In this document: positions 1-64,000 of the stretch, in pieces
Layout of the letters: the number at the start of each line of letters is the position of its first letter
Position numbering within the stretch: position 1 is the first letter of the stretch
DNA from: an uncultured Verrucomicrobiae bacterium
GTDB taxonomy: Bacteria > Verrucomicrobiota > Verrucomicrobiia > Chthoniobacterales > JAFAMB01
NCBI GenBank assembly: GCA_963762565.1
Contig: CAVXLD010000001.1
Span: 704,001-768,000, forward strand
DNA length: 64,000 bases
Reading direction: 5' to 3'
Made by a program: the position numbers and the translations under genes
The notes under the pieces: model-generated
What the model was told of the DNA's origin: nothing
The model's input: the letters and a program-made list of their open reading frames with translations, nothing else
Database searches by the model: none

Positions 1-1
1 T

Positions 2-1453
2 TACAAACAGGGACGATTAACCGGAGTGTTCACGGCAGACTTCACCACCAGCGATATCAATGTATTCCTGAACCGGGTCATTCAAGATCGTAAACTCTTG
101 CTTTTCGTCGATACGTTGTCCGGTGACACGCTCGGTGTCGCCGCAGAAATGTCGCTGCCGAGCGACGCCCTGCTGGCACAATCCCGGAAACTATACCAAC
201 TCGACCAATCCAAGCTGGGAACGGGGCATATCAGTTTTCGCTCCTTTCGGCTTGCCGGAGAGAGCTACGTTTCGGTGGTTACACCGTTTACCTTACCGAG
301 CGGCCTGACCTTTCTCACGGGCGTGGTGGGACTCGAAAGCGACTTCTTGGGCTCAGCCAGAAACAATCTGGCGATCACCGCCGTCATCGGTTTAGTTGCG
401 CTTGTCGCCGGCACGTTGTTTGCCATCTGGCTATCTCATCAGCTGGCGACACCACTCACTAAACTCAGTCACGACCTTGAGCAGGTAGGCAGATTTGAAC
501 TGACCAATCTGCCGCCACCGAGGTCTGCCGTGCGCGAAATTGTCATTGTCGGTGACTCGCTTGATCGCATGAAATCCGGGCTACGTTCCTTTGTAAAATA
601 CGTTCCCCGGGATGTGGTTAGAGATTTGATCCTGCAAAAACAAGATGCCGCTCGCGGTGGCGCGCTGCGCCGGCTCACTTTGTTTTTCTCGGACGTCGCC
701 GGTTTCACCAGGATCAGCGAGAATTTGAGTCCAACCGAAGTTTTTGCGGAGTTGGGCGATTATTTCGAACTGGTCACCGATATCGTCGTCGAAAGATTTG
801 GGGGAACGCTGGACAAGTTCGTTGGAGACGGGATCGTGGCGTTTTTTAACGCTCCCGGCGCAATGGAAAAGCACGCTGAGATCGCATGCCAAGCCGCTTT
901 GGAAGTGGTGAAAAAGCTTTCCGATATAGAGCCGGAGCGGCGTGCTGCCAACCGACCGATCTTCAAAACCCGGATTGGCTTGCATACCGGCGAGGTATTG
1001 GTCGGTAACATTGGAACCCAACAGCGATTGTCCTATTCGACTATTGGCGACGCGGTTAACTTATCGAGCCGATTGGAAGGGTTAAATAAGCTTTACGGCA
1101 CTTTGATTCTGGCGAGTGGCCAAACCAAGACCGAGACCGGCGGCCGGTTCGAGTGGAGGTTTGTGGATCGGGTGGCGGTCCTTGGACGAAGCCAGGGCAC
1201 CGATGTGTTTGAGTTACTCGGCTATCGGAACGCAGTGGCACCAAGCAAACTCGAGCTTCGAGATGAGTATGAGGATGGTCTCCAGAAATACTTCGAGGGA
1301 GATTTTCAAAGGGCCGCTCTCCACTTCGCAGCGGTTCTGGCGCAGAAGCCCGAAGATGGCGCCAGCCAGGTGCTGCTCGCTCGGTGCAACCAGCTTGCAC
1401 TCCGGCCTACCCCCGATCTGTGGTCGGGTATCTATGAACTGCTGGAGAAATAG
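2..1453 (+). CDS. Membrane class III adenylate/guanylate cyclase (sensor-TM-HAMP-cyclase-TPR-like tail), 5' end outside window
   Basis: Frame open from window start; TM helix then HAMP (LATPLTKLS...EIVIVGDSLDRM); cyclase motifs FFSDVAGFT, LDKFVGDG, RIGLHTGEV, GDAVNLSSRLEG. Confidence 0.9.
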   Translation, partial: YKQGRLTGVFTADFTTSDINVFLNRVIQDRKLLLFVDTLSGDTLGVAAEMSLPSDALLAQSRKLYQLDQSKLGTGHISFRSFRLAGESYVSVVTPFTLPSGLTFLTGVVGLESDFLGSARNNLAITAVIGLVALVAGTLFAIWLSHQLATPLTKLSHDLEQVGRFELTNLPPPRSAVREIVIVGDSLDRMKSGLRSFVKYVPRDVVRDLILQKQDAARGGALRRLTLFFSDVAGFTRISENLSPTEVFAELGDYFELVTDIVVERFGGTLDKFVGDGIVAFFNAPGAMEKHAEIACQAALEVVKKLSDIEPERRAANRPIFKTRIGLHTGEVLVGNIGTQQRLSYSTIGDAVNLSSRLEGLNKLYGTLILASGQTKTETGGRFEWRFVDRVAVLGRSQGTDVFELLGYRNAVAPSKLELRDEYEDGLQKYFEGDFQRAALHFAAVLAQKPEDGASQVLLARCNQLALRPTPDLWSGIYELLEK

Positions 1454-1581
1454 CGCACGGTTCGGGGGTTCGCGGTTCGTCCTCGTCCTCGATTGGGGCT
1501 CCAGGGCGGTTGGCCGTTTAGAGTTTCGTTCCCATGTCCTATTGGTCCCATAAGTCCCATCCGTGCTACGTCTCCTGGCTA

Positions 1582-1691
1582 CTAGTGTCCTGTCCCATAA
1601 ATGATGTGGCTTTCGCCGTCGGCCAGTTGGCTGTTTTTCAAGGCGCGAGCGACGCGCCCATATCTGGTTCCTACGGGTCGAGCGAGCAACG
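1582..1691. mobile_element. Truncated copy (left ~110 bp) of the MITE at 5725-6020
   Basis: CTAGTGTCCTGTCCCATAAATGATGTGGCTTTCGCC...GGGTCGAGCGAGCAACG aligns with few mismatches to the left part of 5725-6020. Confidence 0.85.
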
Positions 1692-1794
1692 ACGAGGACG
1701 AGAAACGACGCTGCAAACCGCCAACCGCCAACCGTGAACGGTGAACTCTTTCGGGCTTGCTAACCACCGCAGCTTCCTCGAAGAATCTTCACCA

Positions 1795-3021
1795 ATGTCG
1801 ATTGTCGTCCAAAAGTACGGCGGCAGCAGTGTGGCTGATGTCGGTAAGCTTCGTTTGGTGGCTGATCGGATCATGCGAACGAAGAAAGAGGGACACGACG
1901 TTGTGGTTGTCGTTTCCGCAATGGGCGACACGACGGACGACCTGCTCGCCTTAGCCAAACAGATCTCGGCTAACCCCGACCGGCGTGAACTCGATATGTT
2001 GTTGTCGGCGGGCGAAAGGATCTCGATGGCGCTGCTTTCGCTGGCCATACGTGAGTTGGGTGGAGACGCGATTAGTTTCACCGGTAGCCAGTCTGGTATC
2101 ATTACAAACGACCGCCATATCGATGCTCGAATCATCGAAGTACGACCGTTCCGGGTCCAGGACGAGCTAGCCAGGGGAAAAATCGTCGTGGTCGCAGGTT
2201 ATCAGGGTGTCTCGTATCGCAAAGAGATTACAACTCTTGGACGAGGCGGCAGTGATACCACTGCAGTAGCGATGGCAGCCGCGCTCGGAGCAGAGTGGTG
2301 TGAGATCTGCTCGGATGTCGACGGGGTATATACCGCTGACCCACGCGTGGTTCCTGCAGCTGAAAGGATCGGCGTTCTCTCTTACGAGGAAACTCAGGAG
2401 CTTGCTGAGTCCGGCGCTAAAGTTTTGAATGCTCAAGCGGTCGAGTTTGCCAAGGAAAAAGGGATCGCCATTTATGCCCGCGCCACCTCAGGCGCTCTCC
2501 CTGGTAAGGATCCTTCCCTGGATGGCACCGTGGTCCGAAAGCTGGCTCCTAGGTTGCCCGGGTCCGTGATCGGCGTGGCGAGTGAAAAAGAGGTGCTTTT
2601 GATTCAATCACGCAACATTAGCGGACTGTTGCAGGTAATGGATGATTTTGGCTGCCCAGGTAAGCAGCTCCATCTGTCCTCAACGGGCGGGGACCAAGAC
2701 GGTCTCACATTGGTGATCTCAAAAGAAAATCTGCATCAAGGCCCGAAACTGCAGGCACAATTAACCAAGCAGGACCCAGGCTCACACTGGAACGATGCGA
2801 TTGGAGCCGTCAGCATTATCGGAGCCGGCATTAACGCTTCTCACGACAAGGTGCGGCGCGGGTCGCAGGCATTGGAGAAAGCCGGCATTCGATACCACAG
2901 TTTAGCGACATCGTCTTTCCGGGTTACCTGGCTGGTGGACCGGGAAAAGGTCGAAGAGGCGGTCCGACTGCTTCACGGTTTGTTTATTGAGGCGAAAGAG
3001 CCGGTTGTGCCGTTGGAGTAA
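1795..3021 (+). CDS. lysC: Aspartate kinase
   Basis: [52 protein letters not shown]-terminal ACT-like region; start set at ATG 1795. Confidence 0.95.
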
Positions 3022-3042
3022 GGGGCCGTGGCCTTCGTACAC

Positions 3043-3292
3043 GTCCTCGTCCTCGACTTGGTGGGGCGAGGCTCCCGAACTTGTCTAACGGTTGGAACCA
3101 AGCGATCGGTAATGCCACCGTATCGTGCTGTTAGGCCTAAATTCGCGCCGAGCCGTGGTCCATGGTGGGCCACGGCTCGGCGCGCCTCTTGGTCTTGTTC
3201 ATTCAACTCTCGGCGTTCAAAACGTGCACCGCTGGTCGATTGTCACGCTCTTCGGGAGCCTCGCCCTACCAAGTCCAGAACGAGTACGAAGA
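3043..3292. repeat. REPIN-like palindrome: GTAG-type REP pair with CTCGTC arms
   Basis: GGTGGGGCGAGGCTCCCGAA (3060-3079) and TTCGGGAGCCTCGCCCTACC (3251-3270), flanked by CTCGTCCTCGACTTG / CAAGTCCAGAACGAG; internal hairpin GAGCCGTGGTCCA/TGGGCCACGGCTC. Confidence 0.8.
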
Positions 3293-3456
3293 GCAGTGGT
3301 CCAGCCACTTAGTCGAATCGGGCGCGGATTTCTCGCCTACCAGAAAAAAAGAAAAAGCTGGCTCGATCAGAGGGGGAACGGTTCTGGGGGCCAATCGAGC
3401 CAGCAATGAAACGCTATGAAAAATTGATTCCTATTCAACAATTTTTTTAGGGAATT

Positions 3457-4383
3457 TTACGGCGCCGCCAACCAAATCTCTACCACCCGATTTTTGTCAG
3501 GGGTTCCATGGCCGAAAAACTCTGAACCACCCATGCCAACGGCTCGAATCGTGTTTACGATCTTGGCTTGGGTCTCCAAAATCTTCTCGATAGCATCAGC
3601 GCGTTGCTTCGAGATCTCCATGTTTTGTGCTTGGTTCCCTTGCTTGTCTGCGTAGCCCGCGACCACGAACACAACGGTTGGGTCTTCGTAAAGCTTCTGA
3701 TATTCGGGCTTCTTCAAGTACTCTAACAGATGGTCGATCTGAAACTGCTCCGGACGGGCCTTCCCGGATGGGAACGGGATAATCGCGAGCTTGGTAAACC
3801 CGCGAGCTCGTTCAACTTGAGCGTAGAGATAGTCTCGTTCCTTCTGAGAAACGTCTTTCAGCAAGTCGATTCGGGACAACACTTCTTTTCGGACCTCCGC
3901 CTCCTCGGCTGCGTCATATTTCACGGTGGGAAACGCTTGAGCACTAGCGGAAGCTTGAGCCTCAGTATTTGACTGTTCGGCCGCGGACGCAGTGGGAGTT
4001 TCAGACGCCTGAGCCGGGGTCTCACCGGGAGTCGCTGTGGCTTCGGGCGTTGGTGACTGCGTTTCCTCCGGTGTGGTCAGAGGAGTCGGGGACGCGGCGG
4101 GCTCTGGAGTCGGCGTGGATGTCTCTGTCGGAACCGGTGTCGCCGTCGGAGTCGATTCCGGTGTCTGTACCGGAGATGGAGAGGGAGTGGCAATTGGCGT
4201 CGCTTGTTCTTGAGCTACATACGGAGTCGGAGACGCGCCCGTCTTCTGTAGGCCTCTGCCGATCAGTTGTATGTACGCGAAAATTCCGCCGGCTAAGAAG
4301 AAAATAACAGCGGCAAGAGCAAAAAGCGCCGGTGGTGACAACGCGATTTTTGGCTCACTATCCTTAGGGTTTTGGTCCGGCAT
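3457..4383 (-). CDS. OmpA/MotB-like peptidoglycan-binding membrane protein with Pro/Thr-rich linker
   Basis: One N-terminal TM, TP-rich linker, VAGYAD...NMEISKQRA...NRVVEIW; paralogue of 6083-6886. Confidence 0.85.
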   Translation of the reverse strand: MPDQNPKDSEPKIALSPPALFALAAVIFFLAGGIFAYIQLIGRGLQKTGASPTPYVAQEQATPIATPSPSPVQTPESTPTATPVPTETSTPTPEPAASPTPLTTPEETQSPTPEATATPGETPAQASETPTASAAEQSNTEAQASASAQAFPTVKYDAAEEAEVRKEVLSRIDLLKDVSQKERDYLYAQVERARGFTKLAIIPFPSGKARPEQFQIDHLLEYLKKPEYQKLYEDPTVVFVVAGYADKQGNQAQNMEISKQRADAIEKILETQAKIVNTIRAVGMGGSEFFGHGTPDKNRVVEIWLAAP

Positions 4384-4560
4384 AAGCTAACGCATCGAGA
4401 TAAAGGACGGGAACGACCAGCATATCTAAATAGATACGCGATGAGTGAGCAACGTGGAAAATTGACCCACCCCCGACGGAAGGGGTTTTAGGTTATACGT
4501 TTTAGGTTTTAGGTTTTAGGTTCCGAGCCGCACAACGAAAGCGGCAACCCAGCGCAGTCC

Positions 4561-5728
4561 CTAGTGTGTTGAAAGATAAGTCAGTAACATTAGTGTTGTA
4601 ATCAGTGTAGGCAAGCTGTAATAATGGGAGGATGGCGAAGGGACGACCGGTTAAACCAATTAGACTAAGCAAAGAGCAGGAAGAGAAACTGAGGTTAATC
4701 GAGCGGCGGCCTAGTAGTCAGCAGAGTTTGGCGCTGCGAGCCAAAGTGATATTGGAATGTGCTCAAGGCAAAAGCAATCTGGAGGTAGCCAAAGAATTAG
4801 GCGTTTGTCAGCACATGGTGGGGAAATGGAGGCGGCGCTTTATTGAGCAGTCCTTGGAAGGCTTAGTCGATGCGCCCCGCAGCGGAGCGCCACGAGAGAT
4901 CTCCGATGAGAAAGTAGAAGAAGTGGTGACAAAGACATTGGAGACTACGCCCGCTGCTAGAACCCATTGGAGCAGTTGGCTCATGGCTAAGGAAGCCGGC
5001 ATTTCCCAAGATTCGGTTCGACGGATCTGGCAAGCCTTCGGTTTAAAGCCGCACTTAGTAAAGAGCTTCAAACTCAGCACCGATCCGATGTTTGTCGAAA
5101 AGGTACGCGACATCGTGGGCTTATATTTATATCCGCCCCAGAAGGCCATCGTGCTGTGTGTCGATGAAAAGAGTCAAACCCAAGCTCTAGAAAGAACCCA
5201 GCTGATCTTGCCGATGAAGCCGGGCTACCCAGAGCGCCAGAGCCACGACTATTATCGTCAGGGGGTGGTTTCACTCTTTAGCGCTTACGAGGTAGCGACC
5301 GGTCGAGTCATTGGCAAATGCCACAGTCGTCATCGTGAAGAGGAATTCTTGAAATTTATGCAACTCATCGATACCAAATTCCCCGGCTCGGCTCCCATTC
5401 ACCTGGTGCTGGATAATTTGGCCACTCACAAGACGCCCCGAGTGCGCAACTGGTTTGCCCGCCGACCTCGATACGTTTTGCATTTTACCCCTACGGGCAG
5501 CTCCTGGATTAATCAGGTCGAACGCTGGTTTGCCAAAATCACTACTCAAGCCATTCGCCGTGGCAATTTCCGTTCCGTTAAACATCTCATCCAAGCCATC
5601 GACGACTATATCGCCCAGCACAACCAGGACCCAAAACCCTTCCAGTGGACCGCCACACCCGAGAGCATCTTCGCCAATCTAGAAGCCTCCCTAACTTAAT
5701 GTTACTTACTTATCTTTCAGCACACTAG
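4561..5728 (+). mobile_element. IS630-family insertion sequence, complete
   Basis: Ends CTAGTGTGTTGAAAGATAAGTCAGTAACATTA and reverse complement CTAGTGTGCTGAAAGATAAGTAAGTAACATTA (30/32 match including CTAG); CTAG site is typical of IS630. Confidence 0.93.
4632..5699 (+). CDS. IS630-family transposase
   Basis: N-terminal HTH, DAPRSGAPR, DDE motifs VDEKS / LVLDNLATH / NQVERWF; intact 355 aa. Confidence 0.95.
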   Translation: MAKGRPVKPIRLSKEQEEKLRLIERRPSSQQSLALRAKVILECAQGKSNLEVAKELGVCQHMVGKWRRRFIEQSLEGLVDAPRSGAPREISDEKVEEVVTKTLETTPAARTHWSSWLMAKEAGISQDSVRRIWQAFGLKPHLVKSFKLSTDPMFVEKVRDIVGLYLYPPQKAIVLCVDEKSQTQALERTQLILPMKPGYPERQSHDYYRQGVVSLFSAYEVATGRVIGKCHSRHREEEFLKFMQLIDTKFPGSAPIHLVLDNLATHKTPRVRNWFARRPRYVLHFTPTGSSWINQVERWFAKITTQAIRRGNFRSVKHLIQAIDDYIAQHNQDPKPFQWTATPESIFANLEASLT

Positions 5729-6020
5729 TGTCCTGTCCCATAAATAACGTGGCTTTCGCCGGCGGTCAGTTGGCTGTTTTTCAAGGCGCGAGCGAAGCGC
5801 CCCTATCTGGTTCATACGGGTCGAGCGAGCAACGCGGAAAAACAGCCAACTGGCCACGGCCCGGAGGGTTGCGATGAAAATGGGCCGGCGGCTGCGTTGC
5901 TCGTCGGTTACGTATCGATCAAGATATGCGCCCTCTACCGCCAGTCCGGCTCGGACCGCCTTGCCGGCGGCCCATTTTGATCGCAACGAAAGCCACGTTA
6001 TTTATGGGACAGGACACTAG
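5725..6020. mobile_element. Non-autonomous MITE (296 bp) with perfect 34-bp terminal inverted repeats
   Basis: CTAGTGTCCTGTCCCATAAATAACGTGGCTTTCG ... CGAAAGCCACGTTATTTATGGGACAGGACACTAG; two long internal hairpins; partial second copy at 1582. Confidence 0.88.
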
Positions 6021-6082
6021 GTCCAAAGCGCAACTTAAAACGTAAAACCTATAACTTATAACCTAGAACTTATAAGGCCTGC

Positions 6083-6886
6083 TCACGGCTGAACCGCCCA
6101 GACTTCGACGACCCGGTTCTTTTCCTTGTTCGTCTTGTCGAAGAGCTCTTGACCGCCCATCCCGATCGAGTGCATCAGATTGGTTAGCTTCAATCGGGCC
6201 TCAATCATTTTCTGTACGGACTCAGCTCGAGTTCGCGAGATTTCGAGGTTACTGGCTTCGTTGCCCTGAGTATCGGCGTACCCGACGAACATCAGGACAA
6301 CGGTTGGATCACTTAGCAGCTTTTGAACGCCTGCGTCCTGGATACGCTTGATCAGATCATCGATCTGAGCGGCGCCGGGCGCCGTACGGCCACTTTGAAA
6401 CGGGACGAGTGTGACTTTAGTGAAACCACGGGCCCGTTCGATCTGAGCGTAGAGCTGGTCTTTCTCCTTGTCGGAGAGGTTACGCATTAGGTCAACCCGC
6501 GTAAGCACTTCCCTGCGCGTGTCTTCCTCCTCCTTGGCGTCCGAGCTTGCCGCCGGTGAGTTCACCGTAACCGGCGTGCCGCTCGCCCCGGCGACCGCCG
6601 TTTCGTCTTTTATCGCCGTTGCTGTTATTGCTGCCGTCGGGCTCGTTCGTGCCGAAGTCGACGGGGTAGCACTGGCAACGACCGGACTGGCCTCCCCAGC
6701 ATGTCGTTTCGCCATCACGGCTTCATATACAATGAAGCCTGCTATCCCAAACGCGATTAGGGCAAAGAAGGTCGCTAGCCCCACAATGACCCAAACCCCG
6801 GATGGGGTCTTACTTTTCGGTTGAACTAACTTCTGGAATCCGTCGCCGAGGGACTGCTCGGCCGGATCAATGGGCTCTTTGGGCAT
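6083..6886 (-). CDS. OmpA/MotB-like membrane protein (paralogue of 3457-4383)
   Basis: TM, Ala/Thr linker, FVGYAD...NLEISRTRA...NRVVEVW. Confidence 0.85.
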   Translation of the reverse strand: MPKEPIDPAEQSLGDGFQKLVQPKSKTPSGVWVIVGLATFFALIAFGIAGFIVYEAVMAKRHAGEASPVVASATPSTSARTSPTAAITATAIKDETAVAGASGTPVTVNSPAASSDAKEEEDTRREVLTRVDLMRNLSDKEKDQLYAQIERARGFTKVTLVPFQSGRTAPGAAQIDDLIKRIQDAGVQKLLSDPTVVLMFVGYADTQGNEASNLEISRTRAESVQKMIEARLKLTNLMHSIGMGGQELFDKTNKEKNRVVEVWAVQP

Positions 6887-7004
6887 TATCTAGTGTAGTT
6901 TAGCCTTTCTCGCAGATAAATGCATCACGCATTAGCCTGCGCCTTCCGGAAATGCCTATATGCATTTGCGGGGGGCGCAGGCTGTGCCATTTTTGACCTC
7001 TCCT

Positions 7005-8369
7005 ATGAGCCAAAAGAAGGCCGGTTCAGATCGAATGGAAAAGATAGTCAGCTTATGCAAGCGGCGAGGCTTCGTTTTTCAATCGAGCGAAATTTATGGA
7101 GGATTAAATGGCTGCTGGGACTACGGGCCGCTGGGGGTCGAGTTAAGACGGAACCTCAAAGAATTCTGGTGGCGCCGGATGGTAAGGGAACGAGACGATG
7201 TCGTCGGTCTGGACGGATCGATCCTCATGAATCGACAGGTGTGGGTAGCAAGCGGGCATGAGACCACCTTCAGCGACCCTATGGTGGACTGTCGCAACTG
7301 TAAATCCCGGCTCAGAGCAGATCAGCTCCCGGAGAAAGATGGTCGGAAGCAATGCCCGGTCTGCGGCAGCTTCGACCTGACTGAACCCAGGGCGTTCAAC
7401 CTGATGTTTAAGACTTTTGTGGGCGCCACCGAAGATGACTCAGCGATTGCCTATCTCCGGCCTGAAACTGCGCAGGCGATCTTTGTACAGTTTCGAAACG
7501 TGCTTGAGGTCTCACGGAAGAAACTCCCGTTCGGTATCGCCCAAATCGGCAAGGCATTTCGAAACGAGATCAATCCGCGAAACTTCATTTTCAGGTCCCG
7601 CGAGTTCGAGCAGATGGAGTTAGAATATTTCTGCTTTCCGAGTCAAGGCCTTGAGCTGCTCGATTATTGGCTTAAGGAGCGGCTCCGCTTCTACGCCGAT
7701 ATCGGCTTGTCCTCCGATCAACTTCACGTTCATCAAATACCGCCTGAGGAGCGCTCCCATTATTCAAAGGGGACCTACGACATCGAATTCGAATTCCCAT
7801 TCGGGGTTCAGGAACTCGAAGGGATCGCTTACCGGACTGATTACGATTTGAGCCAACACCAAAAGTTCAGCGGAAAGCCATTGGAGTATTTTGACGAAGA
7901 GACCAAGTCGCATCTTGTGCCCCATGTAGTCGAGCCAAGTGCCGGCGTCGATCGGACGATGTTGGCGTTATTATGCGCAGCGTACGACGAAGAAACCGTC
8001 ACCGACGATAAAGGGAAATCGGAAACTAGAACGGTTCTCCGGTTTCACCCGCGAATCGCTCCGATCAAGTGCGGTGTATTTCCGTTGCTCAAAAACAACG
8101 AAGAGCTGGTCAGAAAGGCCAAAGAGATTGTGGAGATGCTGCGTGGGCAAATATCGGTTTTCTACGATGAGACCGGCGCGATTGGCCGGCGTTATCGCCG
8201 GCAAGACGAGGCGGGAACGCCTTTCGGGATTACCGTTGACTTCGATACGATCGGAGAAAATGGTCCGGCTAACCGGGACACGGTAACGGTTCGCTATCGC
8301 GATTCGATGGAGCAAAAGCGCTTGGCGATCGCTGAGGTACCGGCCTTTTTGCGGGAACAGGTCGCTTGA
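7005..8369 (+). CDS. glyQS: Glycine--tRNA ligase (alpha2 type)
   Basis: LCKRRGFVFQSSEIYGG, YLRPETAQ, FRNEI, FRSREFEQME, EPSAGVDR, IGRRYRRQDEAG. Confidence 0.96.
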   Translation: MSQKKAGSDRMEKIVSLCKRRGFVFQSSEIYGGLNGCWDYGPLGVELRRNLKEFWWRRMVRERDDVVGLDGSILMNRQVWVASGHETTFSDPMVDCRNCKSRLRADQLPEKDGRKQCPVCGSFDLTEPRAFNLMFKTFVGATEDDSAIAYLRPETAQAIFVQFRNVLEVSRKKLPFGIAQIGKAFRNEINPRNFIFRSREFEQMELEYFCFPSQGLELLDYWLKERLRFYADIGLSSDQLHVHQIPPEERSHYSKGTYDIEFEFPFGVQELEGIAYRTDYDLSQHQKFSGKPLEYFDEETKSHLVPHVVEPSAGVDRTMLALLCAAYDEETVTDDKGKSETRTVLRFHPRIAPIKCGVFPLLKNNEELVRKAKEIVEMLRGQISVFYDETGAIGRRYRRQDEAGTPFGITVDFDTIGENGPANRDTVTVRYRDSMEQKRLAIAEVPAFLREQVA

Positions 8370-8390
8370 GGACTTGCCGCTGGTCCCGCA

Positions 8391-8468
8391 AGTGGACGTA
8401 GTGGACTGAGTGGACGTCGTGGAGGAGCGAACCTTTCACTTCTCACCTCTCACTTTTCACTTCTCACT
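8391..8468. repeat. Short tandem repeats (GTGGAC 9-mer and TTCTCAC 7-mer)
   Basis: AGTGGACGTAGTGGACTGAGTGGACGTCGTGGA followed by TTTCACTTCTCACCTCTCACTTTTCACTTCTCAC. Confidence 0.7.
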
Positions 8469-8515
8469 GCTAAGTGGCGTCTCGTGCGCAAAATGTTATC
8501 TTACCCGGCCCGAAT

Positions 8516-9532
8516 ATGGCGTACTCTTTGGATGATGACGTAGCGGACAGTTCAGTATCGCTGATACGCTGGTTATTGCCGGCCGCGGCGCTTTCTCTGG
8601 TACTGCACGGCGCGCTTTTCTTCGGCTTCAGCAGAAAGATTCTACACAGTTTCGAAACCCCAAACACTCCTCGGCTGGTGCCAAGGGCTTTCAGTGTTAA
8701 TCGGGTGCAAATCGACGAGAAATTGTTGGAGGATCAGGGACAGGAAAGTAAGACTCTTACAAATAACGGCGCGGCCGGCGGCAGCACGAAAGGAGTCACT
8801 CAGTTTGATGGGTCTTTCGAGGAGGACATTAAAGAGCTCCGGGCGACTCCTCAGGTCAGCACACCGCAAGCTCCGGATTTCAAAGAAAAGCCAACCGTCG
8901 ATACCCAAGCGGCCAGGAATGCCGCCACCAAAGCTGAAGTGGAGAGCGCGTTGGTCATGGACAAGGAGCTGAGTGACGCCAGGCAAAAGCTGATCAATGA
9001 AAAGCCGGGTGTCACTGGTCCCAGGCCTAAGTTAGCAACCGGTAACAGGAAAAACCCGGGAAGAGCCGCTAGCGAGGAATCGGGTGACGGCAACATCTCA
9101 GGAGATTCGGGTATCCCATCAGGTTTTAGCAACCTCGATGAACTTCTGTCAGGTTCCGGCCGAGTTGGTAGCGGCACTGCACCGATCTTGATGCCGACCG
9201 ACCTGCTTTTCGAATTTGATTCTGCCGATCTGCGGGAAGGAGCGACGGCCAGCTTGCAGAAGCTGGGCCGGATCATCCAAAGAAATCCGCAAGCGGTCTT
9301 TAAAGTAGAAGGCTACACTGATTCCTTCGGCACTGAAGATTACAATATGGACCTTAGCCAAAGACGCGCTGAAACCGTGAAGGATTGGCTAGTGGAGAAC
9401 ATGAATATCGATCCAGCCCGTATCCAAGCCCAGGGATTCGGGAAGACCCACTTGCTGGTACCCGCTGATCGTTCGGTTGAGCAGCAGCAGTTAAATCGGC
9501 GGGTTGAGATCGTAATCCGCGCGAAAGGATAG
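8516..9532 (+). CDS. OmpA-family protein with N-terminal anchor
   Basis: SLVLH TM motif; LLFEFDSADL, VEGYTDSFG, LSQRRAETV, NRRVEI. Confidence 0.88.
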   Translation: MAYSLDDDVADSSVSLIRWLLPAAALSLVLHGALFFGFSRKILHSFETPNTPRLVPRAFSVNRVQIDEKLLEDQGQESKTLTNNGAAGGSTKGVTQFDGSFEEDIKELRATPQVSTPQAPDFKEKPTVDTQAARNAATKAEVESALVMDKELSDARQKLINEKPGVTGPRPKLATGNRKNPGRAASEESGDGNISGDSGIPSGFSNLDELLSGSGRVGSGTAPILMPTDLLFEFDSADLREGATASLQKLGRIIQRNPQAVFKVEGYTDSFGTEDYNMDLSQRRAETVKDWLVENMNIDPARIQAQGFGKTHLLVPADRSVEQQQLNRRVEIVIRAKG

Positions 9533-9537
9533 CCTGG

Positions 9538-9939
9538 TTGATTTTCGGCGTCCCGACCCCATATTCTCTGGTGAATCCGGGAGTAGAGGTTAGGTATAAA
9601 ATAGGTAACGAGCGCTTGGTTAAGGTCACCCAAAGGGCGGCAGCCAAGTTGGGCCAGCTTCTGGAACGTCAGGGTCGGCCTACTGGAGCGCTCAGGGTAG
9701 CGGTAATCGGAGGGGGCTGTTCCGGGTTACAGTACAAAATGGATCTCGTCGATGGCCCGATGAATCGCGACATTTTAGTAGAATCAAATCAAGTTCGGGT
9801 TGTGGTTGATCCAAAGAGCGCTTTGTTCGTCAGCGGTTCGCTCGTCGATTTCAGTGATGATCTGCAGAAGGGCGGGTTCAAAGTGACCAACCCTAACGCC
9901 GTCGCTCATTGCTCTTGTGGCGAGAGTTTCTCGGCATGA
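9538..9939 (+). CDS. iscA: Fe-S cluster A-type carrier (IscA/ErpA/HesB)
   Basis: GGGCSGLQY and CSCGESF motifs; start uncertain. Confidence 0.9.
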   Translation: MIFGVPTPYSLVNPGVEVRYKIGNERLVKVTQRAAAKLGQLLERQGRPTGALRVAVIGGGCSGLQYKMDLVDGPMNRDILVESNQVRVVVDPKSALFVSGSLVDFSDDLQKGGFKVTNPNAVAHCSCGESFSA

Positions 9940-10502
9940 TCGATTTCTTTGCGGTGTTCGGGCTAGAACCGCGGCCGGTAATCGATGTAGCTGTTCTGAG
10001 CGATTTATTTGCTAGCAAGAGCAAAACCGCTCATCCAGATCGCGCAGCCGACGGCGACTTTGCAACGCTGAACGAGGCGTTCAGGACGCTGAGTGACCCG
10101 ACGTCGAGAATCCGGCATCTTTTGGCGCTGTCAGGTGAAGAACCTAAACTCACGGTAGCCAGCGCCGAAGTCAGCGCCTGGTTCGGGCCGGTGGCAAACG
10201 GTTTGCAGCGATTCGACCCTATACTCCAGGCGCTTTCCCAAGAGACCAGCACACTACTCCGGGCGATCAAGATCCGGGAAAGTCAATCCGTGCTGGCAGA
10301 TTTGGACAAACTATCCGAAGGGCTTACCGGCCAAAAAGAAGGGCTGCTGCAGGCGGTGGCACGGATCGACGCCACATGGTCCGGCGCTGGCGAGACAGAC
10401 CGAGATTCGCTGGCGCAGATCGCGTGTGATTTGCGATTTGTTGAGAAATGGCTTGCCCAGATCGCCGAAAGACGGCTTCGGTTAGCCTGCATCACCGACT
10501 AA
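9936..10502 (+). CDS. hscB: HscB-like J-domain co-chaperone
   Basis: DFFAVFGL...AHPDR...LNEAFRTLSDP; ATGA overlap with iscA; precedes an Hsp70. Confidence 0.8.
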   Translation: MIDFFAVFGLEPRPVIDVAVLSDLFASKSKTAHPDRAADGDFATLNEAFRTLSDPTSRIRHLLALSGEEPKLTVASAEVSAWFGPVANGLQRFDPILQALSQETSTLLRAIKIRESQSVLADLDKLSEGLTGQKEGLLQAVARIDATWSGAGETDRDSLAQIACDLRFVEKWLAQIAERRLRLACITD

Positions 10503-10761
10503 AGCGCGTGCTTTAATCAGTGATGCAGGCTATGGCATCAGAATGTCCGGCTGACGCCCGAACATTCTGCTGCGAATTCTTGGTGCAAGACTCCCAACCC
10601 ATGTGCATCCAATGTCGATGAATATTTACTTAACTCTGAAGATGAAAATCCCAGCGCGAGCGATTTTAGACACCAGCAGAATAGCTCGGCTAAGCCGAGC
10701 TGTTCTGCCATAGCCTGCGTATCTCACAAATCAGTGACGGATTTGTGAGATACGCAGGCTT
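10483..10761. repeat. Array of three TA-delimited palindromic mini-elements
   Basis: TAGCCTGC...GCAGGCTA (10483-10532), TGGCA...TGCCA (10533-10710), TAGCCTGCGTATCTCACAAATC...GATTTGTGAGATACGCAGGCT (10711-10760). Confidence 0.7.
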
Positions 10762-12576
10762 ATGAGTCAAATCGTCGGAATCGACCTAGGCACAACGAAT
10801 TCCCTAATCGGGATCATGGACTCAGGATTTCCTATCCTGCTGGCCGATTCCGATGGGTTCCGTTTGACGCCATCGATCGTGCATTTCCCGGTTTCTGGCG
10901 AACCGCTGATAGGGCGCCCGGCCGGACGGATGAGGGCCATCTCACCTGAGCGAACGGTCTTTTCAGTTAAGCGATTAATGGGGGTTCGTCCTGGTGAGAC
11001 CGGCAAAGACAGTTTTCCATTTCGAGTCGCCGATGCTCAAGGGAAGACCAGCATCGTCATCGGAGACAGAACCGTCACTCCTGAGGAGGTTTCCAGCTTA
11101 ATTCTCCGCAAGCTCAAGGCTGACGCCGAGAGGGTTCTGGGCTACTTGATTGACCGGGCGGTGATCACGGTCCCCGCTTATTTCAACGATTTGCAGCGCC
11201 AGGCCACAAAGAGAGCCGGCGAAGCAGCGGGATTCACAGTCGAGCGCATCATCAATGAACCGACCGCTGCCGCTTTGGCCTACGGACTCGACCGGCTAAA
11301 AGACCGATCCAAGATTGCAGTGTACGATCTTGGCGGCGGTACTTTTGACATTTCGATCCTCGAGCTCAATGAAGGCGTTTTTCGCGTTCTCTCGACTAAC
11401 GGTAACACGCGTTTAGGCGGAGATGATATCGACCGAGACTTGGTTCGTCTCCTCGAAGAACGCATCACTGCCCGCTATCCGGAAATCCTGCGGGACCTGA
11501 AAGAACCATTATTTTCTGCACGCCTCCGCGAGTTAGCACACGATGCCAAGCTAAGATTGTCAGAGGAAAACGCTGTTCAGATCGAGATCCCATTTCTTTC
11601 GGGGAATCGCCGCTTCAGTTATTTGCTTAGCCGCCAGGAGCTGGAAGCAATTACTCGAGCGATCATTCGGCGGACCCGTTCCCATTGTTTGCGGTCGCTG
11701 GACGATGCCAAGGTTGTGCCTCGCGATTTGGATGAGGTTATCCTCGTCGGAGGAGTTACCCGGATGCCGATTGTGCGCCAGTTCGTCGCTGAGATTTTTC
11801 AACGGCTACCGAACACATCTCAAAATCCGGATGAAGCGGTTGCCATCGGCGCCACGATCCAGGCCGGCATCATCTCTGGCGAGATCCAAAGTGTCGTACT
11901 GCTCGATGTGACTCCCTTGTCGCTAGGAGTCGAAACCTTTGGGGGTCTCATGAATGTGATCATCCCGCGAAACACCACGATTCCTTGCAAGGCAGGCGAA
12001 ATGTTCACTAACGCGGTGGCTTACCAGAAATCGATGCGAATCAAAGTCCTTCAAGGAGAGAGGGAACTAGCCAAGGATAACTGGGAGTTAGGAAGTTTTG
12101 AGATCGAATTCGTGCCCGTACCCAAAGGGGTTGCTCGGGTTGGCATCCAGTTTGAGATCGACGCGAACGGAATTCTTCATGTGTTAGCGCGCGACGTCAG
12201 CACCGGCCAACAGACAGTGCTGGATTTAGCTAGCGCGGTTGACGTCTCTAATGAAGCCGTGGAACAGATGATCGCCGAATCCGTCGATCATGCATTTGAG
12301 GATATGTCCGAGCGCGTCTGGACCGAGACCTCAATTAAAAGCAAGGAGCTGCTACCCGCAGTTAAAAGCGCTCTGACATTGGTCGGTGAGCAACTGACTC
12401 CGAAAGACAGGGAAGAAATCGAGGCGTTGGTCAACGCGGTCAGTGAGGCCCTGGAAAGCCAAGACATCCAACGCTTGAGGTCCGCCAATGCAGCGCTAGA
12501 CCGAGGCACACAGCATCTCGCGACACTGCTGATCGACCGTGCCATGTCGGAGGCGGAGAAGCGCCGAGCGGGGTGA
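10762..12576 (+). CDS. hscA: Hsp70-family chaperone, HscA-like by context
   Basis: [35 protein letters not shown]; follows iscA-hscB. Confidence 0.8.
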
Positions 12577-12579
12577 GAC

Positions 12580-12846
12580 GCGAAACGGCGCACCGGCGAA
12601 AGGGCGAAACGGCGAACCGAGGCGCGAATCGTAGGAGGGCGCGCGTCCTCGCGCGCCGCGACGACGTTCCAGACCTAGAGACGTATTTGATTCCTCGTTC
12701 CGCAAAGACGCTCGACTCTGCGAACAACGGATCGCGGGGACGCGATCCCTCCCCTCGCCCTTTCGCCCTTTCGCCTTTTCGCCCTTTCGCCTTTTCGCCC
12801 TTTCGCCCTTTCGCCCTTTCGCCGGTGCGCCCTTTCGCCGTTTCGC
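12580..12846. repeat. Nested palindrome: GGCGAAA(G/C) 8-mer arms around a GGAG-type REP pair
   Basis: Left arm GCGAAACGGCG...GGCGAAAGGGCGAAACGGCGAA; right arm (TTCGCCCT)n; inner GGAGGGCGCGCGTCCTCGCG (12634) / CGCGGGGACGCGATCCCTCC (ends 12752). Confidence 0.85.
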
Positions 12847-12848
12847 AA

Positions 12849-14132
12849 CTACCGCTCTCCATCCACCCTCGGCAGCCGGATGATAAAAGTGGCTCCTTGG
12901 CCCGGAGCACTCTCCAACTCAACACTTCCACCGTGAGATTGTGCGGTGTGTTTCACGATCGAAAGGCCAAGGCCGGTGCCGCCGGCATCCCGAGAACGAT
13001 CTTTGTGAACTCGATAAAATCTCTCGAAGATGTGAGGCTGATCACTGAGCGGGATTCCCGGGCCATTGTCTCTAACCTTCAGGACGAGTTCGACAGGGGT
13101 AAAATCGACCTCGATCAACACCCTTGGCTGCGATTTACCGCCGTATTTTAAAGCGTTATCAAGCAGATTGAAAATAGCCTGCTCAATTTTGACTTGATCT
13201 GCCTCGATGACGGGTAGATCTGGGGCGATCCTAGTCTCGACCGCGGCGGCTGACGCCTGGATCATCGGTTCGGACTTCTCTAACACCTTTTCAATGCACG
13301 TTTGAAGCTGGAAACGCTCCCAGTTCAGGTGCGGTTCTTGCGATTCCAAGCGAGCAAGCTCAAGCAGATCGTCCACTAGTAGATTGAGCCGCTGAGCGTG
13401 CTTGTGCATGATTGCTAGAAAGCGGCGGCGAGTGGCTGCATCTGGACTTGACTCCAGCAGCGTCTCCAAATATCCGGTCAGGATTGAAAGAGGGGTGCGC
13501 AGTTCGTGTGAGACATTGGCCACAAAATCCTTTCTAACGGCCTCCAGGGATCGAATCTGGGTTACGTCGTGAAACACAACCAAAATGCCGCCTGAACCTT
13601 CCTGTTTTGGCCGGCGCAAACTGACCGAAGTGACTTGAAAATGCTTCGGCACAAACTTGTCACCCTCTCGAATATCAACCGGGATTTCGTTCTCTTGAGG
13701 TTGGTTCGTTTCGACCGTGCTCTGGGCCATTTGATGCAAGAGATGATTCCGAAATACTTCTAAAATCGTGCGCCCTACAGGAACCCTCGAGAAGGAGAAC
13801 ATCCGCTGTAGCCGCTCGTTAACCAGACGGATGGTGAGGTCCGAGTTCGCAACTAGCACGCCCTCGCTCATGCTCCCTAAAATCGCCCGGAGGCTCAGAT
13901 CTTCGTCCGCCACTAGCTGCGTCATTTCCCGTTGCCGGTGTTCGATCCGGCGTAACTGGTGATAGATTTCGCGAACCACCGCTGGTCCCTTTCCGCCAGT
14001 GCTGATTCGCGCCTCTTCCGCCAGACGGCGAGCGTCATTCCGGATACGAACAAGCTCGCGCCACAGGATCCAGGTTGTGACCATGGATCCGCCAAGGAGA
14101 ACTGACAAAGCGATTAGCCAAGTTGTCGTCAC
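12849..14132 (-). CDS. phoR: PhoR-like sensor histidine kinase (TM-PAS-HisKA-HATPase)
   Basis: RKDFVANVSHELRTPL, NLLDNALKY, DNGPGI, IFERFYRV, GGTGLGLSIVKH. Confidence 0.8.
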   Translation of the reverse strand: MTTTWLIALSVLLGGSMVTTWILWRELVRIRNDARRLAEEARISTGGKGPAVVREIYHQLRRIEHRQREMTQLVADEDLSLRAILGSMSEGVLVANSDLTIRLVNERLQRMFSFSRVPVGRTILEVFRNHLLHQMAQSTVETNQPQENEIPVDIREGDKFVPKHFQVTSVSLRRPKQEGSGGILVVFHDVTQIRSLEAVRKDFVANVSHELRTPLSILTGYLETLLESSPDAATRRRFLAIMHKHAQRLNLLVDDLLELARLESQEPHLNWERFQLQTCIEKVLEKSEPMIQASAAAVETRIAPDLPVIEADQVKIEQAIFNLLDNALKYGGKSQPRVLIEVDFTPVELVLKVRDNGPGIPLSDQPHIFERFYRVHKDRSRDAGGTGLGLSIVKHTAQSHGGSVELESAPGQGATFIIRLPRVDGER

Positions 14133-14818
14133 GGTGCCGGATTGGCCAAGAAACGGTATCCTTCACCCCGGATAGTGACAATTCTGTCTGCAGTTTCACC
14201 GAGTTTTTCCCGGAGCCGCCTGATATGGGTGTCCACCGTCCGAGTATCGATAATGTTTTCGTAACCCCAAACGTCTTGCAACAGGGTCTGGCGTGAGAGC
14301 GTGCGTCCTCGCCTTTCCAAAAGAGCAACCAGCAACTTAAACTCAGTGGTGGTCAACTCGAGGCGCTTGCCGCTAACGCTGATCTCGAAGTTGTTTTTAT
14401 CGACGCGGAATTCATCCACGGTGAGAACGGAGGCGGACTCAACCATCCGGAGGCGTCGCAATAAATTCTGGATCCGTAGAACCAGTTCCCTAGGGCTGAA
14501 CGGCTTCGTGAGGTAGTCATCGACACCCAGTTCGAGACCCAGAATACGATCGGAAATTTCGGCTTTAGCAGTAAGAATGACGACAGGAATAGAGGAGGTC
14601 TCAGCTGAAGCTCTGAGTGCCTTAAGCACTTCGATCCCCGTCATGTGAGGGAGCATAATATCGAGAATAATGGCGTCAGGGCGCCGTTCTTTCGCCGCGT
14701 TCAGCCCGCCTGCACCCGTCAGCGCAACGTGGACTTCGAAGCCGGAACGGTGCAAATGATAGCGAACAAGGTCGACTACATCCGGTTCGTCATCTACCAC
14801 TAGGACAGTATTTCGCAT
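14129..14818 (-). CDS. phoB: OmpR/PhoB-family response regulator
   Basis: VLVVDDE, LDIMLP, DDYLTKPFSPREL, RTVDTHIRRLREKLG; overlaps the kinase start by 4 bp. Confidence 0.8.
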   Translation of the reverse strand: MRNTVLVVDDEPDVVDLVRYHLHRSGFEVHVALTGAGGLNAAKERRPDAIILDIMLPHMTGIEVLKALRASAETSSIPVVILTAKAEISDRILGLELGVDDYLTKPFSPRELVLRIQNLLRRLRMVESASVLTVDEFRVDKNNFEISVSGKRLELTTTEFKLLVALLERRGRTLSRQTLLQDVWGYENIIDTRTVDTHIRRLREKLGETADRIVTIRGEGYRFLANPAP

Positions 14819-15036
14819 GCTCTGCCGGAGCGTAGCCCAACCCGATGAGAGCCTTCAAGAAATCGTCCGAAAAAATGATCCGGGCTGCGCACGCCAAGGA
14901 GTAGAAGTCGAGAGAAATCGTGCGCAGACCCGAATCGCCTTAACCAATGATGTAGACAGGCCGCACCAGGGAGTGTTCAAACGTTTCTCTTTTTTTCTTG
15001 CGTCGGGGACCGATTTTTTCGTCAGGCGCCGGTTTT

Positions 15037-15402
<366 letters not shown>

Positions 15403-15468
15403 GCGCCCTGAGGTAGTTGAAATAGGCGGTCAACGCTCGGGCTCTGAGGTGGCAGGCTCTAACCCCCA

Positions 15469-15921
15469 CTACTTCAAACTAACCAGCAGATACGCGGTCT
15501 CGGATCGCCAATTGAGGGGGATAGCGTAGTTCCGTCCTGCGGTACGGAGATCGGCGCTTAACCTCGGACCAACGATAACGGTCGGGACAGAAATCCGGAA
15601 GTCGCTACCGAACTCCTCTCTCGCGTTACCGCTCAGGGTATTCGCGATTTCGCCGACCAGATCCCGCTTTGCAGCGTCGTCGCGCCGGTCGTCTTTGAGG
15701 AGCGATAGAATCGTTTCCAGCATTCCGCCATTCGCCGTAAAACAAACCGCGCCTTGGCAACGCCCACTCACCGGGATGATCCCGGTGTACTCCAATAACG
15801 GACCCAATTCGTCCCGCAAAAAAGGCGGCTCAATGACGAGGGTTGGTTTCGGCTCCAAAGCCTCGAAATACCGGCGGGCCATCGTAATGAAAATCCGGAT
15901 ATCCTGGTCGTTCATTTTCAC
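15469..15921 (-). CDS. cheX: CheX-family phosphatase
   Basis: YTGIIPVSG...G..., DLVGEIANTLSGNA (E-x2-N), FRISVPTVI. Confidence 0.88.
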   Translation of the reverse strand: MKMNDQDIRIFITMARRYFEALEPKPTLVIEPPFLRDELGPLLEYTGIIPVSGRCQGAVCFTANGGMLETILSLLKDDRRDDAAKRDLVGEIANTLSGNAREEFGSDFRISVPTVIVGPRLSADLRTAGRNYAIPLNWRSETAYLLVSLK

Positions 15922-15923
15922 AA

Positions 15924-16283
15924 CTAATCAGTGAGCAGCAACTCAAAGGCTTCCCGTAACTCCTCCGGGTTCATTGGCTTACATAAAAATCCGCGAGCAC
16001 CTCGTTTCAATGCGATCAGCGCGGTAGCCTGGTCGCGCAAGGCGGAAATGATCAAGATCTTAGCCTCCGGGTTGATTTTTAGAAGGTTCTCAAGGCAGGT
16101 CAACCCGTCCATTCTCGGCATTGTGATATCAAGCGTGATCACATCATGCAGTTTCTCTTGATAGAGTCGAACCGCTTCTTCGCCGTCGCCCGCCTGATCC
16201 ACCTCGGTAATATCACCGCTCTCGAGGTCGCGCTGGATGGCCAGCCGGACCACGCTTGAGTCGTCAACAATCAAAAGTCTCAT
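15924..16283 (-). CDS. cheY: Single-domain response regulator (CheY-like)
   Basis: MRLLIVDDS, LDITMPRMDG, IISA, FLCKP; start set at ATG 16283. Confidence 0.85.
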   Translation of the reverse strand: MRLLIVDDSSVVRLAIQRDLESGDITEVDQAGDGEEAVRLYQEKLHDVITLDITMPRMDGLTCLENLLKINPEAKILIISALRDQATALIALKRGARGFLCKPMNPEELREAFELLLTD

Positions 16284-19200
16284 TCGTCGAAATCCTGACA
16301 CGAAACTCAGTAAAACTTCCCATCTTAGACGAAACCTTAATCTCGCCGCCAAGTCGTTTAGCTAGATCTTGCACAGCGTCCAGCCCAACACCGCGGCCAG
16401 CGTCCCGAGTCGATTGTTCGAGGGTAGTAAATCCTGGTTTAAACAACAGATTAGTGAGTTCTGCCTCGCTCCACTGGCCAATCGCCTCCTTGTCGGCATA
16501 CCCAGCTTCTACGGCCCGCCTGCGAAGAGCCGAGAAGTCCAACCCTCTTCCATCGTCTCGCACCCCAAATTCAAAACAATGCGGGTACGGTCGACAAGAG
16601 AAAATGTGAATATCACCGACAGGATGTTTGCCGCTGTTCACCCGCTGAAACGGCAGCTCTACGCCATGAGCAGCGGCATTGCGGACGAGTTGAGTTAAGA
16701 TAGTGTGAACCGTTTCCGATAACGATTTGGGCTCAGCCGGAATTGTTGCAGCCAAATCAAAGGTTACGTGGACTTTTTTGCCGCTCCTGCGGGCGACTTC
16801 TTCCGCAAGCTCGGCCAAAGCATCGAACTCAACATTGTCTGTCGACGATTTGTGGCTGAAGACCTTTTGCATCTCCAGCAATCGATCAATCAGCTCGCGG
16901 GTCATATTGATTCGGTCCCTCATCTGGCCCAGACCGGTGGTAATTGGCAAAAAATGCTCTCCCGAGATTCCTTCTGCTTGCTGGATCGCAACCACCTCCT
17001 CTTCGAGTTGATTCGCCAAATCCTCAAAGTAGGAAAGATGGATCACGGTCGCGTTTCCTTTGATGAGATGGAGTGACCGCAAGATTGTCTGTAAAAGCCG
17101 CCCGTACCTGAGCGAACGCTGTTCCCCTGTCTCCCCGGTTTTGCTGGCAAATTGGCCGGCCTCGAGGGCCTTTACCATGGCATCGGTCTGGATCTCTGTA
17201 TGGGTTAGGAATTCCTGCAAGGTACGCGGATCAACGTGCATGATCCCAAACAACATCTCGATCTGGGTTTGGGCTTTTGCCTCGCTCTCGCGAATTTGGC
17301 GCTTCAACGAGACACTCGTGGTAACGTCCAACACTGTGACCATGATCTGCGTAGGCTTCCCAGCCGCCAGCACCCGATTGAACCGAAACTCTAAGAACCT
17401 TGTCCGGCTAGATCCGGTTGGATCATGTTGCCGGAATTCGACTTCGAGCAAGGGGTTGGTTTGGGCAATCAATTTGTCCTTAATCTTAGGGTTTTGAAGC
17501 AACTCCAGATATAACGTCGTCGCTTCCAGGGTCGCCGGTGCGAGCACCGGCTCCAAGATTTGGCCAGTGGGCCGGAGCAGATCCAGAAAATTGAGTCCCA
17601 CTATTTCGCGGTGAAAAATCTCTATCGTTGCCCTCGAGCAACCGGGTTGAATGATCAGGTCAGGCCCAATCAGGAACAATCCTTCGTTAACCGTCTCCAA
17701 GATCTTCCTGATCTGATTAGTTCCCGCCACCACTTGATCAACCATGGTATTAAATCGCGAAGCCAGGAAACCGACTTCATCCGAAGTCATCACCGGTGCT
17801 CGCGCAGAAAGATCTCCACCCCCGATCTTTTCAGCTGTCGCCACAAGTTGCCCAATGGGACCTAAGAGAAAATGAGAAAAGACGATGATGCCTCCAATCG
17901 CAAATACGAGAATCACCAAGCCGCCGATCGCGACCAGGCGAGCGAGATCTTGGGCCGGCATGAACGCTTCGTCGGTGTCGATCCTGATCACCAAGCCCCA
18001 GTCTAGTTGCGGAAGAGGTAGCATACCGAATACCCCGAGCGATTCCCGGCCCCGTTCGTCGGTAAAAGTTACCTCTCCCATTCCACTTGGCGCTTTACCC
18101 GAAAAGAGCTCATCGACCGCCCGGTTGTGCAAAGGAAAGGCAAGGATCGACGTTCGCCCGTCCGGCAACCCGTTGTCATTGTAGCTGGGAATTGTGAGAG
18201 CGGCCGGCAACTCTTGCAGAAACCGGGATTCGGTTCGCAAGCGCCGGTCCGGCCCCACGATATAAGCTTCCCCGGATCTACCCAAACCAACCTGGGTCCA
18301 GTGCTCGTCAAAGGTGATGATGCTGGTTATCTGACGGCTATCGATCTCGTGTACCAGAACACCCTGCTGTTCGCCCAGCCGGTCACTGATTGCGCAGCCC
18401 AGAAACATCACCGGCCGGTTGTTCTTTGCCGGATAGTCTTCCATATCGGTGACCATCACGTGATCTGCGTCCGGCGAACTACTCGCCCCAGGAGGGCCAT
18501 ACCACGCGCCTACAAAGACTCGCTTAAGGTTGGTGTTAGCTAACCAGCCGCTTAGAACATTGGTGCCCAGATCCCAACTTTTCTTATAGGAGTAAACGAC
18601 ATTGCCCCGGTTATCGATGAAGAGCAGGTCGTTATATCGGTTTCTGCCGACCACAGACTCAATGGACGGCTGATAGCGCTCGACCGCCCTCGCGTAGGTC
18701 GTTTTTGAGAATGCCGCTCGGATCCTCGACACCGGCGAATCGGTGCTGGTGTTTTCTCCGGCGGATTCATTACCCACTCCAGAGCCGAGGCCAGCCGAGC
18801 CTCCTAGCACATACATGTACTGAACGATCACTCCTTCCCGGCTCAGGTCCGTTATTTGAGCGAGAGCCCGCTTGGAAATATCAAGGCCAGACATGGGAGC
18901 GAAATAGTTTTGATAGGCGATTCGCAATTGGTCCCGGAGACTGGCGATTAGTTTATCGTCCACCGACAAACCGGCATCTTCTAGATCATCTATCAGCTCC
19001 TGGTACCCGGCGGACAATTCCGAGGCCGCATATCGGAAAGTCTGGCTCTCAGCCTGGGTGGCGATCCCTCTGCGATGATCGGCGAAGAATCGGGAAATCA
19101 CCTCGGAAAAAGACTCGCGCAACGACCTGAATCCATCGAGCCGGGCCCGTCGCAACGCTCCGGCAGAGAGAAAAAAGGCGGCTGAGGAAAGACCCAGGAT

Positions 19201-19359
19201 CGCGACGCTGAGCAATAACAAGGTAAAAAGCAATAGCTTGTCGCGGATAGACAGGCCACGGCGACCGTCCTCTGGTCGATACTGCGGCAAGGTTGGACTC
19301 AGACCGTTTTGTGGAACCTTCACTCGACAAACGCCCAATCTCACTTTCGAGATTGGCAC
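16264..19359 (-). CDS. Membrane sensor fused to a CheA-like kinase (TM-Cache-TM-HAMP-PAS-like-HPt-HATPase), no CheW domain
   Basis: Two TMs; GLGRSGEAYIVGPD Cache-like motif; HAMP DEVGFLASRFN; HPt RSLHLIKGNA; QLVRNAAAHGVE, DDGRGLD, LFKPGFTT, AGRGVGLDAV; start uncertain. Confidence 0.85.
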   Translation of the reverse strand: MPISKVRLGVCRVKVPQNGLSPTLPQYRPEDGRRGLSIRDKLLLFTLLLLSVAILGLSSAAFFLSAGALRRARLDGFRSLRESFSEVISRFFADHRRGIATQAESQTFRYAASELSAGYQELIDDLEDAGLSVDDKLIASLRDQLRIAYQNYFAPMSGLDISKRALAQITDLSREGVIVQYMYVLGGSAGLGSGVGNESAGENTSTDSPVSRIRAAFSKTTYARAVERYQPSIESVVGRNRYNDLLFIDNRGNVVYSYKKSWDLGTNVLSGWLANTNLKRVFVGAWYGPPGASSSPDADHVMVTDMEDYPAKNNRPVMFLGCAISDRLGEQQGVLVHEIDSRQITSIITFDEHWTQVGLGRSGEAYIVGPDRRLRTESRFLQELPAALTIPSYNDNGLPDGRTSILAFPLHNRAVDELFSGKAPSGMGEVTFTDERGRESLGVFGMLPLPQLDWGLVIRIDTDEAFMPAQDLARLVAIGGLVILVFAIGGIIVFSHFLLGPIGQLVATAEKIGGGDLSARAPVMTSDEVGFLASRFNTMVDQVVAGTNQIRKILETVNEGLFLIGPDLIIQPGCSRATIEIFHREIVGLNFLDLLRPTGQILEPVLAPATLEATTLYLELLQNPKIKDKLIAQTNPLLEVEFRQHDPTGSSRTRFLEFRFNRVLAAGKPTQIMVTVLDVTTSVSLKRQIRESEAKAQTQIEMLFGIMHVDPRTLQEFLTHTEIQTDAMVKALEAGQFASKTGETGEQRSLRYGRLLQTILRSLHLIKGNATVIHLSYFEDLANQLEEEVVAIQQAEGISGEHFLPITTGLGQMRDRINMTRELIDRLLEMQKVFSHKSSTDNVEFDALAELAEEVARRSGKKVHVTFDLAATIPAEPKSLSETVHTILTQLVRNAAAHGVELPFQRVNSGKHPVGDIHIFSCRPYPHCFEFGVRDDGRGLDFSALRRRAVEAGYADKEAIGQWSEAELTNLLFKPGFTTLEQSTRDAGRGVGLDAVQDLAKRLGGEIKVSSKMGSFTEFRVRISTNETFDC

Positions 19360-19470
19360 AAAAGTTGGTAGTTTAACATACGCCGTTCAAAATCCAAAGG
19401 TGAATGATCGAAACGAAAATCCACTTGGCGAATAGGGAAGTTGAGGTAGTCTAAAACTCCCTTGGGAGAC

Positions 19471-19546
19471 GGTGGTCGTAGCTCAATGGTAGAGCCCTGG
19501 ATTGTGGTTCCAGCTGTTGCGGGTTCGAGTCCCGTCGACCACCCCA
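19471..19546 (+). tRNA. tRNA-His(GTG)
   Basis: G-1 plus GTGGTCG/CGACCAC acceptor stem, C discriminator, encoded CCA, anticodon arm CTGGA-TTGTGGT-TCCAG, GGTTCGAGTCC T-arm. Confidence 0.97.
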
Positions 19547-19575
19547 CCGAGCGGGCTCGCCTTATACTTGCCCGC

Positions 19576-19665
19576 AATAGCAAATAGAAAATCGAAAATA
19601 GCAAATAGGGGGTACGCGTCACCCACCGTTGTTTTGCAGGAATTTGCTATCTGCTATTTGCTATT
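19576..19665. repeat. Palindrome with GCAAATA 7-mer arms
   Basis: AATAGCAAATAGAAAATCGAAAATAGCAAATAG / TTTGCTATCTGCTATTTGCTATT; single arm also near 59796-59818. Confidence 0.75.
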
Positions 19666-19715
19666 CTGGGCGAGGCCGAGACGACTCCCTTGCGGGCAAA
19701 ATCAGCCTTCGATCT

Positions 19716-20198
19716 ATGGCACGCACTGCTCCACCTATTGCCATCGAGCCCAGGGATCCACTGGGCCAGGAGGCGCTATTTCTGCTCCATGAAGCCGCGT
19801 TGGAGGCTCGCCAACTTTACCCGGACTTATTCGCTCCGGGGGCGCCGATGCCGACCAACCAGGCGCATAAGTCATGCGACATCTATCTCATCGCATTCTT
19901 GGACGGCAAACCGGTGGGATGTGGGGCTCTAAGGAAATTCGACGAGACAACGGCTGAAGTGCGCCGGATGTATGTCCTTAAGGAAGCCCGCCGGGCTGGT
20001 ATCGGTCAGGCAATTTTAGCCCGGCTGGAAGAGGGGGCCCTTCGTCTTGGGTACACAATGCTCGTCCTTGAAACCGGCAACCGCCAACACCCTGCGATGA
20101 GTTTATATGAATCCTACGGCTTCACCCGAATCCCGGCATTCGGTTCGTACGTCAATGATCCAGTTAGCGTTTGTTATTCCAAGAGGGTGGTAGGGTAA
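19716..20198 (+). CDS. GNAT-family N-acetyltransferase
   Basis: VGCGALR, AEVRRMYV, ARRAGIGQAIL, LETGNRQ, LYESYGF. Confidence 0.92.
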   Translation: MARTAPPIAIEPRDPLGQEALFLLHEAALEARQLYPDLFAPGAPMPTNQAHKSCDIYLIAFLDGKPVGCGALRKFDETTAEVRRMYVLKEARRAGIGQAILARLEEGALRLGYTMLVLETGNRQHPAMSLYESYGFTRIPAFGSYVNDPVSVCYSKRVVG

Positions 20199-20210
20199 GA
20201 TGCCATGCCC

Positions 20211-20255
20211 GGGAGGGATCGCGTCCTCGCGGCGCGCGGGGACGCGCGCCCTCCC
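20211..20255. repeat. GGAG-type REP doublet
   Basis: GGGAGGGATCGCGTCCTCGCG-GCG-CGCGGGGACGCGCGCCCTCCC; same family as 12634 and 32250. Confidence 0.8.
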
Positions 20256-20361
20256 GGCATGCGACCGCCTCCCCGCAACGAGAACGAACCACCCCCTCCC
20301 CCAAATCTGAGATTGTGTTTAACCCGATTTTTTGGTCCAAAGACGAGTTGCTTTCCATCCC

Positions 20362-20784
20362 ATGAAACTCTGCTTCCTGCTTGTTTTCCTACTGAGCGTC
20401 TCGGCCGCTTTCGCCGACGACGCGATCAAGATCGTTTCTCCGGATAATACGAGTACCCTGGTTGTCGATAAATCGGGAAAACGGGACCTGATTGTCCTGC
20501 ACTCCGGAAAAATCAGGCATCGGCTGTTCTACGAAGACCTGGACACGCTATTTCGAGCTAAACTCGCCACGGCTTTCAATGCGTCGTTAAACAAGGTCGG
20601 AAAAGTTGTTCTTCCAACATTCAAGAGCGCTCGCTGGATATCTCCGGAAGAAGTGGAAATCAAAGGGGAATCCACGGTGATCATCAATGAGGATTCCGGG
20701 GACGACTTTGGGTTTACAGCCGTGGTTTCGAAGACAGGAAACATCAAAGACCTCAGCATTACCCCACAAGGTCGCGCGCAGTAA
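20362..20784 (+). CDS. Secreted hypothetical protein
   Basis: Signal peptide MKLCFLLVFLLSVSAAFA. Confidence 0.7.
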   Translation: MKLCFLLVFLLSVSAAFADDAIKIVSPDNTSTLVVDKSGKRDLIVLHSGKIRHRLFYEDLDTLFRAKLATAFNASLNKVGKVVLPTFKSARWISPEEVEIKGESTVIINEDSGDDFGFTAVVSKTGNIKDLSITPQGRAQ

Positions 20785-20841
20785 GCGAGGTTGCCCTCTA
20801 TCGGACTGGGCGTATGGTTAGGTGAATTCATTCGCATCTCT

Positions 20842-21456
20842 ATGTACGCATTCCGGTCTCTGGCGGTAACGGCAGCCTGTTCTGTTTATGTTGCGTTGGG
20901 CTTGGTAGGGGTGTCGAGCAAGGTCCAGGCTAAGCCTGGACCGCCAGGCGGGAAGAATATTGCTGCTCTCACTATCCCGCCGTACGGCGATAAGTCGGCA
21001 TGGGGTATCTACGTTCGCCGGCTACAGGACACCCTGGCGAAGCGGTGGTATGACGAAATCTTCTACTACAATTATCCGTCCAGTATCAGCCGAGGGACTG
21101 TAACCATCAGTTACACCTTCGATCCGCAGGGCAGAGTCGTTTCCCGATCAGTCGTCTCCAATACCGCTAACGGTCCGTTTGCTGATCGAGCCTTAGCCGC
21201 AGTGAAAAACGCCAATATCCAAGCGATACCGGCCAGCATTCTACCTGAGGCGCCGGACGGGCTGACCGTAGTACAAACCTTTCGTCTCCGGGATAACGAT
21301 CCGACCGATTACGGCCTGGCCAGCTCGTATCCTCAATTGCTGCGAAACCGTTTCCCTGATACGGGCGCAGCAGAGAACCTGGATCTAAGGCGATATTATC
21401 CGCTCCAACGTTTTATCTATCAGTCGCGGATTGTAAGCATTGGTCCGGCGAGGTAG
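20842..21456 (+). CDS. Secreted TonB-C/TolA-like domain protein
   Basis: Signal peptide; Y...LAKRW...GTVTISYTFDPQGRV...FADRALAAV pattern. Confidence 0.65.
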   Translation: MYAFRSLAVTAACSVYVALGLVGVSSKVQAKPGPPGGKNIAALTIPPYGDKSAWGIYVRRLQDTLAKRWYDEIFYYNYPSSISRGTVTISYTFDPQGRVVSRSVVSNTANGPFADRALAAVKNANIQAIPASILPEAPDGLTVVQTFRLRDNDPTDYGLASSYPQLLRNRFPDTGAAENLDLRRYYPLQRFIYQSRIVSIGPAR

Positions 21457-21481
21457 GCGGGAAAGCCGCCCCGATCGCGGA

Positions 21482-23292
21482 TTACTTCCCCACCCTGGGC
21501 TTTAAGAGCCTCTCTCGCCAAAGGCTCAGCTCGTCCACTAGAAATTCGAGGACTTCAGACCCGGAGTAGCCATCGGCATTGTCGGCTAACGCCTCATTAT
21601 AAAGATCGCGAGCTGAGTAGAGACGAGCGGTTTCTTCTGAAGTCAACGTGATCAATTCCAAATTTCTGCGCAACGCTTTTTCGATGATCTCGCCTGTGGC
21701 TTTCCAGTTGGGTTTCGGCACCTTACTCAGCTCAGGAGTCCGGAAGAAACTGCTTTGGTGAGTTTCCCGGATTGGCCGCTGGCCCGCTCCTCGGTCAGCT
21801 GAGCGATCTTTTTCCATTGGTTATGTTGGCCTTCATGAAGAAAGCCGAACATGACCTCGGCGGTATCTCCTTGTTGCCACATCAATTCGAAATAGCCGTT
21901 CTTCAGGGTAATCGGTTTGCAAGCGATCCTACTCCCCATCACCAACGGTCCCTGCACTAGCCAACGGAAAGTGTCAGGATCATACTTTAGCCAATGTGGG
22001 CTGGCTAAGAATTCCGCTAGATATTCCTGGTAAATTTCAGCTAACGGCCGGCGCCGGACATCGGCCGTTGATTTACCATCCCAGCGCAGCCGGCATAGCT
22101 TCATGAACTCGCGCGCAGGAATCCCTCTCGCTCCGACAAACACCGAATCCAACCATTTAGGATCCTTTAGCTTGCGTACCGCCTGTTCCGGAGACGAAGT
22201 GGATTCCAATCTCAAGTTGATAAGCTCGACAGCTTCCGGCCGGGAAAGCGGTTTGAGGAGGTGCGGTTCCGAGAACCGATCGCGATGGGCAACGTCCATT
22301 CCAGGCAACAATCTCGCGTCCCAGATATTCTGATTAGCAGTAACTACCGTTAGTTGGCAGCTACACTCGGCGACAATTCGGGACACGGTATTGCCAAATT
22401 GAGACATCAACTCAGGCCGGACGGTGTAACCTTCGGTTTGATCAAAACAGAATACGAATGGCTGATAGAATCGAGAAAGCGCACAGAGATCGGATAATCG
22501 GGTCCAAGCGCCGACATTAACGTTCTCCACCGGCTCAGGCACCGGATTTTCCGCTCGAGGAAGCTGCCAAGAAGCCGAGACATTATCGTCCAGCGCTTCA
22601 TAACGTAACCAGGTCAAGCAACATTGACGTTCGTCGGAACCGGGCGGAGCGGTCAGATAAGCGAAAAGGATCCGGGGCCATTCGGCTGACTTCAGCCTCA
22701 ACGGCGCCAGTTGCTGGCGTACTATCGGAAGCAGATCGTCGAGAAAATGTCCTCGAAACCAATCGCTTGCCCGGTCCTGTCCATCCCGCAACGACATCTG
22801 GGGAGAACTCTCGAAAGCTTCCGCCGAAAGATCGCCTCGGATAACCTGGATGGCTCCTCTGCGAATCGCGGCAGCAGTTAACAATCGTAGCACCGCCTCG
22901 GCAAAAGCCTCCAACTGAGTTGGCTCGTCAAAACCTCCCCTATCCCAGTCCGCAGCCTGGTTCAACTCGTCCACAGTTAGAAGAAGTATGGACTGCCAAT
23001 AGGTCGAAGTGGTCTCAAATGGCGGGATGTAAACCCGCACCGCTTGATTGCCCAGTTCTTTGAAGAAGCGGCCAACGAGATGGCTTTTGCCGTAGCCCGG
23101 CGCCGGCGATAAAATTAATTCCGCTTTGCGCGTTGGCGATTCCCCCGAACTCTCAACGTTCTTAAACTGACCCAACAACCGATCTAGCGTGTCCTGATTA
23201 AGCGAAGAGACCGAGGGCGGGTGATCACGTGGCTCATGTACCACATCCTTTTCGAACGGATTAGGCGAAAGAGTTGGAGTCCCCGGTTTCAT
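21482..23292 (-). CDS. P-loop AAA+ ATPase, split by a 1-bp frameshift near 21747-21749
   Basis: Walker A SPAPGYGKSHL, Walker B VFCFDQTE, RDRF; adding one T at GCA GTT TCT TCC joins the 521-aa ORF to the FFRTPEL...RERLLKP frame ending at 21482. Confidence 0.75.
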
Positions 23293-23317
23293 GGTACAAA
23301 GGCCATGCTATTTCAAA

Positions 23318-24014
23318 TCAGGGGGCAAGTGCAATGTAGAGGCGTTTACGGCCCAAAAGCTCAACCGCAGCAGCCCGTTGTTCGTCCGTAGCCGCGCCCC
23401 AATCTCCTTCGTCAAGCTGGCCTTGCCCTTTCTGCACAATTTCTTGCTCAATCCAGCCCTGGAGTTCGTCCCAGCTAGTCGCAGACATTCGTCGGAGATC
23501 CGAAATAAAAACCGAAACGCCGCCCTTTGTCCCGGGTCAAACGCTCGTAAGCTTTGTAAATTCTAACCGTCAATTTGTTCTCGTTATCCGACCCTTGTCG
23601 GACCTCAGCTGATTGTGCAGGTCGCGCGTCCTTGGAGTCCATCATATTTTCCAAGTGGCTCCTGTGAATAAAATATTCACCCTCCGTTCCGCTGACCGCC
23701 AGTCTGACTACGCGTTTTTCGGTCAAAAGTTTGGAGAGGGCCGACCGAAAGAAAGCCTGACCCTCTTTGTATCGAGAACCCAATGCTATCCGCCGGAAGA
23801 GATAGGGCCGTGAAAGCAGCTTCTGTACGATCCTCTCGCTCTCGGACTCGAGGGTGGGCTCATAACCGGCAAGATAATAGGCTCGGGCCCGCACAACCCG
23901 ACCTTCCTTCAGCAATCGCTGGAGAGCCGCCTTTTGGGTTTTGCCAATCTCGGACTCGGTTAACCGGTGCTTGCGTTTGAATTTCTTTTCAAGCCGGGCA
24001 GCCGGAGTCTCCAT
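23318..24014 (-). CDS. Hypothetical, probably DNA-binding ATPase-partner protein, frameshifted near 23515-23517
   Basis: Removing one T after GRR gives SVFISDLRRMSATSWDELQGW...AATDEQRAAAVELLGRKRLYIALAP*, stopping 25 bp before the ATPase start. Confidence 0.65.
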
Positions 24015-24083
24015 CGAACAAGTAATATGCGGGTTTCCCCGGAAAAATCACGCCAGAACCGCAGAGGAGCCAGACTTAAAAGC

Positions 24084-24389
24084 AGGAGCTAGGAGCTAGA
24101 ATCTAGGAGCTAGAAGGGGCGCCGCGGCAATGCATCGCTCTCGTCCTTGTCCTCGAAGGTACGTTTTGGTTCCAGCGCCCGGTTTGCTCTTTCGTGCCGG
24201 AGGGGAGCCGCTTTGTAGGTTTGCAAGCTCTGCCGGTTGCTAGCAGGCGGCTCCCTCCGGCGCGATAGAGCAAATCGGTACGCTGGAACCGATACCATTT
24301 TCGAGGACGAGGACGACGACGAGGACGATTACGATCCATGCCGCGACGGCCCTCCTAGCTCCTAGATTCTAGCTCCTAGCTCCTAGCTC
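24084..24389. repeat. ~305-bp nested palindrome with AGGAGCT 7-mer arms
   Basis: AGGAGCTAGGAGCTAGAATCTAGGAGCTAG / CTAGCTCCTAGATTCTAGCTCCTAGCTCCT; CTCGTC/GACGAG layer; central GGAGGGGAGCCGCTTTG...AGGCGGCTCCCTCC. Confidence 0.88.
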
Positions 24390-24392
24390 GTT

Positions 24393-25841
24393 CTACGATT
24401 GGCCGAACTCGATGACCGCCAAAGCGTCTGGCTTCAGGGTCAACGTCAGAGCGGTCGGATCCTTCCCTATAATACGGATCCCGGCAGCAAAGGTCTCTTC
24501 GGCATGGCGTCGCAATCTGGCTTGTTGTTCTAAAGTCGGAGAAGCCGGGCTCCCCATGTCTTGCCATTCTTTCAGCGGTGACCCGTGATCGTCGTCGACC
24601 AAATACACTCTGGCGTATTTGGTATGGGGCGCGCCTTTCAGCTCAATTCGGAAGCTCCGATCCGAGCCGGTTGTGCCGGGCGCAACATAATTCCAAACCG
24701 CAGCTACCACGGAATTATTCACCGAATTTCGGGTGGCTAATCCGGACTTGTTATTAAGAGACAGTTGTTGGTCGCCCAAATGGCTAAGCGCCTTGAACGC
24801 GTAGTAGGAAGCTTTCGGAATTGAACCGGTGGCAATGAGCCCGAATCCATCCTGGAATGGCCTCTTGAAGACGCCGCCCTCCTCAAAAAAGGCGTCTGTA
24901 AACGTCCAGTAAGACATTTCCGCGACTAACCCGCCGCTGCATTGGCGGATATTGTTAGCTAACCAGGCGCCGACATAAGGCGTATCTAGAAGATCCTCGG
25001 AAAGCCCGGCATTATATTCGGAGAAAATGATCGGCAGTTCCGGATTGGCGGAAGCTTTCACCTGGTCGTACACCTTGCGCACCGCCAGGGCGACCATTTC
25101 CGACTGAGGAATCTCTTCATCCTTCCCAAAAACATTTAGGGAGGTGTCATTCGGATAAACATGGGTCGAAACGAAATCGACCGGTACTTTGTTCTCAGCA
25201 CAATAGTGAATGAATCGATCGACCCAGGCGGCCTGGGCTGTCGCCGGGCCACCCACCCGCAAAAGAGGGCTCACTGCTTTCAGGGCGCTCGCCGTTACTT
25301 TATAAAACTCATAGTAAGTCTGCTCGGGGGGTTCGCCTGCCCAGAAATCCAGATTCGGCTCGTTCCAAACCTCAAAATACCAATCGGCTAATTCGGCCAA
25401 GCCATATCTTTGGACCAAGTGCTGCGCGAACTTATAGATTAGCTCATACCATTTCTTCGGATCTTTCGGCGGCGATACGATGGGATGATACCAAAACGGA
25501 TGAACGGCTTCCCGCGCAGCCAGCCCTTTCGGCATGAAACTAAGCTCCACAAACGGGCGCACGCCATTCTTGAGCAATCCATCGTAGATCAGATCGAGCC
25601 GGGTGAAATTCAAAACTAGATTACCGCCTTCGTCCTGGTGATCGTAGATACCGACGTTGCGTTCAAAGATCCCGTGAAACCGCACATACTTCACATCGAT
25701 GATCTCTTTGAGCGTCCGCAAATCGTTACGCCAGTCCTCGCACAGGGTTGTCGAGGCGTGACAGGAGCCAAACAGATGCTCCCAAAAATGGGGAAACGGA
25801 CTGGTTGAACCGGCCGCGTCAACAACGATGGTCTCGTCCAT
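24393..25841 (-). CDS. GH39 beta-xylosidase-like glycoside hydrolase
   Basis: YVRFHGIF, PFVELSFMP, FEVWNEP (acid/base), SEYN (nucleophile), SYWTFTD; start ATG 25841 with GAGG RBS. Confidence 0.92.
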   Translation of the reverse strand: MDETIVVDAAGSTSPFPHFWEHLFGSCHASTTLCEDWRNDLRTLKEIIDVKYVRFHGIFERNVGIYDHQDEGGNLVLNFTRLDLIYDGLLKNGVRPFVELSFMPKGLAAREAVHPFWYHPIVSPPKDPKKWYELIYKFAQHLVQRYGLAELADWYFEVWNEPNLDFWAGEPPEQTYYEFYKVTASALKAVSPLLRVGGPATAQAAWVDRFIHYCAENKVPVDFVSTHVYPNDTSLNVFGKDEEIPQSEMVALAVRKVYDQVKASANPELPIIFSEYNAGLSEDLLDTPYVGAWLANNIRQCSGGLVAEMSYWTFTDAFFEEGGVFKRPFQDGFGLIATGSIPKASYYAFKALSHLGDQQLSLNNKSGLATRNSVNNSVVAAVWNYVAPGTTGSDRSFRIELKGAPHTKYARVYLVDDDHGSPLKEWQDMGSPASPTLEQQARLRRHAEETFAAGIRIIGKDPTALTLTLKPDALAVIEFGQS

Positions 25842-25946
25842 AGACCTCTCTAGAGAGCGAGGCCGTAATTGCAATCGATTTAAGGAAGGTCGCGAGGTGT
25901 GTACAAAGGCGGCTTTCTTGGTCGGTGGCGCACTTCGGGCGTAACA

Positions 25947-26030
25947 ACGGATAGGACATATGGGACCTATAGGACACATACGACCTGGGTCCGTCCCATA
26001 AGTCCCATTGGTCATATAGGTCCTATCCGT
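25947..26030. repeat. Palindrome with GGACCTATA-type 9-mer arms
   Basis: ACGGATAGGACATATGGGACCTATAGGAC / GTCCCATAAGTCCCATTGGTCATATAGGTCCTATCCGT. Confidence 0.8.
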
Positions 26031-26064
26031 GCCAACGTCCAAAGCGCCCTCTACCCCGAGCCGT

Positions 26065-27360
26065 TCACGAAGCTTTTGGCTTCTCCACCACCAGGCTCTT
26101 CAATTGCATCAAAGGCGTGAATCGCCCTGATGCCGAGATCAAGACTAAAGCGAGGCCGGACACGATCAAGGTGGGTCTGATCCCAATGGTCTCTCCTAAC
26201 CAACCACCGAAAAGTGCTCCAAACGGCATTATACCGGTTACAAGAAAGCGAAACGCACCGTTCATTCTGCCGAGCACCGCACTGGGTGTAAGAGTCTGTC
26301 GAATAGTCCAGGCAAACACCGTGATCGAAGAATTCCCCGCACTTAAAACAAAATAAGCCGCCGCAAGAGCGATCACGCCCTGCAAATCTCCGCTATGGAC
26401 CAGCGGAAAACAAAGCGCGGCGATCGCGACGGCGGTCGTCGATAGAATCACGAACGGACCAGGGCCCAACCGTCGCCCCAATTGCTCGGCTCCAACCGCG
26501 CCCATGACTGCGCCCAACCCACCTATACTGACCGTGATGCCGAATAGCCCAGGTCGGATACCAAGCTCACGGGTGGCATAAAGCACGAGGATTGCCATCA
26601 CCGCGTTCTGGAAGAAATTGTTAGCGGTAACAAGCCAGAGCAATGACCGAATATGCCGTTCTTTGGCTACAAACCTAAACCCGCCGCCGATTTGCCGAAA
26701 AATGCCTTCTTGCCGGACCCGGATTCGGACCTCGCGATGCTTGATTTTAAATAAGCAGATCGCACTCAGAAAATAAGTGGTGGCGTCGGCAAGGACAGCC
26801 ATTGGCGCCCCTAGCAGTTCAACCATGATGCCGCCAAATCCGGGACCTACCGATTGGCCGAGGGCGTACGACATCATGATCTTGCTATTTGCATTAACCA
26901 GGCGTTGCCGCGGAACGATTTCAGGGACGTAGGTTTGATAAGCCATCTCGAAGACAGTCTTCAAAGAACCCATGACGAACATCACGAAGTAGAGTACCCC
27001 CAGGTGCATCCAGCCGAGGAACACAGCCAGAGGTACAGCTGTGATAAAAACACCGCGGATCAGGTTCGCGCCGATCATCAAAGAACGCCGAATGCCATAA
27101 TCGGCCCAGACACCAGCCGGCAGAGTAAACACCAGAAAGGGAGCAAATTCCGCTGCGCGCAGAAGGCCCATCTGTAGAGACGTCGCATGCAAGGTAATCG
27201 CAGCCAGTAGCGGAACCGCGAACGCCGTCACCTGTGCTCCCAGAGTGGACACGGTTTGCCCGCTCCAAAAAAAGGCAAACGAATCGTTAATAAACAGCCG
27301 CGATTGCCGTCCTTGGACCGCCGGAGTGAAGGACCCGGCGGAGTCCTCAAGTGTTTTCAC
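26065..27360 (-). CDS. MFS transporter (EntS/MefA-like)
   Basis: FWSGQTVSTLG, about 12 hydrophobic segments, LGRMNGAF...PFGALFGG. Confidence 0.9.
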   Translation of the reverse strand: MKTLEDSAGSFTPAVQGRQSRLFINDSFAFFWSGQTVSTLGAQVTAFAVPLLAAITLHATSLQMGLLRAAEFAPFLVFTLPAGVWADYGIRRSLMIGANLIRGVFITAVPLAVFLGWMHLGVLYFVMFVMGSLKTVFEMAYQTYVPEIVPRQRLVNANSKIMMSYALGQSVGPGFGGIMVELLGAPMAVLADATTYFLSAICLFKIKHREVRIRVRQEGIFRQIGGGFRFVAKERHIRSLLWLVTANNFFQNAVMAILVLYATRELGIRPGLFGITVSIGGLGAVMGAVGAEQLGRRLGPGPFVILSTTAVAIAALCFPLVHSGDLQGVIALAAAYFVLSAGNSSITVFAWTIRQTLTPSAVLGRMNGAFRFLVTGIMPFGALFGGWLGETIGIRPTLIVSGLALVLISASGRFTPLMQLKSLVVEKPKAS

Positions 27361-27609
27361 TAGGGGTTGGTTGAACCCCCATTTCCTAAACTAATCCTAA
27401 ATGTGCAGCCAAAAGACCAAACGAACCACCAATTGCTCAATGCGATCCTCAGCGAAACTGGCTGCCCACAGGGGAGAACCGCAACCAAGTTCTGAACCTT
27501 TCAGTGAATGCATTTAAATCGGTCGCTGAACAAATGCCAAGCGATTTTTGCGGTAGAGGGGTGGAGCGGCGAGATGCGCGGGGCGGTGCGACGTGCTTCG
27601 GCGTGGCAT

Positions 27610-27690
27610 GGATAGGACCTATGGGACTGATAGGACTTATATGACGGAACATCGAACATATAGGTCCTATCTGTCCTATAAGTCCTATCC
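27610..27690. repeat. Palindrome with GGACCTATG-type 9-mer arms
   Basis: GGATAGGACCTATGGGACTGATAGGACTTAT / ATAGGTCCTATCTGTCCTATAAGTCCTATCC; same family as 25947 and 1530-1562. Confidence 0.8.
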
Positions 27691-27820
27691 GAACCACGCC
27701 TCTGCGTGGCGACAAAGAAGTCACTCACCACCTCCTGCAGCCCAATTCGAGGGCGAGAACGAAACCGCGGAGCACACGCCGACTTCCAACCGAGCTCACG
27801 GCTTGCTAAAAAGAGGCCCC

Positions 27821-29293
27821 GTGACCCGGTTATTGCTCTTTTCGCTCCTTCTGATCTGCGCCGCTGCTAACGGAGAACCAACGCTGCGCTGGGCCGCTGA
27901 TCCCAACAGTAACGCTCCGTACGCTTTCTATTCAAAGGGCAAGGACCTTATAGGCTTTGAATACGAGATCATCAATGCCGTCGCGAACCGGCTAGGCCGG
28001 CCCGCAGAATTTGTTCAGAACGATTGGAACGGCCTCATCCCTGGATTGCAACGCGGTCTTTACGATTGCGTGATCGCTGGGATCGAGATCACACCGGACA
28101 AAACGGAACAGGTCGCCTTCAGTGCTCCATACTATTTCACGTTCGAACAATTCGTCGGACGCAGAGGCACTCCATCGATTGCCTCGCTGGAACAACTCCG
28201 TGACAGAAAAATCGGGACGCTGGATCAAACTGCGGCGCTTCGAATGTTAGAAGAAACGCCTGGGGTGATCGTGAAAACTTACGATCAAGAGCTCAGCGCT
28301 TACGAGGACATCGTGAATGGTCGCCTTTTTGGCGTTTTGCTTGATTACCCCATCGCGAAATATTACGCAGCACCGAACCCGGCATTAGAGTTAAGTGGAC
28401 CGGCGTTTGGGCAAATCTCTTACGGCATCGCCATCAACAAAAACAACGGCCCGCTAAAGTCGGAGATCGACGCCGCTCTAGGCGATATCATCAGGTCAGG
28501 CGAGCTCCGAAACATCCTATCACGCTGGGGTTTATGGACGAGTAAGGTTGCTGAAGCCTTCGATCAACCGGAGCAACCTTCTACCCAGGACACAGAATAT
28601 CAGGCGTTTGTCGCCACCCAAACATCGTTACAGACCTTATGGTCACGCCTGGAGAGTTATGGCGGCGCCTGGCAGCTCTTAGTAAATGCAGCTTTGCTTA
28701 CCCTGGCTGTCTCGATTTCAGCGATGATAGTTGCGATTGGATTGGGGCTTCTGCTGGTGGTCTGCCGCCTCTTTGGTCCATTACCCCTAAGGTGGTTTGC
28801 AACGAGTTACGTCGAGGTCATTCGCGGTACCCCTCTCTTGATTCAGCTTCTTTTCATTTTCTACGGTCTCCCGAGACTCGGCCTTCAACTGTCACCTTTC
28901 GTGGCTAGTGTGCTCGGGCTTGGACTTAATTACGCTGCATCCGAGTCGGAGAATTATAGGGCGGGTCTGCTCTCAGTGCCCGAGGGACAATGGCAAGCAG
29001 CACGAGCTCTGGGTCTAACTCAATCGAAAGCACTTCGCTTGGTCATTATTCCCCAGGCGGTTCGTCTAGTCCTGCCGCCACTCACTAATGACTTCATCGC
29101 GTTGCTAAAAGACTCTTCCTTGGTTTCCGCTTTGACCTTGCTTGAACTTACCGGCGCCTATAACCGGCTGGCTACGCAGACTTTCGACTATTTCGGCACC
29201 GGTCTCTTAGTAGCCACCATCTACTTGCTGATCGGCCTCCCATTTGTCCGCATCGCGCGAAGGTTGGAACGAGGGATAAGAAGCCGAGGCTAA
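27821..29293 (+). CDS. Polar amino-acid ABC transporter, fused substrate-binding protein + permease
   Basis: SBP_bac_3-like N-half (APYAF...GFEYEI...WNGLIPGL); permease YVEVIRGTPLLIQL, GQWQAARALG, LLKDSSL; start GTG 27821. Confidence 0.92.
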   Translation: MTRLLLFSLLLICAAANGEPTLRWAADPNSNAPYAFYSKGKDLIGFEYEIINAVANRLGRPAEFVQNDWNGLIPGLQRGLYDCVIAGIEITPDKTEQVAFSAPYYFTFEQFVGRRGTPSIASLEQLRDRKIGTLDQTAALRMLEETPGVIVKTYDQELSAYEDIVNGRLFGVLLDYPIAKYYAAPNPALELSGPAFGQISYGIAINKNNGPLKSEIDAALGDIIRSGELRNILSRWGLWTSKVAEAFDQPEQPSTQDTEYQAFVATQTSLQTLWSRLESYGGAWQLLVNAALLTLAVSISAMIVAIGLGLLLVVCRLFGPLPLRWFATSYVEVIRGTPLLIQLLFIFYGLPRLGLQLSPFVASVLGLGLNYAASESENYRAGLLSVPEGQWQAARALGLTQSKALRLVIIPQAVRLVLPPLTNDFIALLKDSSLVSALTLLELTGAYNRLATQTFDYFGTGLLVATIYLLIGLPFVRIARRLERGIRSRG

Positions 29294-29335
29294 AGAGCAA
29301 GCCTTAGTCCAGGATTTGCCGCGAAGGAGTTCGAT

Positions 29336-29609
29336 CGGAGGGGAGCCGCTTTGGTGCGTTGCCAAACGACCCCTCGAAATTCGTTCCACGTTCGATGCGT
29401 TCTCGAAACGAGGCCAACAAGCGGCTCCCGCGAATAACCCAAGGTGACGAATCTACCTGCGCGCTTCAATTTGCTATCGGTCCGATCGGCAGAACTGCAA
29501 GCCGCTGGGTAATTCCCGGGAGCCGCCTGGTGCATCGCTTCTCGGACACATGCGCCCAGGTACGAATAACGCGAGGTCATATGTCGTCCGCCAAAGCGGC
29601 TCCCCTCCG
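29336..29609. repeat. GGAGGGGAGCCGCTTTG-family four-unit palindromic element
   Basis: CGGAGGGGAGCCGCTTTGG / CCAAAGCGGCTCCCCTCCG with inner AAGCGGCTCCCG / CGGGAGCCGCCT. Confidence 0.85.
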
Positions 29610-29761
29610 GGTTTCTTTACAAAATCTTTACAAATCGGAGGGAGACTTCTAGAGCGGACCCGCTTGAGTAGTACGGACGAGGCGTTTTGTCCGATGGGTA
29701 TCCACTTGGGCGGACAAGCGCTTCGTGCAGATCATAACCAGCAACTCGAGGAATTCTTCAC

Positions 29762-31634
29762 ATGATGTGGAAACCCTATCTCCGCTCGTGCGGACTCATT
29801 ACGTCCGCGACGATCTCAATGGCGTTGAGCGGCCAGCTGGTCGCGCAACAAACTGAGACGGCGAAGAACACGCCCATTTTTGTAACCAGTGGCCAAGAAA
29901 TCACCCCTACCGCTGCGCCGGGCTCAACTTTGACCTACTTAAACCCCGGCCTCAGCGACTTCCCCAACTACGTCGCCAGCGGCGGCATCAGCACCGCGAT
30001 TAGCCCAGATGGTACCACGCTGCTAGTCCTGACCGCCGGCTACAATAACTTGGATGACAGTTCCGGGAACTTTATCGCGGCCGACTCGCAAGAATATATT
30101 TTCGTCTTCGACATCAGCAGCGGACGACCCGTGCAGAAACAGGTCCTGAACTTGCCCAACAGCTACACCGGAATCGCGTTTGCCCCGAGCGGACAGATGT
30201 TCTTAGCCGCCGGCGGTGTGGATGATAACGTCCACATCTTTCAACTCCAGTCGACTGGTTGGGCAGACACCGGAACACCAGTCGCACTGGGGCATGCTCA
30301 CGGAATCGGTCTGGTTTCTGACGGTCTCGCCCTTACTCAGGGCCAGGATCCACCAGTTTCCGGCGGCGTCGCCATCGTGCCCGGTACGAACACCAACGCG
30401 TTGGTCACTAACGTTTACAATGACTCCGTTTCACTGATCGGGATTTCCGGCGCCAGCGGCCAAGTTCTGGCCGAACTCGACCTTCGCCCTGGCAAAGTCA
30501 ATTCGGCCGACAGCGGAGTACCCGGAGGAGAATACCCTTTCTGGGTCACCGTTACTAACTCCGGCGTCGCTTACATTTCTTCGGTTCGAGATCGTGAAAT
30601 CGATGTGGTCCAGGTCACTGGCTCTCAATTGTCGTTTGTCACAAGAGTCAAGGTGACCGGTAATCCGAATAAGATGATCTTGGACTCCGCCCAGGCGAAC
30701 CTATACGTGGCCGAAGATAACAGCGACCTGGTGGATGTTATCAATACCACCAGCCATCAGGTGGTGAACTCAATCTCAACCGCAGGTCCCAATAAAGTGG
30801 TTGGCGATCTGAACACTTACCACGGATTCATTCCTAACGGTTTGAGCCTCGCCCCGAATGGCAAAACCCTCTATGTAACCAACGGGGGCACCAACTCTTT
30901 AGCCGTTATCGATCTAACGACCCAGCCGTATTCCGTCACCGGTTTGATACCCACGGGTTATTATCCTAGCGACGTAGCGGTTAGCCATAGCGGCAAGATG
31001 CTTTATGTGGTCAACGCGAAGAGCGTTACCGGGCCCGACCCTGGGTATTTTCCGAAAAATACGCCGACTGAAAACGCGAGCAATCAATACATCGAGAAAG
31101 ACGAAAAATCGTCACTTCTCAGTTTCCCGGCGCCAAGCTCTTCCACGTTGGCCGAACTCACCCGGCAAGTCTCAAAGAACAACAACTTTGCCGGTAAAGC
31201 CTCTTCTTCTGACGAAGCCATCATCAGCCAGCTGCAGAAACGCATTAAACACGTTATCTACATCATCAAAGAGAACCGGACCTACGACCAGGTGCTGGGC
31301 GACTTGGACCGAGGAAATGGGGACCCGTATATTACCGAGTTCGGTCAAGCCATCACTCCGAGCCAACACCAACTAGCCAGCTACTTCGTCACTGCGGACA
31401 ATTTCTATTGTTCGGGTGATGTCAGCGCAAATGGCTGGCCTGGCGGATAAGACCAAAGGATTCGATTTCAGCGTGGAGGACCATTTGGGTGACGTTGATA
31501 AGTTTAACCGGATCGTGTGGCAGGGACTGAAAGGTTCCCTCCCGTATCCGGAACAGCGCACCGGTGCTGACCTCCGCCAGAACCGGCAGCAGTTGCTACT
31601 GCGCACTGCCCCAATGGCGGACGCAGGTAGTTAG
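29762..31634 (+). pseudogene. YncE/YVTN beta-propeller + phosphoesterase protein with apparent internal deletion
   Basis: YVTN repeats and HVIYIIKENRTYDQVLGD; frame stops at SANGWPGG*, while a C-terminus-like segment (KTKGFDFSVEDH...FNRIVWQGLKG...PYP) follows directly in another frame. Confidence 0.7.
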
Positions 31635-31791
31635 TTTTGTCCCAAAGGAACCGCACGCGTCGTTGCGAGGACCGACGCGAACGGAGACTACAGGAACGAG
31701 CCCGGGGTTTTACCCCGGGCTTAGTCCCGATCGCGCCCCCCCGGGGCCGTGGACATGCGACACGCGGTGTTCCTTAGGAGAACGAAGCGCG

Positions 31792-32097
31792 TCAAGGCGC
31801 TGTTTCCACATAAACCTCGTCACCCTGGACGACCACGGCAAAGGTCTTTACGGCTTCGAATGCCGGTGGGGTCAAAGCTTCACCGGTCCGCAAATCGAAA
31901 CAAGCGCCGTGCAAGGGACACGCGACCGTCTGTCCCTCAAGTTGCCCCTCAGACAGGGATGCCTCGGCGTGGGTGCAAACGTCGCTGATGGCAAACAATG
32001 TTCCCTCCACGTTAAAAACGGCGATGGGTGGGTCGTCTATCCGTCTCACCTCACCCGGACCCAGCTCCGCCATTCGGCAAACTCGTTCCAGTGCCAT
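31792..32097 (-). CDS. Rieske-type [2Fe-2S] ferredoxin
   Basis: CTHAEASL...CPLHGACFDLRTG; GAGG RBS. Confidence 0.93.
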   Translation of the reverse strand: MALERVCRMAELGPGEVRRIDDPPIAVFNVEGTLFAISDVCTHAEASLSEGQLEGQTVACPLHGACFDLRTGEALTPPAFEAVKTFAVVVQGDEVYVETAP

Positions 32098-32249
32098 CTG
32101 ATTGTATCGCCTCCTCGAGGAATGTGACTTAACGAAACATCTTCTGCCAGGCCTTAAATTGCGAGGTGGGTTCGATCATTCTGTAAAACCCAGGATAGCA
32201 TCTCAGAGGTTTCCGGGAGCTAGTTGAGAGGCGCGTTACGACTCATGAG

Positions 32250-32372
32250 GGAGGGAGTGCGTCCTCGCGCGCCGCGAGCGTGGGGTTACCCCTCTAGGCC
32301 GGATATCTTCCTCCTCGGTCCTCCAACGCGCTTAGCTTCGGGAACGACGGATCGCGAGGACGCGATCCCTCC
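32250..32372. repeat. GGAG-type REP pair
   Basis: GGAGGGAGTGCGTCCTCGCGCGCCG / CGGATCGCGAGGACGCGATCCCTCC. Confidence 0.8.
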
Positions 32373-32383
32373 CAGCCCTCCGC

Positions 32384-33262
32384 CTACGCACCGGCTGGAA
32401 AGAACTCAGTATCGTGCATACGCCCATAGTCCGCAGTGTAAGTACCATCCGGGTTTTCGCTGTAGATGTCTACAAAACGGTGATCCCACACGATTTCTTC
32501 GAACAAATAGTCGGCTTGGCTCTGAATCGGCGCCACAATTACCGTGTCAATGCAAACAACTGACGCAAAAAGGCGTGTGTCCGCGCGCTGGAGCTCTTCC
32601 CGGGTCCATCCATAAAAGGGGCTGGTCTCATCGATTCGATGCCGGATTACCAGTGCGACTGGAAACGAGATTACTCGATCATAATGTAGTTTGAGGGGAT
32701 AGAATCGGCGCATGTCGTCCCCTTCTTTTGTCGGCTCGTTGCGAACCATCATCATCCGGAACTCGGCTTCGGCCATCGTGTGATGACGCAGGTTAGCGAC
32801 GCGGATCATCAAGTTCGGATAGCCGTCAAAGAGGCCCACGGTGACGACCTTACTAAACAGGATCTTGGCCATCGGACGGGAAAAACGGATGAATATGAGG
32901 CCGGTGATAACGGCCATGCCAAACAACCCCACCATGATTTCCAAGGTGGCGATGCTGTGACCGTAGATAGAGTCCGGGTACATATGGCCGTACCCGACGG
33001 TGGCGAACGTTTCGACACTAAAAAAGAAGCCATCCAAGAACGAGCCTGGATGCATTTCTGCGATACCGTTGCCGCCCAATACGTACAGCCCGGCAAAGAT
33101 TACGTTGACTATCAGATAGCTTCCCAACACCAGACCAGCAAACTGCGGCCAACTGAGGCTAAGCACCCAGTGGTAAGAATCACGCAAATCGAACCGATCT
33201 GCGTTGATTTTAAGAAATTCAGTTTTACCAAATCGGACCGAAATAGGAGATGGCTTGCTCAT
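32384..33262 (-). CDS. Inward-rectifier potassium channel (KirBac)
   Basis: FFSVETFATVGYG filter, RFSRP, HRIDETSP; start set at ATG 33262. Confidence 0.93.
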   Translation of the reverse strand: MSKPSPISVRFGKTEFLKINADRFDLRDSYHWVLSLSWPQFAGLVLGSYLIVNVIFAGLYVLGGNGIAEMHPGSFLDGFFFSVETFATVGYGHMYPDSIYGHSIATLEIMVGLFGMAVITGLIFIRFSRPMAKILFSKVVTVGLFDGYPNLMIRVANLRHHTMAEAEFRMMMVRNEPTKEGDDMRRFYPLKLHYDRVISFPVALVIRHRIDETSPFYGWTREELQRADTRLFASVVCIDTVIVAPIQSQADYLFEEIVWDHRFVDIYSENPDGTYTADYGRMHDTEFFPAGA

Positions 33263-33691
33263 ACGAGTTAATCTTGCAGTCTCCCAGGGCAGAACGCGGG
33301 TTTCAAGGTTGCTGGATTTTTGGTGGAGCGAGGTTCCGGAGCTTCCTAAAAGGGTCCGCAAAGCGGCTGCCGGTCGTAAAGGCTGTAGTGGCCAGCGCCA
33401 GAAAACTGCCGAGCCGTAGTCCCGGAGTCAGCCATGGCCCATGAATAGCGAAGTCAGATGGAGGAGGACCTAACAAAATCGGCAGGTCGAGGCCTCACGA
33501 TGGGCACGGCTCGGCGGGCGTATCGGCCCAAAACACGAAATCTACGTTTCGACGTCGCAGTCCCTGGAAAGCCCGCAAGGCCGAGCGGGGGCCTCGCCCC
33601 ACCAAAGCCCTTGAACGAATTCCAGGTCCCGAACTGGCTCGACAAGAAACCACGTTCCGTGGAAAATCGATATGACCACTCTACTCTCAGG

Positions 33692-35182
33692 ATGAAACGT
33701 GCTAGCGCCGGCTTTTTCCCACCGATCCCGGTTGATGATGATGATCCCTCAAAGCCGATGTACGTCCAATTGTACGATTGGTTCCGATCTGCCATTGTCG
33801 GCGGCCATTTGCGGCCGGGACAAAAAATTCCTTCCAGCCGGCAGCTCGCTTCTGACCTGAAGGTCTCTCGGATTACGATTTTGAGCGCTTTCGAGCAGTT
33901 GCACGCCGAGGGCTATCTAGAGGGCTCCGTTGGTTCCGGGACGTACGTCGCCAAATCTATCCCGGATCATACGGTCAAACTGAAGTTAGGCGATTCGCCG
34001 CGGGAGCTTTCAGCCAACTCGCAACACGGCCCACGCAGGGTTTCAAAGCTAGGAAGTAGATTCCTCTCAGCGCCTCCCTTACCGCGAGGGTTTCGCGCCT
34101 TTCAGGTCGGTCTGCCAGCCCTGGACCGGTTCCCCAGAACAACTTGGTCGAAACTCCTGATCCGGCACTCAAGACAAACAAGAAAGGAATTAATGGCCTA
34201 TGGCAACCCGATGGGCCGCCTAGCTTGCCGCGAGGCCATTGCGGAATATCTCAGTGTGATCCGAGGCGTGCGCTGTCAACCGGCCCAGATTATGATCGTT
34301 ACTGGGTCACAACAAGCCCTGGATATCGCTGCGCGCGTTTTGCTGGATCCCGGCGACCCAGTGTGGATCGAAGAACCGGCCTATCCAGGCGCCGTCCGAG
34401 CTTTTGCCGCGGCAGGCGCTCGCCTGATACCAGTACGGGTCGATGAGGAAGGATTAGACGTGAACCGAGGGATCAAACGATGCCCCGGTGCGCGCGCTGC
34501 CGTCATTACTCCATCGCACCAGTTCCCGTTGGGGATGACCATGAGCGCGACTCGTCGCGTTCTATTGTTGGACTGGGCCACTCGCAACGGCTCATGGATC
34601 GTCGAAGATGACTACGACAACGAGTATCGCTTTGGGATTCGCCCGATCTCTTCTCTTCAGGGCCTGGATGAGGATGAAAGAGTCATTTACGTGGGAACCT
34701 TCAGCAAGGTTCTCTTCCCGTCGCTTCGAATTGGCTATGTGATTGCCCCCAAGGATCTTATCACACCGTTCTCCCGCGTTCGGGAAACATCGGATATCTT
34801 CCCGCCTCCGTTACATCAAGAAGTGTTAACCGACTTCATCCGCGAAGGCCACCTAGAACGACACATACGGCGCATGCGGATGCTTTACATGGAACGACAT
34901 GACATCCTGGTGGCGGAAATTCGAAAAAACCTGGGAACAAGTTTCGAGGTAATGACGGCACACGCGGGAACCTATCTCGTCATGCTATTGCCGGATGGCT
35001 TTCGAGATACCGTCGTGGCAGAGAAAGCGGCGGAGGCGGACATCTCCACGGTACCATTATCGATTTGCTACCAAGAAGAGCCTCGTAGACAAGGCTTGAT
35101 CCTAGGTTACGGCGGCGTCAATCGCAGGCAGATTCAAGAGGGAGTTAGTAAACTCGCGGCTATTCTCAGAAAAAGACACTAA
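33692..35182 (+). CDS. MocR/GabR-family PLP-dependent transcriptional regulator
   Basis: GntR wHTH (LRPGQKIPSSRQLA), TPSHQFP, VEDDYD, GTFSK; start set by alignment with paralogue at 39060. Confidence 0.93.
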   Translation: MKRASAGFFPPIPVDDDDPSKPMYVQLYDWFRSAIVGGHLRPGQKIPSSRQLASDLKVSRITILSAFEQLHAEGYLEGSVGSGTYVAKSIPDHTVKLKLGDSPRELSANSQHGPRRVSKLGSRFLSAPPLPRGFRAFQVGLPALDRFPRTTWSKLLIRHSRQTRKELMAYGNPMGRLACREAIAEYLSVIRGVRCQPAQIMIVTGSQQALDIAARVLLDPGDPVWIEEPAYPGAVRAFAAAGARLIPVRVDEEGLDVNRGIKRCPGARAAVITPSHQFPLGMTMSATRRVLLLDWATRNGSWIVEDDYDNEYRFGIRPISSLQGLDEDERVIYVGTFSKVLFPSLRIGYVIAPKDLITPFSRVRETSDIFPPPLHQEVLTDFIREGHLERHIRRMRMLYMERHDILVAEIRKNLGTSFEVMTAHAGTYLVMLLPDGFRDTVVAEKAAEADISTVPLSICYQEEPRRQGLILGYGGVNRRQIQEGVSKLAAILRKRH

Positions 35183-35373
35183 GCCACGAAGTTAGACCGA
35201 CCTAGCGATCCTTCCCCTTCCTTTGGGCTTCGTGGCTTTGGGTGATACTCCTATGCCCGCCGGGCAAACACGGCCGCTTCATCGAAGAGCAGGATATTTC
35301 GATAGCCACGACCAATGTTTGCCGGCAAAGGTTACTCGACTGGATTCTACGACATAACTTGGCTCTTGGGTAG

Positions 35374-35406
35374 AGCCACTTTCTAACTTTCTGACATAGC
35401 CACTTT
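35374..35406. promoter_or_regulatory. Putative MocR operator (AGCCACTTT direct repeat, 24-bp period)
   Basis: AGCCACTTT at 35374 and 35398; same core and period as 39016/39040. Confidence 0.55.
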
Positions 35407-35427
35407 TGACCTCCTAGTTGAGGCCGG

Positions 35428-35748
35428 TTATGCTAGAGTCTCGAATTCCGCGAATGCAATACATTGAGGCCCTTGTTCTACCACTAACACAAAAACATGG
35501 TACGTCTTCCCCGGTTCAAGCCCTACGAATTTAAATGTTTTTCGTTTCGTGAAGTAGACGCCGTAGACCTCCTGAGAAAAAACCATATAGCGGGTTCCCT
35601 CCCCGAGGGGCGTCCAAGTTAGGTGCACAGAGACTCGCGTCGGTTCCACACCCAAGAAGTTGAAACCAGTCGAACCGTTCTCCAAGGTCGCGGGACCGCC
35701 GGAATCGTGTCCATGACGGTGACTAACATTACGTGAGTACGCTTTCAT
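35428..35748 (-). CDS. Small fibronectin type III-like protein
   Basis: VHLTWTP...Y...GLEPGKTYHVFV FN3 pattern; His-rich N-terminus. Confidence 0.6.
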   Translation of the reverse strand: MKAYSRNVSHRHGHDSGGPATLENGSTGFNFLGVEPTRVSVHLTWTPLGEGTRYMVFSQEVYGVYFTKRKTFKFVGLEPGKTYHVFVLVVEQGPQCIAFAEFETLA

Positions 35749-35918
35749 TAGTACAGCCCCCTTGCTCGAGTCGGTAACCCTTGCCGGCTCCTTAGTTGGC
35801 GGACATCCGCCCCTTCTGGCGACCAGTTATTACGATAAAATCTGGTTCCCTAAAATGACTGCTATTTCAATAAATTCCATAGCCACTTCGCCCTTCGCGC
35901 CTCCTGCGCCGAGAACGC

Positions 35919-38900
35919 TCAGAACTTCTTATCGATCGAGAACCAGAAGTAGCGCTGGATAAAATTTGCGCCGCCGGCGGTATCATAATTGGCTAGAAAA
36001 TTGTCTACGACAAGAGGCGGGGCGGTATCGAAGATGTTGTTAATACCGAAAGTGACCGTCGTATTGGCCAGCAAATTGCGCCAGCCCCATCGCGAGCCTT
36101 CCGGTGCAGGAGCAATCGCTTTTTCGCCAACGATTTGTTTTCCTTCCTTATTATAACCTGGCTTCGGTGCCTCGGGCGTTATCTCGACCGGCGGACCGAT
36201 TTTGTATGAGATCTGCCAGTCTAGCGTTGTCCAATTCCCGATCGTATGGACGTTCCCTGGGATACCATTGTCCGGGATAAAAGATCCGACGGGAGCGGCT
36301 GGGTTGGTACCGTTAGCAGAATTGGTAAAGTCCAGCTCGGAGCCAACGTAATGGAGGGTTAAACCGGTCCTGAAGGCGTCAGTCCCAAAGAGGGTCTTAG
36401 AGTAGAAAATACTGGCCAACATCTTCAAGTCAGGAGCGGACCCATTAGCGGTGTCGGTTAGGTTGAACACGCGATAAAAGAAGGTGCCATTGGCATTTAA
36501 CCCCTGAACGGATTTAAGGGTAAACCAGTAAAGATAGCTGGCATCGTAATCAAACTCGAGTTTACCCCAGTTAAATTCCTTAGTCTTGTAGCTAAAGCCC
36601 CACTCAAGCCCTTCGCTCCGCTCATTGCCGAGATTCAGGTAACTGTTAACCACTTCCGTGATCACCCCACTGGGCCCGCGAACAACAAAGTTGCCAGGCG
36701 GTGCCGAACTGCCCAAAGCAACGACTTCCTGAGGTAATAAAGTTCCGAACACCTGGTGTTGATCGACTTGAAACCAATCGACGTAGGCGCTGAATCCTTT
36801 TGCCCAGCTCCACCAGCTATTCTCATCGGTCGAGGCGGGAGTCCAAACGCCTCGCACATAGTACATGTAGGCATCCTCCGGTTTCAGTCTCGGGTTACCG
36901 GTGGTCGTGTTAAGCACGGTGATCTGTCCTAACTGCGGGAACTTTGGATCGATGATTCCGGTCTCCGCGGGAATCCCGGCTGACGAGTAAAGTTGAGGTA
37001 ACGATGGCGCAACAAACGATTCCGAATAACTGGCCTGAACCGTGAAATCATTGAACGGCTTGTAAAGGATCGCGAACTTCGGTTTCGCAGCGCTCCCGAA
37101 GTCACTGTAATAATCCTGGCGCTCGGAGATCGTCATTTGAAGGGAACGCATTCCGGGCCAAGACCATTGATCGCCAAAGATAGGAATATCCGACTCTCCG
37201 AAGATGCTCCAAATATAACGACGCGCATTGATGAGCCTCCCGACCGGGAACTGGATAGCGGTCAGGTTACCGTCATAACTGTTCGGATCATCGCCCTGGA
37301 TATAATCTTCGCTGCGGTACTCGAAGCCGCCGGCGACGTTAAGCGGGCCCGAGGGTAAATCCCATAAGGTACCGCCGGCGACGGCATGGAACTGCATGAT
37401 ATCGCTTCTGATATTCTCCCAGATGCTGCCGATGAGATTCTTATTACCGTAAAAGGACGAGTTGGGACCGGCGACCGATTCATCGGCAAACGGATTAAAG
37501 AACTGGCCGACATTGCCGGGAAGCGTGCCATTGAGAGCCTCCTGCATGCCATTGAAGGTAAACATGTTCTTGTCGGTTTGAGTGGCGTCGGCCTCTCCGT
37601 ACAGAAAATTGGCATCGATGTACCACGCGTGCGGTAACTGGATGGTAGCTCCCGCCACTTCCCGAAATGTGGTAATGGTACTATCCGTTTTCAATACATT
37701 GAATTCGTTAAGACCTAATCCCGTCACCAAGAGATTTTCATGGAAGGGGTTAAAAGGATTGTAACTAGGAACGATGACGCCTGGATTAAACGGCGGCGGA
37801 TAGACGCCCTGGTTCGGGCCGTAGGTACTGAGCTCTTCGGTTCGACTAATGAGGAAACTGTCGTAAAGCTTGAGCCAATCATTCACATCGTAAGTCATCT
37901 TAACCAGACCGCCTAGCCTGGTCTCCCGCGGATACACCTGCAGACCGTAGATGCTGAAGTCTGCCGGATTTTGCGGGCTTAACGCAGCGGGGCCGATGAT
38001 GAAATCGGACGGAGTCGGGTTGACGCCATTAAATCCCTGCTTGGTCTCATAGCTGTTGCCGCTCGTCAGACCAAAAAACTGGCCAGTTAAGAAGGGGGGG
38101 CCGATAGAGTGTCCGGGGTATGTAGGGCTCAGCAGGGTATAGTTCAGGAAGGTGTCCCGGCGATCGACCGCCATGACCGGACTTTGGGAATAGAAATCGA
38201 ATGACGCGACGATACTGAATTTCGAGGTATCGCTTAATTTCTGGATCCAGCCGCTCGTGAACTCGCCGTGATAAACTTCGTAATCCCCTCTTTGGCTGAT
38301 CCCATAATAGTTATAAATATCGGCTCCCTGGTATTGATCTTTTGTAATGAAGTTGACGACCCCGGCCACCGCGTCGGTGCCGTAAGTAGCGCTACCGCCA
38401 TCGTTGAGGATGTCGATGCGATCGACCGCTCCCAATGGGATCCCATTGATGTCGACGTAATTGAACGCACCCGCGGTCGAGACCTGGGGAAAAGGATACG
38501 AAGGCATGCGAAGGCCGTCTACGAGAACCAGGGTATCGTTGGGCGGCAACCCTTTCAGGGCGATGGAAGCGCCGCCCGGCGAGAAGCCGAACCCGGTGGT
38601 CACACCCGGGTTAAAGTTGCCGGTCGCACCAGGCAGATTTTGCAGAACATCGGTTACGTTCTGGTAGCCGGTGTTCTGAATATAAGTCTGGTCGTAGCTG
38701 GTGACCGGCTGAGGACCTTCGCCGATCCTGGGGATGAGATAGCCGGTTACCACAACTTGTTGCAATTGGCCGCCGCTGGTTGCATTGCCGGCGTTCTGGT
38801 TCTCGCTAACTGACGGGTTGGCAGCCGCCGGGGATGGCTCTGCGGTTTGAGCTCGAAGACTCAGATTTCCTGAGATTAAAGCTGTAGCTAGCCCTAGGGT

Positions 38901-38927
38901 CGCGGTAAGAAAAGGGGTTGTTTTCAT
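35919..38927 (-). CDS. TonB-dependent receptor
   Basis: Signal peptide, VVVTG TonB box, plug TLVLVDGLR...YGTDAVAGVVN, GNPRLKPE, C-terminal F; AAGGAG RBS before ATG 38927. Confidence 0.94.
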   Translation of the reverse strand: MKTTPFLTATLGLATALISGNLSLRAQTAEPSPAAANPSVSENQNAGNATSGGQLQQVVVTGYLIPRIGEGPQPVTSYDQTYIQNTGYQNVTDVLQNLPGATGNFNPGVTTGFGFSPGGASIALKGLPPNDTLVLVDGLRMPSYPFPQVSTAGAFNYVDINGIPLGAVDRIDILNDGGSATYGTDAVAGVVNFITKDQYQGADIYNYYGISQRGDYEVYHGEFTSGWIQKLSDTSKFSIVASFDFYSQSPVMAVDRRDTFLNYTLLSPTYPGHSIGPPFLTGQFFGLTSGNSYETKQGFNGVNPTPSDFIIGPAALSPQNPADFSIYGLQVYPRETRLGGLVKMTYDVNDWLKLYDSFLISRTEELSTYGPNQGVYPPPFNPGVIVPSYNPFNPFHENLLVTGLGLNEFNVLKTDSTITTFREVAGATIQLPHAWYIDANFLYGEADATQTDKNMFTFNGMQEALNGTLPGNVGQFFNPFADESVAGPNSSFYGNKNLIGSIWENIRSDIMQFHAVAGGTLWDLPSGPLNVAGGFEYRSEDYIQGDDPNSYDGNLTAIQFPVGRLINARRYIWSIFGESDIPIFGDQWSWPGMRSLQMTISERQDYYSDFGSAAKPKFAILYKPFNDFTVQASYSESFVAPSLPQLYSSAGIPAETGIIDPKFPQLGQITVLNTTTGNPRLKPEDAYMYYVRGVWTPASTDENSWWSWAKGFSAYVDWFQVDQHQVFGTLLPQEVVALGSSAPPGNFVVRGPSGVITEVVNSYLNLGNERSEGLEWGFSYKTKEFNWGKLEFDYDASYLYWFTLKSVQGLNANGTFFYRVFNLTDTANGSAPDLKMLASIFYSKTLFGTDAFRTGLTLHYVGSELDFTNSANGTNPAAPVGSFIPDNGIPGNVHTIGNWTTLDWQISYKIGPPVEITPEAPKPGYNKEGKQIVGEKAIAPAPEGSRWGWRNLLANTTVTFGINNIFDTAPPLVVDNFLANYDTAGGANFIQRYFWFSIDKKF

Positions 38928-39015
38928 TCTGCTCCTTGGTTCGGCCATTCTCGACAGCATCGGGACAACACTGGCCGATTTCCGTTCGAAATTAGTTGAA
39001 AAGCGGATCAACAAA

Positions 39016-39049
39016 ATGTCCACTTCTTGAAAAAATGATATGTCCACTT
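39016..39049. promoter_or_regulatory. Putative MocR operator between the divergent TBDR and mocR genes
   Basis: ATGTCCACTT direct repeat at 39016 and 39040. Confidence 0.65.
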
Positions 39050-39059
39050 TGAACGAGCT

Positions 39060-40544
39060 ATGAAACGGGTCGGCGCCGGTTTTTTTCCCTCGATCACTTT
39101 TGAAAACGATGGATCGGGTCCGATGTATCGCCGGCTATATGATTGGTTTCGATCCGCGATACTAACCGGTGAATTGCGTCCAGGTCAGAGGCTCCCTTCG
39201 ACCCGTTATTTAGCCTCGGAACTAAGGGTTTCGCGCATCACGATCTTATCCACATTTCAATTGTTATCCGCCGAAGGTTATATCGAAAGTTCTGCCGGCT
39301 CCGGGACCTATGTAACAAAGTCGATCCCGGATCAGGTAACTCACCTACGATTCGGAAAGCAGCCAAGATCGACCAAGCATCCTCCTAGCAGCGGGTCCCG
39401 TAGAATTTCCCAACTCAGCGCTCGATTGTCCCCTTTCCCTACCGTGCCGTTTGGCATAGAGGCGTTCCGAGTCGGTTTGCCGGCGCTGGATCGTTTTCCC
39501 GTAAATACCTGGTCGCGCCTTGCGGCTCGTCGTTGGAGGCAGCCAAGAAAAGAGCTGCTGACCTATGGCGGTCCCATGGGTTTCGAACCCTGTCGGAAAG
39601 CGATTGCCGAATATGTAGCTAGCGTCCGGGGCGTGCGTTGCGATGCATCTCAAATCATGATCGTTAACGGCTCTCAACAAGGCCTGGAGATTTCCGCCCG
39701 TGCTTTGCTAGATCCCGGTGATCCTGTTTGGATAGAGGAACCGGGTTATCCAGGCGCATTTCAAGCTTTCGGGGCAGTAACCGGCAAACTGATTTCGGTC
39801 CCGATCGACGATGATGGCTTGGACGTCAAAGAAGGCATCAGGCGCTGTCCGCAGGCCCGGGCTGCATTCATTACTCCGTCTCATCAATTCCCAATGGGCA
39901 TGACCATGAGTGCCGGGCGCAGAATGCTGCTGGTAGATTGGGCGGCTCGCAATAACTCCTGGATCGTGGAAGACGACTACGATAGCGAATACGATTTTCG
40001 TAAGCGTCCGATTGCGTCGGTTCAGGGCTTGGACACCGGCGCCAGAGTTATTTACGTCGGAACCTTTAGTAAGATATTGTTTCCATCACTCCGAATTGGC
40101 TACTTGATCGTACCTCCGGATCTGCTTTCGGCTTTCTGCCGGGTCAGGCAGGCTTCAGATCTGGCGCACTCTACGCTCGAACAGGCCGTACTCGCCGACT
40201 TCATCCAGGAGGGACATTTTGCCCGGCACATCCGGCGAATGCGCACGCTTTACATGGAGAGAAACGAAATGCTGGTGGCCGAAATCGAAAAACAACTCGG
40301 AGGCATCGTCGAGGTAGTCAGCGCCCAAGCCGGAATGCATTTGGTGGTTATGCTTCCGCGCGGCGCTGATGATATGATCGTCTGGCAGCGTGCCGTCAGC
40401 TTGGGTATCGCATCCTGGCCGTTATCGATTTGTTGCCAAAAGAAACCGCAGCGAGGTGGACTTGTTCTTGGCTACGGCGCCGTCGATCGAAAACAAATCT
40501 TGGATGGAGTGAAGAGACTTGCCGCAGTGATTCGGGAGTTCTGA
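39060..40544 (+). CDS. MocR/GabR-family regulator (paralogue of 33692)
   Basis: LRPGQRLPSTRYLA, TPSHQFP, VEDDYDSE, GTFSK. Confidence 0.94.
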   Translation: MKRVGAGFFPSITFENDGSGPMYRRLYDWFRSAILTGELRPGQRLPSTRYLASELRVSRITILSTFQLLSAEGYIESSAGSGTYVTKSIPDQVTHLRFGKQPRSTKHPPSSGSRRISQLSARLSPFPTVPFGIEAFRVGLPALDRFPVNTWSRLAARRWRQPRKELLTYGGPMGFEPCRKAIAEYVASVRGVRCDASQIMIVNGSQQGLEISARALLDPGDPVWIEEPGYPGAFQAFGAVTGKLISVPIDDDGLDVKEGIRRCPQARAAFITPSHQFPMGMTMSAGRRMLLVDWAARNNSWIVEDDYDSEYDFRKRPIASVQGLDTGARVIYVGTFSKILFPSLRIGYLIVPPDLLSAFCRVRQASDLAHSTLEQAVLADFIQEGHFARHIRRMRTLYMERNEMLVAEIEKQLGGIVEVVSAQAGMHLVVMLPRGADDMIVWQRAVSLGIASWPLSICCQKKPQRGGLVLGYGAVDRKQILDGVKRLAAVIREF

Positions 40545-40599
40545 ATCTAGTGAGCGCAACCGAGCATTGTGTTCCGGAAATAGACATGGTTAGTCACCC

Positions 40600-40932
40600 T
40601 GGATCATCGAAGATGACTATGATAGCGAATATCGTTTTGGAGTTCGTCCCATAGCGGCTATCCAGGGACTTGATACCCACGAGCGGGTAATTTACGTCGG
40701 AACGTTCAGCAAAATCCTATTCCCCTCACTGCGGATCGGATACCTGATTATCCCTAAGGATCTAGTTCCGGTCTTTGCACAAGTGCGCAGATTCTCTGAT
40801 ATTTTTCCGGCTACCCCTCTTCAGGCGGTGCTAGCCGACTTTCTCCGAGAAGGCCATCTTGCCCTGCACATCCGGCGGATGCGCAGGTTGTACCTCGAAC
40901 GGCATGACACACTGGTATCAGAAATTCGCACT
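40600..40932 (+). pseudogene. Internal fragment of a third MocR-family gene
   Basis: WIIEDDYDSEYRFG...VIYVGTFSKILFPSLRIGY...HIRRMRRLYLERH; lacks both N- and C-termini. Confidence 0.85.
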
Positions 40933-41108
40933 AGGGGCTATTCTCCGAAACTGTCGGCATCAATAAAGGAGCTAGGAGCTAGAATCTAGCAGCCAGGAGG
41001 GGCGTTTCGTGGGCCCCAATCGTCGTTCTCGTTCTTCGCAAGGCTACGCTTGATCGTGGCACACGGTCATCTACGGTGTTGCCGGGCTATCTTTGCTTTG
41101 AAGAACGT

Positions 41109-44100
41109 ATGAACTTGTCGTTGCTTCCCAAATTGGTGTTTCCCATTGTCGTGGTCATTACTGGTTCGTTCGCGCCAGTCTCAGAGGCGCTGGACAAATC
41201 AGTTGCCGACGAAAAGTCGTATCCGCAGAACGATCAGAGCCTGTATTCCAGTCTTAAGTGGCGATTGGTCGGTCCCTTCAGGGGAGGTCGGGCGTTGGCG
41301 GTAACCGGCGTTGCCGGCGAGCCTAACCTCTTTTATTTCGGAGCGGTCGCCGGTGGTATTTGGAAGACAGTGGATGGCGGCCAAAACTGGGCGCCCCTTT
41401 TTCAAAATGAGCCAGTCTCATCGATTGGCGCTTTGGCGGTCGCACCCGCGGATCATAACGTGATTTATGCCGGCACGGGCGAGGCGGCGATTCGGGGAGA
41501 TATTACTTTTGGAGATGGCATCTACAAATCGGTCGATGCCGGTAAACACTGGAAGAATGTCGGGTTAACCGATAGTCAGTACATTGGAGCGTTGGTGGTT
41601 CATCCTACGAATCCCGACATCGTGTTTGTCGCCGCTTTGGGACATGCTTTCGGCCCCAATTCGCAGCGTGGCATCTTCAAGACAGCCGACGGAGGACGCA
41701 CCTGGCGAAATGTTTTGTTCAAGGACGACAATACCGGTGGGATCGACGTCGTCTTCGATCCACATAACTCGAACATCCTTTTTGCCGCCCTCTGGCAGGC
41801 GCGCCGGCAACCCTGGTATTTCTCTAGTGGCGGACCCGGAAGCGGATTATACCGATCGATCGATGGCGGCGATAGCTGGCAACGCCTCGAAGGAAACGGG
41901 CTGCCGGACGGGATTCTGGGAAGGATTGGAGTTTCCGTGTCGGGGGCCGATTCGAATCGGATTTATGCGTTAATTGAAGCCCAAGCGGGGGGCCTTTATC
42001 GCTCGGACGATGGCGGGGATCATTGGAGCCGAGTCAATGAAGATGGCCGTTTTCGGCAACGCGCTTGGTATTTTAGTAAAATTTACGCTGACCCTAGATC
42101 AGTCGACACCGTCTACGTGCTCAACACTGGTTTATATCGCTCCGAGGATGGCGGGCGCACGTTTACCTTATTGCCTGCACCGCATGGCGATCACCATGGC
42201 CTGTGGATCGATCCGGAGAATCCCCAACGGCTTATTAATGCGAATGACGGTGGAGCTACCGTTTCCACTGACGGAGGTAAGACCTGGACTACCCTCCATA
42301 ATCAACCGACGGCCCAGTTCTATCATGTTGCTACGGATAACGCTTTCCCTTACCGCATCTACGGAGCACAACAGGACAATTCAAATATCGCGATCGCGAG
42401 CGCCGGCAGTGAAGGCGTTATTGGGCGCGAGGACTGGTATCCTGCCGGCGGCGGTGAATGCGGCTTCGTCGTCCCCGATCCACGTGATCCCAATATCATC
42501 TACTCTAACAATGAGGGCTACATCACTCGATACGACAAGCGGACCGGCCAGTCTCAGGACGTGTCTGTTTGGCCGGTAGATGTTTCCGGTCATGGCGCCA
42601 GCGACCTAAAGCACCGATTCCAATGGGTTTCACCATTGTTCATCTCGCCGCACAATTCTGATACTCTCTATACCTCTGCGGAGTGTGTGTTTAAGTCCAC
42701 GGACGGAGGTAAGACCTGGCAGGCGATTAGCCCCGACCTTACCCGCAACGATCGGAGTAAACAACAACCCAGCGGCGGTCCAATCACCCGGGACATTACT
42801 AGTGTCGAGTACTACGATACGATTTTTGCGTTGGCCGAATCGCCAAAACAAAAGGGCCTACTGTGGGCGGGAACCGATGACGGACTAATTCACCTCACGA
42901 CAGATGACGGCAAGACCTGGAATGATGTGACGCCTCCGGAGCTTCCGGAATGGAGCACCGTCAGTTTAATCGAGCCTTCACCGCACGACGCCGGCACTGC
43001 TTACGTGGCGGTGGATCGGCATCGACTCGATGACTTGCGACCGTTGATCCTGGCAACCCATGACTATGGTAAGACGTGGAGTGTAATCGTCTCCGGGATC
43101 TCCAACACTGCTTATGTTCACGCGGTACGCGAGGATCCGATTCGTCCCGGACTGCTTTATGCCGGAACTGAAACCGGTGTCTATTTCTCGCTGGATGACG
43201 GCAATCATTGGCAATCGCTGCAGTTAAATCTGCCGACTTCCCCGATCCACGATCTGGTGGTAAAAGACAACGACTTGGTGGTAGCGACACATGGGCGTTC
43301 GTTTTGGGTGCTTGATGACCTCACCCCGCTACGGCAACTGGATCCCAAATCAACAGCCGCGATGGTTCTATACCAACCCGAACCCGCGGTTCGTCTACAC
43401 TATCCGGACGAAATCGGCAGACACGAACCTGCCGGCGACAACCCGCCTAGTGGGGCGATAATCGACTATTATCTCAAACAGAAACCAACCGACGAAGTGA
43501 TTCTGGAGATCTGGGATAAGAACAATAATCTGGTGCGCCGCATCTCCAGTCGAGCAGAACCAGAGGCAGAGGCCGAACAGCCCGAAGAATGGCCGGACCG
43601 AGTGCCTGAAGCCAAGACTATTCCGGCTGAGGCTGGAATGAACCGTTACGTTTGGAACTTGCGTTATCAAGATCCGGAGCAAATTCCGGGAGCATTTTAC
43701 TCGGACGATGGACCGAGAGGTCCAGTAGTTGCCCCTGGCGATTATCAGGTGCGACTGACGCTGGGCGCGATACGGCAAACGGCCGTCTTGCACGTCATCG
43801 CTGATCCACGACAAGCCGTTCCGGAAGACGCCTTCACAAAACAGCTCGCCCTTCAGCTGGAGGTGCGCGATCGCGTTTCGCAGCTACACCGAACAGTAAA
43901 CGAAATCCGCGACCTCAAGTCACAAATCGACAGTTTGCACCACCGATTCGCCAACAACCAAGAAATGCATCAGGCGTTAGGTGTAACCAAAAATCTGAAG
44001 GAAAAAATCTCAGGGGTCGAAGAACAGCTCATTCAAGTGAATATGAAAGGGTCAGAAGCGAATTTGGCTTTCCCTAATATGCTGAACGAAGAGTTTGATA

Positions 44101-44315
44101 CGTTCAGTCATACTATTGACCAGGCCGATGCTGAGCCAACTGCAGCCGAGTATAACGTCTTTCGAATGTTGAGCGACAAACTAGACGGACAGTTAGCAAC
44201 CTGGGCCAATATTCAAAAAAACGACCTGCCAACTGTAAATAACCTGGTGCTAGCAAGTCACATCCCCGTACTCACTGTGCAAGACGGGGAAAGTGAAAAA
44301 GCCGGCGGGAAGTGA
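41109..44315 (+). CDS. Secreted VPS10/BNR-repeat beta-propeller protein (glycosyl hydrolase-like)
   Basis: WRLVGPFRGGR, many SxDGGxxW Asp-box repeats, PHGDHHGLWIDP, VATHGRSFW. Confidence 0.9.
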   Translation: MNLSLLPKLVFPIVVVITGSFAPVSEALDKSVADEKSYPQNDQSLYSSLKWRLVGPFRGGRALAVTGVAGEPNLFYFGAVAGGIWKTVDGGQNWAPLFQNEPVSSIGALAVAPADHNVIYAGTGEAAIRGDITFGDGIYKSVDAGKHWKNVGLTDSQYIGALVVHPTNPDIVFVAALGHAFGPNSQRGIFKTADGGRTWRNVLFKDDNTGGIDVVFDPHNSNILFAALWQARRQPWYFSSGGPGSGLYRSIDGGDSWQRLEGNGLPDGILGRIGVSVSGADSNRIYALIEAQAGGLYRSDDGGDHWSRVNEDGRFRQRAWYFSKIYADPRSVDTVYVLNTGLYRSEDGGRTFTLLPAPHGDHHGLWIDPENPQRLINANDGGATVSTDGGKTWTTLHNQPTAQFYHVATDNAFPYRIYGAQQDNSNIAIASAGSEGVIGREDWYPAGGGECGFVVPDPRDPNIIYSNNEGYITRYDKRTGQSQDVSVWPVDVSGHGASDLKHRFQWVSPLFISPHNSDTLYTSAECVFKSTDGGKTWQAISPDLTRNDRSKQQPSGGPITRDITSVEYYDTIFALAESPKQKGLLWAGTDDGLIHLTTDDGKTWNDVTPPELPEWSTVSLIEPSPHDAGTAYVAVDRHRLDDLRPLILATHDYGKTWSVIVSGISNTAYVHAVREDPIRPGLLYAGTETGVYFSLDDGNHWQSLQLNLPTSPIHDLVVKDNDLVVATHGRSFWVLDDLTPLRQLDPKSTAAMVLYQPEPAVRLHYPDEIGRHEPAGDNPPSGAIIDYYLKQKPTDEVILEIWDKNNNLVRRISSRAEPEAEAEQPEEWPDRVPEAKTIPAEAGMNRYVWNLRYQDPEQIPGAFYSDDGPRGPVVAPGDYQVRLTLGAIRQTAVLHVIADPRQAVPEDAFTKQLALQLEVRDRVSQLHRTVNEIRDLKSQIDSLHHRFANNQEMHQALGVTKNLKEKISGVEEQLIQVNMKGSEANLAFPNMLNEEFDTFSHTIDQADAEPTAAEYNVFRMLSDKLDGQLATWANIQKNDLPTVNNLVLASHIPVLTVQDGESEKAGGK

Positions 44316-44398
44316 GGTGGTGGTAAATGCTGGGGAGCCGTCAGCGGCTCGGCCAGAGGATGCAGGTGAAAGCTTATTGGAAGAATGGGACAACTCCG

Positions 44399-44974
44399 AT
44401 GCCGATAATCCCTTCATTTTTGACCCACTACTACGAAGAGGAAAGAGGGCCCTTTAGAAATGTCTGCGATCTTTCCGATCAAGAGCTAGATCGCCTTATT
44501 TCTGCGGAGCAAGACGCGCACACCGCTTTCAACCGTTTCGCTTTAGGAAAGGATTTCTTCAAAGTCAGGAAAGCGGCTGACGATTTACTGATTGAAAAGT
44601 ACGCTGAGAAATTTGGGCTTAGGCCCCGAAACCGCCCTTTCTACGGAGTGTTGGGCGAGTTTGATCGGACTCTGTCAATGTATCGTAACGGTCGAAGAAT
44701 CCGGCTTGAGATTTCTCAATTTTCCCGAAAACAGCTAACATTCATGTATCCGGACCACTTTGTTCTGGTCTGGAGCCGAGGATTGTTTCCGCCGCTGCCG
44801 GCATTGTTTGGCCCGTACGCCTATTCATACGAACCTTTTCATGACTGTTTGTTTACCTACGACGAGCTGCCGGAGGCTATTCTTACTTATTCTCTCGATG
44901 CTCGGATTGCTAATGCCAGGCAACAGGACTTATGGGTGTCTTCTTATATCGAGGCGCATATCTGGCAGGGATAA
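44399..44974 (+). CDS. Hypothetical protein
   Basis: Open frame with LTHYY...PFYGVLG...TFMYPD...YIEAHIW; start uncertain (44327/44360/44399). Confidence 0.65.
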   Translation: MPIIPSFLTHYYEEERGPFRNVCDLSDQELDRLISAEQDAHTAFNRFALGKDFFKVRKAADDLLIEKYAEKFGLRPRNRPFYGVLGEFDRTLSMYRNGRRIRLEISQFSRKQLTFMYPDHFVLVWSRGLFPPLPALFGPYAYSYEPFHDCLFTYDELPEAILTYSLDARIANARQQDLWVSSYIEAHIWQG

Positions 44975-45023
44975 GGCACGCGTTGGGCAGCGCCGAGAGT
45001 CTAATAGACGGGAGGCGACATCA

Positions 45024-45102
45024 GCGGACGTAGTGGACTAAGTGGTTGTTTGCAGCTTGTCCACTAGGTCCACTGTGTCCACTCCGGTCCACTCCGTCCA
45101 CT
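45024..45102. repeat. Palindrome with GTGGAC/GTCCAC 9-mer arms
   Basis: GCGGACGTAGTGGACTAAGTGG / GTCCACTAGGTCCACTGTGTCCACTCCGGTCCACTCCGTCCACT. Confidence 0.75.
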
Positions 45103-45127
45103 AACCGTGTCCCCCTTCGCCCCGGTA

Positions 45128-46636
45128 TCAGTCCGGAATCAGATGCAGCTTCTGCAGCTCTTGTTTGCTCGGCAGCTGCGAACTATCCCAACCACCACCC
45201 AGAGCTTGGACTAAAGCGACGCTCGCGATCAGGCGTTGTTCCTGGACCTGAAGCGCAGTCTCCTGATCCGTCAGGAGTGTTACCTGAGCGGTGATCACTG
45301 TCGTGTAGGCAATAGTCCCGGCTTGATACTCATTCAATGAGATCTGGACCGCCTGCTGCGCTTTCTGCACAGCATCTCGTTCTACGCCGATCTGCTGTCC
45401 CAATACCCGCAAAGCGACCAATTCATCTTCGACATTTTGGAAGGCGGCAAGAACGGTCTCTCGATAGTTAGCCACACTTTGGTCATACGCTGCCCGAGCC
45501 GCAGCGACCGCGGCGGAACGCTGCCCACCGGTGAGCACGCTTTGACTCGCACTGGCCATGAGTGTCCAAACCTCGCTCGAGGCAGAGAACAAAGCCGCGC
45601 CTGGGTTACCCGCATATCCAAATACAGCCGACAGGTCAAAGGTAGGAAAATAGGCAGCGACCTGTACTCCAATCAGCGCATTCTCTGACTTCATTTGACG
45701 TTCGGCCTCGGCAATATCCGGTCTTCGCTCAAGCAAAATCGAAGGAACACGTGTAGGCACAATCGGAACCCGCTCCGCCAATGAACCCGCCGGAATCGAC
45801 ACCTCGGCTGGCGGTTTTCCGATCAGCAGAGCAATAGCATGTTCGTCTTGGCCGCGTTGGACTCCGACATTAACCAATGCCGCTTGAGCGGCCAGAAGCT
45901 GGGCCTGAGCATTAATCACATCGGACTTCGCGGCTGTGCCCACCGCATACTGGTTTTCGGTTATCTTCAGTGAACGCTCGTAGCCGGCAACAGTATCGGC
46001 CAGCAATTGCTTAAGAGCGTCAGCGTAGCGCAACTCAAAGTAGTCGGTAGCAAGTGTGGCTTGAGCAGACAGCTTAGCTGCTGCCAATTCCGCTGCGCTT
46101 ACTTGGGCGCTCGCCACGCTGCTTTCAACGGTCCGGCGAATCTTACCCCATACGTCTGGTTCCCACGTCGCCGTGCCTTCTAAAGAATAAGAGGTAACGG
46201 CCCCGCTATTGAATCCGTTCGAGCCTCCGGATTTCTGCCGTTCAACTTGAGGTGACACGCTCACGGAAGGGAAAAAACTGGACTGCTGTTCATGCACCGT
46301 GGCCTGCGCTTCCTGATACGCGGCTTCCGCTGCCTTAACATTCTGGTTTGAGATATTAACCTGGCTTTCGAGCGCTTCGAGCGTTGGGTCCCGGTAAATC
46401 GACCACCAGGCGCCCCGGTTCATTGTGTCATTAGGCGTGGCTACTTTCCAGCCCTGGTACTCCTTATATGTGCTTGGGACGGGGGCTGAAAGGCGATGAT
46501 AATTTGGGCCGACCGAGCATGATAACATTGCAATGGAGAACGCGGCGAGGAACACCTGACGAAACGGCGAAAGGGCGAAAGGGCGAAACGGCGAAACAGC
46601 CCGTTGTGGGTAGGGATTGCGTAGATGATCCATCAA
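45128..46636 (-). CDS. RND outer-membrane factor lipoprotein (NodT/OprM family)
   Basis: Lipobox MLSC-SVGPNY, WEPDVWGKIRR, LLERRPDIAEAE, LVQALGGGW; start uncertain. Confidence 0.92.
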   Translation of the reverse strand: MMDHLRNPYPQRAVSPFRPFALSPFRQVFLAAFSIAMLSCSVGPNYHRLSAPVPSTYKEYQGWKVATPNDTMNRGAWWSIYRDPTLEALESQVNISNQNVKAAEAAYQEAQATVHEQQSSFFPSVSVSPQVERQKSGGSNGFNSGAVTSYSLEGTATWEPDVWGKIRRTVESSVASAQVSAAELAAAKLSAQATLATDYFELRYADALKQLLADTVAGYERSLKITENQYAVGTAAKSDVINAQAQLLAAQAALVNVGVQRGQDEHAIALLIGKPPAEVSIPAGSLAERVPIVPTRVPSILLERRPDIAEAERQMKSENALIGVQVAAYFPTFDLSAVFGYAGNPGAALFSASSEVWTLMASASQSVLTGGQRSAAVAAARAAYDQSVANYRETVLAAFQNVEDELVALRVLGQQIGVERDAVQKAQQAVQISLNEYQAGTIAYTTVITAQVTLLTDQETALQVQEQRLIASVALVQALGGGWDSSQLPSKQELQKLHLIPD

Positions 46637-46772
46637 TGTAGTCGTTTAAATTCGGAGCTCAAAATGCTCCTTCGGAGCCGATTCTGGGTTTTCAAGCCTC
46701 GTGACGACCCGAGCTGTCGCCCAAAATAATCGCCGTTTCGCCCATTCGCCCTGTCGCCGTTTCGTCGTCTCG
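46558..46772. repeat. GGCGAAA(G/C) 8-mer inverted arms across the mdtC/OMF junction
   Basis: GACGAAACGGCGAAAGGGCGAAAGGGCGAAACGGCGAAAC / TCGCCGTTTCGCCCATTCGCCCTGTCGCCGTTTCGTC. Confidence 0.8.
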
Positions 46773-46775
46773 CCA

Positions 46776-49700
46776 TCACGCTAACCGCCGCCGGCTTGCC
46801 GGGTGCCTCAATTTTTCGAACCAGAGACTTAAGCGGTCGAGGTAGAGATAAATCACCGGCGTCGTATAAAGTGTCAGGATCTGGCTAATAACCAAACCAC
46901 CAATGATTGATACCCCTAAAGGCCGTCGGAGCTCCGAGCCGTAGCCGCTCGCGATCACTAGCGGAAACGCGCCCAGGATCGCAGCGAAAGTTGTCATCAT
47001 GATGGGACGAAATCGCACCAGACTCGCTTTGAAGATCGCATCGTGCGAGCTGAGAAGTTCTTCCCGTTCGGCCTGAAGCGCAAAATCAACCATCAATATT
47101 GCGTTCTTTTTAACGATCCCGATTAACAAGATCATGCCCAGCATCGCAATGATGCTGAACTCCATATTGAATAGGATCAAGGCGATCAACGCTCCTAACG
47201 TTGCTGACGGCAGCGTTGAGAGAATCGTAATCGGATGGATGTAACTCTCATAAAGAACGCCGAGAATTACATAAACTGCGGCTAACGCCGCCAGGATGAG
47301 AATCGGTTCGTCTTTAAGAGAAGACTGGAACGCGTTGGCAGTCCCAGCAAAGGTTCCGTGAATAGAGACAGGCATATGAATCTGGCCAATCGTCTCCTGA
47401 ATCGCGGCTACGGCATCGCTCAGGGAATAACCAGGGGCCAGATTGAATGAGATCGTCGACGCCACAAAAAGGCTCTGATGGTTCACTGAAAGAGGTGCAT
47501 GATCGAACTCATAATGACTAAACGCCGCCAGCAGGACCATTGGTTCTACCTCAGTCGTTACAGCAGCCCCACTGGAAGCGCTGGATTTTCCCGCTACCGC
47601 CAATGCATTCGTTGCCTGATTCACCGCCGAGCTGGTGCTGCGTGAGGTGCTGGCGCCATTGTTAGAGCTGGTAGCAGAGTTCGTCCCACTGGAGAAGGTG
47701 CCTGTTACTGCGTTAGTTGACTCGGTGCCGGCAGCAGTTTGACCCTGCGTACTAACATAGAGTTTTTTTAACGTATCAGGATCCTGCCAATACTGCGGTG
47801 CTACCTCCATAACCACGGAATACTGGTTCATGGCATTATAAATGGTAGAAACCTGGCGCTCCCCAAACGCGTCGTACAACGTGTTATCGACGGTGCTGGG
47901 AAACAATCCGAAGCGTCGCATGGTCAGCCGATCAATCTTCAAATCGGCTTGTAATCCGTTTTGTTGTTGATCGGAATTGAGATCGGTTAATTCGGGACGC
48001 TCTCTGAGCGCGGCGAGCAGCTTGGGGCCCCAGGCCAGTAGTTCACTCGTGTCATCGGCTTGCAGGGTATACTGATATTCTGACAGGCTTATCCGGCCGC
48101 CGACGCGAATATCTTGCATTGGGAAGAGAAAAAGGCGGGCGCCTGAAACCTGAACCAGTTTCGCGCGCAGGCGAGCTGCGACAATCCCAACTGAATCTCG
48201 CTCTGACAGCGATTTCAAGGTCACCCACACATTGCCAGAATTCGTTTGGCGCCCTCCGGTATTGGCCACCACACTCTCAACTGCCGGATCGTGTTGCACG
48301 ATGTCCTGAATTTGTTCCATCTTCTTCTTCATAAGCTGGAACGAAATCGCTGAGTCCGCCTGAATCCCTCCAAGCAAAGTTCCGGAATCCTGTTCCGGGA
48401 AGAAGTTTTTCGGTACGACGTTGAAGAGATAAAAATTCAGCGCGGTACTGCCGATCAGGATCAGCAGAATCAAAAACGAATGTCTTAACGACCAGCGCAA
48501 AGTTCCTTCGTAGAAACGCAACATGTGGTTGAAGCCCGCTTCGCTGACCCGGGATAACCATTTTGTCCACCCTGCTCGGCGGCTCGCCTCCGCAGCACCG
48601 GCGCGACGGGTCCTTCGCAGGAGTTTTGAACACATCATCGGTGTGGCCGTGAGTGAGAGCACGAGCGAGATCATGACGGCAACCGAAAGCGTAATGGTGA
48701 ACTCGCGAAAAAATCGACCGATAATTCCGCCCATCAAAAGGATCGGTAAAAAGACTCCGATTAGTGACAGACTGATAGAGAAAACAGTAAAGGCGACTTC
48801 CTTGGTTCCGATCAAGGCAGCCTGCAAGCGAGACCGGCCCAGTTCAATTTGCCGCGAAATATTTTCGAGAACGACTACGGCATCATCCACCACAAACCCG
48901 GTCGCTATGGTCAACGCCATCAACGAAAGATTGTTTAAGGAATAACCGAGGAGATACATGGCGGAGAACGTCCCGATAATCGAGATCGGCACCATCACGC
49001 CCGGGATTAGCATCGCCCGGAAGTCTCGCAAAAATACCAGCACAACTAAAATGACTAGCACGACCGCAACTACCAGCGTCTGCTCGGTATCCGCCAGGGA
49101 GGTGCGAATCGTCGCGGTTCGATCGCCGGTGATGATCATGTCGGTACCACCAGGCAGCGAACCCTTTAAGAAAGGCAGGATCGCTTTGATGCGGTCCACG
49201 GTCTGGATTACGTTCGCACCGGGTTGCTTATAAACAACTAACGTTACGGCGGGCTTGCCGTTGATCGAGCCGGCATAACGCAAGCTCTGCACGGAGTCGT
49301 TCACCTCCGCAATATCGGATAACAAGGTCGCCCGGCCGCTACGATAGGCCACAACCAAATCCCGATAATCCGCAGCGTGCGTCGCCTGGTCGTTCGTATA
49401 AACTTGAAACTGGTTGTCCCCGACGTCGATCGCACCTTTCGGGCTATTCGCGTTAGCAGCGGCCAAAGCCGCTCGCACATCTTCCAGCCCGATGCCGTAA
49501 TGCGAGAGCGCATTCGGGTTCAATTCTACTCTAACGGCCGGCAGTGAGCTGCCACCCACGTCGACATTTCCTACCCCTTCGATTTGGGATAATTTCTGTT
49601 GGAGTACGGTCGCTGCGGTGTCGTAAAGCTGACCGGCGGTGCGAGTGGCAGAAGTTAAAGCCACTAACAGAATAGGTGCGTCCGATGGATTATATTTTCG

Positions 49701-50087
49701 ATAGGTTGGGTTACTCCTCAAGTTCGAGGGCAAATCCGCGCGAGCTGCATTGATAGCCGCCTCCACGTCTCGAGCCGCGCCATCGATATCCCGATCAAGC
49801 GAGAACTGTAAGATAATCATTGTCTGACCCAGCGAGCTCCGAGACGTCATCTCGGTGACATCGGCAATAAAACCGAGATGGCGCTCGAGCGGCGCTGCCA
49901 CCGTAGCCGCCATCACATCCGGGCTGGCTCCCGACATGGACGCTTGGATCATCAAGGTCGGAAAATCGACCTGCGGCAGAGGCGCCACCGGTAGAAGCAG
50001 AAGAGCGAGGACTCCCGCAAAAGCGACCCCGACTGTGAGCAGGGTTGTGGCGACCGGTCGTCGAATGAAGATCTCGCTGAAGTTCAT
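46776..50087 (-). CDS. mdtC: RND efflux permease MdtC-like
   Basis: [47 protein letters not shown]. Confidence 0.9.
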   Translation of the reverse strand: MNFSEIFIRRPVATTLLTVGVAFAGVLALLLLPVAPLPQVDFPTLMIQASMSGASPDVMAATVAAPLERHLGFIADVTEMTSRSSLGQTMIILQFSLDRDIDGAARDVEAAINAARADLPSNLRSNPTYRKYNPSDAPILLVALTSATRTAGQLYDTAATVLQQKLSQIEGVGNVDVGGSSLPAVRVELNPNALSHYGIGLEDVRAALAAANANSPKGAIDVGDNQFQVYTNDQATHAADYRDLVVAYRSGRATLLSDIAEVNDSVQSLRYAGSINGKPAVTLVVYKQPGANVIQTVDRIKAILPFLKGSLPGGTDMIITGDRTATIRTSLADTEQTLVVAVVLVILVVLVFLRDFRAMLIPGVMVPISIIGTFSAMYLLGYSLNNLSLMALTIATGFVVDDAVVVLENISRQIELGRSRLQAALIGTKEVAFTVFSISLSLIGVFLPILLMGGIIGRFFREFTITLSVAVMISLVLSLTATPMMCSKLLRRTRRAGAAEASRRAGWTKWLSRVSEAGFNHMLRFYEGTLRWSLRHSFLILLILIGSTALNFYLFNVVPKNFFPEQDSGTLLGGIQADSAISFQLMKKKMEQIQDIVQHDPAVESVVANTGGRQTNSGNVWVTLKSLSERDSVGIVAARLRAKLVQVSGARLFLFPMQDIRVGGRISLSEYQYTLQADDTSELLAWGPKLLAALRERPELTDLNSDQQQNGLQADLKIDRLTMRRFGLFPSTVDNTLYDAFGERQVSTIYNAMNQYSVVMEVAPQYWQDPDTLKKLYVSTQGQTAAGTESTNAVTGTFSSGTNSATSSNNGASTSRSTSSAVNQATNALAVAGKSSASSGAAVTTEVEPMVLLAAFSHYEFDHAPLSVNHQSLFVASTISFNLAPGYSLSDAVAAIQETIGQIHMPVSIHGTFAGTANAFQSSLKDEPILILAALAAVYVILGVLYESYIHPITILSTLPSATLGALIALILFNMEFSIIAMLGMILLIGIVKKNAILMVDFALQAEREELLSSHDAIFKASLVRFRPIMMTTFAAILGAFPLVIASGYGSELRRPLGVSIIGGLVISQILTLYTTPVIYLYLDRLSLWFEKLRHPASRRRLA

Positions 50088-50390
50088 CCGCAGATTAAAA
50101 GGCAGAGTTTGTAATCCGCAGATTGACGAAACCCGGAGTTAATATCCGCAGATTTCGCAGATTACGCAGATTACGGTTTGAGGTTGTGCAGTGCGGTCGG
50201 GCAAAGAAACCTGCATTGGCGGGACGAGGGTTCTGATATTCGAGAGGCGTACCGGAGCCCCGGTAGTTCCTGCAAATGTCAAAACGCGCATCCCTCCAAT
50301 ACACCTTCCTTTGTCCTATCGTGGTCCACGACCCCAAACCGAAATCTGCGTAATCTGCGGATATTTCCATCTTCGGTGTAATCTGCGGTT
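50086..50390. repeat. Palindrome with CGCAGATT(A/T) 9-mer arms between mdtB and mdtC
   Basis: ATATCCGCAGATTTCGCAGATTACGCAGATTACGGTTTG / CAAACCGAAATCTGCGTAATCTGCGGATAT. Confidence 0.82.
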
Positions 50391-53300
50391 ACGGGTCGGT
50401 TAACTCCTCTTCGCCAGCGATACTCGATGAGATTCGACGGCCTAAACGGTCGAGTGCTAGATAGATTACCGGCGTCGTAAATAGAGTCAGGACTTGGCTC
50501 AACAGGAGACCACCGACAATAGAAATCCCTAGCGGTCGCCGAAGCTCGGATCCGGTGCCGGTTCCCAGCATCAGGGGCAACGCTCCGAATAAAGCCGCCA
50601 GCGTCGTCATCATGATTGGACGGAACCGAAGCAGACACGCTTCGTAAATTGCCTCCTGGGGCGCCTTACCATGATCGCGTTGCGCTTCTAGAGCAAAATC
50701 GACCATCATGATCGCGTTCTTCTTCACGATGCCGATTAACAATAGAATGCCGACGATTCCCATCACGTCGAGCCCGCAACCAGTGAACATCAGGGCCAGC
50801 AAAGCTCCCACCCCCGCCGAAGGCAGGGTAGACAGGATGGTAATTGGATGAATGAAGCTCTCGTAAAGAACACCTAGGATGATGTACATTGTCACGATCG
50901 CGGCGATGAGTAGAAAAATCTCGTTGTTAAGGGAAGACTCGAAGGCCGAGGTAGCCCCCCGAAAGTTTGCGATGAAGCCGTCCGGTAATTTTATCGCCTT
51001 TTGAGCCTCTCGAATTTTGCTTACGGCATCTCCTAACGACGCACCTGGTGCTAAGTTGAACGAGATAGTTGCCGCTGGGAACTGGCCTAAATGCTCAATC
51101 CGTAAGGGAGTGTGCTTCACCGAGACGGTGGAGATAGCAGATAAAGGCACCTGGCCCGCCCCGGACGTCGTGCTGGTGGAAGTAACTGAGCTAGGCACAT
51201 AAATTGAGCCAAGCGAATCCAACCCGCCTTGCAGATCAGGAGCCGCCTCAAGGATTACCCGGTACTGATTCGACTGGGTGAATATCGTGGAAGCGATTCG
51301 CTGACCGAAGGAGTCATACAACGCGTTGTCTACTGTTGCGGCAGTTACTCCAAACCGGGCGGCGCTTTTTCTATCGATAACGATATCCGCTGTCAAGCCG
51401 CTCTGTTGCAGGTCGCTGGCCAGGTCGGTAATCTCGGGAATACCTTGCAACTGGGTGATCAATTTTGGTACCCAAATGTTCAGTTGGTTTAGATCCGCAT
51501 TCTCTAGAACAAACTGATATTGGGTGGCGCTAACGGTAGTATCGGTGGTTAAATCCTGGACCGGCTGTAGGAAAAGAGTGATCCCTTCCACTCCCTGCAC
51601 TTCTTGCTCGATACGCCGGGCAATTTCTTGAGAGGTCAGGCGCCGTTCGTCATGGGGCTTTAGGCTGATCAGAAACCGCCCGTTATTTACAGTGGTGTTA
51701 GCGCCATCGACGCCCACGAACGAGGATAAGTTGACCACATCAGGATCTTTTAGAATCTCTTTTGCCAATGCGCTCTGCCGCCTGACCATGGCGGAATAAG
51801 AGGTTGACTGAGACGACTGGGTAACACCTTCGATCAATCCAGTGTCTTGGACTGGGAAAAATCCTTTCGGGACGACAATGTAAAGCCAGACGGTAAGCCC
51901 TAGCGTAGCGAACGCGACTACGAGTGTCAGACCCTGGTGACGCAGGACCAAGGTCAACATCCGTCCATACTGCCTGATCATTGTGCCGACGGTTTGCTCA
52001 CTCAACCTTTCGAATCCTCCAGTCGGCTTGTGGTGGCGCAGCATTTTGGCGCACATCATCGGCACCAGGGTTAACGATATAACCGCCGACAAAACGATGG
52101 TTACAACGGAGGTAACCGAGAATTCGTGAAAGAGACGCCCAATCACGTCGCTCATAAAGAGCAAAGGAAAATGGACTGCGATCAAAGAGATAGTAAGCGA
52201 AACAATGGTGAAACCGATCTGTTTGGAGCCTTTGAGCGCCGCTTCCAAAGGGGTGTCCCCCATCTCGATGTATCGGCTGATGTTTTCGATCACCACAATG
52301 GCGTCATCGACGACGAACCCGGTCGCAATCGTGAAAGCCATTAGTGAGAGGTTATCGAGATTAAAATGGAGCAGATACATCACCGATAACGTCCCAACCA
52401 ACGAAAGGGGGACAGATAAGCTCGGAATGATGGTGGCGCGCAGATTGCGTAGAAACAGAAAGACCACTAGCACAACCAGCGCCACGGAAAGACAGAGCTC
52501 AAACTCGACGTCCTTCACCGAGGCCCTGATCGTGACCGTCCGGTCCGTAAGCACCGAAACCTGGACTGCGGCCGGGAGCGTCGCCTCCAGCGTCGGCAAC
52601 AGCCTCTTGATGTCGTCTACGACGCTAATCACATTCGCGCTCGGTTGGCGCTGCACTTCTAAGATAATTGCCGGCGTCGTATCGACCCAGGAACCGAGCT
52701 TGGTGTTCTCGGCTGTCTCCGCAACATCCGCGACATCCCGCATCCGCACGGGCCTCCCATTCTTGTAAGCAATGATCGAGTCCATGTACTCCTGTGGGTC
52801 ATGCAACTGATCATTCGCATTGATGGTGTACGATTGAGATGGACCGTCAAAACTCCCCTTTGGTGTGTTGACGTTTAGATTGCTGATGGTGGTGCGGAGA
52901 TCGTCAATGTTCAGGCCGTAGGCAGCCAATGCTTGCAACTTCGCTTGAATTCGTACTGAAGGCCTGTGACCGGTACTAACTTGAACTAAGCCGACCCCTG
53001 GGATTTGCGACATTTTCTGAGCGAGCCGGGTGTCGGCCATATCCGCCACCTCAGGCAGCGGCAAAGTCTTCGAGGTCAGCGCTAGAGTCAGCACCGGAGC
53101 ATCCGCGGGATTTACTTTGGCGTAGATAGGAGGAGCCGGTAAATCAGACGGAAGGAGATTGTTGGCTGCGTTGATAGCGGCCTGCACTTCTTGCTCAGCG
53201 ATATCGAGATTTAAGCTGAGACTAAACCTTAGGGTTATGATCGATGCTCCCACAGAACTCGAAGACGACATTTCCTCCAGGCTGGGCATCTGTCCTAACT

Positions 53301-53508
53301 GCCTTTCGAGTGGCGCTGTGACCGAAGTGGTCATCACCTCTGCGCTGGCGCCAGGATAAAACGTCTGAATCTGAATGGTCGGGTAGTCGACTTCCGGGAG
53401 AGCGGAAATAGGAAGGAAACTGTAAGCGACCAGTCCCGCGAGCAGGATCGCGACCATCAGCAGCGAGGTCGCAACCGGCCGGAGTATGAACAAACGGGAA
53501 GGATTCAT
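50389..53508 (-). CDS. mdtB: RND efflux permease MdtB-like
   Basis: [41 protein letters not shown]. Confidence 0.92.
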
Positions 53509-53525
53509 CTAGTCGGGAGTCATCC

Positions 53526-53790
53526 ACAACCGCGAATACACACGAATGGACACGAATAAAAGACTCTAACCGCGGATGAACGCAGATTGACGCAGATGAG
53601 ACATGCCGAACAGGTTCTTCATTCGAAAAACGTGGCAACACCAGGACATCTTCTCTCAACTATCGAAAGACGCTGCGGATCCTCTTTCTCAACCACCGCT
53701 AGTGTGCGGGTATTCTATCTGTGTCAATCTGCGTTCATTGTGGTTGCCGGCCTTTGTTCGCATGCATTCGCGTCAATTCGTGGTTGTTTC
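53526..53790. repeat. Two nested palindromes with 10-mer arms between mdtA and mdtB
   Basis: Outer ACAACCGCGAATACACACGAATGGACACGAAT / TTCGCATGCATTCGCGTCAATTCGTGGTTGT; inner AACCGCGGATGAACGCAGATTGACGCAGAT / ATCTGTGTCAATCTGCGTTCATTGTGGTT. Confidence 0.82.
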
Positions 53791-55125
53791 CGTTGGTCGT
53801 TTTCGTTGCTCGTTGCTGCCGCCGTTTCCGTTCCAATTCCGATGATGTTCTCTTGGTGATCCACCTGGCCGGTCCGGCGGTTGATGTGGTCTGCCTGCCG
53901 GGTCATCTAGGGGAGGCTTGCCGGGGAGTTGCACTTTCGCCCCGTCGTACAATCGGTCGACACCGTCAGTAATTACGGTTTCTCCTAACTCGAGCCCGGA
54001 TAGGATGGCGGTTCGCTGGGCATCGGCCGGTCCGGTCTTGACCACCCGAATCGAGACAGTGGAATTGGGATTCACTACATATACATAAGAGCCCGGTGCT
54101 CCTAACTGGATAGCAGCCGTCGGAACCACGATTGCATCCTTAAGTGTATCGACCAGAAGTCGCGCGTTAACGAATTGTTGAGGGAAAAGTTCCTCTTTGT
54201 CATTCGGAAACATCGCTCTCAGTTTTACCGTTCCCGTTGACGTATCTACCTGATTGTCAGTTGTGGCTAGCGTACCACTGGTGATTTCAGTTGTGTCGGA
54301 CCGGTCATACGCCGTTACCGCTAAGGTAGCGCCGCTACGAAGGCGCTTGATCACTTGCGAGATCTTATCTTCCGGGATGGTGAAGATAACTGACATCGGC
54401 TGCATTTGGGTAATAACCACAATGCCGTTAGTGTCACTGGTCTGCACATAATTACCTTCGTCGACTTGGCGGATCCCAACGAGGCCGTCAACCGGTGACT
54501 CAATGTGGCAGTAAACCAGGTTGACCTTGGCCGTATCGATTTGTGCCTGATCGACGAGAACGTTCCCTTCATCTTGCTTCACGGTGGCTTGCTGAGTGTC
54601 CACCTGCTGAAACGCGATTGAATCCTGGGCCGCAAGCTTCTGATACCGAGCCAGATCTAATTTTGCGTCCGCTAACAGCGCCTGATCTCGAACGAGTTGG
54701 CCCTGATATTGTTCAAGCTGCGCCTGGTAGATACGCGGATCGATCTGGGCCAGAAAATCACCCTTCCTAACCAGTTGTCCTTCCTTAAACGCAATCTGAG
54801 TTAGTTGCCCATTGATCTGCGTCTTCACTGTGACGGTGGCCAGCGGAGTCACTGTCCCCAGCCCTTCGAAGATGATGGGGATGTCGCCCTTTTCCGCGAC
54901 CGCGATCCCAACCGGCATCACCGAGTTCATAAAGGCGTGCCGGCCAAATTGGGCCGGCTGTTGCTGCTGACCCAGACGCGGCCGAATAACCCAGAACCAC
55001 AATGCCCCCAAGCCCAGCAAAATCAGGGCGAACACCAGAAGCCGTGCTCTAACCTTCGGTTTCCGAGGTGGCGGCGATGGCGGGGAAGGCTTTAATTGAG
55101 TTGGCTGGGTTATCTGCGTGCTCAT
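53773..55125 (-). CDS. mdtA: RND membrane-fusion protein MdtA-like
   Basis: GLGTVTPLATVTVKTQING, IDPRIYQAQL, DNQVDTSTGTVKLRA; GAGG RBS. Confidence 0.92.
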   Translation of the reverse strand: MSTQITQPTQLKPSPPSPPPRKPKVRARLLVFALILLGLGALWFWVIRPRLGQQQQPAQFGRHAFMNSVMPVGIAVAEKGDIPIIFEGLGTVTPLATVTVKTQINGQLTQIAFKEGQLVRKGDFLAQIDPRIYQAQLEQYQGQLVRDQALLADAKLDLARYQKLAAQDSIAFQQVDTQQATVKQDEGNVLVDQAQIDTAKVNLVYCHIESPVDGLVGIRQVDEGNYVQTSDTNGIVVITQMQPMSVIFTIPEDKISQVIKRLRSGATLAVTAYDRSDTTEITSGTLATTDNQVDTSTGTVKLRAMFPNDKEELFPQQFVNARLLVDTLKDAIVVPTAAIQLGAPGSYVYVVNPNSTVSIRVVKTGPADAQRTAILSGLELGETVITDGVDRLYDGAKVQLPGKPPLDDPAGRPHQPPDRPGGSPREHHRNWNGNGGSNEQRKRPTETTTN

Positions 55126-55326
55126 CCTCGTCTGGCGCTCGAATCGCGGCCGCTCAAAACCTGTTCGTTAATTGCCCATTTTACAGCAATTTCAAAGCGA
55201 TTTTCCCGAAACAAGCCTTGGAGAAACCAGTCACATCGATGACGTGAAAGCCCTCGGTAGGACACGACTTTACGATAAACGGTACGATCATAGGGATAAA
55301 AGGCCGGGAATCTGGTAGGGCGAGGC

Positions 55327-55700
55327 TCAGCTTCGCCCTAGATCCTCCGCGAGTGACGCATAGCCCTCCGCCTTCAGCTTCTCTACTTGCTTCTGGTCAG
55401 AGGACTGACGCAGAACGGCAGGACTGAGAGCGGTATTTTCGGAGCTCTTAGCGGTTATCATCGACCAACGGCCGGAAGCGACGTCGATCAACGCGGCACG
55501 CACATTGATCCGCATCCGCTGGGTTTGGTCAGGTATAAGACTCCCGGCGATTCGCCCCGATCGTTATCTCCCGGCGGTAGTCCGGAAAATCCCTGGACCC
55601 GATAGCCGAGATGGTTCAAAGCGTCAACCATAGCACCATCCGGCGCGATTGCTCCAGACTGGATCACCAGCAGTCGGAAATTGAACGGGTCTCGCAGCCC
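55327..55700 (-). pseudogene. Remnant of a hypothetical, probably lipoprotein, gene with internal deletion or frameshift
   Basis: LLVIQSGAIAPDGAM...GFSGLP in one frame joined to SLIPDQTQRMRINVRAALIDV...SSDQKQVEKLK in another; family recalled from memory, not searched. Confidence 0.5.
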
Positions 55701-55812
55701 GTTAGAAACAATACCGGCGTCACGATGACCGCGACGACTCGTAAAGAGGGCTTCTTCATCGGCAGTTAGATGTAATATTAGAAGCTCAGTCAAAGACCAA
55801 GCTCTAAAAGGG

Positions 55813-56040
55813 AGAAGTTCAGGAGTTCAAGGAGTCGCAGGAGTTCAGGAACCTGCTCGCTAACAACCTACCAGCAACCTTGGAGACAGTTGGTTTGCGG
55901 GAACCTTTTATTCTCGTAATTTTCTGTTTCGCGCAGCCTGAACTCCTGAACTCCTGAACTCCTGAACTCCTGAACTCCTGAACTCCTGAACTCCTGAACT
56001 CCTGAACTCCTGAACTCCTTGAACTCCTTGAACTCCTCCA
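55813..56040. repeat. Palindrome with AGTTCAGG/CCTGAACT 8-mer arms
   Basis: Ten perfect CCTGAACT units (55937-56016) plus two CCTTGAACT; inverse arm AGTTCAGGAGTTCAAGGAGTCGCAGGAGTTCAGG near 55816-55849. Confidence 0.9.
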
Positions 56041-56777
56041 TCAGCTCCCTGCGGCAACGATGGACTATCTGGCAATCCATCGAAACAGTCGGGATAAAAA
56101 CCGGCGAGATTTTGCTGTCCTTCGACGACGGCCCGAATCCGATTGACAACACAACTGCCCGATTACTCGACGTTTTAGGACAAGAGACGGTTCGCGCTGC
56201 TTTTTGCGTTTGTGGCAAATCCGTTCGCGAGGCGCCGGAACTTGTACGTTGGATGATGAGCGACGGGCATTTAATTGTTAACCACAGCTATTGGCACCAG
56301 CCGTTAGCGGCGCTTTCGGAAAAGGCCCTGAAGAAAGAAATCAACGATTGCGATGCCACCATAGCCGGCGCCGGGCATAACCCTTCGTTCAAAACTCAAT
56401 TTTTCCGGCCGGCTTGCGGCTGGCGCACCCCTATAATCGATCGGGTACTACCGCGGCTGGAAAAGCAGTTATTCCCAATCACCGACTTTGGGTTCGACAC
56501 AAGCATAACGCGCCATAATTACCCCGAATGGGTTGATCGAACCGTGCACGCAGCCAAGCGCGACCGAGGTGGTCTCTTCGTCTTACACGATCGCCGTCTG
56601 CGCTTTTGGGGCGAGCGTTTCTACGATCCTACAGACAAAGATAGCAGTGCCTATCGTGGGTGGGTACCGGATGCGGCGGCGCTGCTGATTAGGCGGTGTA
56701 GAGCAGAGGGATTTAGCTTCGCGGATCCGCACGGCTTTGCGGGTTCTTTGGTAGGGCGAGGCTCCCGAATGGCGTGA
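56019..56777 (+). CDS. Polysaccharide deacetylase (NodB/CE4)
   Basis: LSFDDGP, NHSYWH, FFRP, FVLHD; start uncertain, lies at the repeat edge. Confidence 0.85.
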   Translation: MNSLNSSISSLRQRWTIWQSIETVGIKTGEILLSFDDGPNPIDNTTARLLDVLGQETVRAAFCVCGKSVREAPELVRWMMSDGHLIVNHSYWHQPLAALSEKALKKEINDCDATIAGAGHNPSFKTQFFRPACGWRTPIIDRVLPRLEKQLFPITDFGFDTSITRHNYPEWVDRTVHAAKRDRGGLFVLHDRRLRFWGERFYDPTDKDSSAYRGWVPDAAALLIRRCRAEGFSFADPHGFAGSLVGRGSRMA

Positions 56778-57385
56778 ATGCTTTCGCAAAGGGACCTGAG
56801 CTTTTATCCCTTCTATCATTCGCAACGCCGGTACGCTCGCCGAGCCGGACCCTGCGTGTGAAATCGTAGTCGTCCTCGTTCTCGTCCTCGATAGTGGCGT
56901 GGCACGTCGATGCGACACGCGATTGCCCAGCGCCTGGAGGGGAGCCGCTTAGGCGCGAACCTTTCCACCCTCGCGAATTTCGTCTCAACACTAGTCCGGC
57001 CGAAACGTGCAAAAACAGGCGGCTCCCGGGAATGACCCAGCGGTTCGCAGCTTTACGGCCGGGTGTAAACGATTCGGAGCCGCAGATAAAATCATTGCAT
57101 TGGGCTAATCCCGGGAGCCGCCTGTTGCGACATTTTTTAGTCGGATTGAGCGCTGAGACAACTATCGCGGGTCCGTCTGCTACGCGCCAAAGCGGCTCCC
57201 CTCCAGGCGCTGGGCAATCGCGTGTCGCATCGACGCGCCACGCCACATCGAGGACGAGGGGCCACATAATGATTTCACACGCTGGGTCCGGCTCGGCGCA
57301 TGCATCGGTGTTGCAACCCGATAGAACCCAATAAATCGACAGTCTTCGCGAACCCGTTCAGGCCTTTCGGGAGCCTCGCCCCACC
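56750..57385. repeat. ~635-bp multi-layer nested palindrome
   Basis: Outer GGTAGGGCGAGGCTCCCGAA / TTCGGGAGCCTCGCCCCACC; ~110-bp inverted arms at 56838-56950 and 57189-57298; inner AGGCGGCTCCCGGG / CCCGGGAGCCGCCT. Confidence 0.9.
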
Positions 57386-57430
57386 AAGCTGCTAGGCCGA
57401 AAACGCTACGCGCCGATACGCCGACACGCT

Positions 57431-58777
57431 TCAGGCCGGCCGGAATTTCGCCGTGAAATGCCGCAGAAACGGTGGTGCTTCCACGATCTCAAAACCGCGC
57501 AGCTCTTTCTTTCGGGCATTCACTTCCAAAATTGCTTCCACGAGATAGTCGATATGGCTCTGAGTATAAACCCGGCGCGGAATAGCCAGGCGCAAAAGCT
57601 CTTGTTGAGCTGCTTCCGCAAACATGACTGATCCGATCTCAACCGAGCGGACCCCGGCATGCCGATAGAGCTCAACCGCCAATGCTTGCCCGGGAAAGTG
57701 GCGCCTAGGAATATGAGGCAGCATTAAACCGGCATCGATGTAGATGGCATGCCCGCCCGGAGGTTCAACAATCGGTACACCACCGTCCGCGATGTGGCGC
57801 CCGAGATATCCCGTGGACACGATGCGGTATTCCAGGTACTCCGGCTGGAGGACCTCTTCCAGACCGACAGCAATAGCATCCAGGTCACGACCAGCTAGTC
57901 CTCCATAGGTCGGGAATCCTTCGGTCAGAATCAACAGATTCATTTCTTGTTCGGCCAGCAAATCGTCGTTGTTGCAAAGGAACCCGCCGATGTTGGCAAA
58001 CGCATCTTTCTTGGCAGAAAAAGTGCAGCCATCGGCCAACGAGAACATTTCGCACGCGATTTCGCGAGGTGACTTATCAGCATAGCCAGGCTCGCGTTCT
58101 TTAATGAACCAGGCATTCTCGGCGAATCGACAAGCATCGAGATAGAATGGAATTCCATACCGCTGCGTGACTTCACGGATCCCTCTGAGATTTGCGAGCG
58201 ATACTGGCTGCCCCCCGCCCGAGTTATTCGTGACCGTCACCATGACCAGCGGAATTTTCCCCGGTCCCTCCCTCTGAATAAGAGCCTCAAGAGCCTCGAC
58301 GTCGAGATTGCCTTTGAATGGGAGCCTTGCCTGAGTATCGGCGGCTTCTCGAATTGGCAGATCGACCGCCTTTGCCCCCATGAATTCGATATTGGCGCGA
58401 GTAGTATCAAAATGGGTATTATTCGGGACCATCTGCCCCGGCTTACAAAGCGTTGAGAACAAGATGCGCTCGGCAGCGCGACCTTGGTGAGTAGGAATCA
58501 CATGGCGAAACCCGGTAAGGCCCTGTACGACCTTCTTCAGCCGGAAAAAGCTCTCGCTTCCCGCATACGACTCATCGCCCCGCATGATGGCTGCCCATTG
58601 CTCGGTCGACATCGCACTCGTGCCAGAATCAGTAAGCAAATCCAAAAGCACGTCAACGGCGCGAAGCCGGAAAAGATTATATCCAGCCTCCTGCAGTAAC
58701 ACTTCGCGTTGGGCTGGGGTGGTATAGGTGAGCGGTTCAACGCTTTTGATGCGAAAAGGTTCAATAATCGTTTTCAC
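57431..58777 (-). CDS. tnaA: Tryptophanase (beta-eliminating lyase)
   Basis: EPFRIKSVE, DLLTDSGT, THQGRAAE, SAKKD (PLP Lys); HFDTT, VEIGS and LRHFT are tryptophanase-type rather than tyrosine phenol-lyase-type. Confidence 0.88.
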   Translation of the reverse strand: MKTIIEPFRIKSVEPLTYTTPAQREVLLQEAGYNLFRLRAVDVLLDLLTDSGTSAMSTEQWAAIMRGDESYAGSESFFRLKKVVQGLTGFRHVIPTHQGRAAERILFSTLCKPGQMVPNNTHFDTTRANIEFMGAKAVDLPIREAADTQARLPFKGNLDVEALEALIQREGPGKIPLVMVTVTNNSGGGQPVSLANLRGIREVTQRYGIPFYLDACRFAENAWFIKEREPGYADKSPREIACEMFSLADGCTFSAKKDAFANIGGFLCNNDDLLAEQEMNLLILTEGFPTYGGLAGRDLDAIAVGLEEVLQPEYLEYRIVSTGYLGRHIADGGVPIVEPPGGHAIYIDAGLMLPHIPRRHFPGQALAVELYRHAGVRSVEIGSVMFAEAAQQELLRLAIPRRVYTQSHIDYLVEAILEVNARKKELRGFEIVEAPPFLRHFTAKFRPA

Positions 58778-58840
58778 GGACTAGGCTTTCCCAACAAGGG
58801 CGCAAAGATCACAGAGGTTTTGGAAAAAGGAAGGAAATTG

Positions 58841-59227
58841 TCACGACTGCCAATCGGCAAGTTTCAGTCCTATAGACTTGAAAGGAAGAAAGTCACGATT
58901 ATCCAGCGTGAGAAACGTGGCGCTACGGTTAACCGCCGTAGCTGCGATCAAACAATCGGCCAAAGAACCTCGGCGCCGTCCTGTCGAATTAAAGAACTGT
59001 GCACCGAGTTCTGCTGCGAAACTCTCTAGCGGAACAGGAGCACCTTCAATCAATTGCCAGGAGAGCTCTCGTTCCTCGCTTGATAGGGGGCCACATAAAT
59101 ACTCCGCCCAGACCAGCACACTGCAGGAAACATGCTCCCCTGAGCGAACCCTTGATAAAAGCCAGGCACGAATCCGAGACCCAGGGGAGTGAATGTCGAT
59201 AAGACAATTCGTATCCAAATGAATCAT
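58841..59227 (-). CDS. vapC: PIN-domain toxin (VapC-like)
   Basis: IHLDTNCLI, VWAEY, SLADCLIAATA, LTLDNRDF; ATGA overlap with upstream gene. Confidence 0.88.
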   Translation of the reverse strand: MIHLDTNCLIDIHSPGSRIRAWLLSRVRSGEHVSCSVLVWAEYLCGPLSSEERELSWQLIEGAPVPLESFAAELGAQFFNSTGRRRGSLADCLIAATAVNRSATFLTLDNRDFLPFKSIGLKLADWQS

Positions 59228-59514
59228 CGCCGACCGGGCCCTTGTGCTCGGCTCCAATCTTTTCGAAGCTGTCGCGCCGCAGCCAGACGGGTCCGCTTTT
59301 GCGCATCGGAAAGAAGGGGCTCCTGTGCCAGGTGCTCAAGTACGGCTACGGGCGTGCGGGCGGTTGTCTCCACCAGAGACCTCTCTTTAGCCTGTCGAAT
59401 CGCCTTGCGAACCACTTCCGATTTCGGAACGCCCCATTGTTCCGCCAGCTCTCGGATGGTGTCAGCCGTGAAGATATCGACCGTGAAGGTAAGCTTTACC
59501 ATATCAGATGCCAT
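59224..59514 (-). CDS. Ribbon-helix-helix antitoxin (VapB/CopG-like)
   Basis: VKLTFTVD...IRELAEQWGVPKSEVVRKAI; start 59514 or 59502. Confidence 0.8.
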   Translation of the reverse strand: MASDMVKLTFTVDIFTADTIRELAEQWGVPKSEVVRKAIRQAKERSLVETTARTPVAVLEHLAQEPLLSDAQKRTRLAAARQLRKDWSRAQGPGRR

Positions 59515-59546
59515 ACTCACAATATGGCATCTACCCCAGTTGTCAA
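59506..59546 (-). promoter_or_regulatory. TA promoter with palindromic operator
   Basis: TTGACA on minus strand (59541-59546); AGATGCCATA-N7-TATGGCATCT (59506-59532) overlaps the predicted -10. Confidence 0.65.
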
Positions 59547-59558
59547 ATCGCTATTCTG

Positions 59559-59801
59559 GACGCCCTCGAAGGTCCGCTGATAGCTTTGGATTTGACAGAG
59601 ATTCATCTCTGGGTTGGTGACCTGAACTGGGCGATTAACGCGCTTGAGACGCTCAGCGAGGTCCCCGGTGCATTAACCTACGGCGACTTGGTGCTGCCAG
59701 AATGGAATTCGTTGCGAAGTGATCCACGCTTTCAGAAGGTCTTGTCCGAGCTGAAACCGATCCCCATCGTGAATAGGCCGGAAGATCACAATAGCGAATA
59801 G
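59559..59801 (+). pseudogene. C-terminal remnant of a TPR-containing kinase/cyclase-type protein
   Basis: DALEGP...WVGD...AI..L...TYGDL...WNSLRSDPRFQKVL resembles the recurrent 'WDPLRxDPRF' C-terminus; no upstream part. Confidence 0.6.
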
Positions 59802-59879
59802 CAGATCGCAAATAGCAAGTCTATCCAGCGGCGACTTAGCGAGCGAGACCGCTGGATTAGAGAAACGCCATTCAGTCTT

Positions 59880-61583
59880 TCATCCCCCGGCGTCGAGACA
59901 AGACCGGATCTTTTGCAGTAGCTTTTCAGGCGCAAATGGTTTCTCTATGAAATTGGAAGCCTTTCGCAACAGCGCGTCGTTGCCCAAAACATCGTCGGGA
60001 TAGCCGCTACAAAAGATCACTCTTAAACCAGGTTTTTCGGACCGCATTTGATCGAACAAAGCACGTCCATTGACACCGCCAGGCATAACTAAATCAGTGA
60101 CGATCAGCTGAATCGATTCATGATGTTCCCGCCAAATTTCCAGAGCGGCTGCGCCCGACACAGCGGCATGGACGTGATAACCGTAATGAGCCAAAATACT
60201 CCCTATCGATCGGCGCACGGCTTCTTCGTCTTCAACTAACAAGATCGTTTCGGTGCCACGGAGAATAGACAGGTTTTGGACACGCCGAGCCGAAGAAGCG
60301 AGCTTATTTCTGGTCAATGTAGGCAGATACAAATGAAATGTCGTGCCTGCACCCAGGCGGCTATCCACTTCAACCCAACCTCGATGTTGTTCAACGATAT
60401 GCAGAACGCTAGCCAGGCCTAATCCGGTGCCTTTGCCAGGCTCTTTAGTAGTAAAAAATGGCTCAAAAATACGCGGTAAATTTTCAGCGGCGATCCCAGC
60501 TCCTGTATCGGATACGCTGAGACGCGCGTATTGACCGGGCCGGCCATTGCCTGAAAGCAAAACCTCCGGCTTATCAACCTGAACTCTGGAGGTCTCGATC
60601 GCGAGCCGGCCGCCATTGAGCATGGCGTCTCGGGCATTGACCGCGAGGTTGATCAGAGCCTGTTCTAACATACTGGCATCAGCGTCGACGGGAACGACCT
60701 CGTGCGGGTACCGGGTTTTCAAGACGATGTGTTCGCCGATGAGTCGTCTCAGCATTTGCACGACTGATGCGACAACTTCGTTGAGATCGAGCGGTTCGGT
60801 CTGTGTCAATCGGCGCCGACCGAAGGCCAGCAAGTGTTGAGTCAGGCTAGTAGCTCGGTCAGCAGCATCAGAAATTTCGTTGGTTATCGTTTTCCGCTCG
60901 GATTCCGAGAGTTTCTTGGTCTGTAGGAGCGATACGTTCCCTTTGATTGCAGTCAGAACATTGTTGAAGTCATGAGCAATGCCACCGGTCAATTGCCCGA
61001 AAGCTTCCATCTTTTGCGCTTGGCGGAGCCGTTCTTCGAGTTGCGCTTTTTCAATGGCAATGCCCGCAAGGTGGGTTGTACCTTTCACTAACCGCAGTTC
61101 AGCCCGGCTCGGGGAACGCACTTCCCGATAATACATAGCAAATGTGCCTAGCACCTTGCCCCGGCGAGAAAAGATCGGCGTGGACCAGCATGCCCTGAAC
61201 CCATAAGGCTCAACTAAGTACCGATAGTCAGCCCACAGTGGGTCGGTCTGGATATCGGCAACAATCACCTGCTTCTTCCGGTAAGCAGCGGTACCACAGG
61301 ACCCAGCTTTCGGGCCAATAGGGCTGCCATCGATCGCTCTCATATACTCCGTGGGCAAGCTCGGCCCAGCCAAATGGCGCAATCGCTTACCTTCCGGATC
61401 CAGAAGTAAAATAGAGGCCAGCAAGCCTTTGGACCGGAATTCGTTAAGCCGCATCAGCCGGTCCAGCACGTCTGAAAGCGGTGCGCCCAGGGCCATCATC
61501 TCCAGAATAGCATTTTCCCCGGTACGCAAACCTTTTGCGTCCTGGCGGACACGGGAACTAACTGGTCGTGACGTGCTTTTCAC
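59880..61583 (-). CDS. Hybrid histidine kinase (GAF-HisKA-HATPase-REC), cytoplasmic
   Basis: GSCGTAAY GAF, QAQKMEAFGQLTGGIAHDFNN, NARDAM, FFTTKEPGKGTGLGL, ILLVEDE...TDLVMPG. Confidence 0.94.
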   Translation of the reverse strand: MKSTSRPVSSRVRQDAKGLRTGENAILEMMALGAPLSDVLDRLMRLNEFRSKGLLASILLLDPEGKRLRHLAGPSLPTEYMRAIDGSPIGPKAGSCGTAAYRKKQVIVADIQTDPLWADYRYLVEPYGFRACWSTPIFSRRGKVLGTFAMYYREVRSPSRAELRLVKGTTHLAGIAIEKAQLEERLRQAQKMEAFGQLTGGIAHDFNNVLTAIKGNVSLLQTKKLSESERKTITNEISDAADRATSLTQHLLAFGRRRLTQTEPLDLNEVVASVVQMLRRLIGEHIVLKTRYPHEVVPVDADASMLEQALINLAVNARDAMLNGGRLAIETSRVQVDKPEVLLSGNGRPGQYARLSVSDTGAGIAAENLPRIFEPFFTTKEPGKGTGLGLASVLHIVEQHRGWVEVDSRLGAGTTFHLYLPTLTRNKLASSARRVQNLSILRGTETILLVEDEEAVRRSIGSILAHYGYHVHAAVSGAAALEIWREHHESIQLIVTDLVMPGGVNGRALFDQMRSEKPGLRVIFCSGYPDDVLGNDALLRKASNFIEKPFAPEKLLQKIRSCLDAGG

Positions 61584-61909
61584 TGGCAGAATGCGACCCC
61601 AATAACTAACCCTATGAGAAACTTGGCTCTTTAGCCAGCTGCTTTCCGAACGGGCTCACACCGCTTCTTCTAGCCTAAGGCCTGTTTATCCGGTATTCAG
61701 CAGGCGGCGTTAATGAATTTAAGCTCTTTTCTTCAGCGATTACCGGCCGCACGCATTCTCCGCAAGACCAAGATGGCTCAGTAGCAGGTGGGTGCAAAGG
61801 ATCGGTTTAGACAATTGATTCGGCCCTACGGCAGGGTGCTCGACTTCCGGTTAAATACAGAAGCGGCACCGTCTTTGCGTCATTCCAACTAAAAGGAGAG
61901 GTAGAAACG

Positions 61910-62095
61910 TTGCAGTTTTGGATTCATGAGTATCAACTGGTTGAGACTAAGAAGGGTGAAACCTTTATCGTCGTAAACGGCAAAGATATCGAGACGTCCC
62001 GGGAATGGTTAACCAAGTTAATTGGCGATCAGCTTGGCCGGCAGAAGGTCCTAATCCCCGAACAATTTAGCTGGCTGAGTCGATTGCTTCGATGA
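61910..62095 (+). CDS. Small hypothetical protein (61 aa)
   Basis: AGGAGAGG RBS before TTG; plausible composition. Confidence 0.45.
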   Translation: MQFWIHEYQLVETKKGETFIVVNGKDIETSREWLTKLIGDQLGRQKVLIPEQFSWLSRLLR

Positions 62096-62341
62096 GGAGC
62101 TAGGAGCTAGAATCCAGGAGTCAGGAGGATTCTTGGGACTGCCGCACGCTGAGACAAAAGTATGCCAGGGCCATGAGACGTGATTGGTGATTTGTGATTA
62201 GTGATTGGTGCGAGACACCGATCCTGGCGGAGGCCCCGCCAATCACCAATCACCTTTCACCAATCACCAATCACCTTTCACGCTCCCCGGACTAACCACG
62301 CCTCCACACATGCCACACCCCACGCCCTCCTGGCTCCTAGC
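62095..62341. repeat. Nested palindrome: AGGAGCT outer arms, GTGATTG 7-mer inner arms
   Basis: AGGAGCTAGGAGCTAGAATCCAGGAG / CTCCTGGCTCCTAGC; GTGATTGGTGATTTGTGATTAGTGATTGG / CCAATCACCAATCACC...CCAATCACCAATCACC. Confidence 0.85.
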
Positions 62342-62386
62342 GCCTGTTCCTTGACACCTTATCCGGCCTGCGGACTATAAGCCAAC

Positions 62387-63124
62387 ATGACGGCTAGCAT
62401 CGCTGCTCCGATCGGAGCCGACTTGGGTTTGGACCAGCCAGTAGCTAGAAATCGAGCGCGCGTCAGACGGACTAGTGCGACGAAGCAAAAGCGAGCGAAA
62501 ACGGGATCAAGAAGCGGCACCCGAGAACGGGCTACTCCCCGCACGTCCGAAATTCTTCGCCGATTATTAGAGGACGACTCACGCGGCTCGCTTACGATCG
62601 AAGAAATAGTCCCCGGTTGTCGTTCGGCAACCCAAAACTAGCTCTTTCGCGGTTTGTTGATGGCCCCGGCAATCCCGCATTCGGCGGCCAACCTCTTTAG
62701 TGAACGGGGACCACGGTCGCTACCGGCCTCTTTGATGATATTTACCATTCCGGGGGGGGTACCCATTCCGCTCCCCGTACTTTCCACAGCGGTGGTCATT
62801 CCTACCGAGATCATTTCCTACCAAATGTTTCAGGGTAAGGAAGAAATCAGTTTACCGAGGTGTATACTGGATCGGTCAGTCCCGCGATCAGCATTTAGCG
62901 CTTGCGTAACCACGATTCTGCCTTTCTTGGAAAAGGCGGAAGGAAAAGTCCGGCCGCGCTGGCGCTGGGCGTCCAGTCGAGCCGCGACAATCTACTTTCA
63001 TACGGCGGCCTTGTTTTCCGTCGCGATGACAACTCTCGGCACCATCTTCTGCTATTCGCGCGCATCCAGCCTCTTAAAAGAATCGACCCCGGAATCCGAT
63101 GTCATTCCGGAGCCGACGAATTGA
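62387..63124 (+). pseudogene. ExoD-family membrane protein, disrupted
   Basis: TSEILRRL...LTIEEIV then stop; resumes GPRSLPASLMIFTIP...PIPLPVLST...LPRCILDRSV...VRPRW; C-terminal TMs appear shortened. Confidence 0.6.
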
Positions 63125-63225
63125 AAAGCACAGACGCCCTCGCAAGCGAGGCAGCGCTCCAAGATTCCCGAAACATCCACAGACCCGCTGGCAATCTGCG
63201 GATGTCTACCAAGCGGAGTTTGGGT

Positions 63226-63414
63226 TTAGCTCTGACCGCCGCCCTGGTCACCGGTGTTGAACGCTTGGGCATGCCCCTCTTTTACGACATACACTCGTTC
63301 CACGGTGCCGCCGAAGGTGCCGACGGGGATTCGGATCAGTTTGAAGCCCTCGATTTCATGGTTCGAGTCAATTGCGGTTGAGTACCTACCTAGATCGATT
63401 AGTTCTTGGTTCAT
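63226..63414 (-). CDS. Small hypothetical protein (62 aa) divergent from the LysR gene
   Basis: ATG at 63414 after an A-rich leader; divergent position; no recognisable motif. Confidence 0.35.
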   Translation of the reverse strand: MNQELIDLGRYSTAIDSNHEIEGFKLIRIPVGTFGGTVERVYVVKEGHAQAFNTGDQGGGQS

Positions 63415-63497
63415 ATTGTTGGGTTTTTGCGAGTGCCGTACGTGACGACTCTCTGGAGTTGAGATTTTTGAGACTCGACTCAATAACCGCTCATTTG

Positions 63498-63545
63498 ATA
63501 GGAGGGAAATATATGTTTACTATCCTTAGGATAGGAACTGCCTAT
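63498..63545. promoter_or_regulatory. OxyR-type operator
   Basis: ATAG-N7-ATAT-N7-CTAT-N7-ATAG-N7-CTAT overlapping the LysR start codon. Confidence 0.75.
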
Positions 63546-64000
63546 GGAGATGCACCAGCTACGTTATTTTGTGGCCGTGGCTCGTTCCGGTAATTTCAGC
63601 CGAGCGGCCGGCGAATGCAGAGTCGCCCAACCATCGCTTAGCCAACAGATCCTCAAGCTCGAAGATGAGGTGGGGGAACGGCTTTTTGAGCGAACCCGCC
63701 GCCGCGCAATCCTCACAACAGCCGGGACGCTCTTTTTGCCGCATGCGCTGAATATTCTGGAAGCAGCGGAAAGAGGGCGGCAAGAGATCCAGGACATGGG
63801 CGGTCACCTTCGAGGCAAGATCCTGCTCGGGGCGCTTCCGACAATTGCTCCTTATTTTCTGCCCAAAATCATTCGTCTCTTTGGGGAGAAACATCCAGGA
63901 GCCGAGTTAATCCTTCATGAACAGACCACCGGACAGCTGGTGCGCAATCTGGAAGAGAACGAAATCGATCTCGCCCTGATCAGTGATGTGGCCAACAACG
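63544..64000 (+). CDS. LysR-family regulator, OxyR-like (3' end outside window)
   Basis: MEMHQLRYFVAVA..GNFSRAA..C.VAQPSLSQQILKLE; GALPTIAPYFLP. Confidence 0.9.
   Translation, partial: MEMHQLRYFVAVARSGNFSRAAGECRVAQPSLSQQILKLEDEVGERLFERTRRRAILTTAGTLFLPHALNILEAAERGRQEIQDMGGHLRGKILLGALPTIAPYFLPKIIRLFGEKHPGAELILHEQTTGQLVRNLEENEIDLALISDVANN

Follow-up and report, generated by a model that had tools for sequence, protein, structure and literature searches.

Inverted tandem-repeat arm pairs in a Verrucomicrobiae genome share their repeat words with cassettes of small genes

Many intergenic gaps in the 64,000-nucleotide stretch analysed here (the window), from the genome of a Verrucomicrobiae soil bacterium, hold short tandem-repeat arrays paired in inverted orientation, which raises the question of what these elements are and what spreads them. 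A sequence-only reading had described palindromes filling many gaps, and had proposed one family of non-autonomous elements that insert into each other's centres, driven by a trans-acting enzyme such as a RAYT or other HUH transposase. Using TRF, an inverted-repeat search and a listing of stems, we located real inverted arm pairs in 15 gaps of the window, but some sites named earlier are not pairs: the 8391 site is no palindrome, and the arms at 1530 and 40968 are unpaired. Rfam returned only a tRNA in the window, whose elements lie between protein genes, none in a 23S rRNA gene. The features are listed below, with a strand where one is assigned; G000 denotes the genome of the window (C1, C5, C11 and so on are its contigs) and G003 a congener.

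1458–1742: nested doublet with 7-mer outer arms and hexamer arms (1477–1491 and 1690–1704), holding an unpaired 9-mer arm (1531–1561) and a truncated MITE (from 1582); both orientations of the interior are seen among relatives.
3042–3288: hexamer-arm remnant enclosing a two-tier REP-type element (inner stem 3144–3184); the element occupying this gap differs between relatives.
4485–6069: 7-mer arm pair (4485–4522 and 6032–6069) separated by an IS630 and a MITE; in relatives the equivalent gap is 96–186 bp, and its spacer occurs in both orientations.
4561–5728, plus strand: IS630 inside that spacer (transposase ORF 4632–5699), with an identical copy at C5:13193-14360.
5725–6020: MITE of 296 bp with 34-bp terminal repeats and many copies in the genome.
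8391–8468: chimeric site, a 9-mer left arm opposite a 7-mer right arm of another family; most relatives have a different 7-mer doublet in this gap.
12580–12846: 8-mer arm pair (12580/12755) around a REP-type pair; three congeners retain the outer arms around a different inner element.
15037–15401: hexamer arms (15037/15387) around a two-tier REP-type element (15130–15364, 15177–15294) whose arms also flank a RAYT-like gene.
19576–19665: 7-mer doublet (19576/19642) directly 3' of tRNA-His (19472–19546); its unit is the arm unit of the four-helix gene at C1:1345410.
24084–24389: 7-mer arms (24084/24339), then hexamer arms, then an inner stem, folding into a single long hairpin (z −20); relatives have the cognate four-helix clade, which was not found in G000.
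25947–26030: 9-mer doublet (25947/25993); its unit flanks four-helix-plus-suffix (TIGR04258) genes in relatives.
27610–27690: 9-mer doublet (27610/27657) of the same family; the orthologous gap in G003 holds a 10-mer doublet.
29336–29609: two-tier REP-type element without repeat arms.
40967–40999, plus strand: unpaired left arm, 24084-type 7-mer.
45022–45103: 9-mer doublet (45022/45058); its unit also lies upstream of the four-helix-plus-suffix gene C5:395495.
46558–46766: 8-mer doublet (46558/46730) of the 12580 family.
50147–50359: 9-mer doublet (50147/50327); its unit is the arm unit of the GxxExxY genes C1:643983 and C11:64902.
53541–53782: two nested 10-mer arm pairs (53541/53766), whose units flank the GxxExxY genes C1:1445043 and L101.
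55816–56037: 8-mer doublet (55816/55937) with an expanded right arm; its unit flanks four-helix genes of congeners (L109, L110 and L129).
56748–57387: five-layer nest, with a REP pair, a second REP pair, hexamer arms (56870/57247), the RAYT-linked pair and an inner pair, from outside to inside.
59790–59818, plus strand: unpaired left arm, 19576-type 7-mer.
62095–62340: 24084-type outer arm with a short right remnant (62326–62340) around a 7-mer doublet (62180–62281; arms 62180/62239); the four-helix gene at C11:15998 is flanked by the unit of this doublet.

Inverted pairing of the arrays far exceeds chance. Among 3142 TRF arrays genome-wide (period 6–10, score at least 32), pairs no more than 300 bp apart were inverted in 462 cases and direct in 13, against 24.6 ± 4.0 inverted pairs expected from 30 label permutations; the repeat arms thus share with REPINs an over-represented inverted doublet. 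Arms are ~27–31 bp long with constant polarity within each family (545 versus 15), and doublets occupy at least 1.7% of the genome. Left arms are only modestly closer to their own right arms than to other copies (mean rank 0.49–0.76), and some arms have grown by slippage, up to 27 copies. Because homologous arms occur at the same gaps in independent assemblies, we dismiss assembly artefact as their source. We also rejected a terminator or mRNA-end role as the main cause, co-directional gaps having no excess of doublets (247/2518, versus 87/655 for divergent gaps, by crude gene calls).

The same arms enclose small genes of three types: four-helix-bundle (S23p/Avd-like), four-helix-plus-suffix and GxxExxY (PD-(D/E)XK). 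The sequence-only reading had proposed looking for four-helix and GxxExxY genes between such arms, and that check proved apt. Inverted repeats flank 46 of 50 four-helix genes (repeat period mostly 6–8) and 53 of 56 GxxExxY genes (mostly 8–10), compared with 5 of 299 control ORFs, and repeat arms surround PF05635, PF13366 and TIGR04258 genes. The PF05635/TIGR02436 genes sit inside terminal-stem arms as full cassettes, unlike the gene-less window copies, and the earlier notion of non-autonomous copies proved correct to the extent that the full gene-bearing versions lie outside the window. A cognate gene was found somewhere in the family for 10 of the 11 units that the sequence-only reading named, and also for the hexamer. 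The 4484-type word had no clear cognate gene, locus L352 being a tentative match, and for several abundant arm families none was found in G000 (93.7% complete). Position-specific variant units are common to dispersed and gene-flanking arms.

Two other accounts of what lies between arms were tried and rejected. In a strict set of 545 doublets, which includes only 4 from the window, spacers of at least 40 bp matched neither protein profile at E 0.05, nine intact cassettes excepted, so the spacers are not recognizable gene remnants. Host genes were dismissed as cargo, most of the 165 ORFs that lie between paired arms being either host genes between two adjacent elements or spurious frames. DDE genes closely bracketed by repeat arms were not found, the IS630 at 4561 being delimited by ends of its own, and no reverse transcriptase (RT) lay within the arms of any cassette seen. 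Across 41 related genomes, the abundances of four-helix and GxxExxY genes are correlated (Spearman 0.81; 0.66 per Mb), a relationship confounded by kinship.

Every protein clade has retained a repeat word of its own. Protein clades track repeat units on both trees, a match that descent alone would produce among kin because arms and gene are physically linked. In one clade with loci from many phyla, both arms best match the clade's own word profile in 52 of 76 cases, whereas the controls gave 2 of 75 (distal) and 3 (opposite strand). This profile test was used instead of a mismatch-count measure of unit conservation (53 of 78 within two), which failed to separate families. The constancy of the word contrasts with the gaps themselves, as 101 of 115 orthologous gaps are already unalignable between the congeners G000 and G003. 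A pairwise inversion test on these gaps was uninformative, and both of its 'inverted' calls were repeat artefacts.

GxxExxY proteins have invariant E31, D71 and K83 plus conserved Q and Y, and PD-(D/E)XK proteins make up nearly all of their best structural matches. By its restriction-like core, GxxExxY is a PD-(D/E)XK nuclease-like protein, its activity being a prediction. The structural matches are of middling quality (best Z 8.1, rmsd 2.7, 96 aligned; Foldseek E ~0.01), and a PDB sequence search with GxxExxY gave a best match of only E ~0.9. The four-helix proteins match the Avd model of diversity-generating retroelements (DGRs) at E 1e-8 to 1e-10 (34.7 and 40.6 bits; cut-off 80) and, judged by these profiles, are homologous to DGR Avd without being members of that family. 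They have no known catalytic site. Their solved relatives 2gsc and 2rld each comprise five chains, and Avd is described as a pentamer that acts with an RT on RNA (PMC6182149).

Arms and spacer are copied as a unit into new gaps. Spacers had been described as unrelated, which holds only in part: 76 of 371 doublets have a paralogue across the whole spacer (70–97% identity). At orthologous gaps of sister genomes the occupants differ, repeat units are replaced and the 29336 element is absent in G003, but neither the limits of an element nor a target duplication could be established, the empty sites being too diverged to judge duplication. Genes have also been lost from between their arms: at three sites we found gene-less arms where a congener carries the gene. 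For the most part, cassette genes keep their position: of 27 syntenic cassettes in congeners, 20 occupy the same site in G000. Interiors also flip. In a survey of orthologous gaps, 159 of 183 gap groups were unalignable, and 5 of the 24 alignable gaps had interiors in inverted orientation; two of these five were initially classed as 'plain' or 'other-IR', their arms being recognized only by eye. Interiors of GxxExxY cassettes lay in opposite orientation in 4 of 14 comparisons. These counts are small, and flips are known only between genomes (strains or species). The REP-bounded interior at gap 12576 may flip too.

Nesting of layers, said to be frequent, is real but confined to a minority, with 76 of the 545 doublets enclosing a complete inner element. 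Its order is non-random: repeat arms surround REP-type stems in 95 cases and the reverse holds in 9. The order is reversed at 56748–57387, where REP-like pairs lie outside the hexamer arms. One family inserting into its own centres is too simple a description: repeat-in-repeat nesting is rare (12 cases), and fixed two-tier elements are the most frequent nested combinations (119/0, 46/0 and 34/0). Because arm-plus-REP composites are copied whole, nesting is largely inherited. One inner layer is probably a true REPIN. Both tiers of the inner REP-type pair seen at 15130, 29336 and 56894 flank a RAYT-like gene at C1:579877, a weak Y1_Tnp match (E 7.7e-4, below cut-off), so a RAYT partner suits the inner REP-type layer only. 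The repeat arms consist of direct tandem units, not of short palindromes with the tetranucleotide foot of a REP.

We favour, by a modest degree, the explanation that the arms are oriented ~30-bp ends of small selfish cassettes and that the window elements are their gene-less progeny; the system is probably an undescribed kind of selfish element. A full cassette comprises one small gene, of any of the three types, between arms, and gene-less copies would relate to it as REPINs do to RAYT loci. Each protein would bind its own word. Strand exchange at paired arms could produce inversion within one element, and exchange between elements could swap or copy interiors; GxxExxY may provide the nick or cut, whereas the non-catalytic four-helix ring may bind or pair the arms and would need a host or trans-acting nuclease. 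Nesting would start when REPINs, MITEs or IS630 enter a spacer, the composite then being copied whole. As a counterpoint, 30-bp inverted repeats can flip through host recombination.

The rival that survives best, which we nevertheless consider unlikely, treats the genes as passengers: arms would be spread, flipped and converted by host recombination, template switching and slippage, which could act on any 30-bp inverted repeat, and words would be maintained by linkage alone or by a requirement at the RNA level, for example for an RNase III stem. In its favour, the arms match in length the stem (28 bp) of the intervening sequence of Coxiella, an RNase III substrate (PMC4990558). The heptamer of that intervening sequence is, up to rotation, a common unit in the window's genome (60 arrays). 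Slippage-expanded arms, the many families without a resident gene and the possible flip at gap 12576 also fit passive spread. However, one word stays with one clade across phyla despite complete turnover of host gaps, and plain hairpin selection does not predict a fixed polarity. RNase III requires a duplex rather than a word, which also counts against the genes being passengers.

We give still less credence to an RNA route, in which a hairpin cut from a transcript would be bound by a four-helix pentamer resembling Avd, and an RT acting in trans would then reverse-transcribe it at a new site. The Avd-model match, the five-chain relatives and the partnership of Avd with an RT are consistent with it, as are three RT loci in G000 and the single hairpin of the 24084 element; but it leaves the GxxExxY cassettes, of the same design, unexplained, doublets are equally common in divergent and co-directional gaps by the crude calls above, and the cassettes seen enclose no RT. 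Mobilization of all layers by a RAYT/HUH transposase, as first proposed, is the least probable account: although G000 has 12 Y1_Tnp matches, one of them flanked by the window's inner REP-type pair, and long non-REP inverted repeats can flank RAYT genes (PMC3733652), the repeat arms enclose none of the 12 matches listed and yet enclose nearly all four-helix and GxxExxY genes.

Under the selfish-cassette explanation, a concrete test is available because a word can now be predicted for each protein clade, and nature offers plenty of protein–word pairs that could be swapped. Should the rearrangements be driven by the proteins, these would be sequence-specific DNA-rearranging factors of 120–130 residues. 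Our findings connect TIGR02436 and TIGR04256, widespread families of unassigned function, with the intergenic heptamer excess described in PMC4692102 and the origin of S23p intervening sequences discussed in PMC4990558. A broader proposal, which we advance tentatively and would not bet on, is a distinct class of mobile DNA in many bacterial phyla, in which two unrelated tiny proteins, an Avd-like ring and a Cas4-like nuclease, would recognize short repeat words through a code specific to each clade and would bring about recombination at ~30-bp arms that copies, flips and swaps interiors. If true, this class would account for S23p rRNA intervening sequences and for a large part of the as yet unexplained excess of heptamers in bacterial genomes.

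Subscription papers and supplements aside, we found no published description of the gene–arm system; in the literature searched, three papers mention GxxExxY and none mentions TIGR02436. In invertons, interiors flip between inverted repeats, as they do here; unlike invertons, these elements have no linked invertase and occupy hundreds of sites, and their flips were observed between strains or species but not within a population. PMC4679880 and PMC4060949 added nothing further on the system, and the supplements of PMC3733652 list further repeat-flanked loci that may bear on novelty. Like MITEs, including MITE-like tandem arrays of IS ends (PMC10907252), the elements are short, non-coding, bounded by inverted ends and copied whole, but their partner genes are not those of DDE transposases and no target duplication was made out. 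Paired intergenic heptamer arrays are also known from Xanthomonas, with 70–75 convergent inverted pairs per genome, and from Nostoc (PMC4692102); that paper, which says that a detailed study of heptameric repeats is lacking and whose main text does not contain 'helix bundle', reads the arrays as quadruplex motifs and finds no link to mobile elements. As in REPIN/RAYT and TIRtron/TIRYT systems (PMC3116915, PMC3733652, PMC6006769), a rare, vertically kept gene is flanked by its own repeat, gene-less inverted doublets are many, and each protein type has one repeat type; unlike in these systems, the arms are tandem 6–10-mers rather than small palindromes and the genes do not encode HUH tyrosine transposases. 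In the ORF-bearing 23S rRNA intervening sequence, whose origin and mobility are left open by the paper that describes it (PMC4990558), a terminal stem of 28 bp that contains tandem heptamers encloses a four-helix S23p gene. The full cassettes described here likewise place an S23p-family ORF within a terminal stem, but they lie between protein genes, use many words and three gene types, and are accompanied by hundreds of gene-less copies that flip and nest.

The source genome, G000 (6.1 Mb, 54% GC), probably belongs to a soil bacterium of the Verrucomicrobiota, as datasets that contain this DNA are mostly soil metagenomes. It contains 3,142 short tandem-repeat arrays, or arms, and pairs of arms within 300 bp of each other are inverted in 462 cases and direct in 13. 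Permuting units among arrays yields only 24.6 ± 4.0 inverted pairs, so inverted pairing far exceeds chance; the repeat-arm doublets are real and not an artefact. De novo parsing identifies 545 doublets, grouped into 28 unit families, against 15 of opposite polarity; the count is a lower bound, given that the parse recovers only 4 of the window's doublets. The sequence-only reading of the window (C1:704001-768000) had placed palindromes in about 20 gaps, the flanking genes of which have mostly ordinary housekeeping, signalling and transport roles; 15 gaps contain true inverted arm pairs, whereas the element at 8391 is chimeric and those at 1530, 40968 and 59790 are single arms. Median arm length stays at 27, 31, 30, 27 and 27 bp for periods of 6, 7, 8, 9 and 10, and particular positions within arms have their own variant units; the arms thus behave as ends of fixed length rather than free microsatellites. 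The median for heptamer arms is 4.4 units. In one four-helix cassette (C7:440889-441807), the arms have grown well beyond the usual four copies, one to 22 and the other to 27 copies of an 8-mer.

Profile matches in G000 comprise 8 four-helix-bundle (PF05635), 14 GxxExxY (PF13366) and 12 HUH/Y1 transposase (Y1_Tnp) genes; reverse transcriptase loci lie at C11:224833, C12:184581 and C7:606825-607464, one of them intact (459 aa). Flank inspection showed repeat arms surrounding the four-helix and GxxExxY genes. Among the fetched matches with sufficient flank, part of the total, from G000 and 40 relatives, a flanking inverted repeat scoring at least 30 is present at 46 of 50 four-helix genes and at 53 of 56 GxxExxY genes, compared to 5 of 299 control flanks. 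A stricter, tandem-only scan finds arms at 42/53 and 26/58, respectively. The 9-mer words of window positions 25947 and 45022 adjoin four-helix-plus-suffix genes (TIGR04258) in several of 22 loci. Within the bacterial family, 10 of the 11 units originally named have a matching gene, and the word at 4484 has a tentative match only. Three GxxExxY genes of G000 are split or cut short, and a Y1 transposase is interrupted by an in-frame stop, which suggests that partner genes are still decaying.

Putatively decaying partner genes in G000
C15:24328-24677, putatively decaying partner gene
C1:653061-653407, putatively decaying partner gene
C10:371505-371618, putatively decaying partner gene
C3:55497-55838, putatively decaying partner gene

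In the four-helix and GxxExxY protein trees (104 and 117 alignment columns), starred clades each carry one unit family, and kin share labels. The closest 80 genome matches of one four-helix protein (59–73% identity) span Cyanobacteria, Bacteroidota, Bacillota, Acidobacteriota, Planctomycetota, Nitrospirota and other phyla. This set allows a test less tied to host kinship. Two training relatives that were nearly identical and two loci at edges were dropped, and of six word profiles that of the query's clade fits both arms best at 52 of the remaining 76 loci (distal control, 2 of 75). Even congeners can rarely be aligned across their intergenic gaps, so retention of the word across phyla suggests a constraint tied to the protein.

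Nesting order is non-random, with repeat arms around non-tandem, REP-type stems 95 times and the reverse 9 times. Nested doublets exist but are a minority (76/545), not the frequent layering first described, and their share differs sharply by family, from 16/31 to 0/36. Repeat-in-repeat nests number only 12, and insertion of repeat elements into each other's centres oversimplifies the picture. Fixed two-tier REP-type elements account for the most frequent nests, and one such element also flanks a RAYT-like gene. Because arm-plus-REP composites recur at unlinked sites with up to 94% identity, the order is largely inherited. The most abundant non-tandem family, R0, numbers 248 stems, none of them in the window, and no partner gene enclosed by such stems was found in G000. 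An IS630 and a MITE at window 4561-6020 are a late insertion, seen in G000 alone; the IS630 and the 296-bp MITE are also adjacent at C5:12900-14360, with a shared four-base junction, and look as if they moved together. At C3:44185-44920, a MITE of the window-5725 family has inserted into the stretch that separates a four-helix gene from its right arm, which truncates the match.

Orthologous gaps occur in both filled and empty states. Across congeners (80–85% gene identity), one gap may carry a different word or a different inner element, or be empty. Window gap 9515-9560, empty in G000, holds an 8-mer doublet in five relatives, with its spacer in two orientations, and a small unrelated palindrome in two. 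Flanks are syntenic for 27 of 50 congener cassettes, of which 20 correspond to a cassette in G000 and the other 7 to none. At three sites where a congener has the gene, G000 keeps matching arms without it, and at the C11:15998 site the relative G003 has a cassette that differs in both clade and word. At window gap 1453, the relative G001 has gained a different 7-mer beyond each of the older arms. The palindromic element at window 10503-10761 has a clean empty site, the gap measuring 11–12 bp in G001, G003 and locus L158 and 218–259 bp in others. Separately, non-coding window 14850-14975, upstream of a response regulator, is near-invariant in four congeners, the distant G004 among them; it has no Rfam match at gathering score and is a candidate structured RNA or small gene.

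Interiors also invert. Masked spacers of window gap 1453-1760 have one orientation in four sequences and the reverse in three, and those of gap 4464-6083 align in reverse between relatives. Across the fetched loci as a whole, an inversion is seen in 5 of the 24 gap groups that could be aligned, and in each of the five one or more members have repeat arms. Relative to host flanks, the gene is flipped in 4 of 14 comparisons for GxxExxY, from three sites, and in 0 of 6 for four-helix genes. We somewhat favor a model in which proteins would recognize the arms as element ends, and strand exchange at paired arms would invert, swap or copy the interior. Passive host recombination is a less probable source of this turnover; it could yield the observed flips, whose counts are small. 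An RNA and reverse transcriptase route is rather unlikely. Least probable is movement of all layers by a RAYT, the enzyme initially suspected, as flank inspection found no repeat arms enclosing the Y1 genes of G000. GxxExxY proteins keep invariant E, D and K, and their structure model (pLDDT 94) has a predicted fold resembling Cas4, lambda-exonuclease and resolvase (best Z 8.1, rmsd 2.7, 96 aligned). Four-helix proteins match 2gsc and 2rld, of five chains each, and Avd weakly; one subunit per unit of a heptamer arm is a speculation.

A literature search found no published account of the gene–arm system, which is probably undescribed. The stem of the S23p intervening sequence has tandem heptamers too (PMC4990558), an arrangement that repeat-arm cassettes generalize, and the system matches the paired Xanthomonas heptamers (PMC4692102). 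Repeat arms work like REPIN/RAYT, but they differ from it in enzyme and arm structure and fall outside that class.
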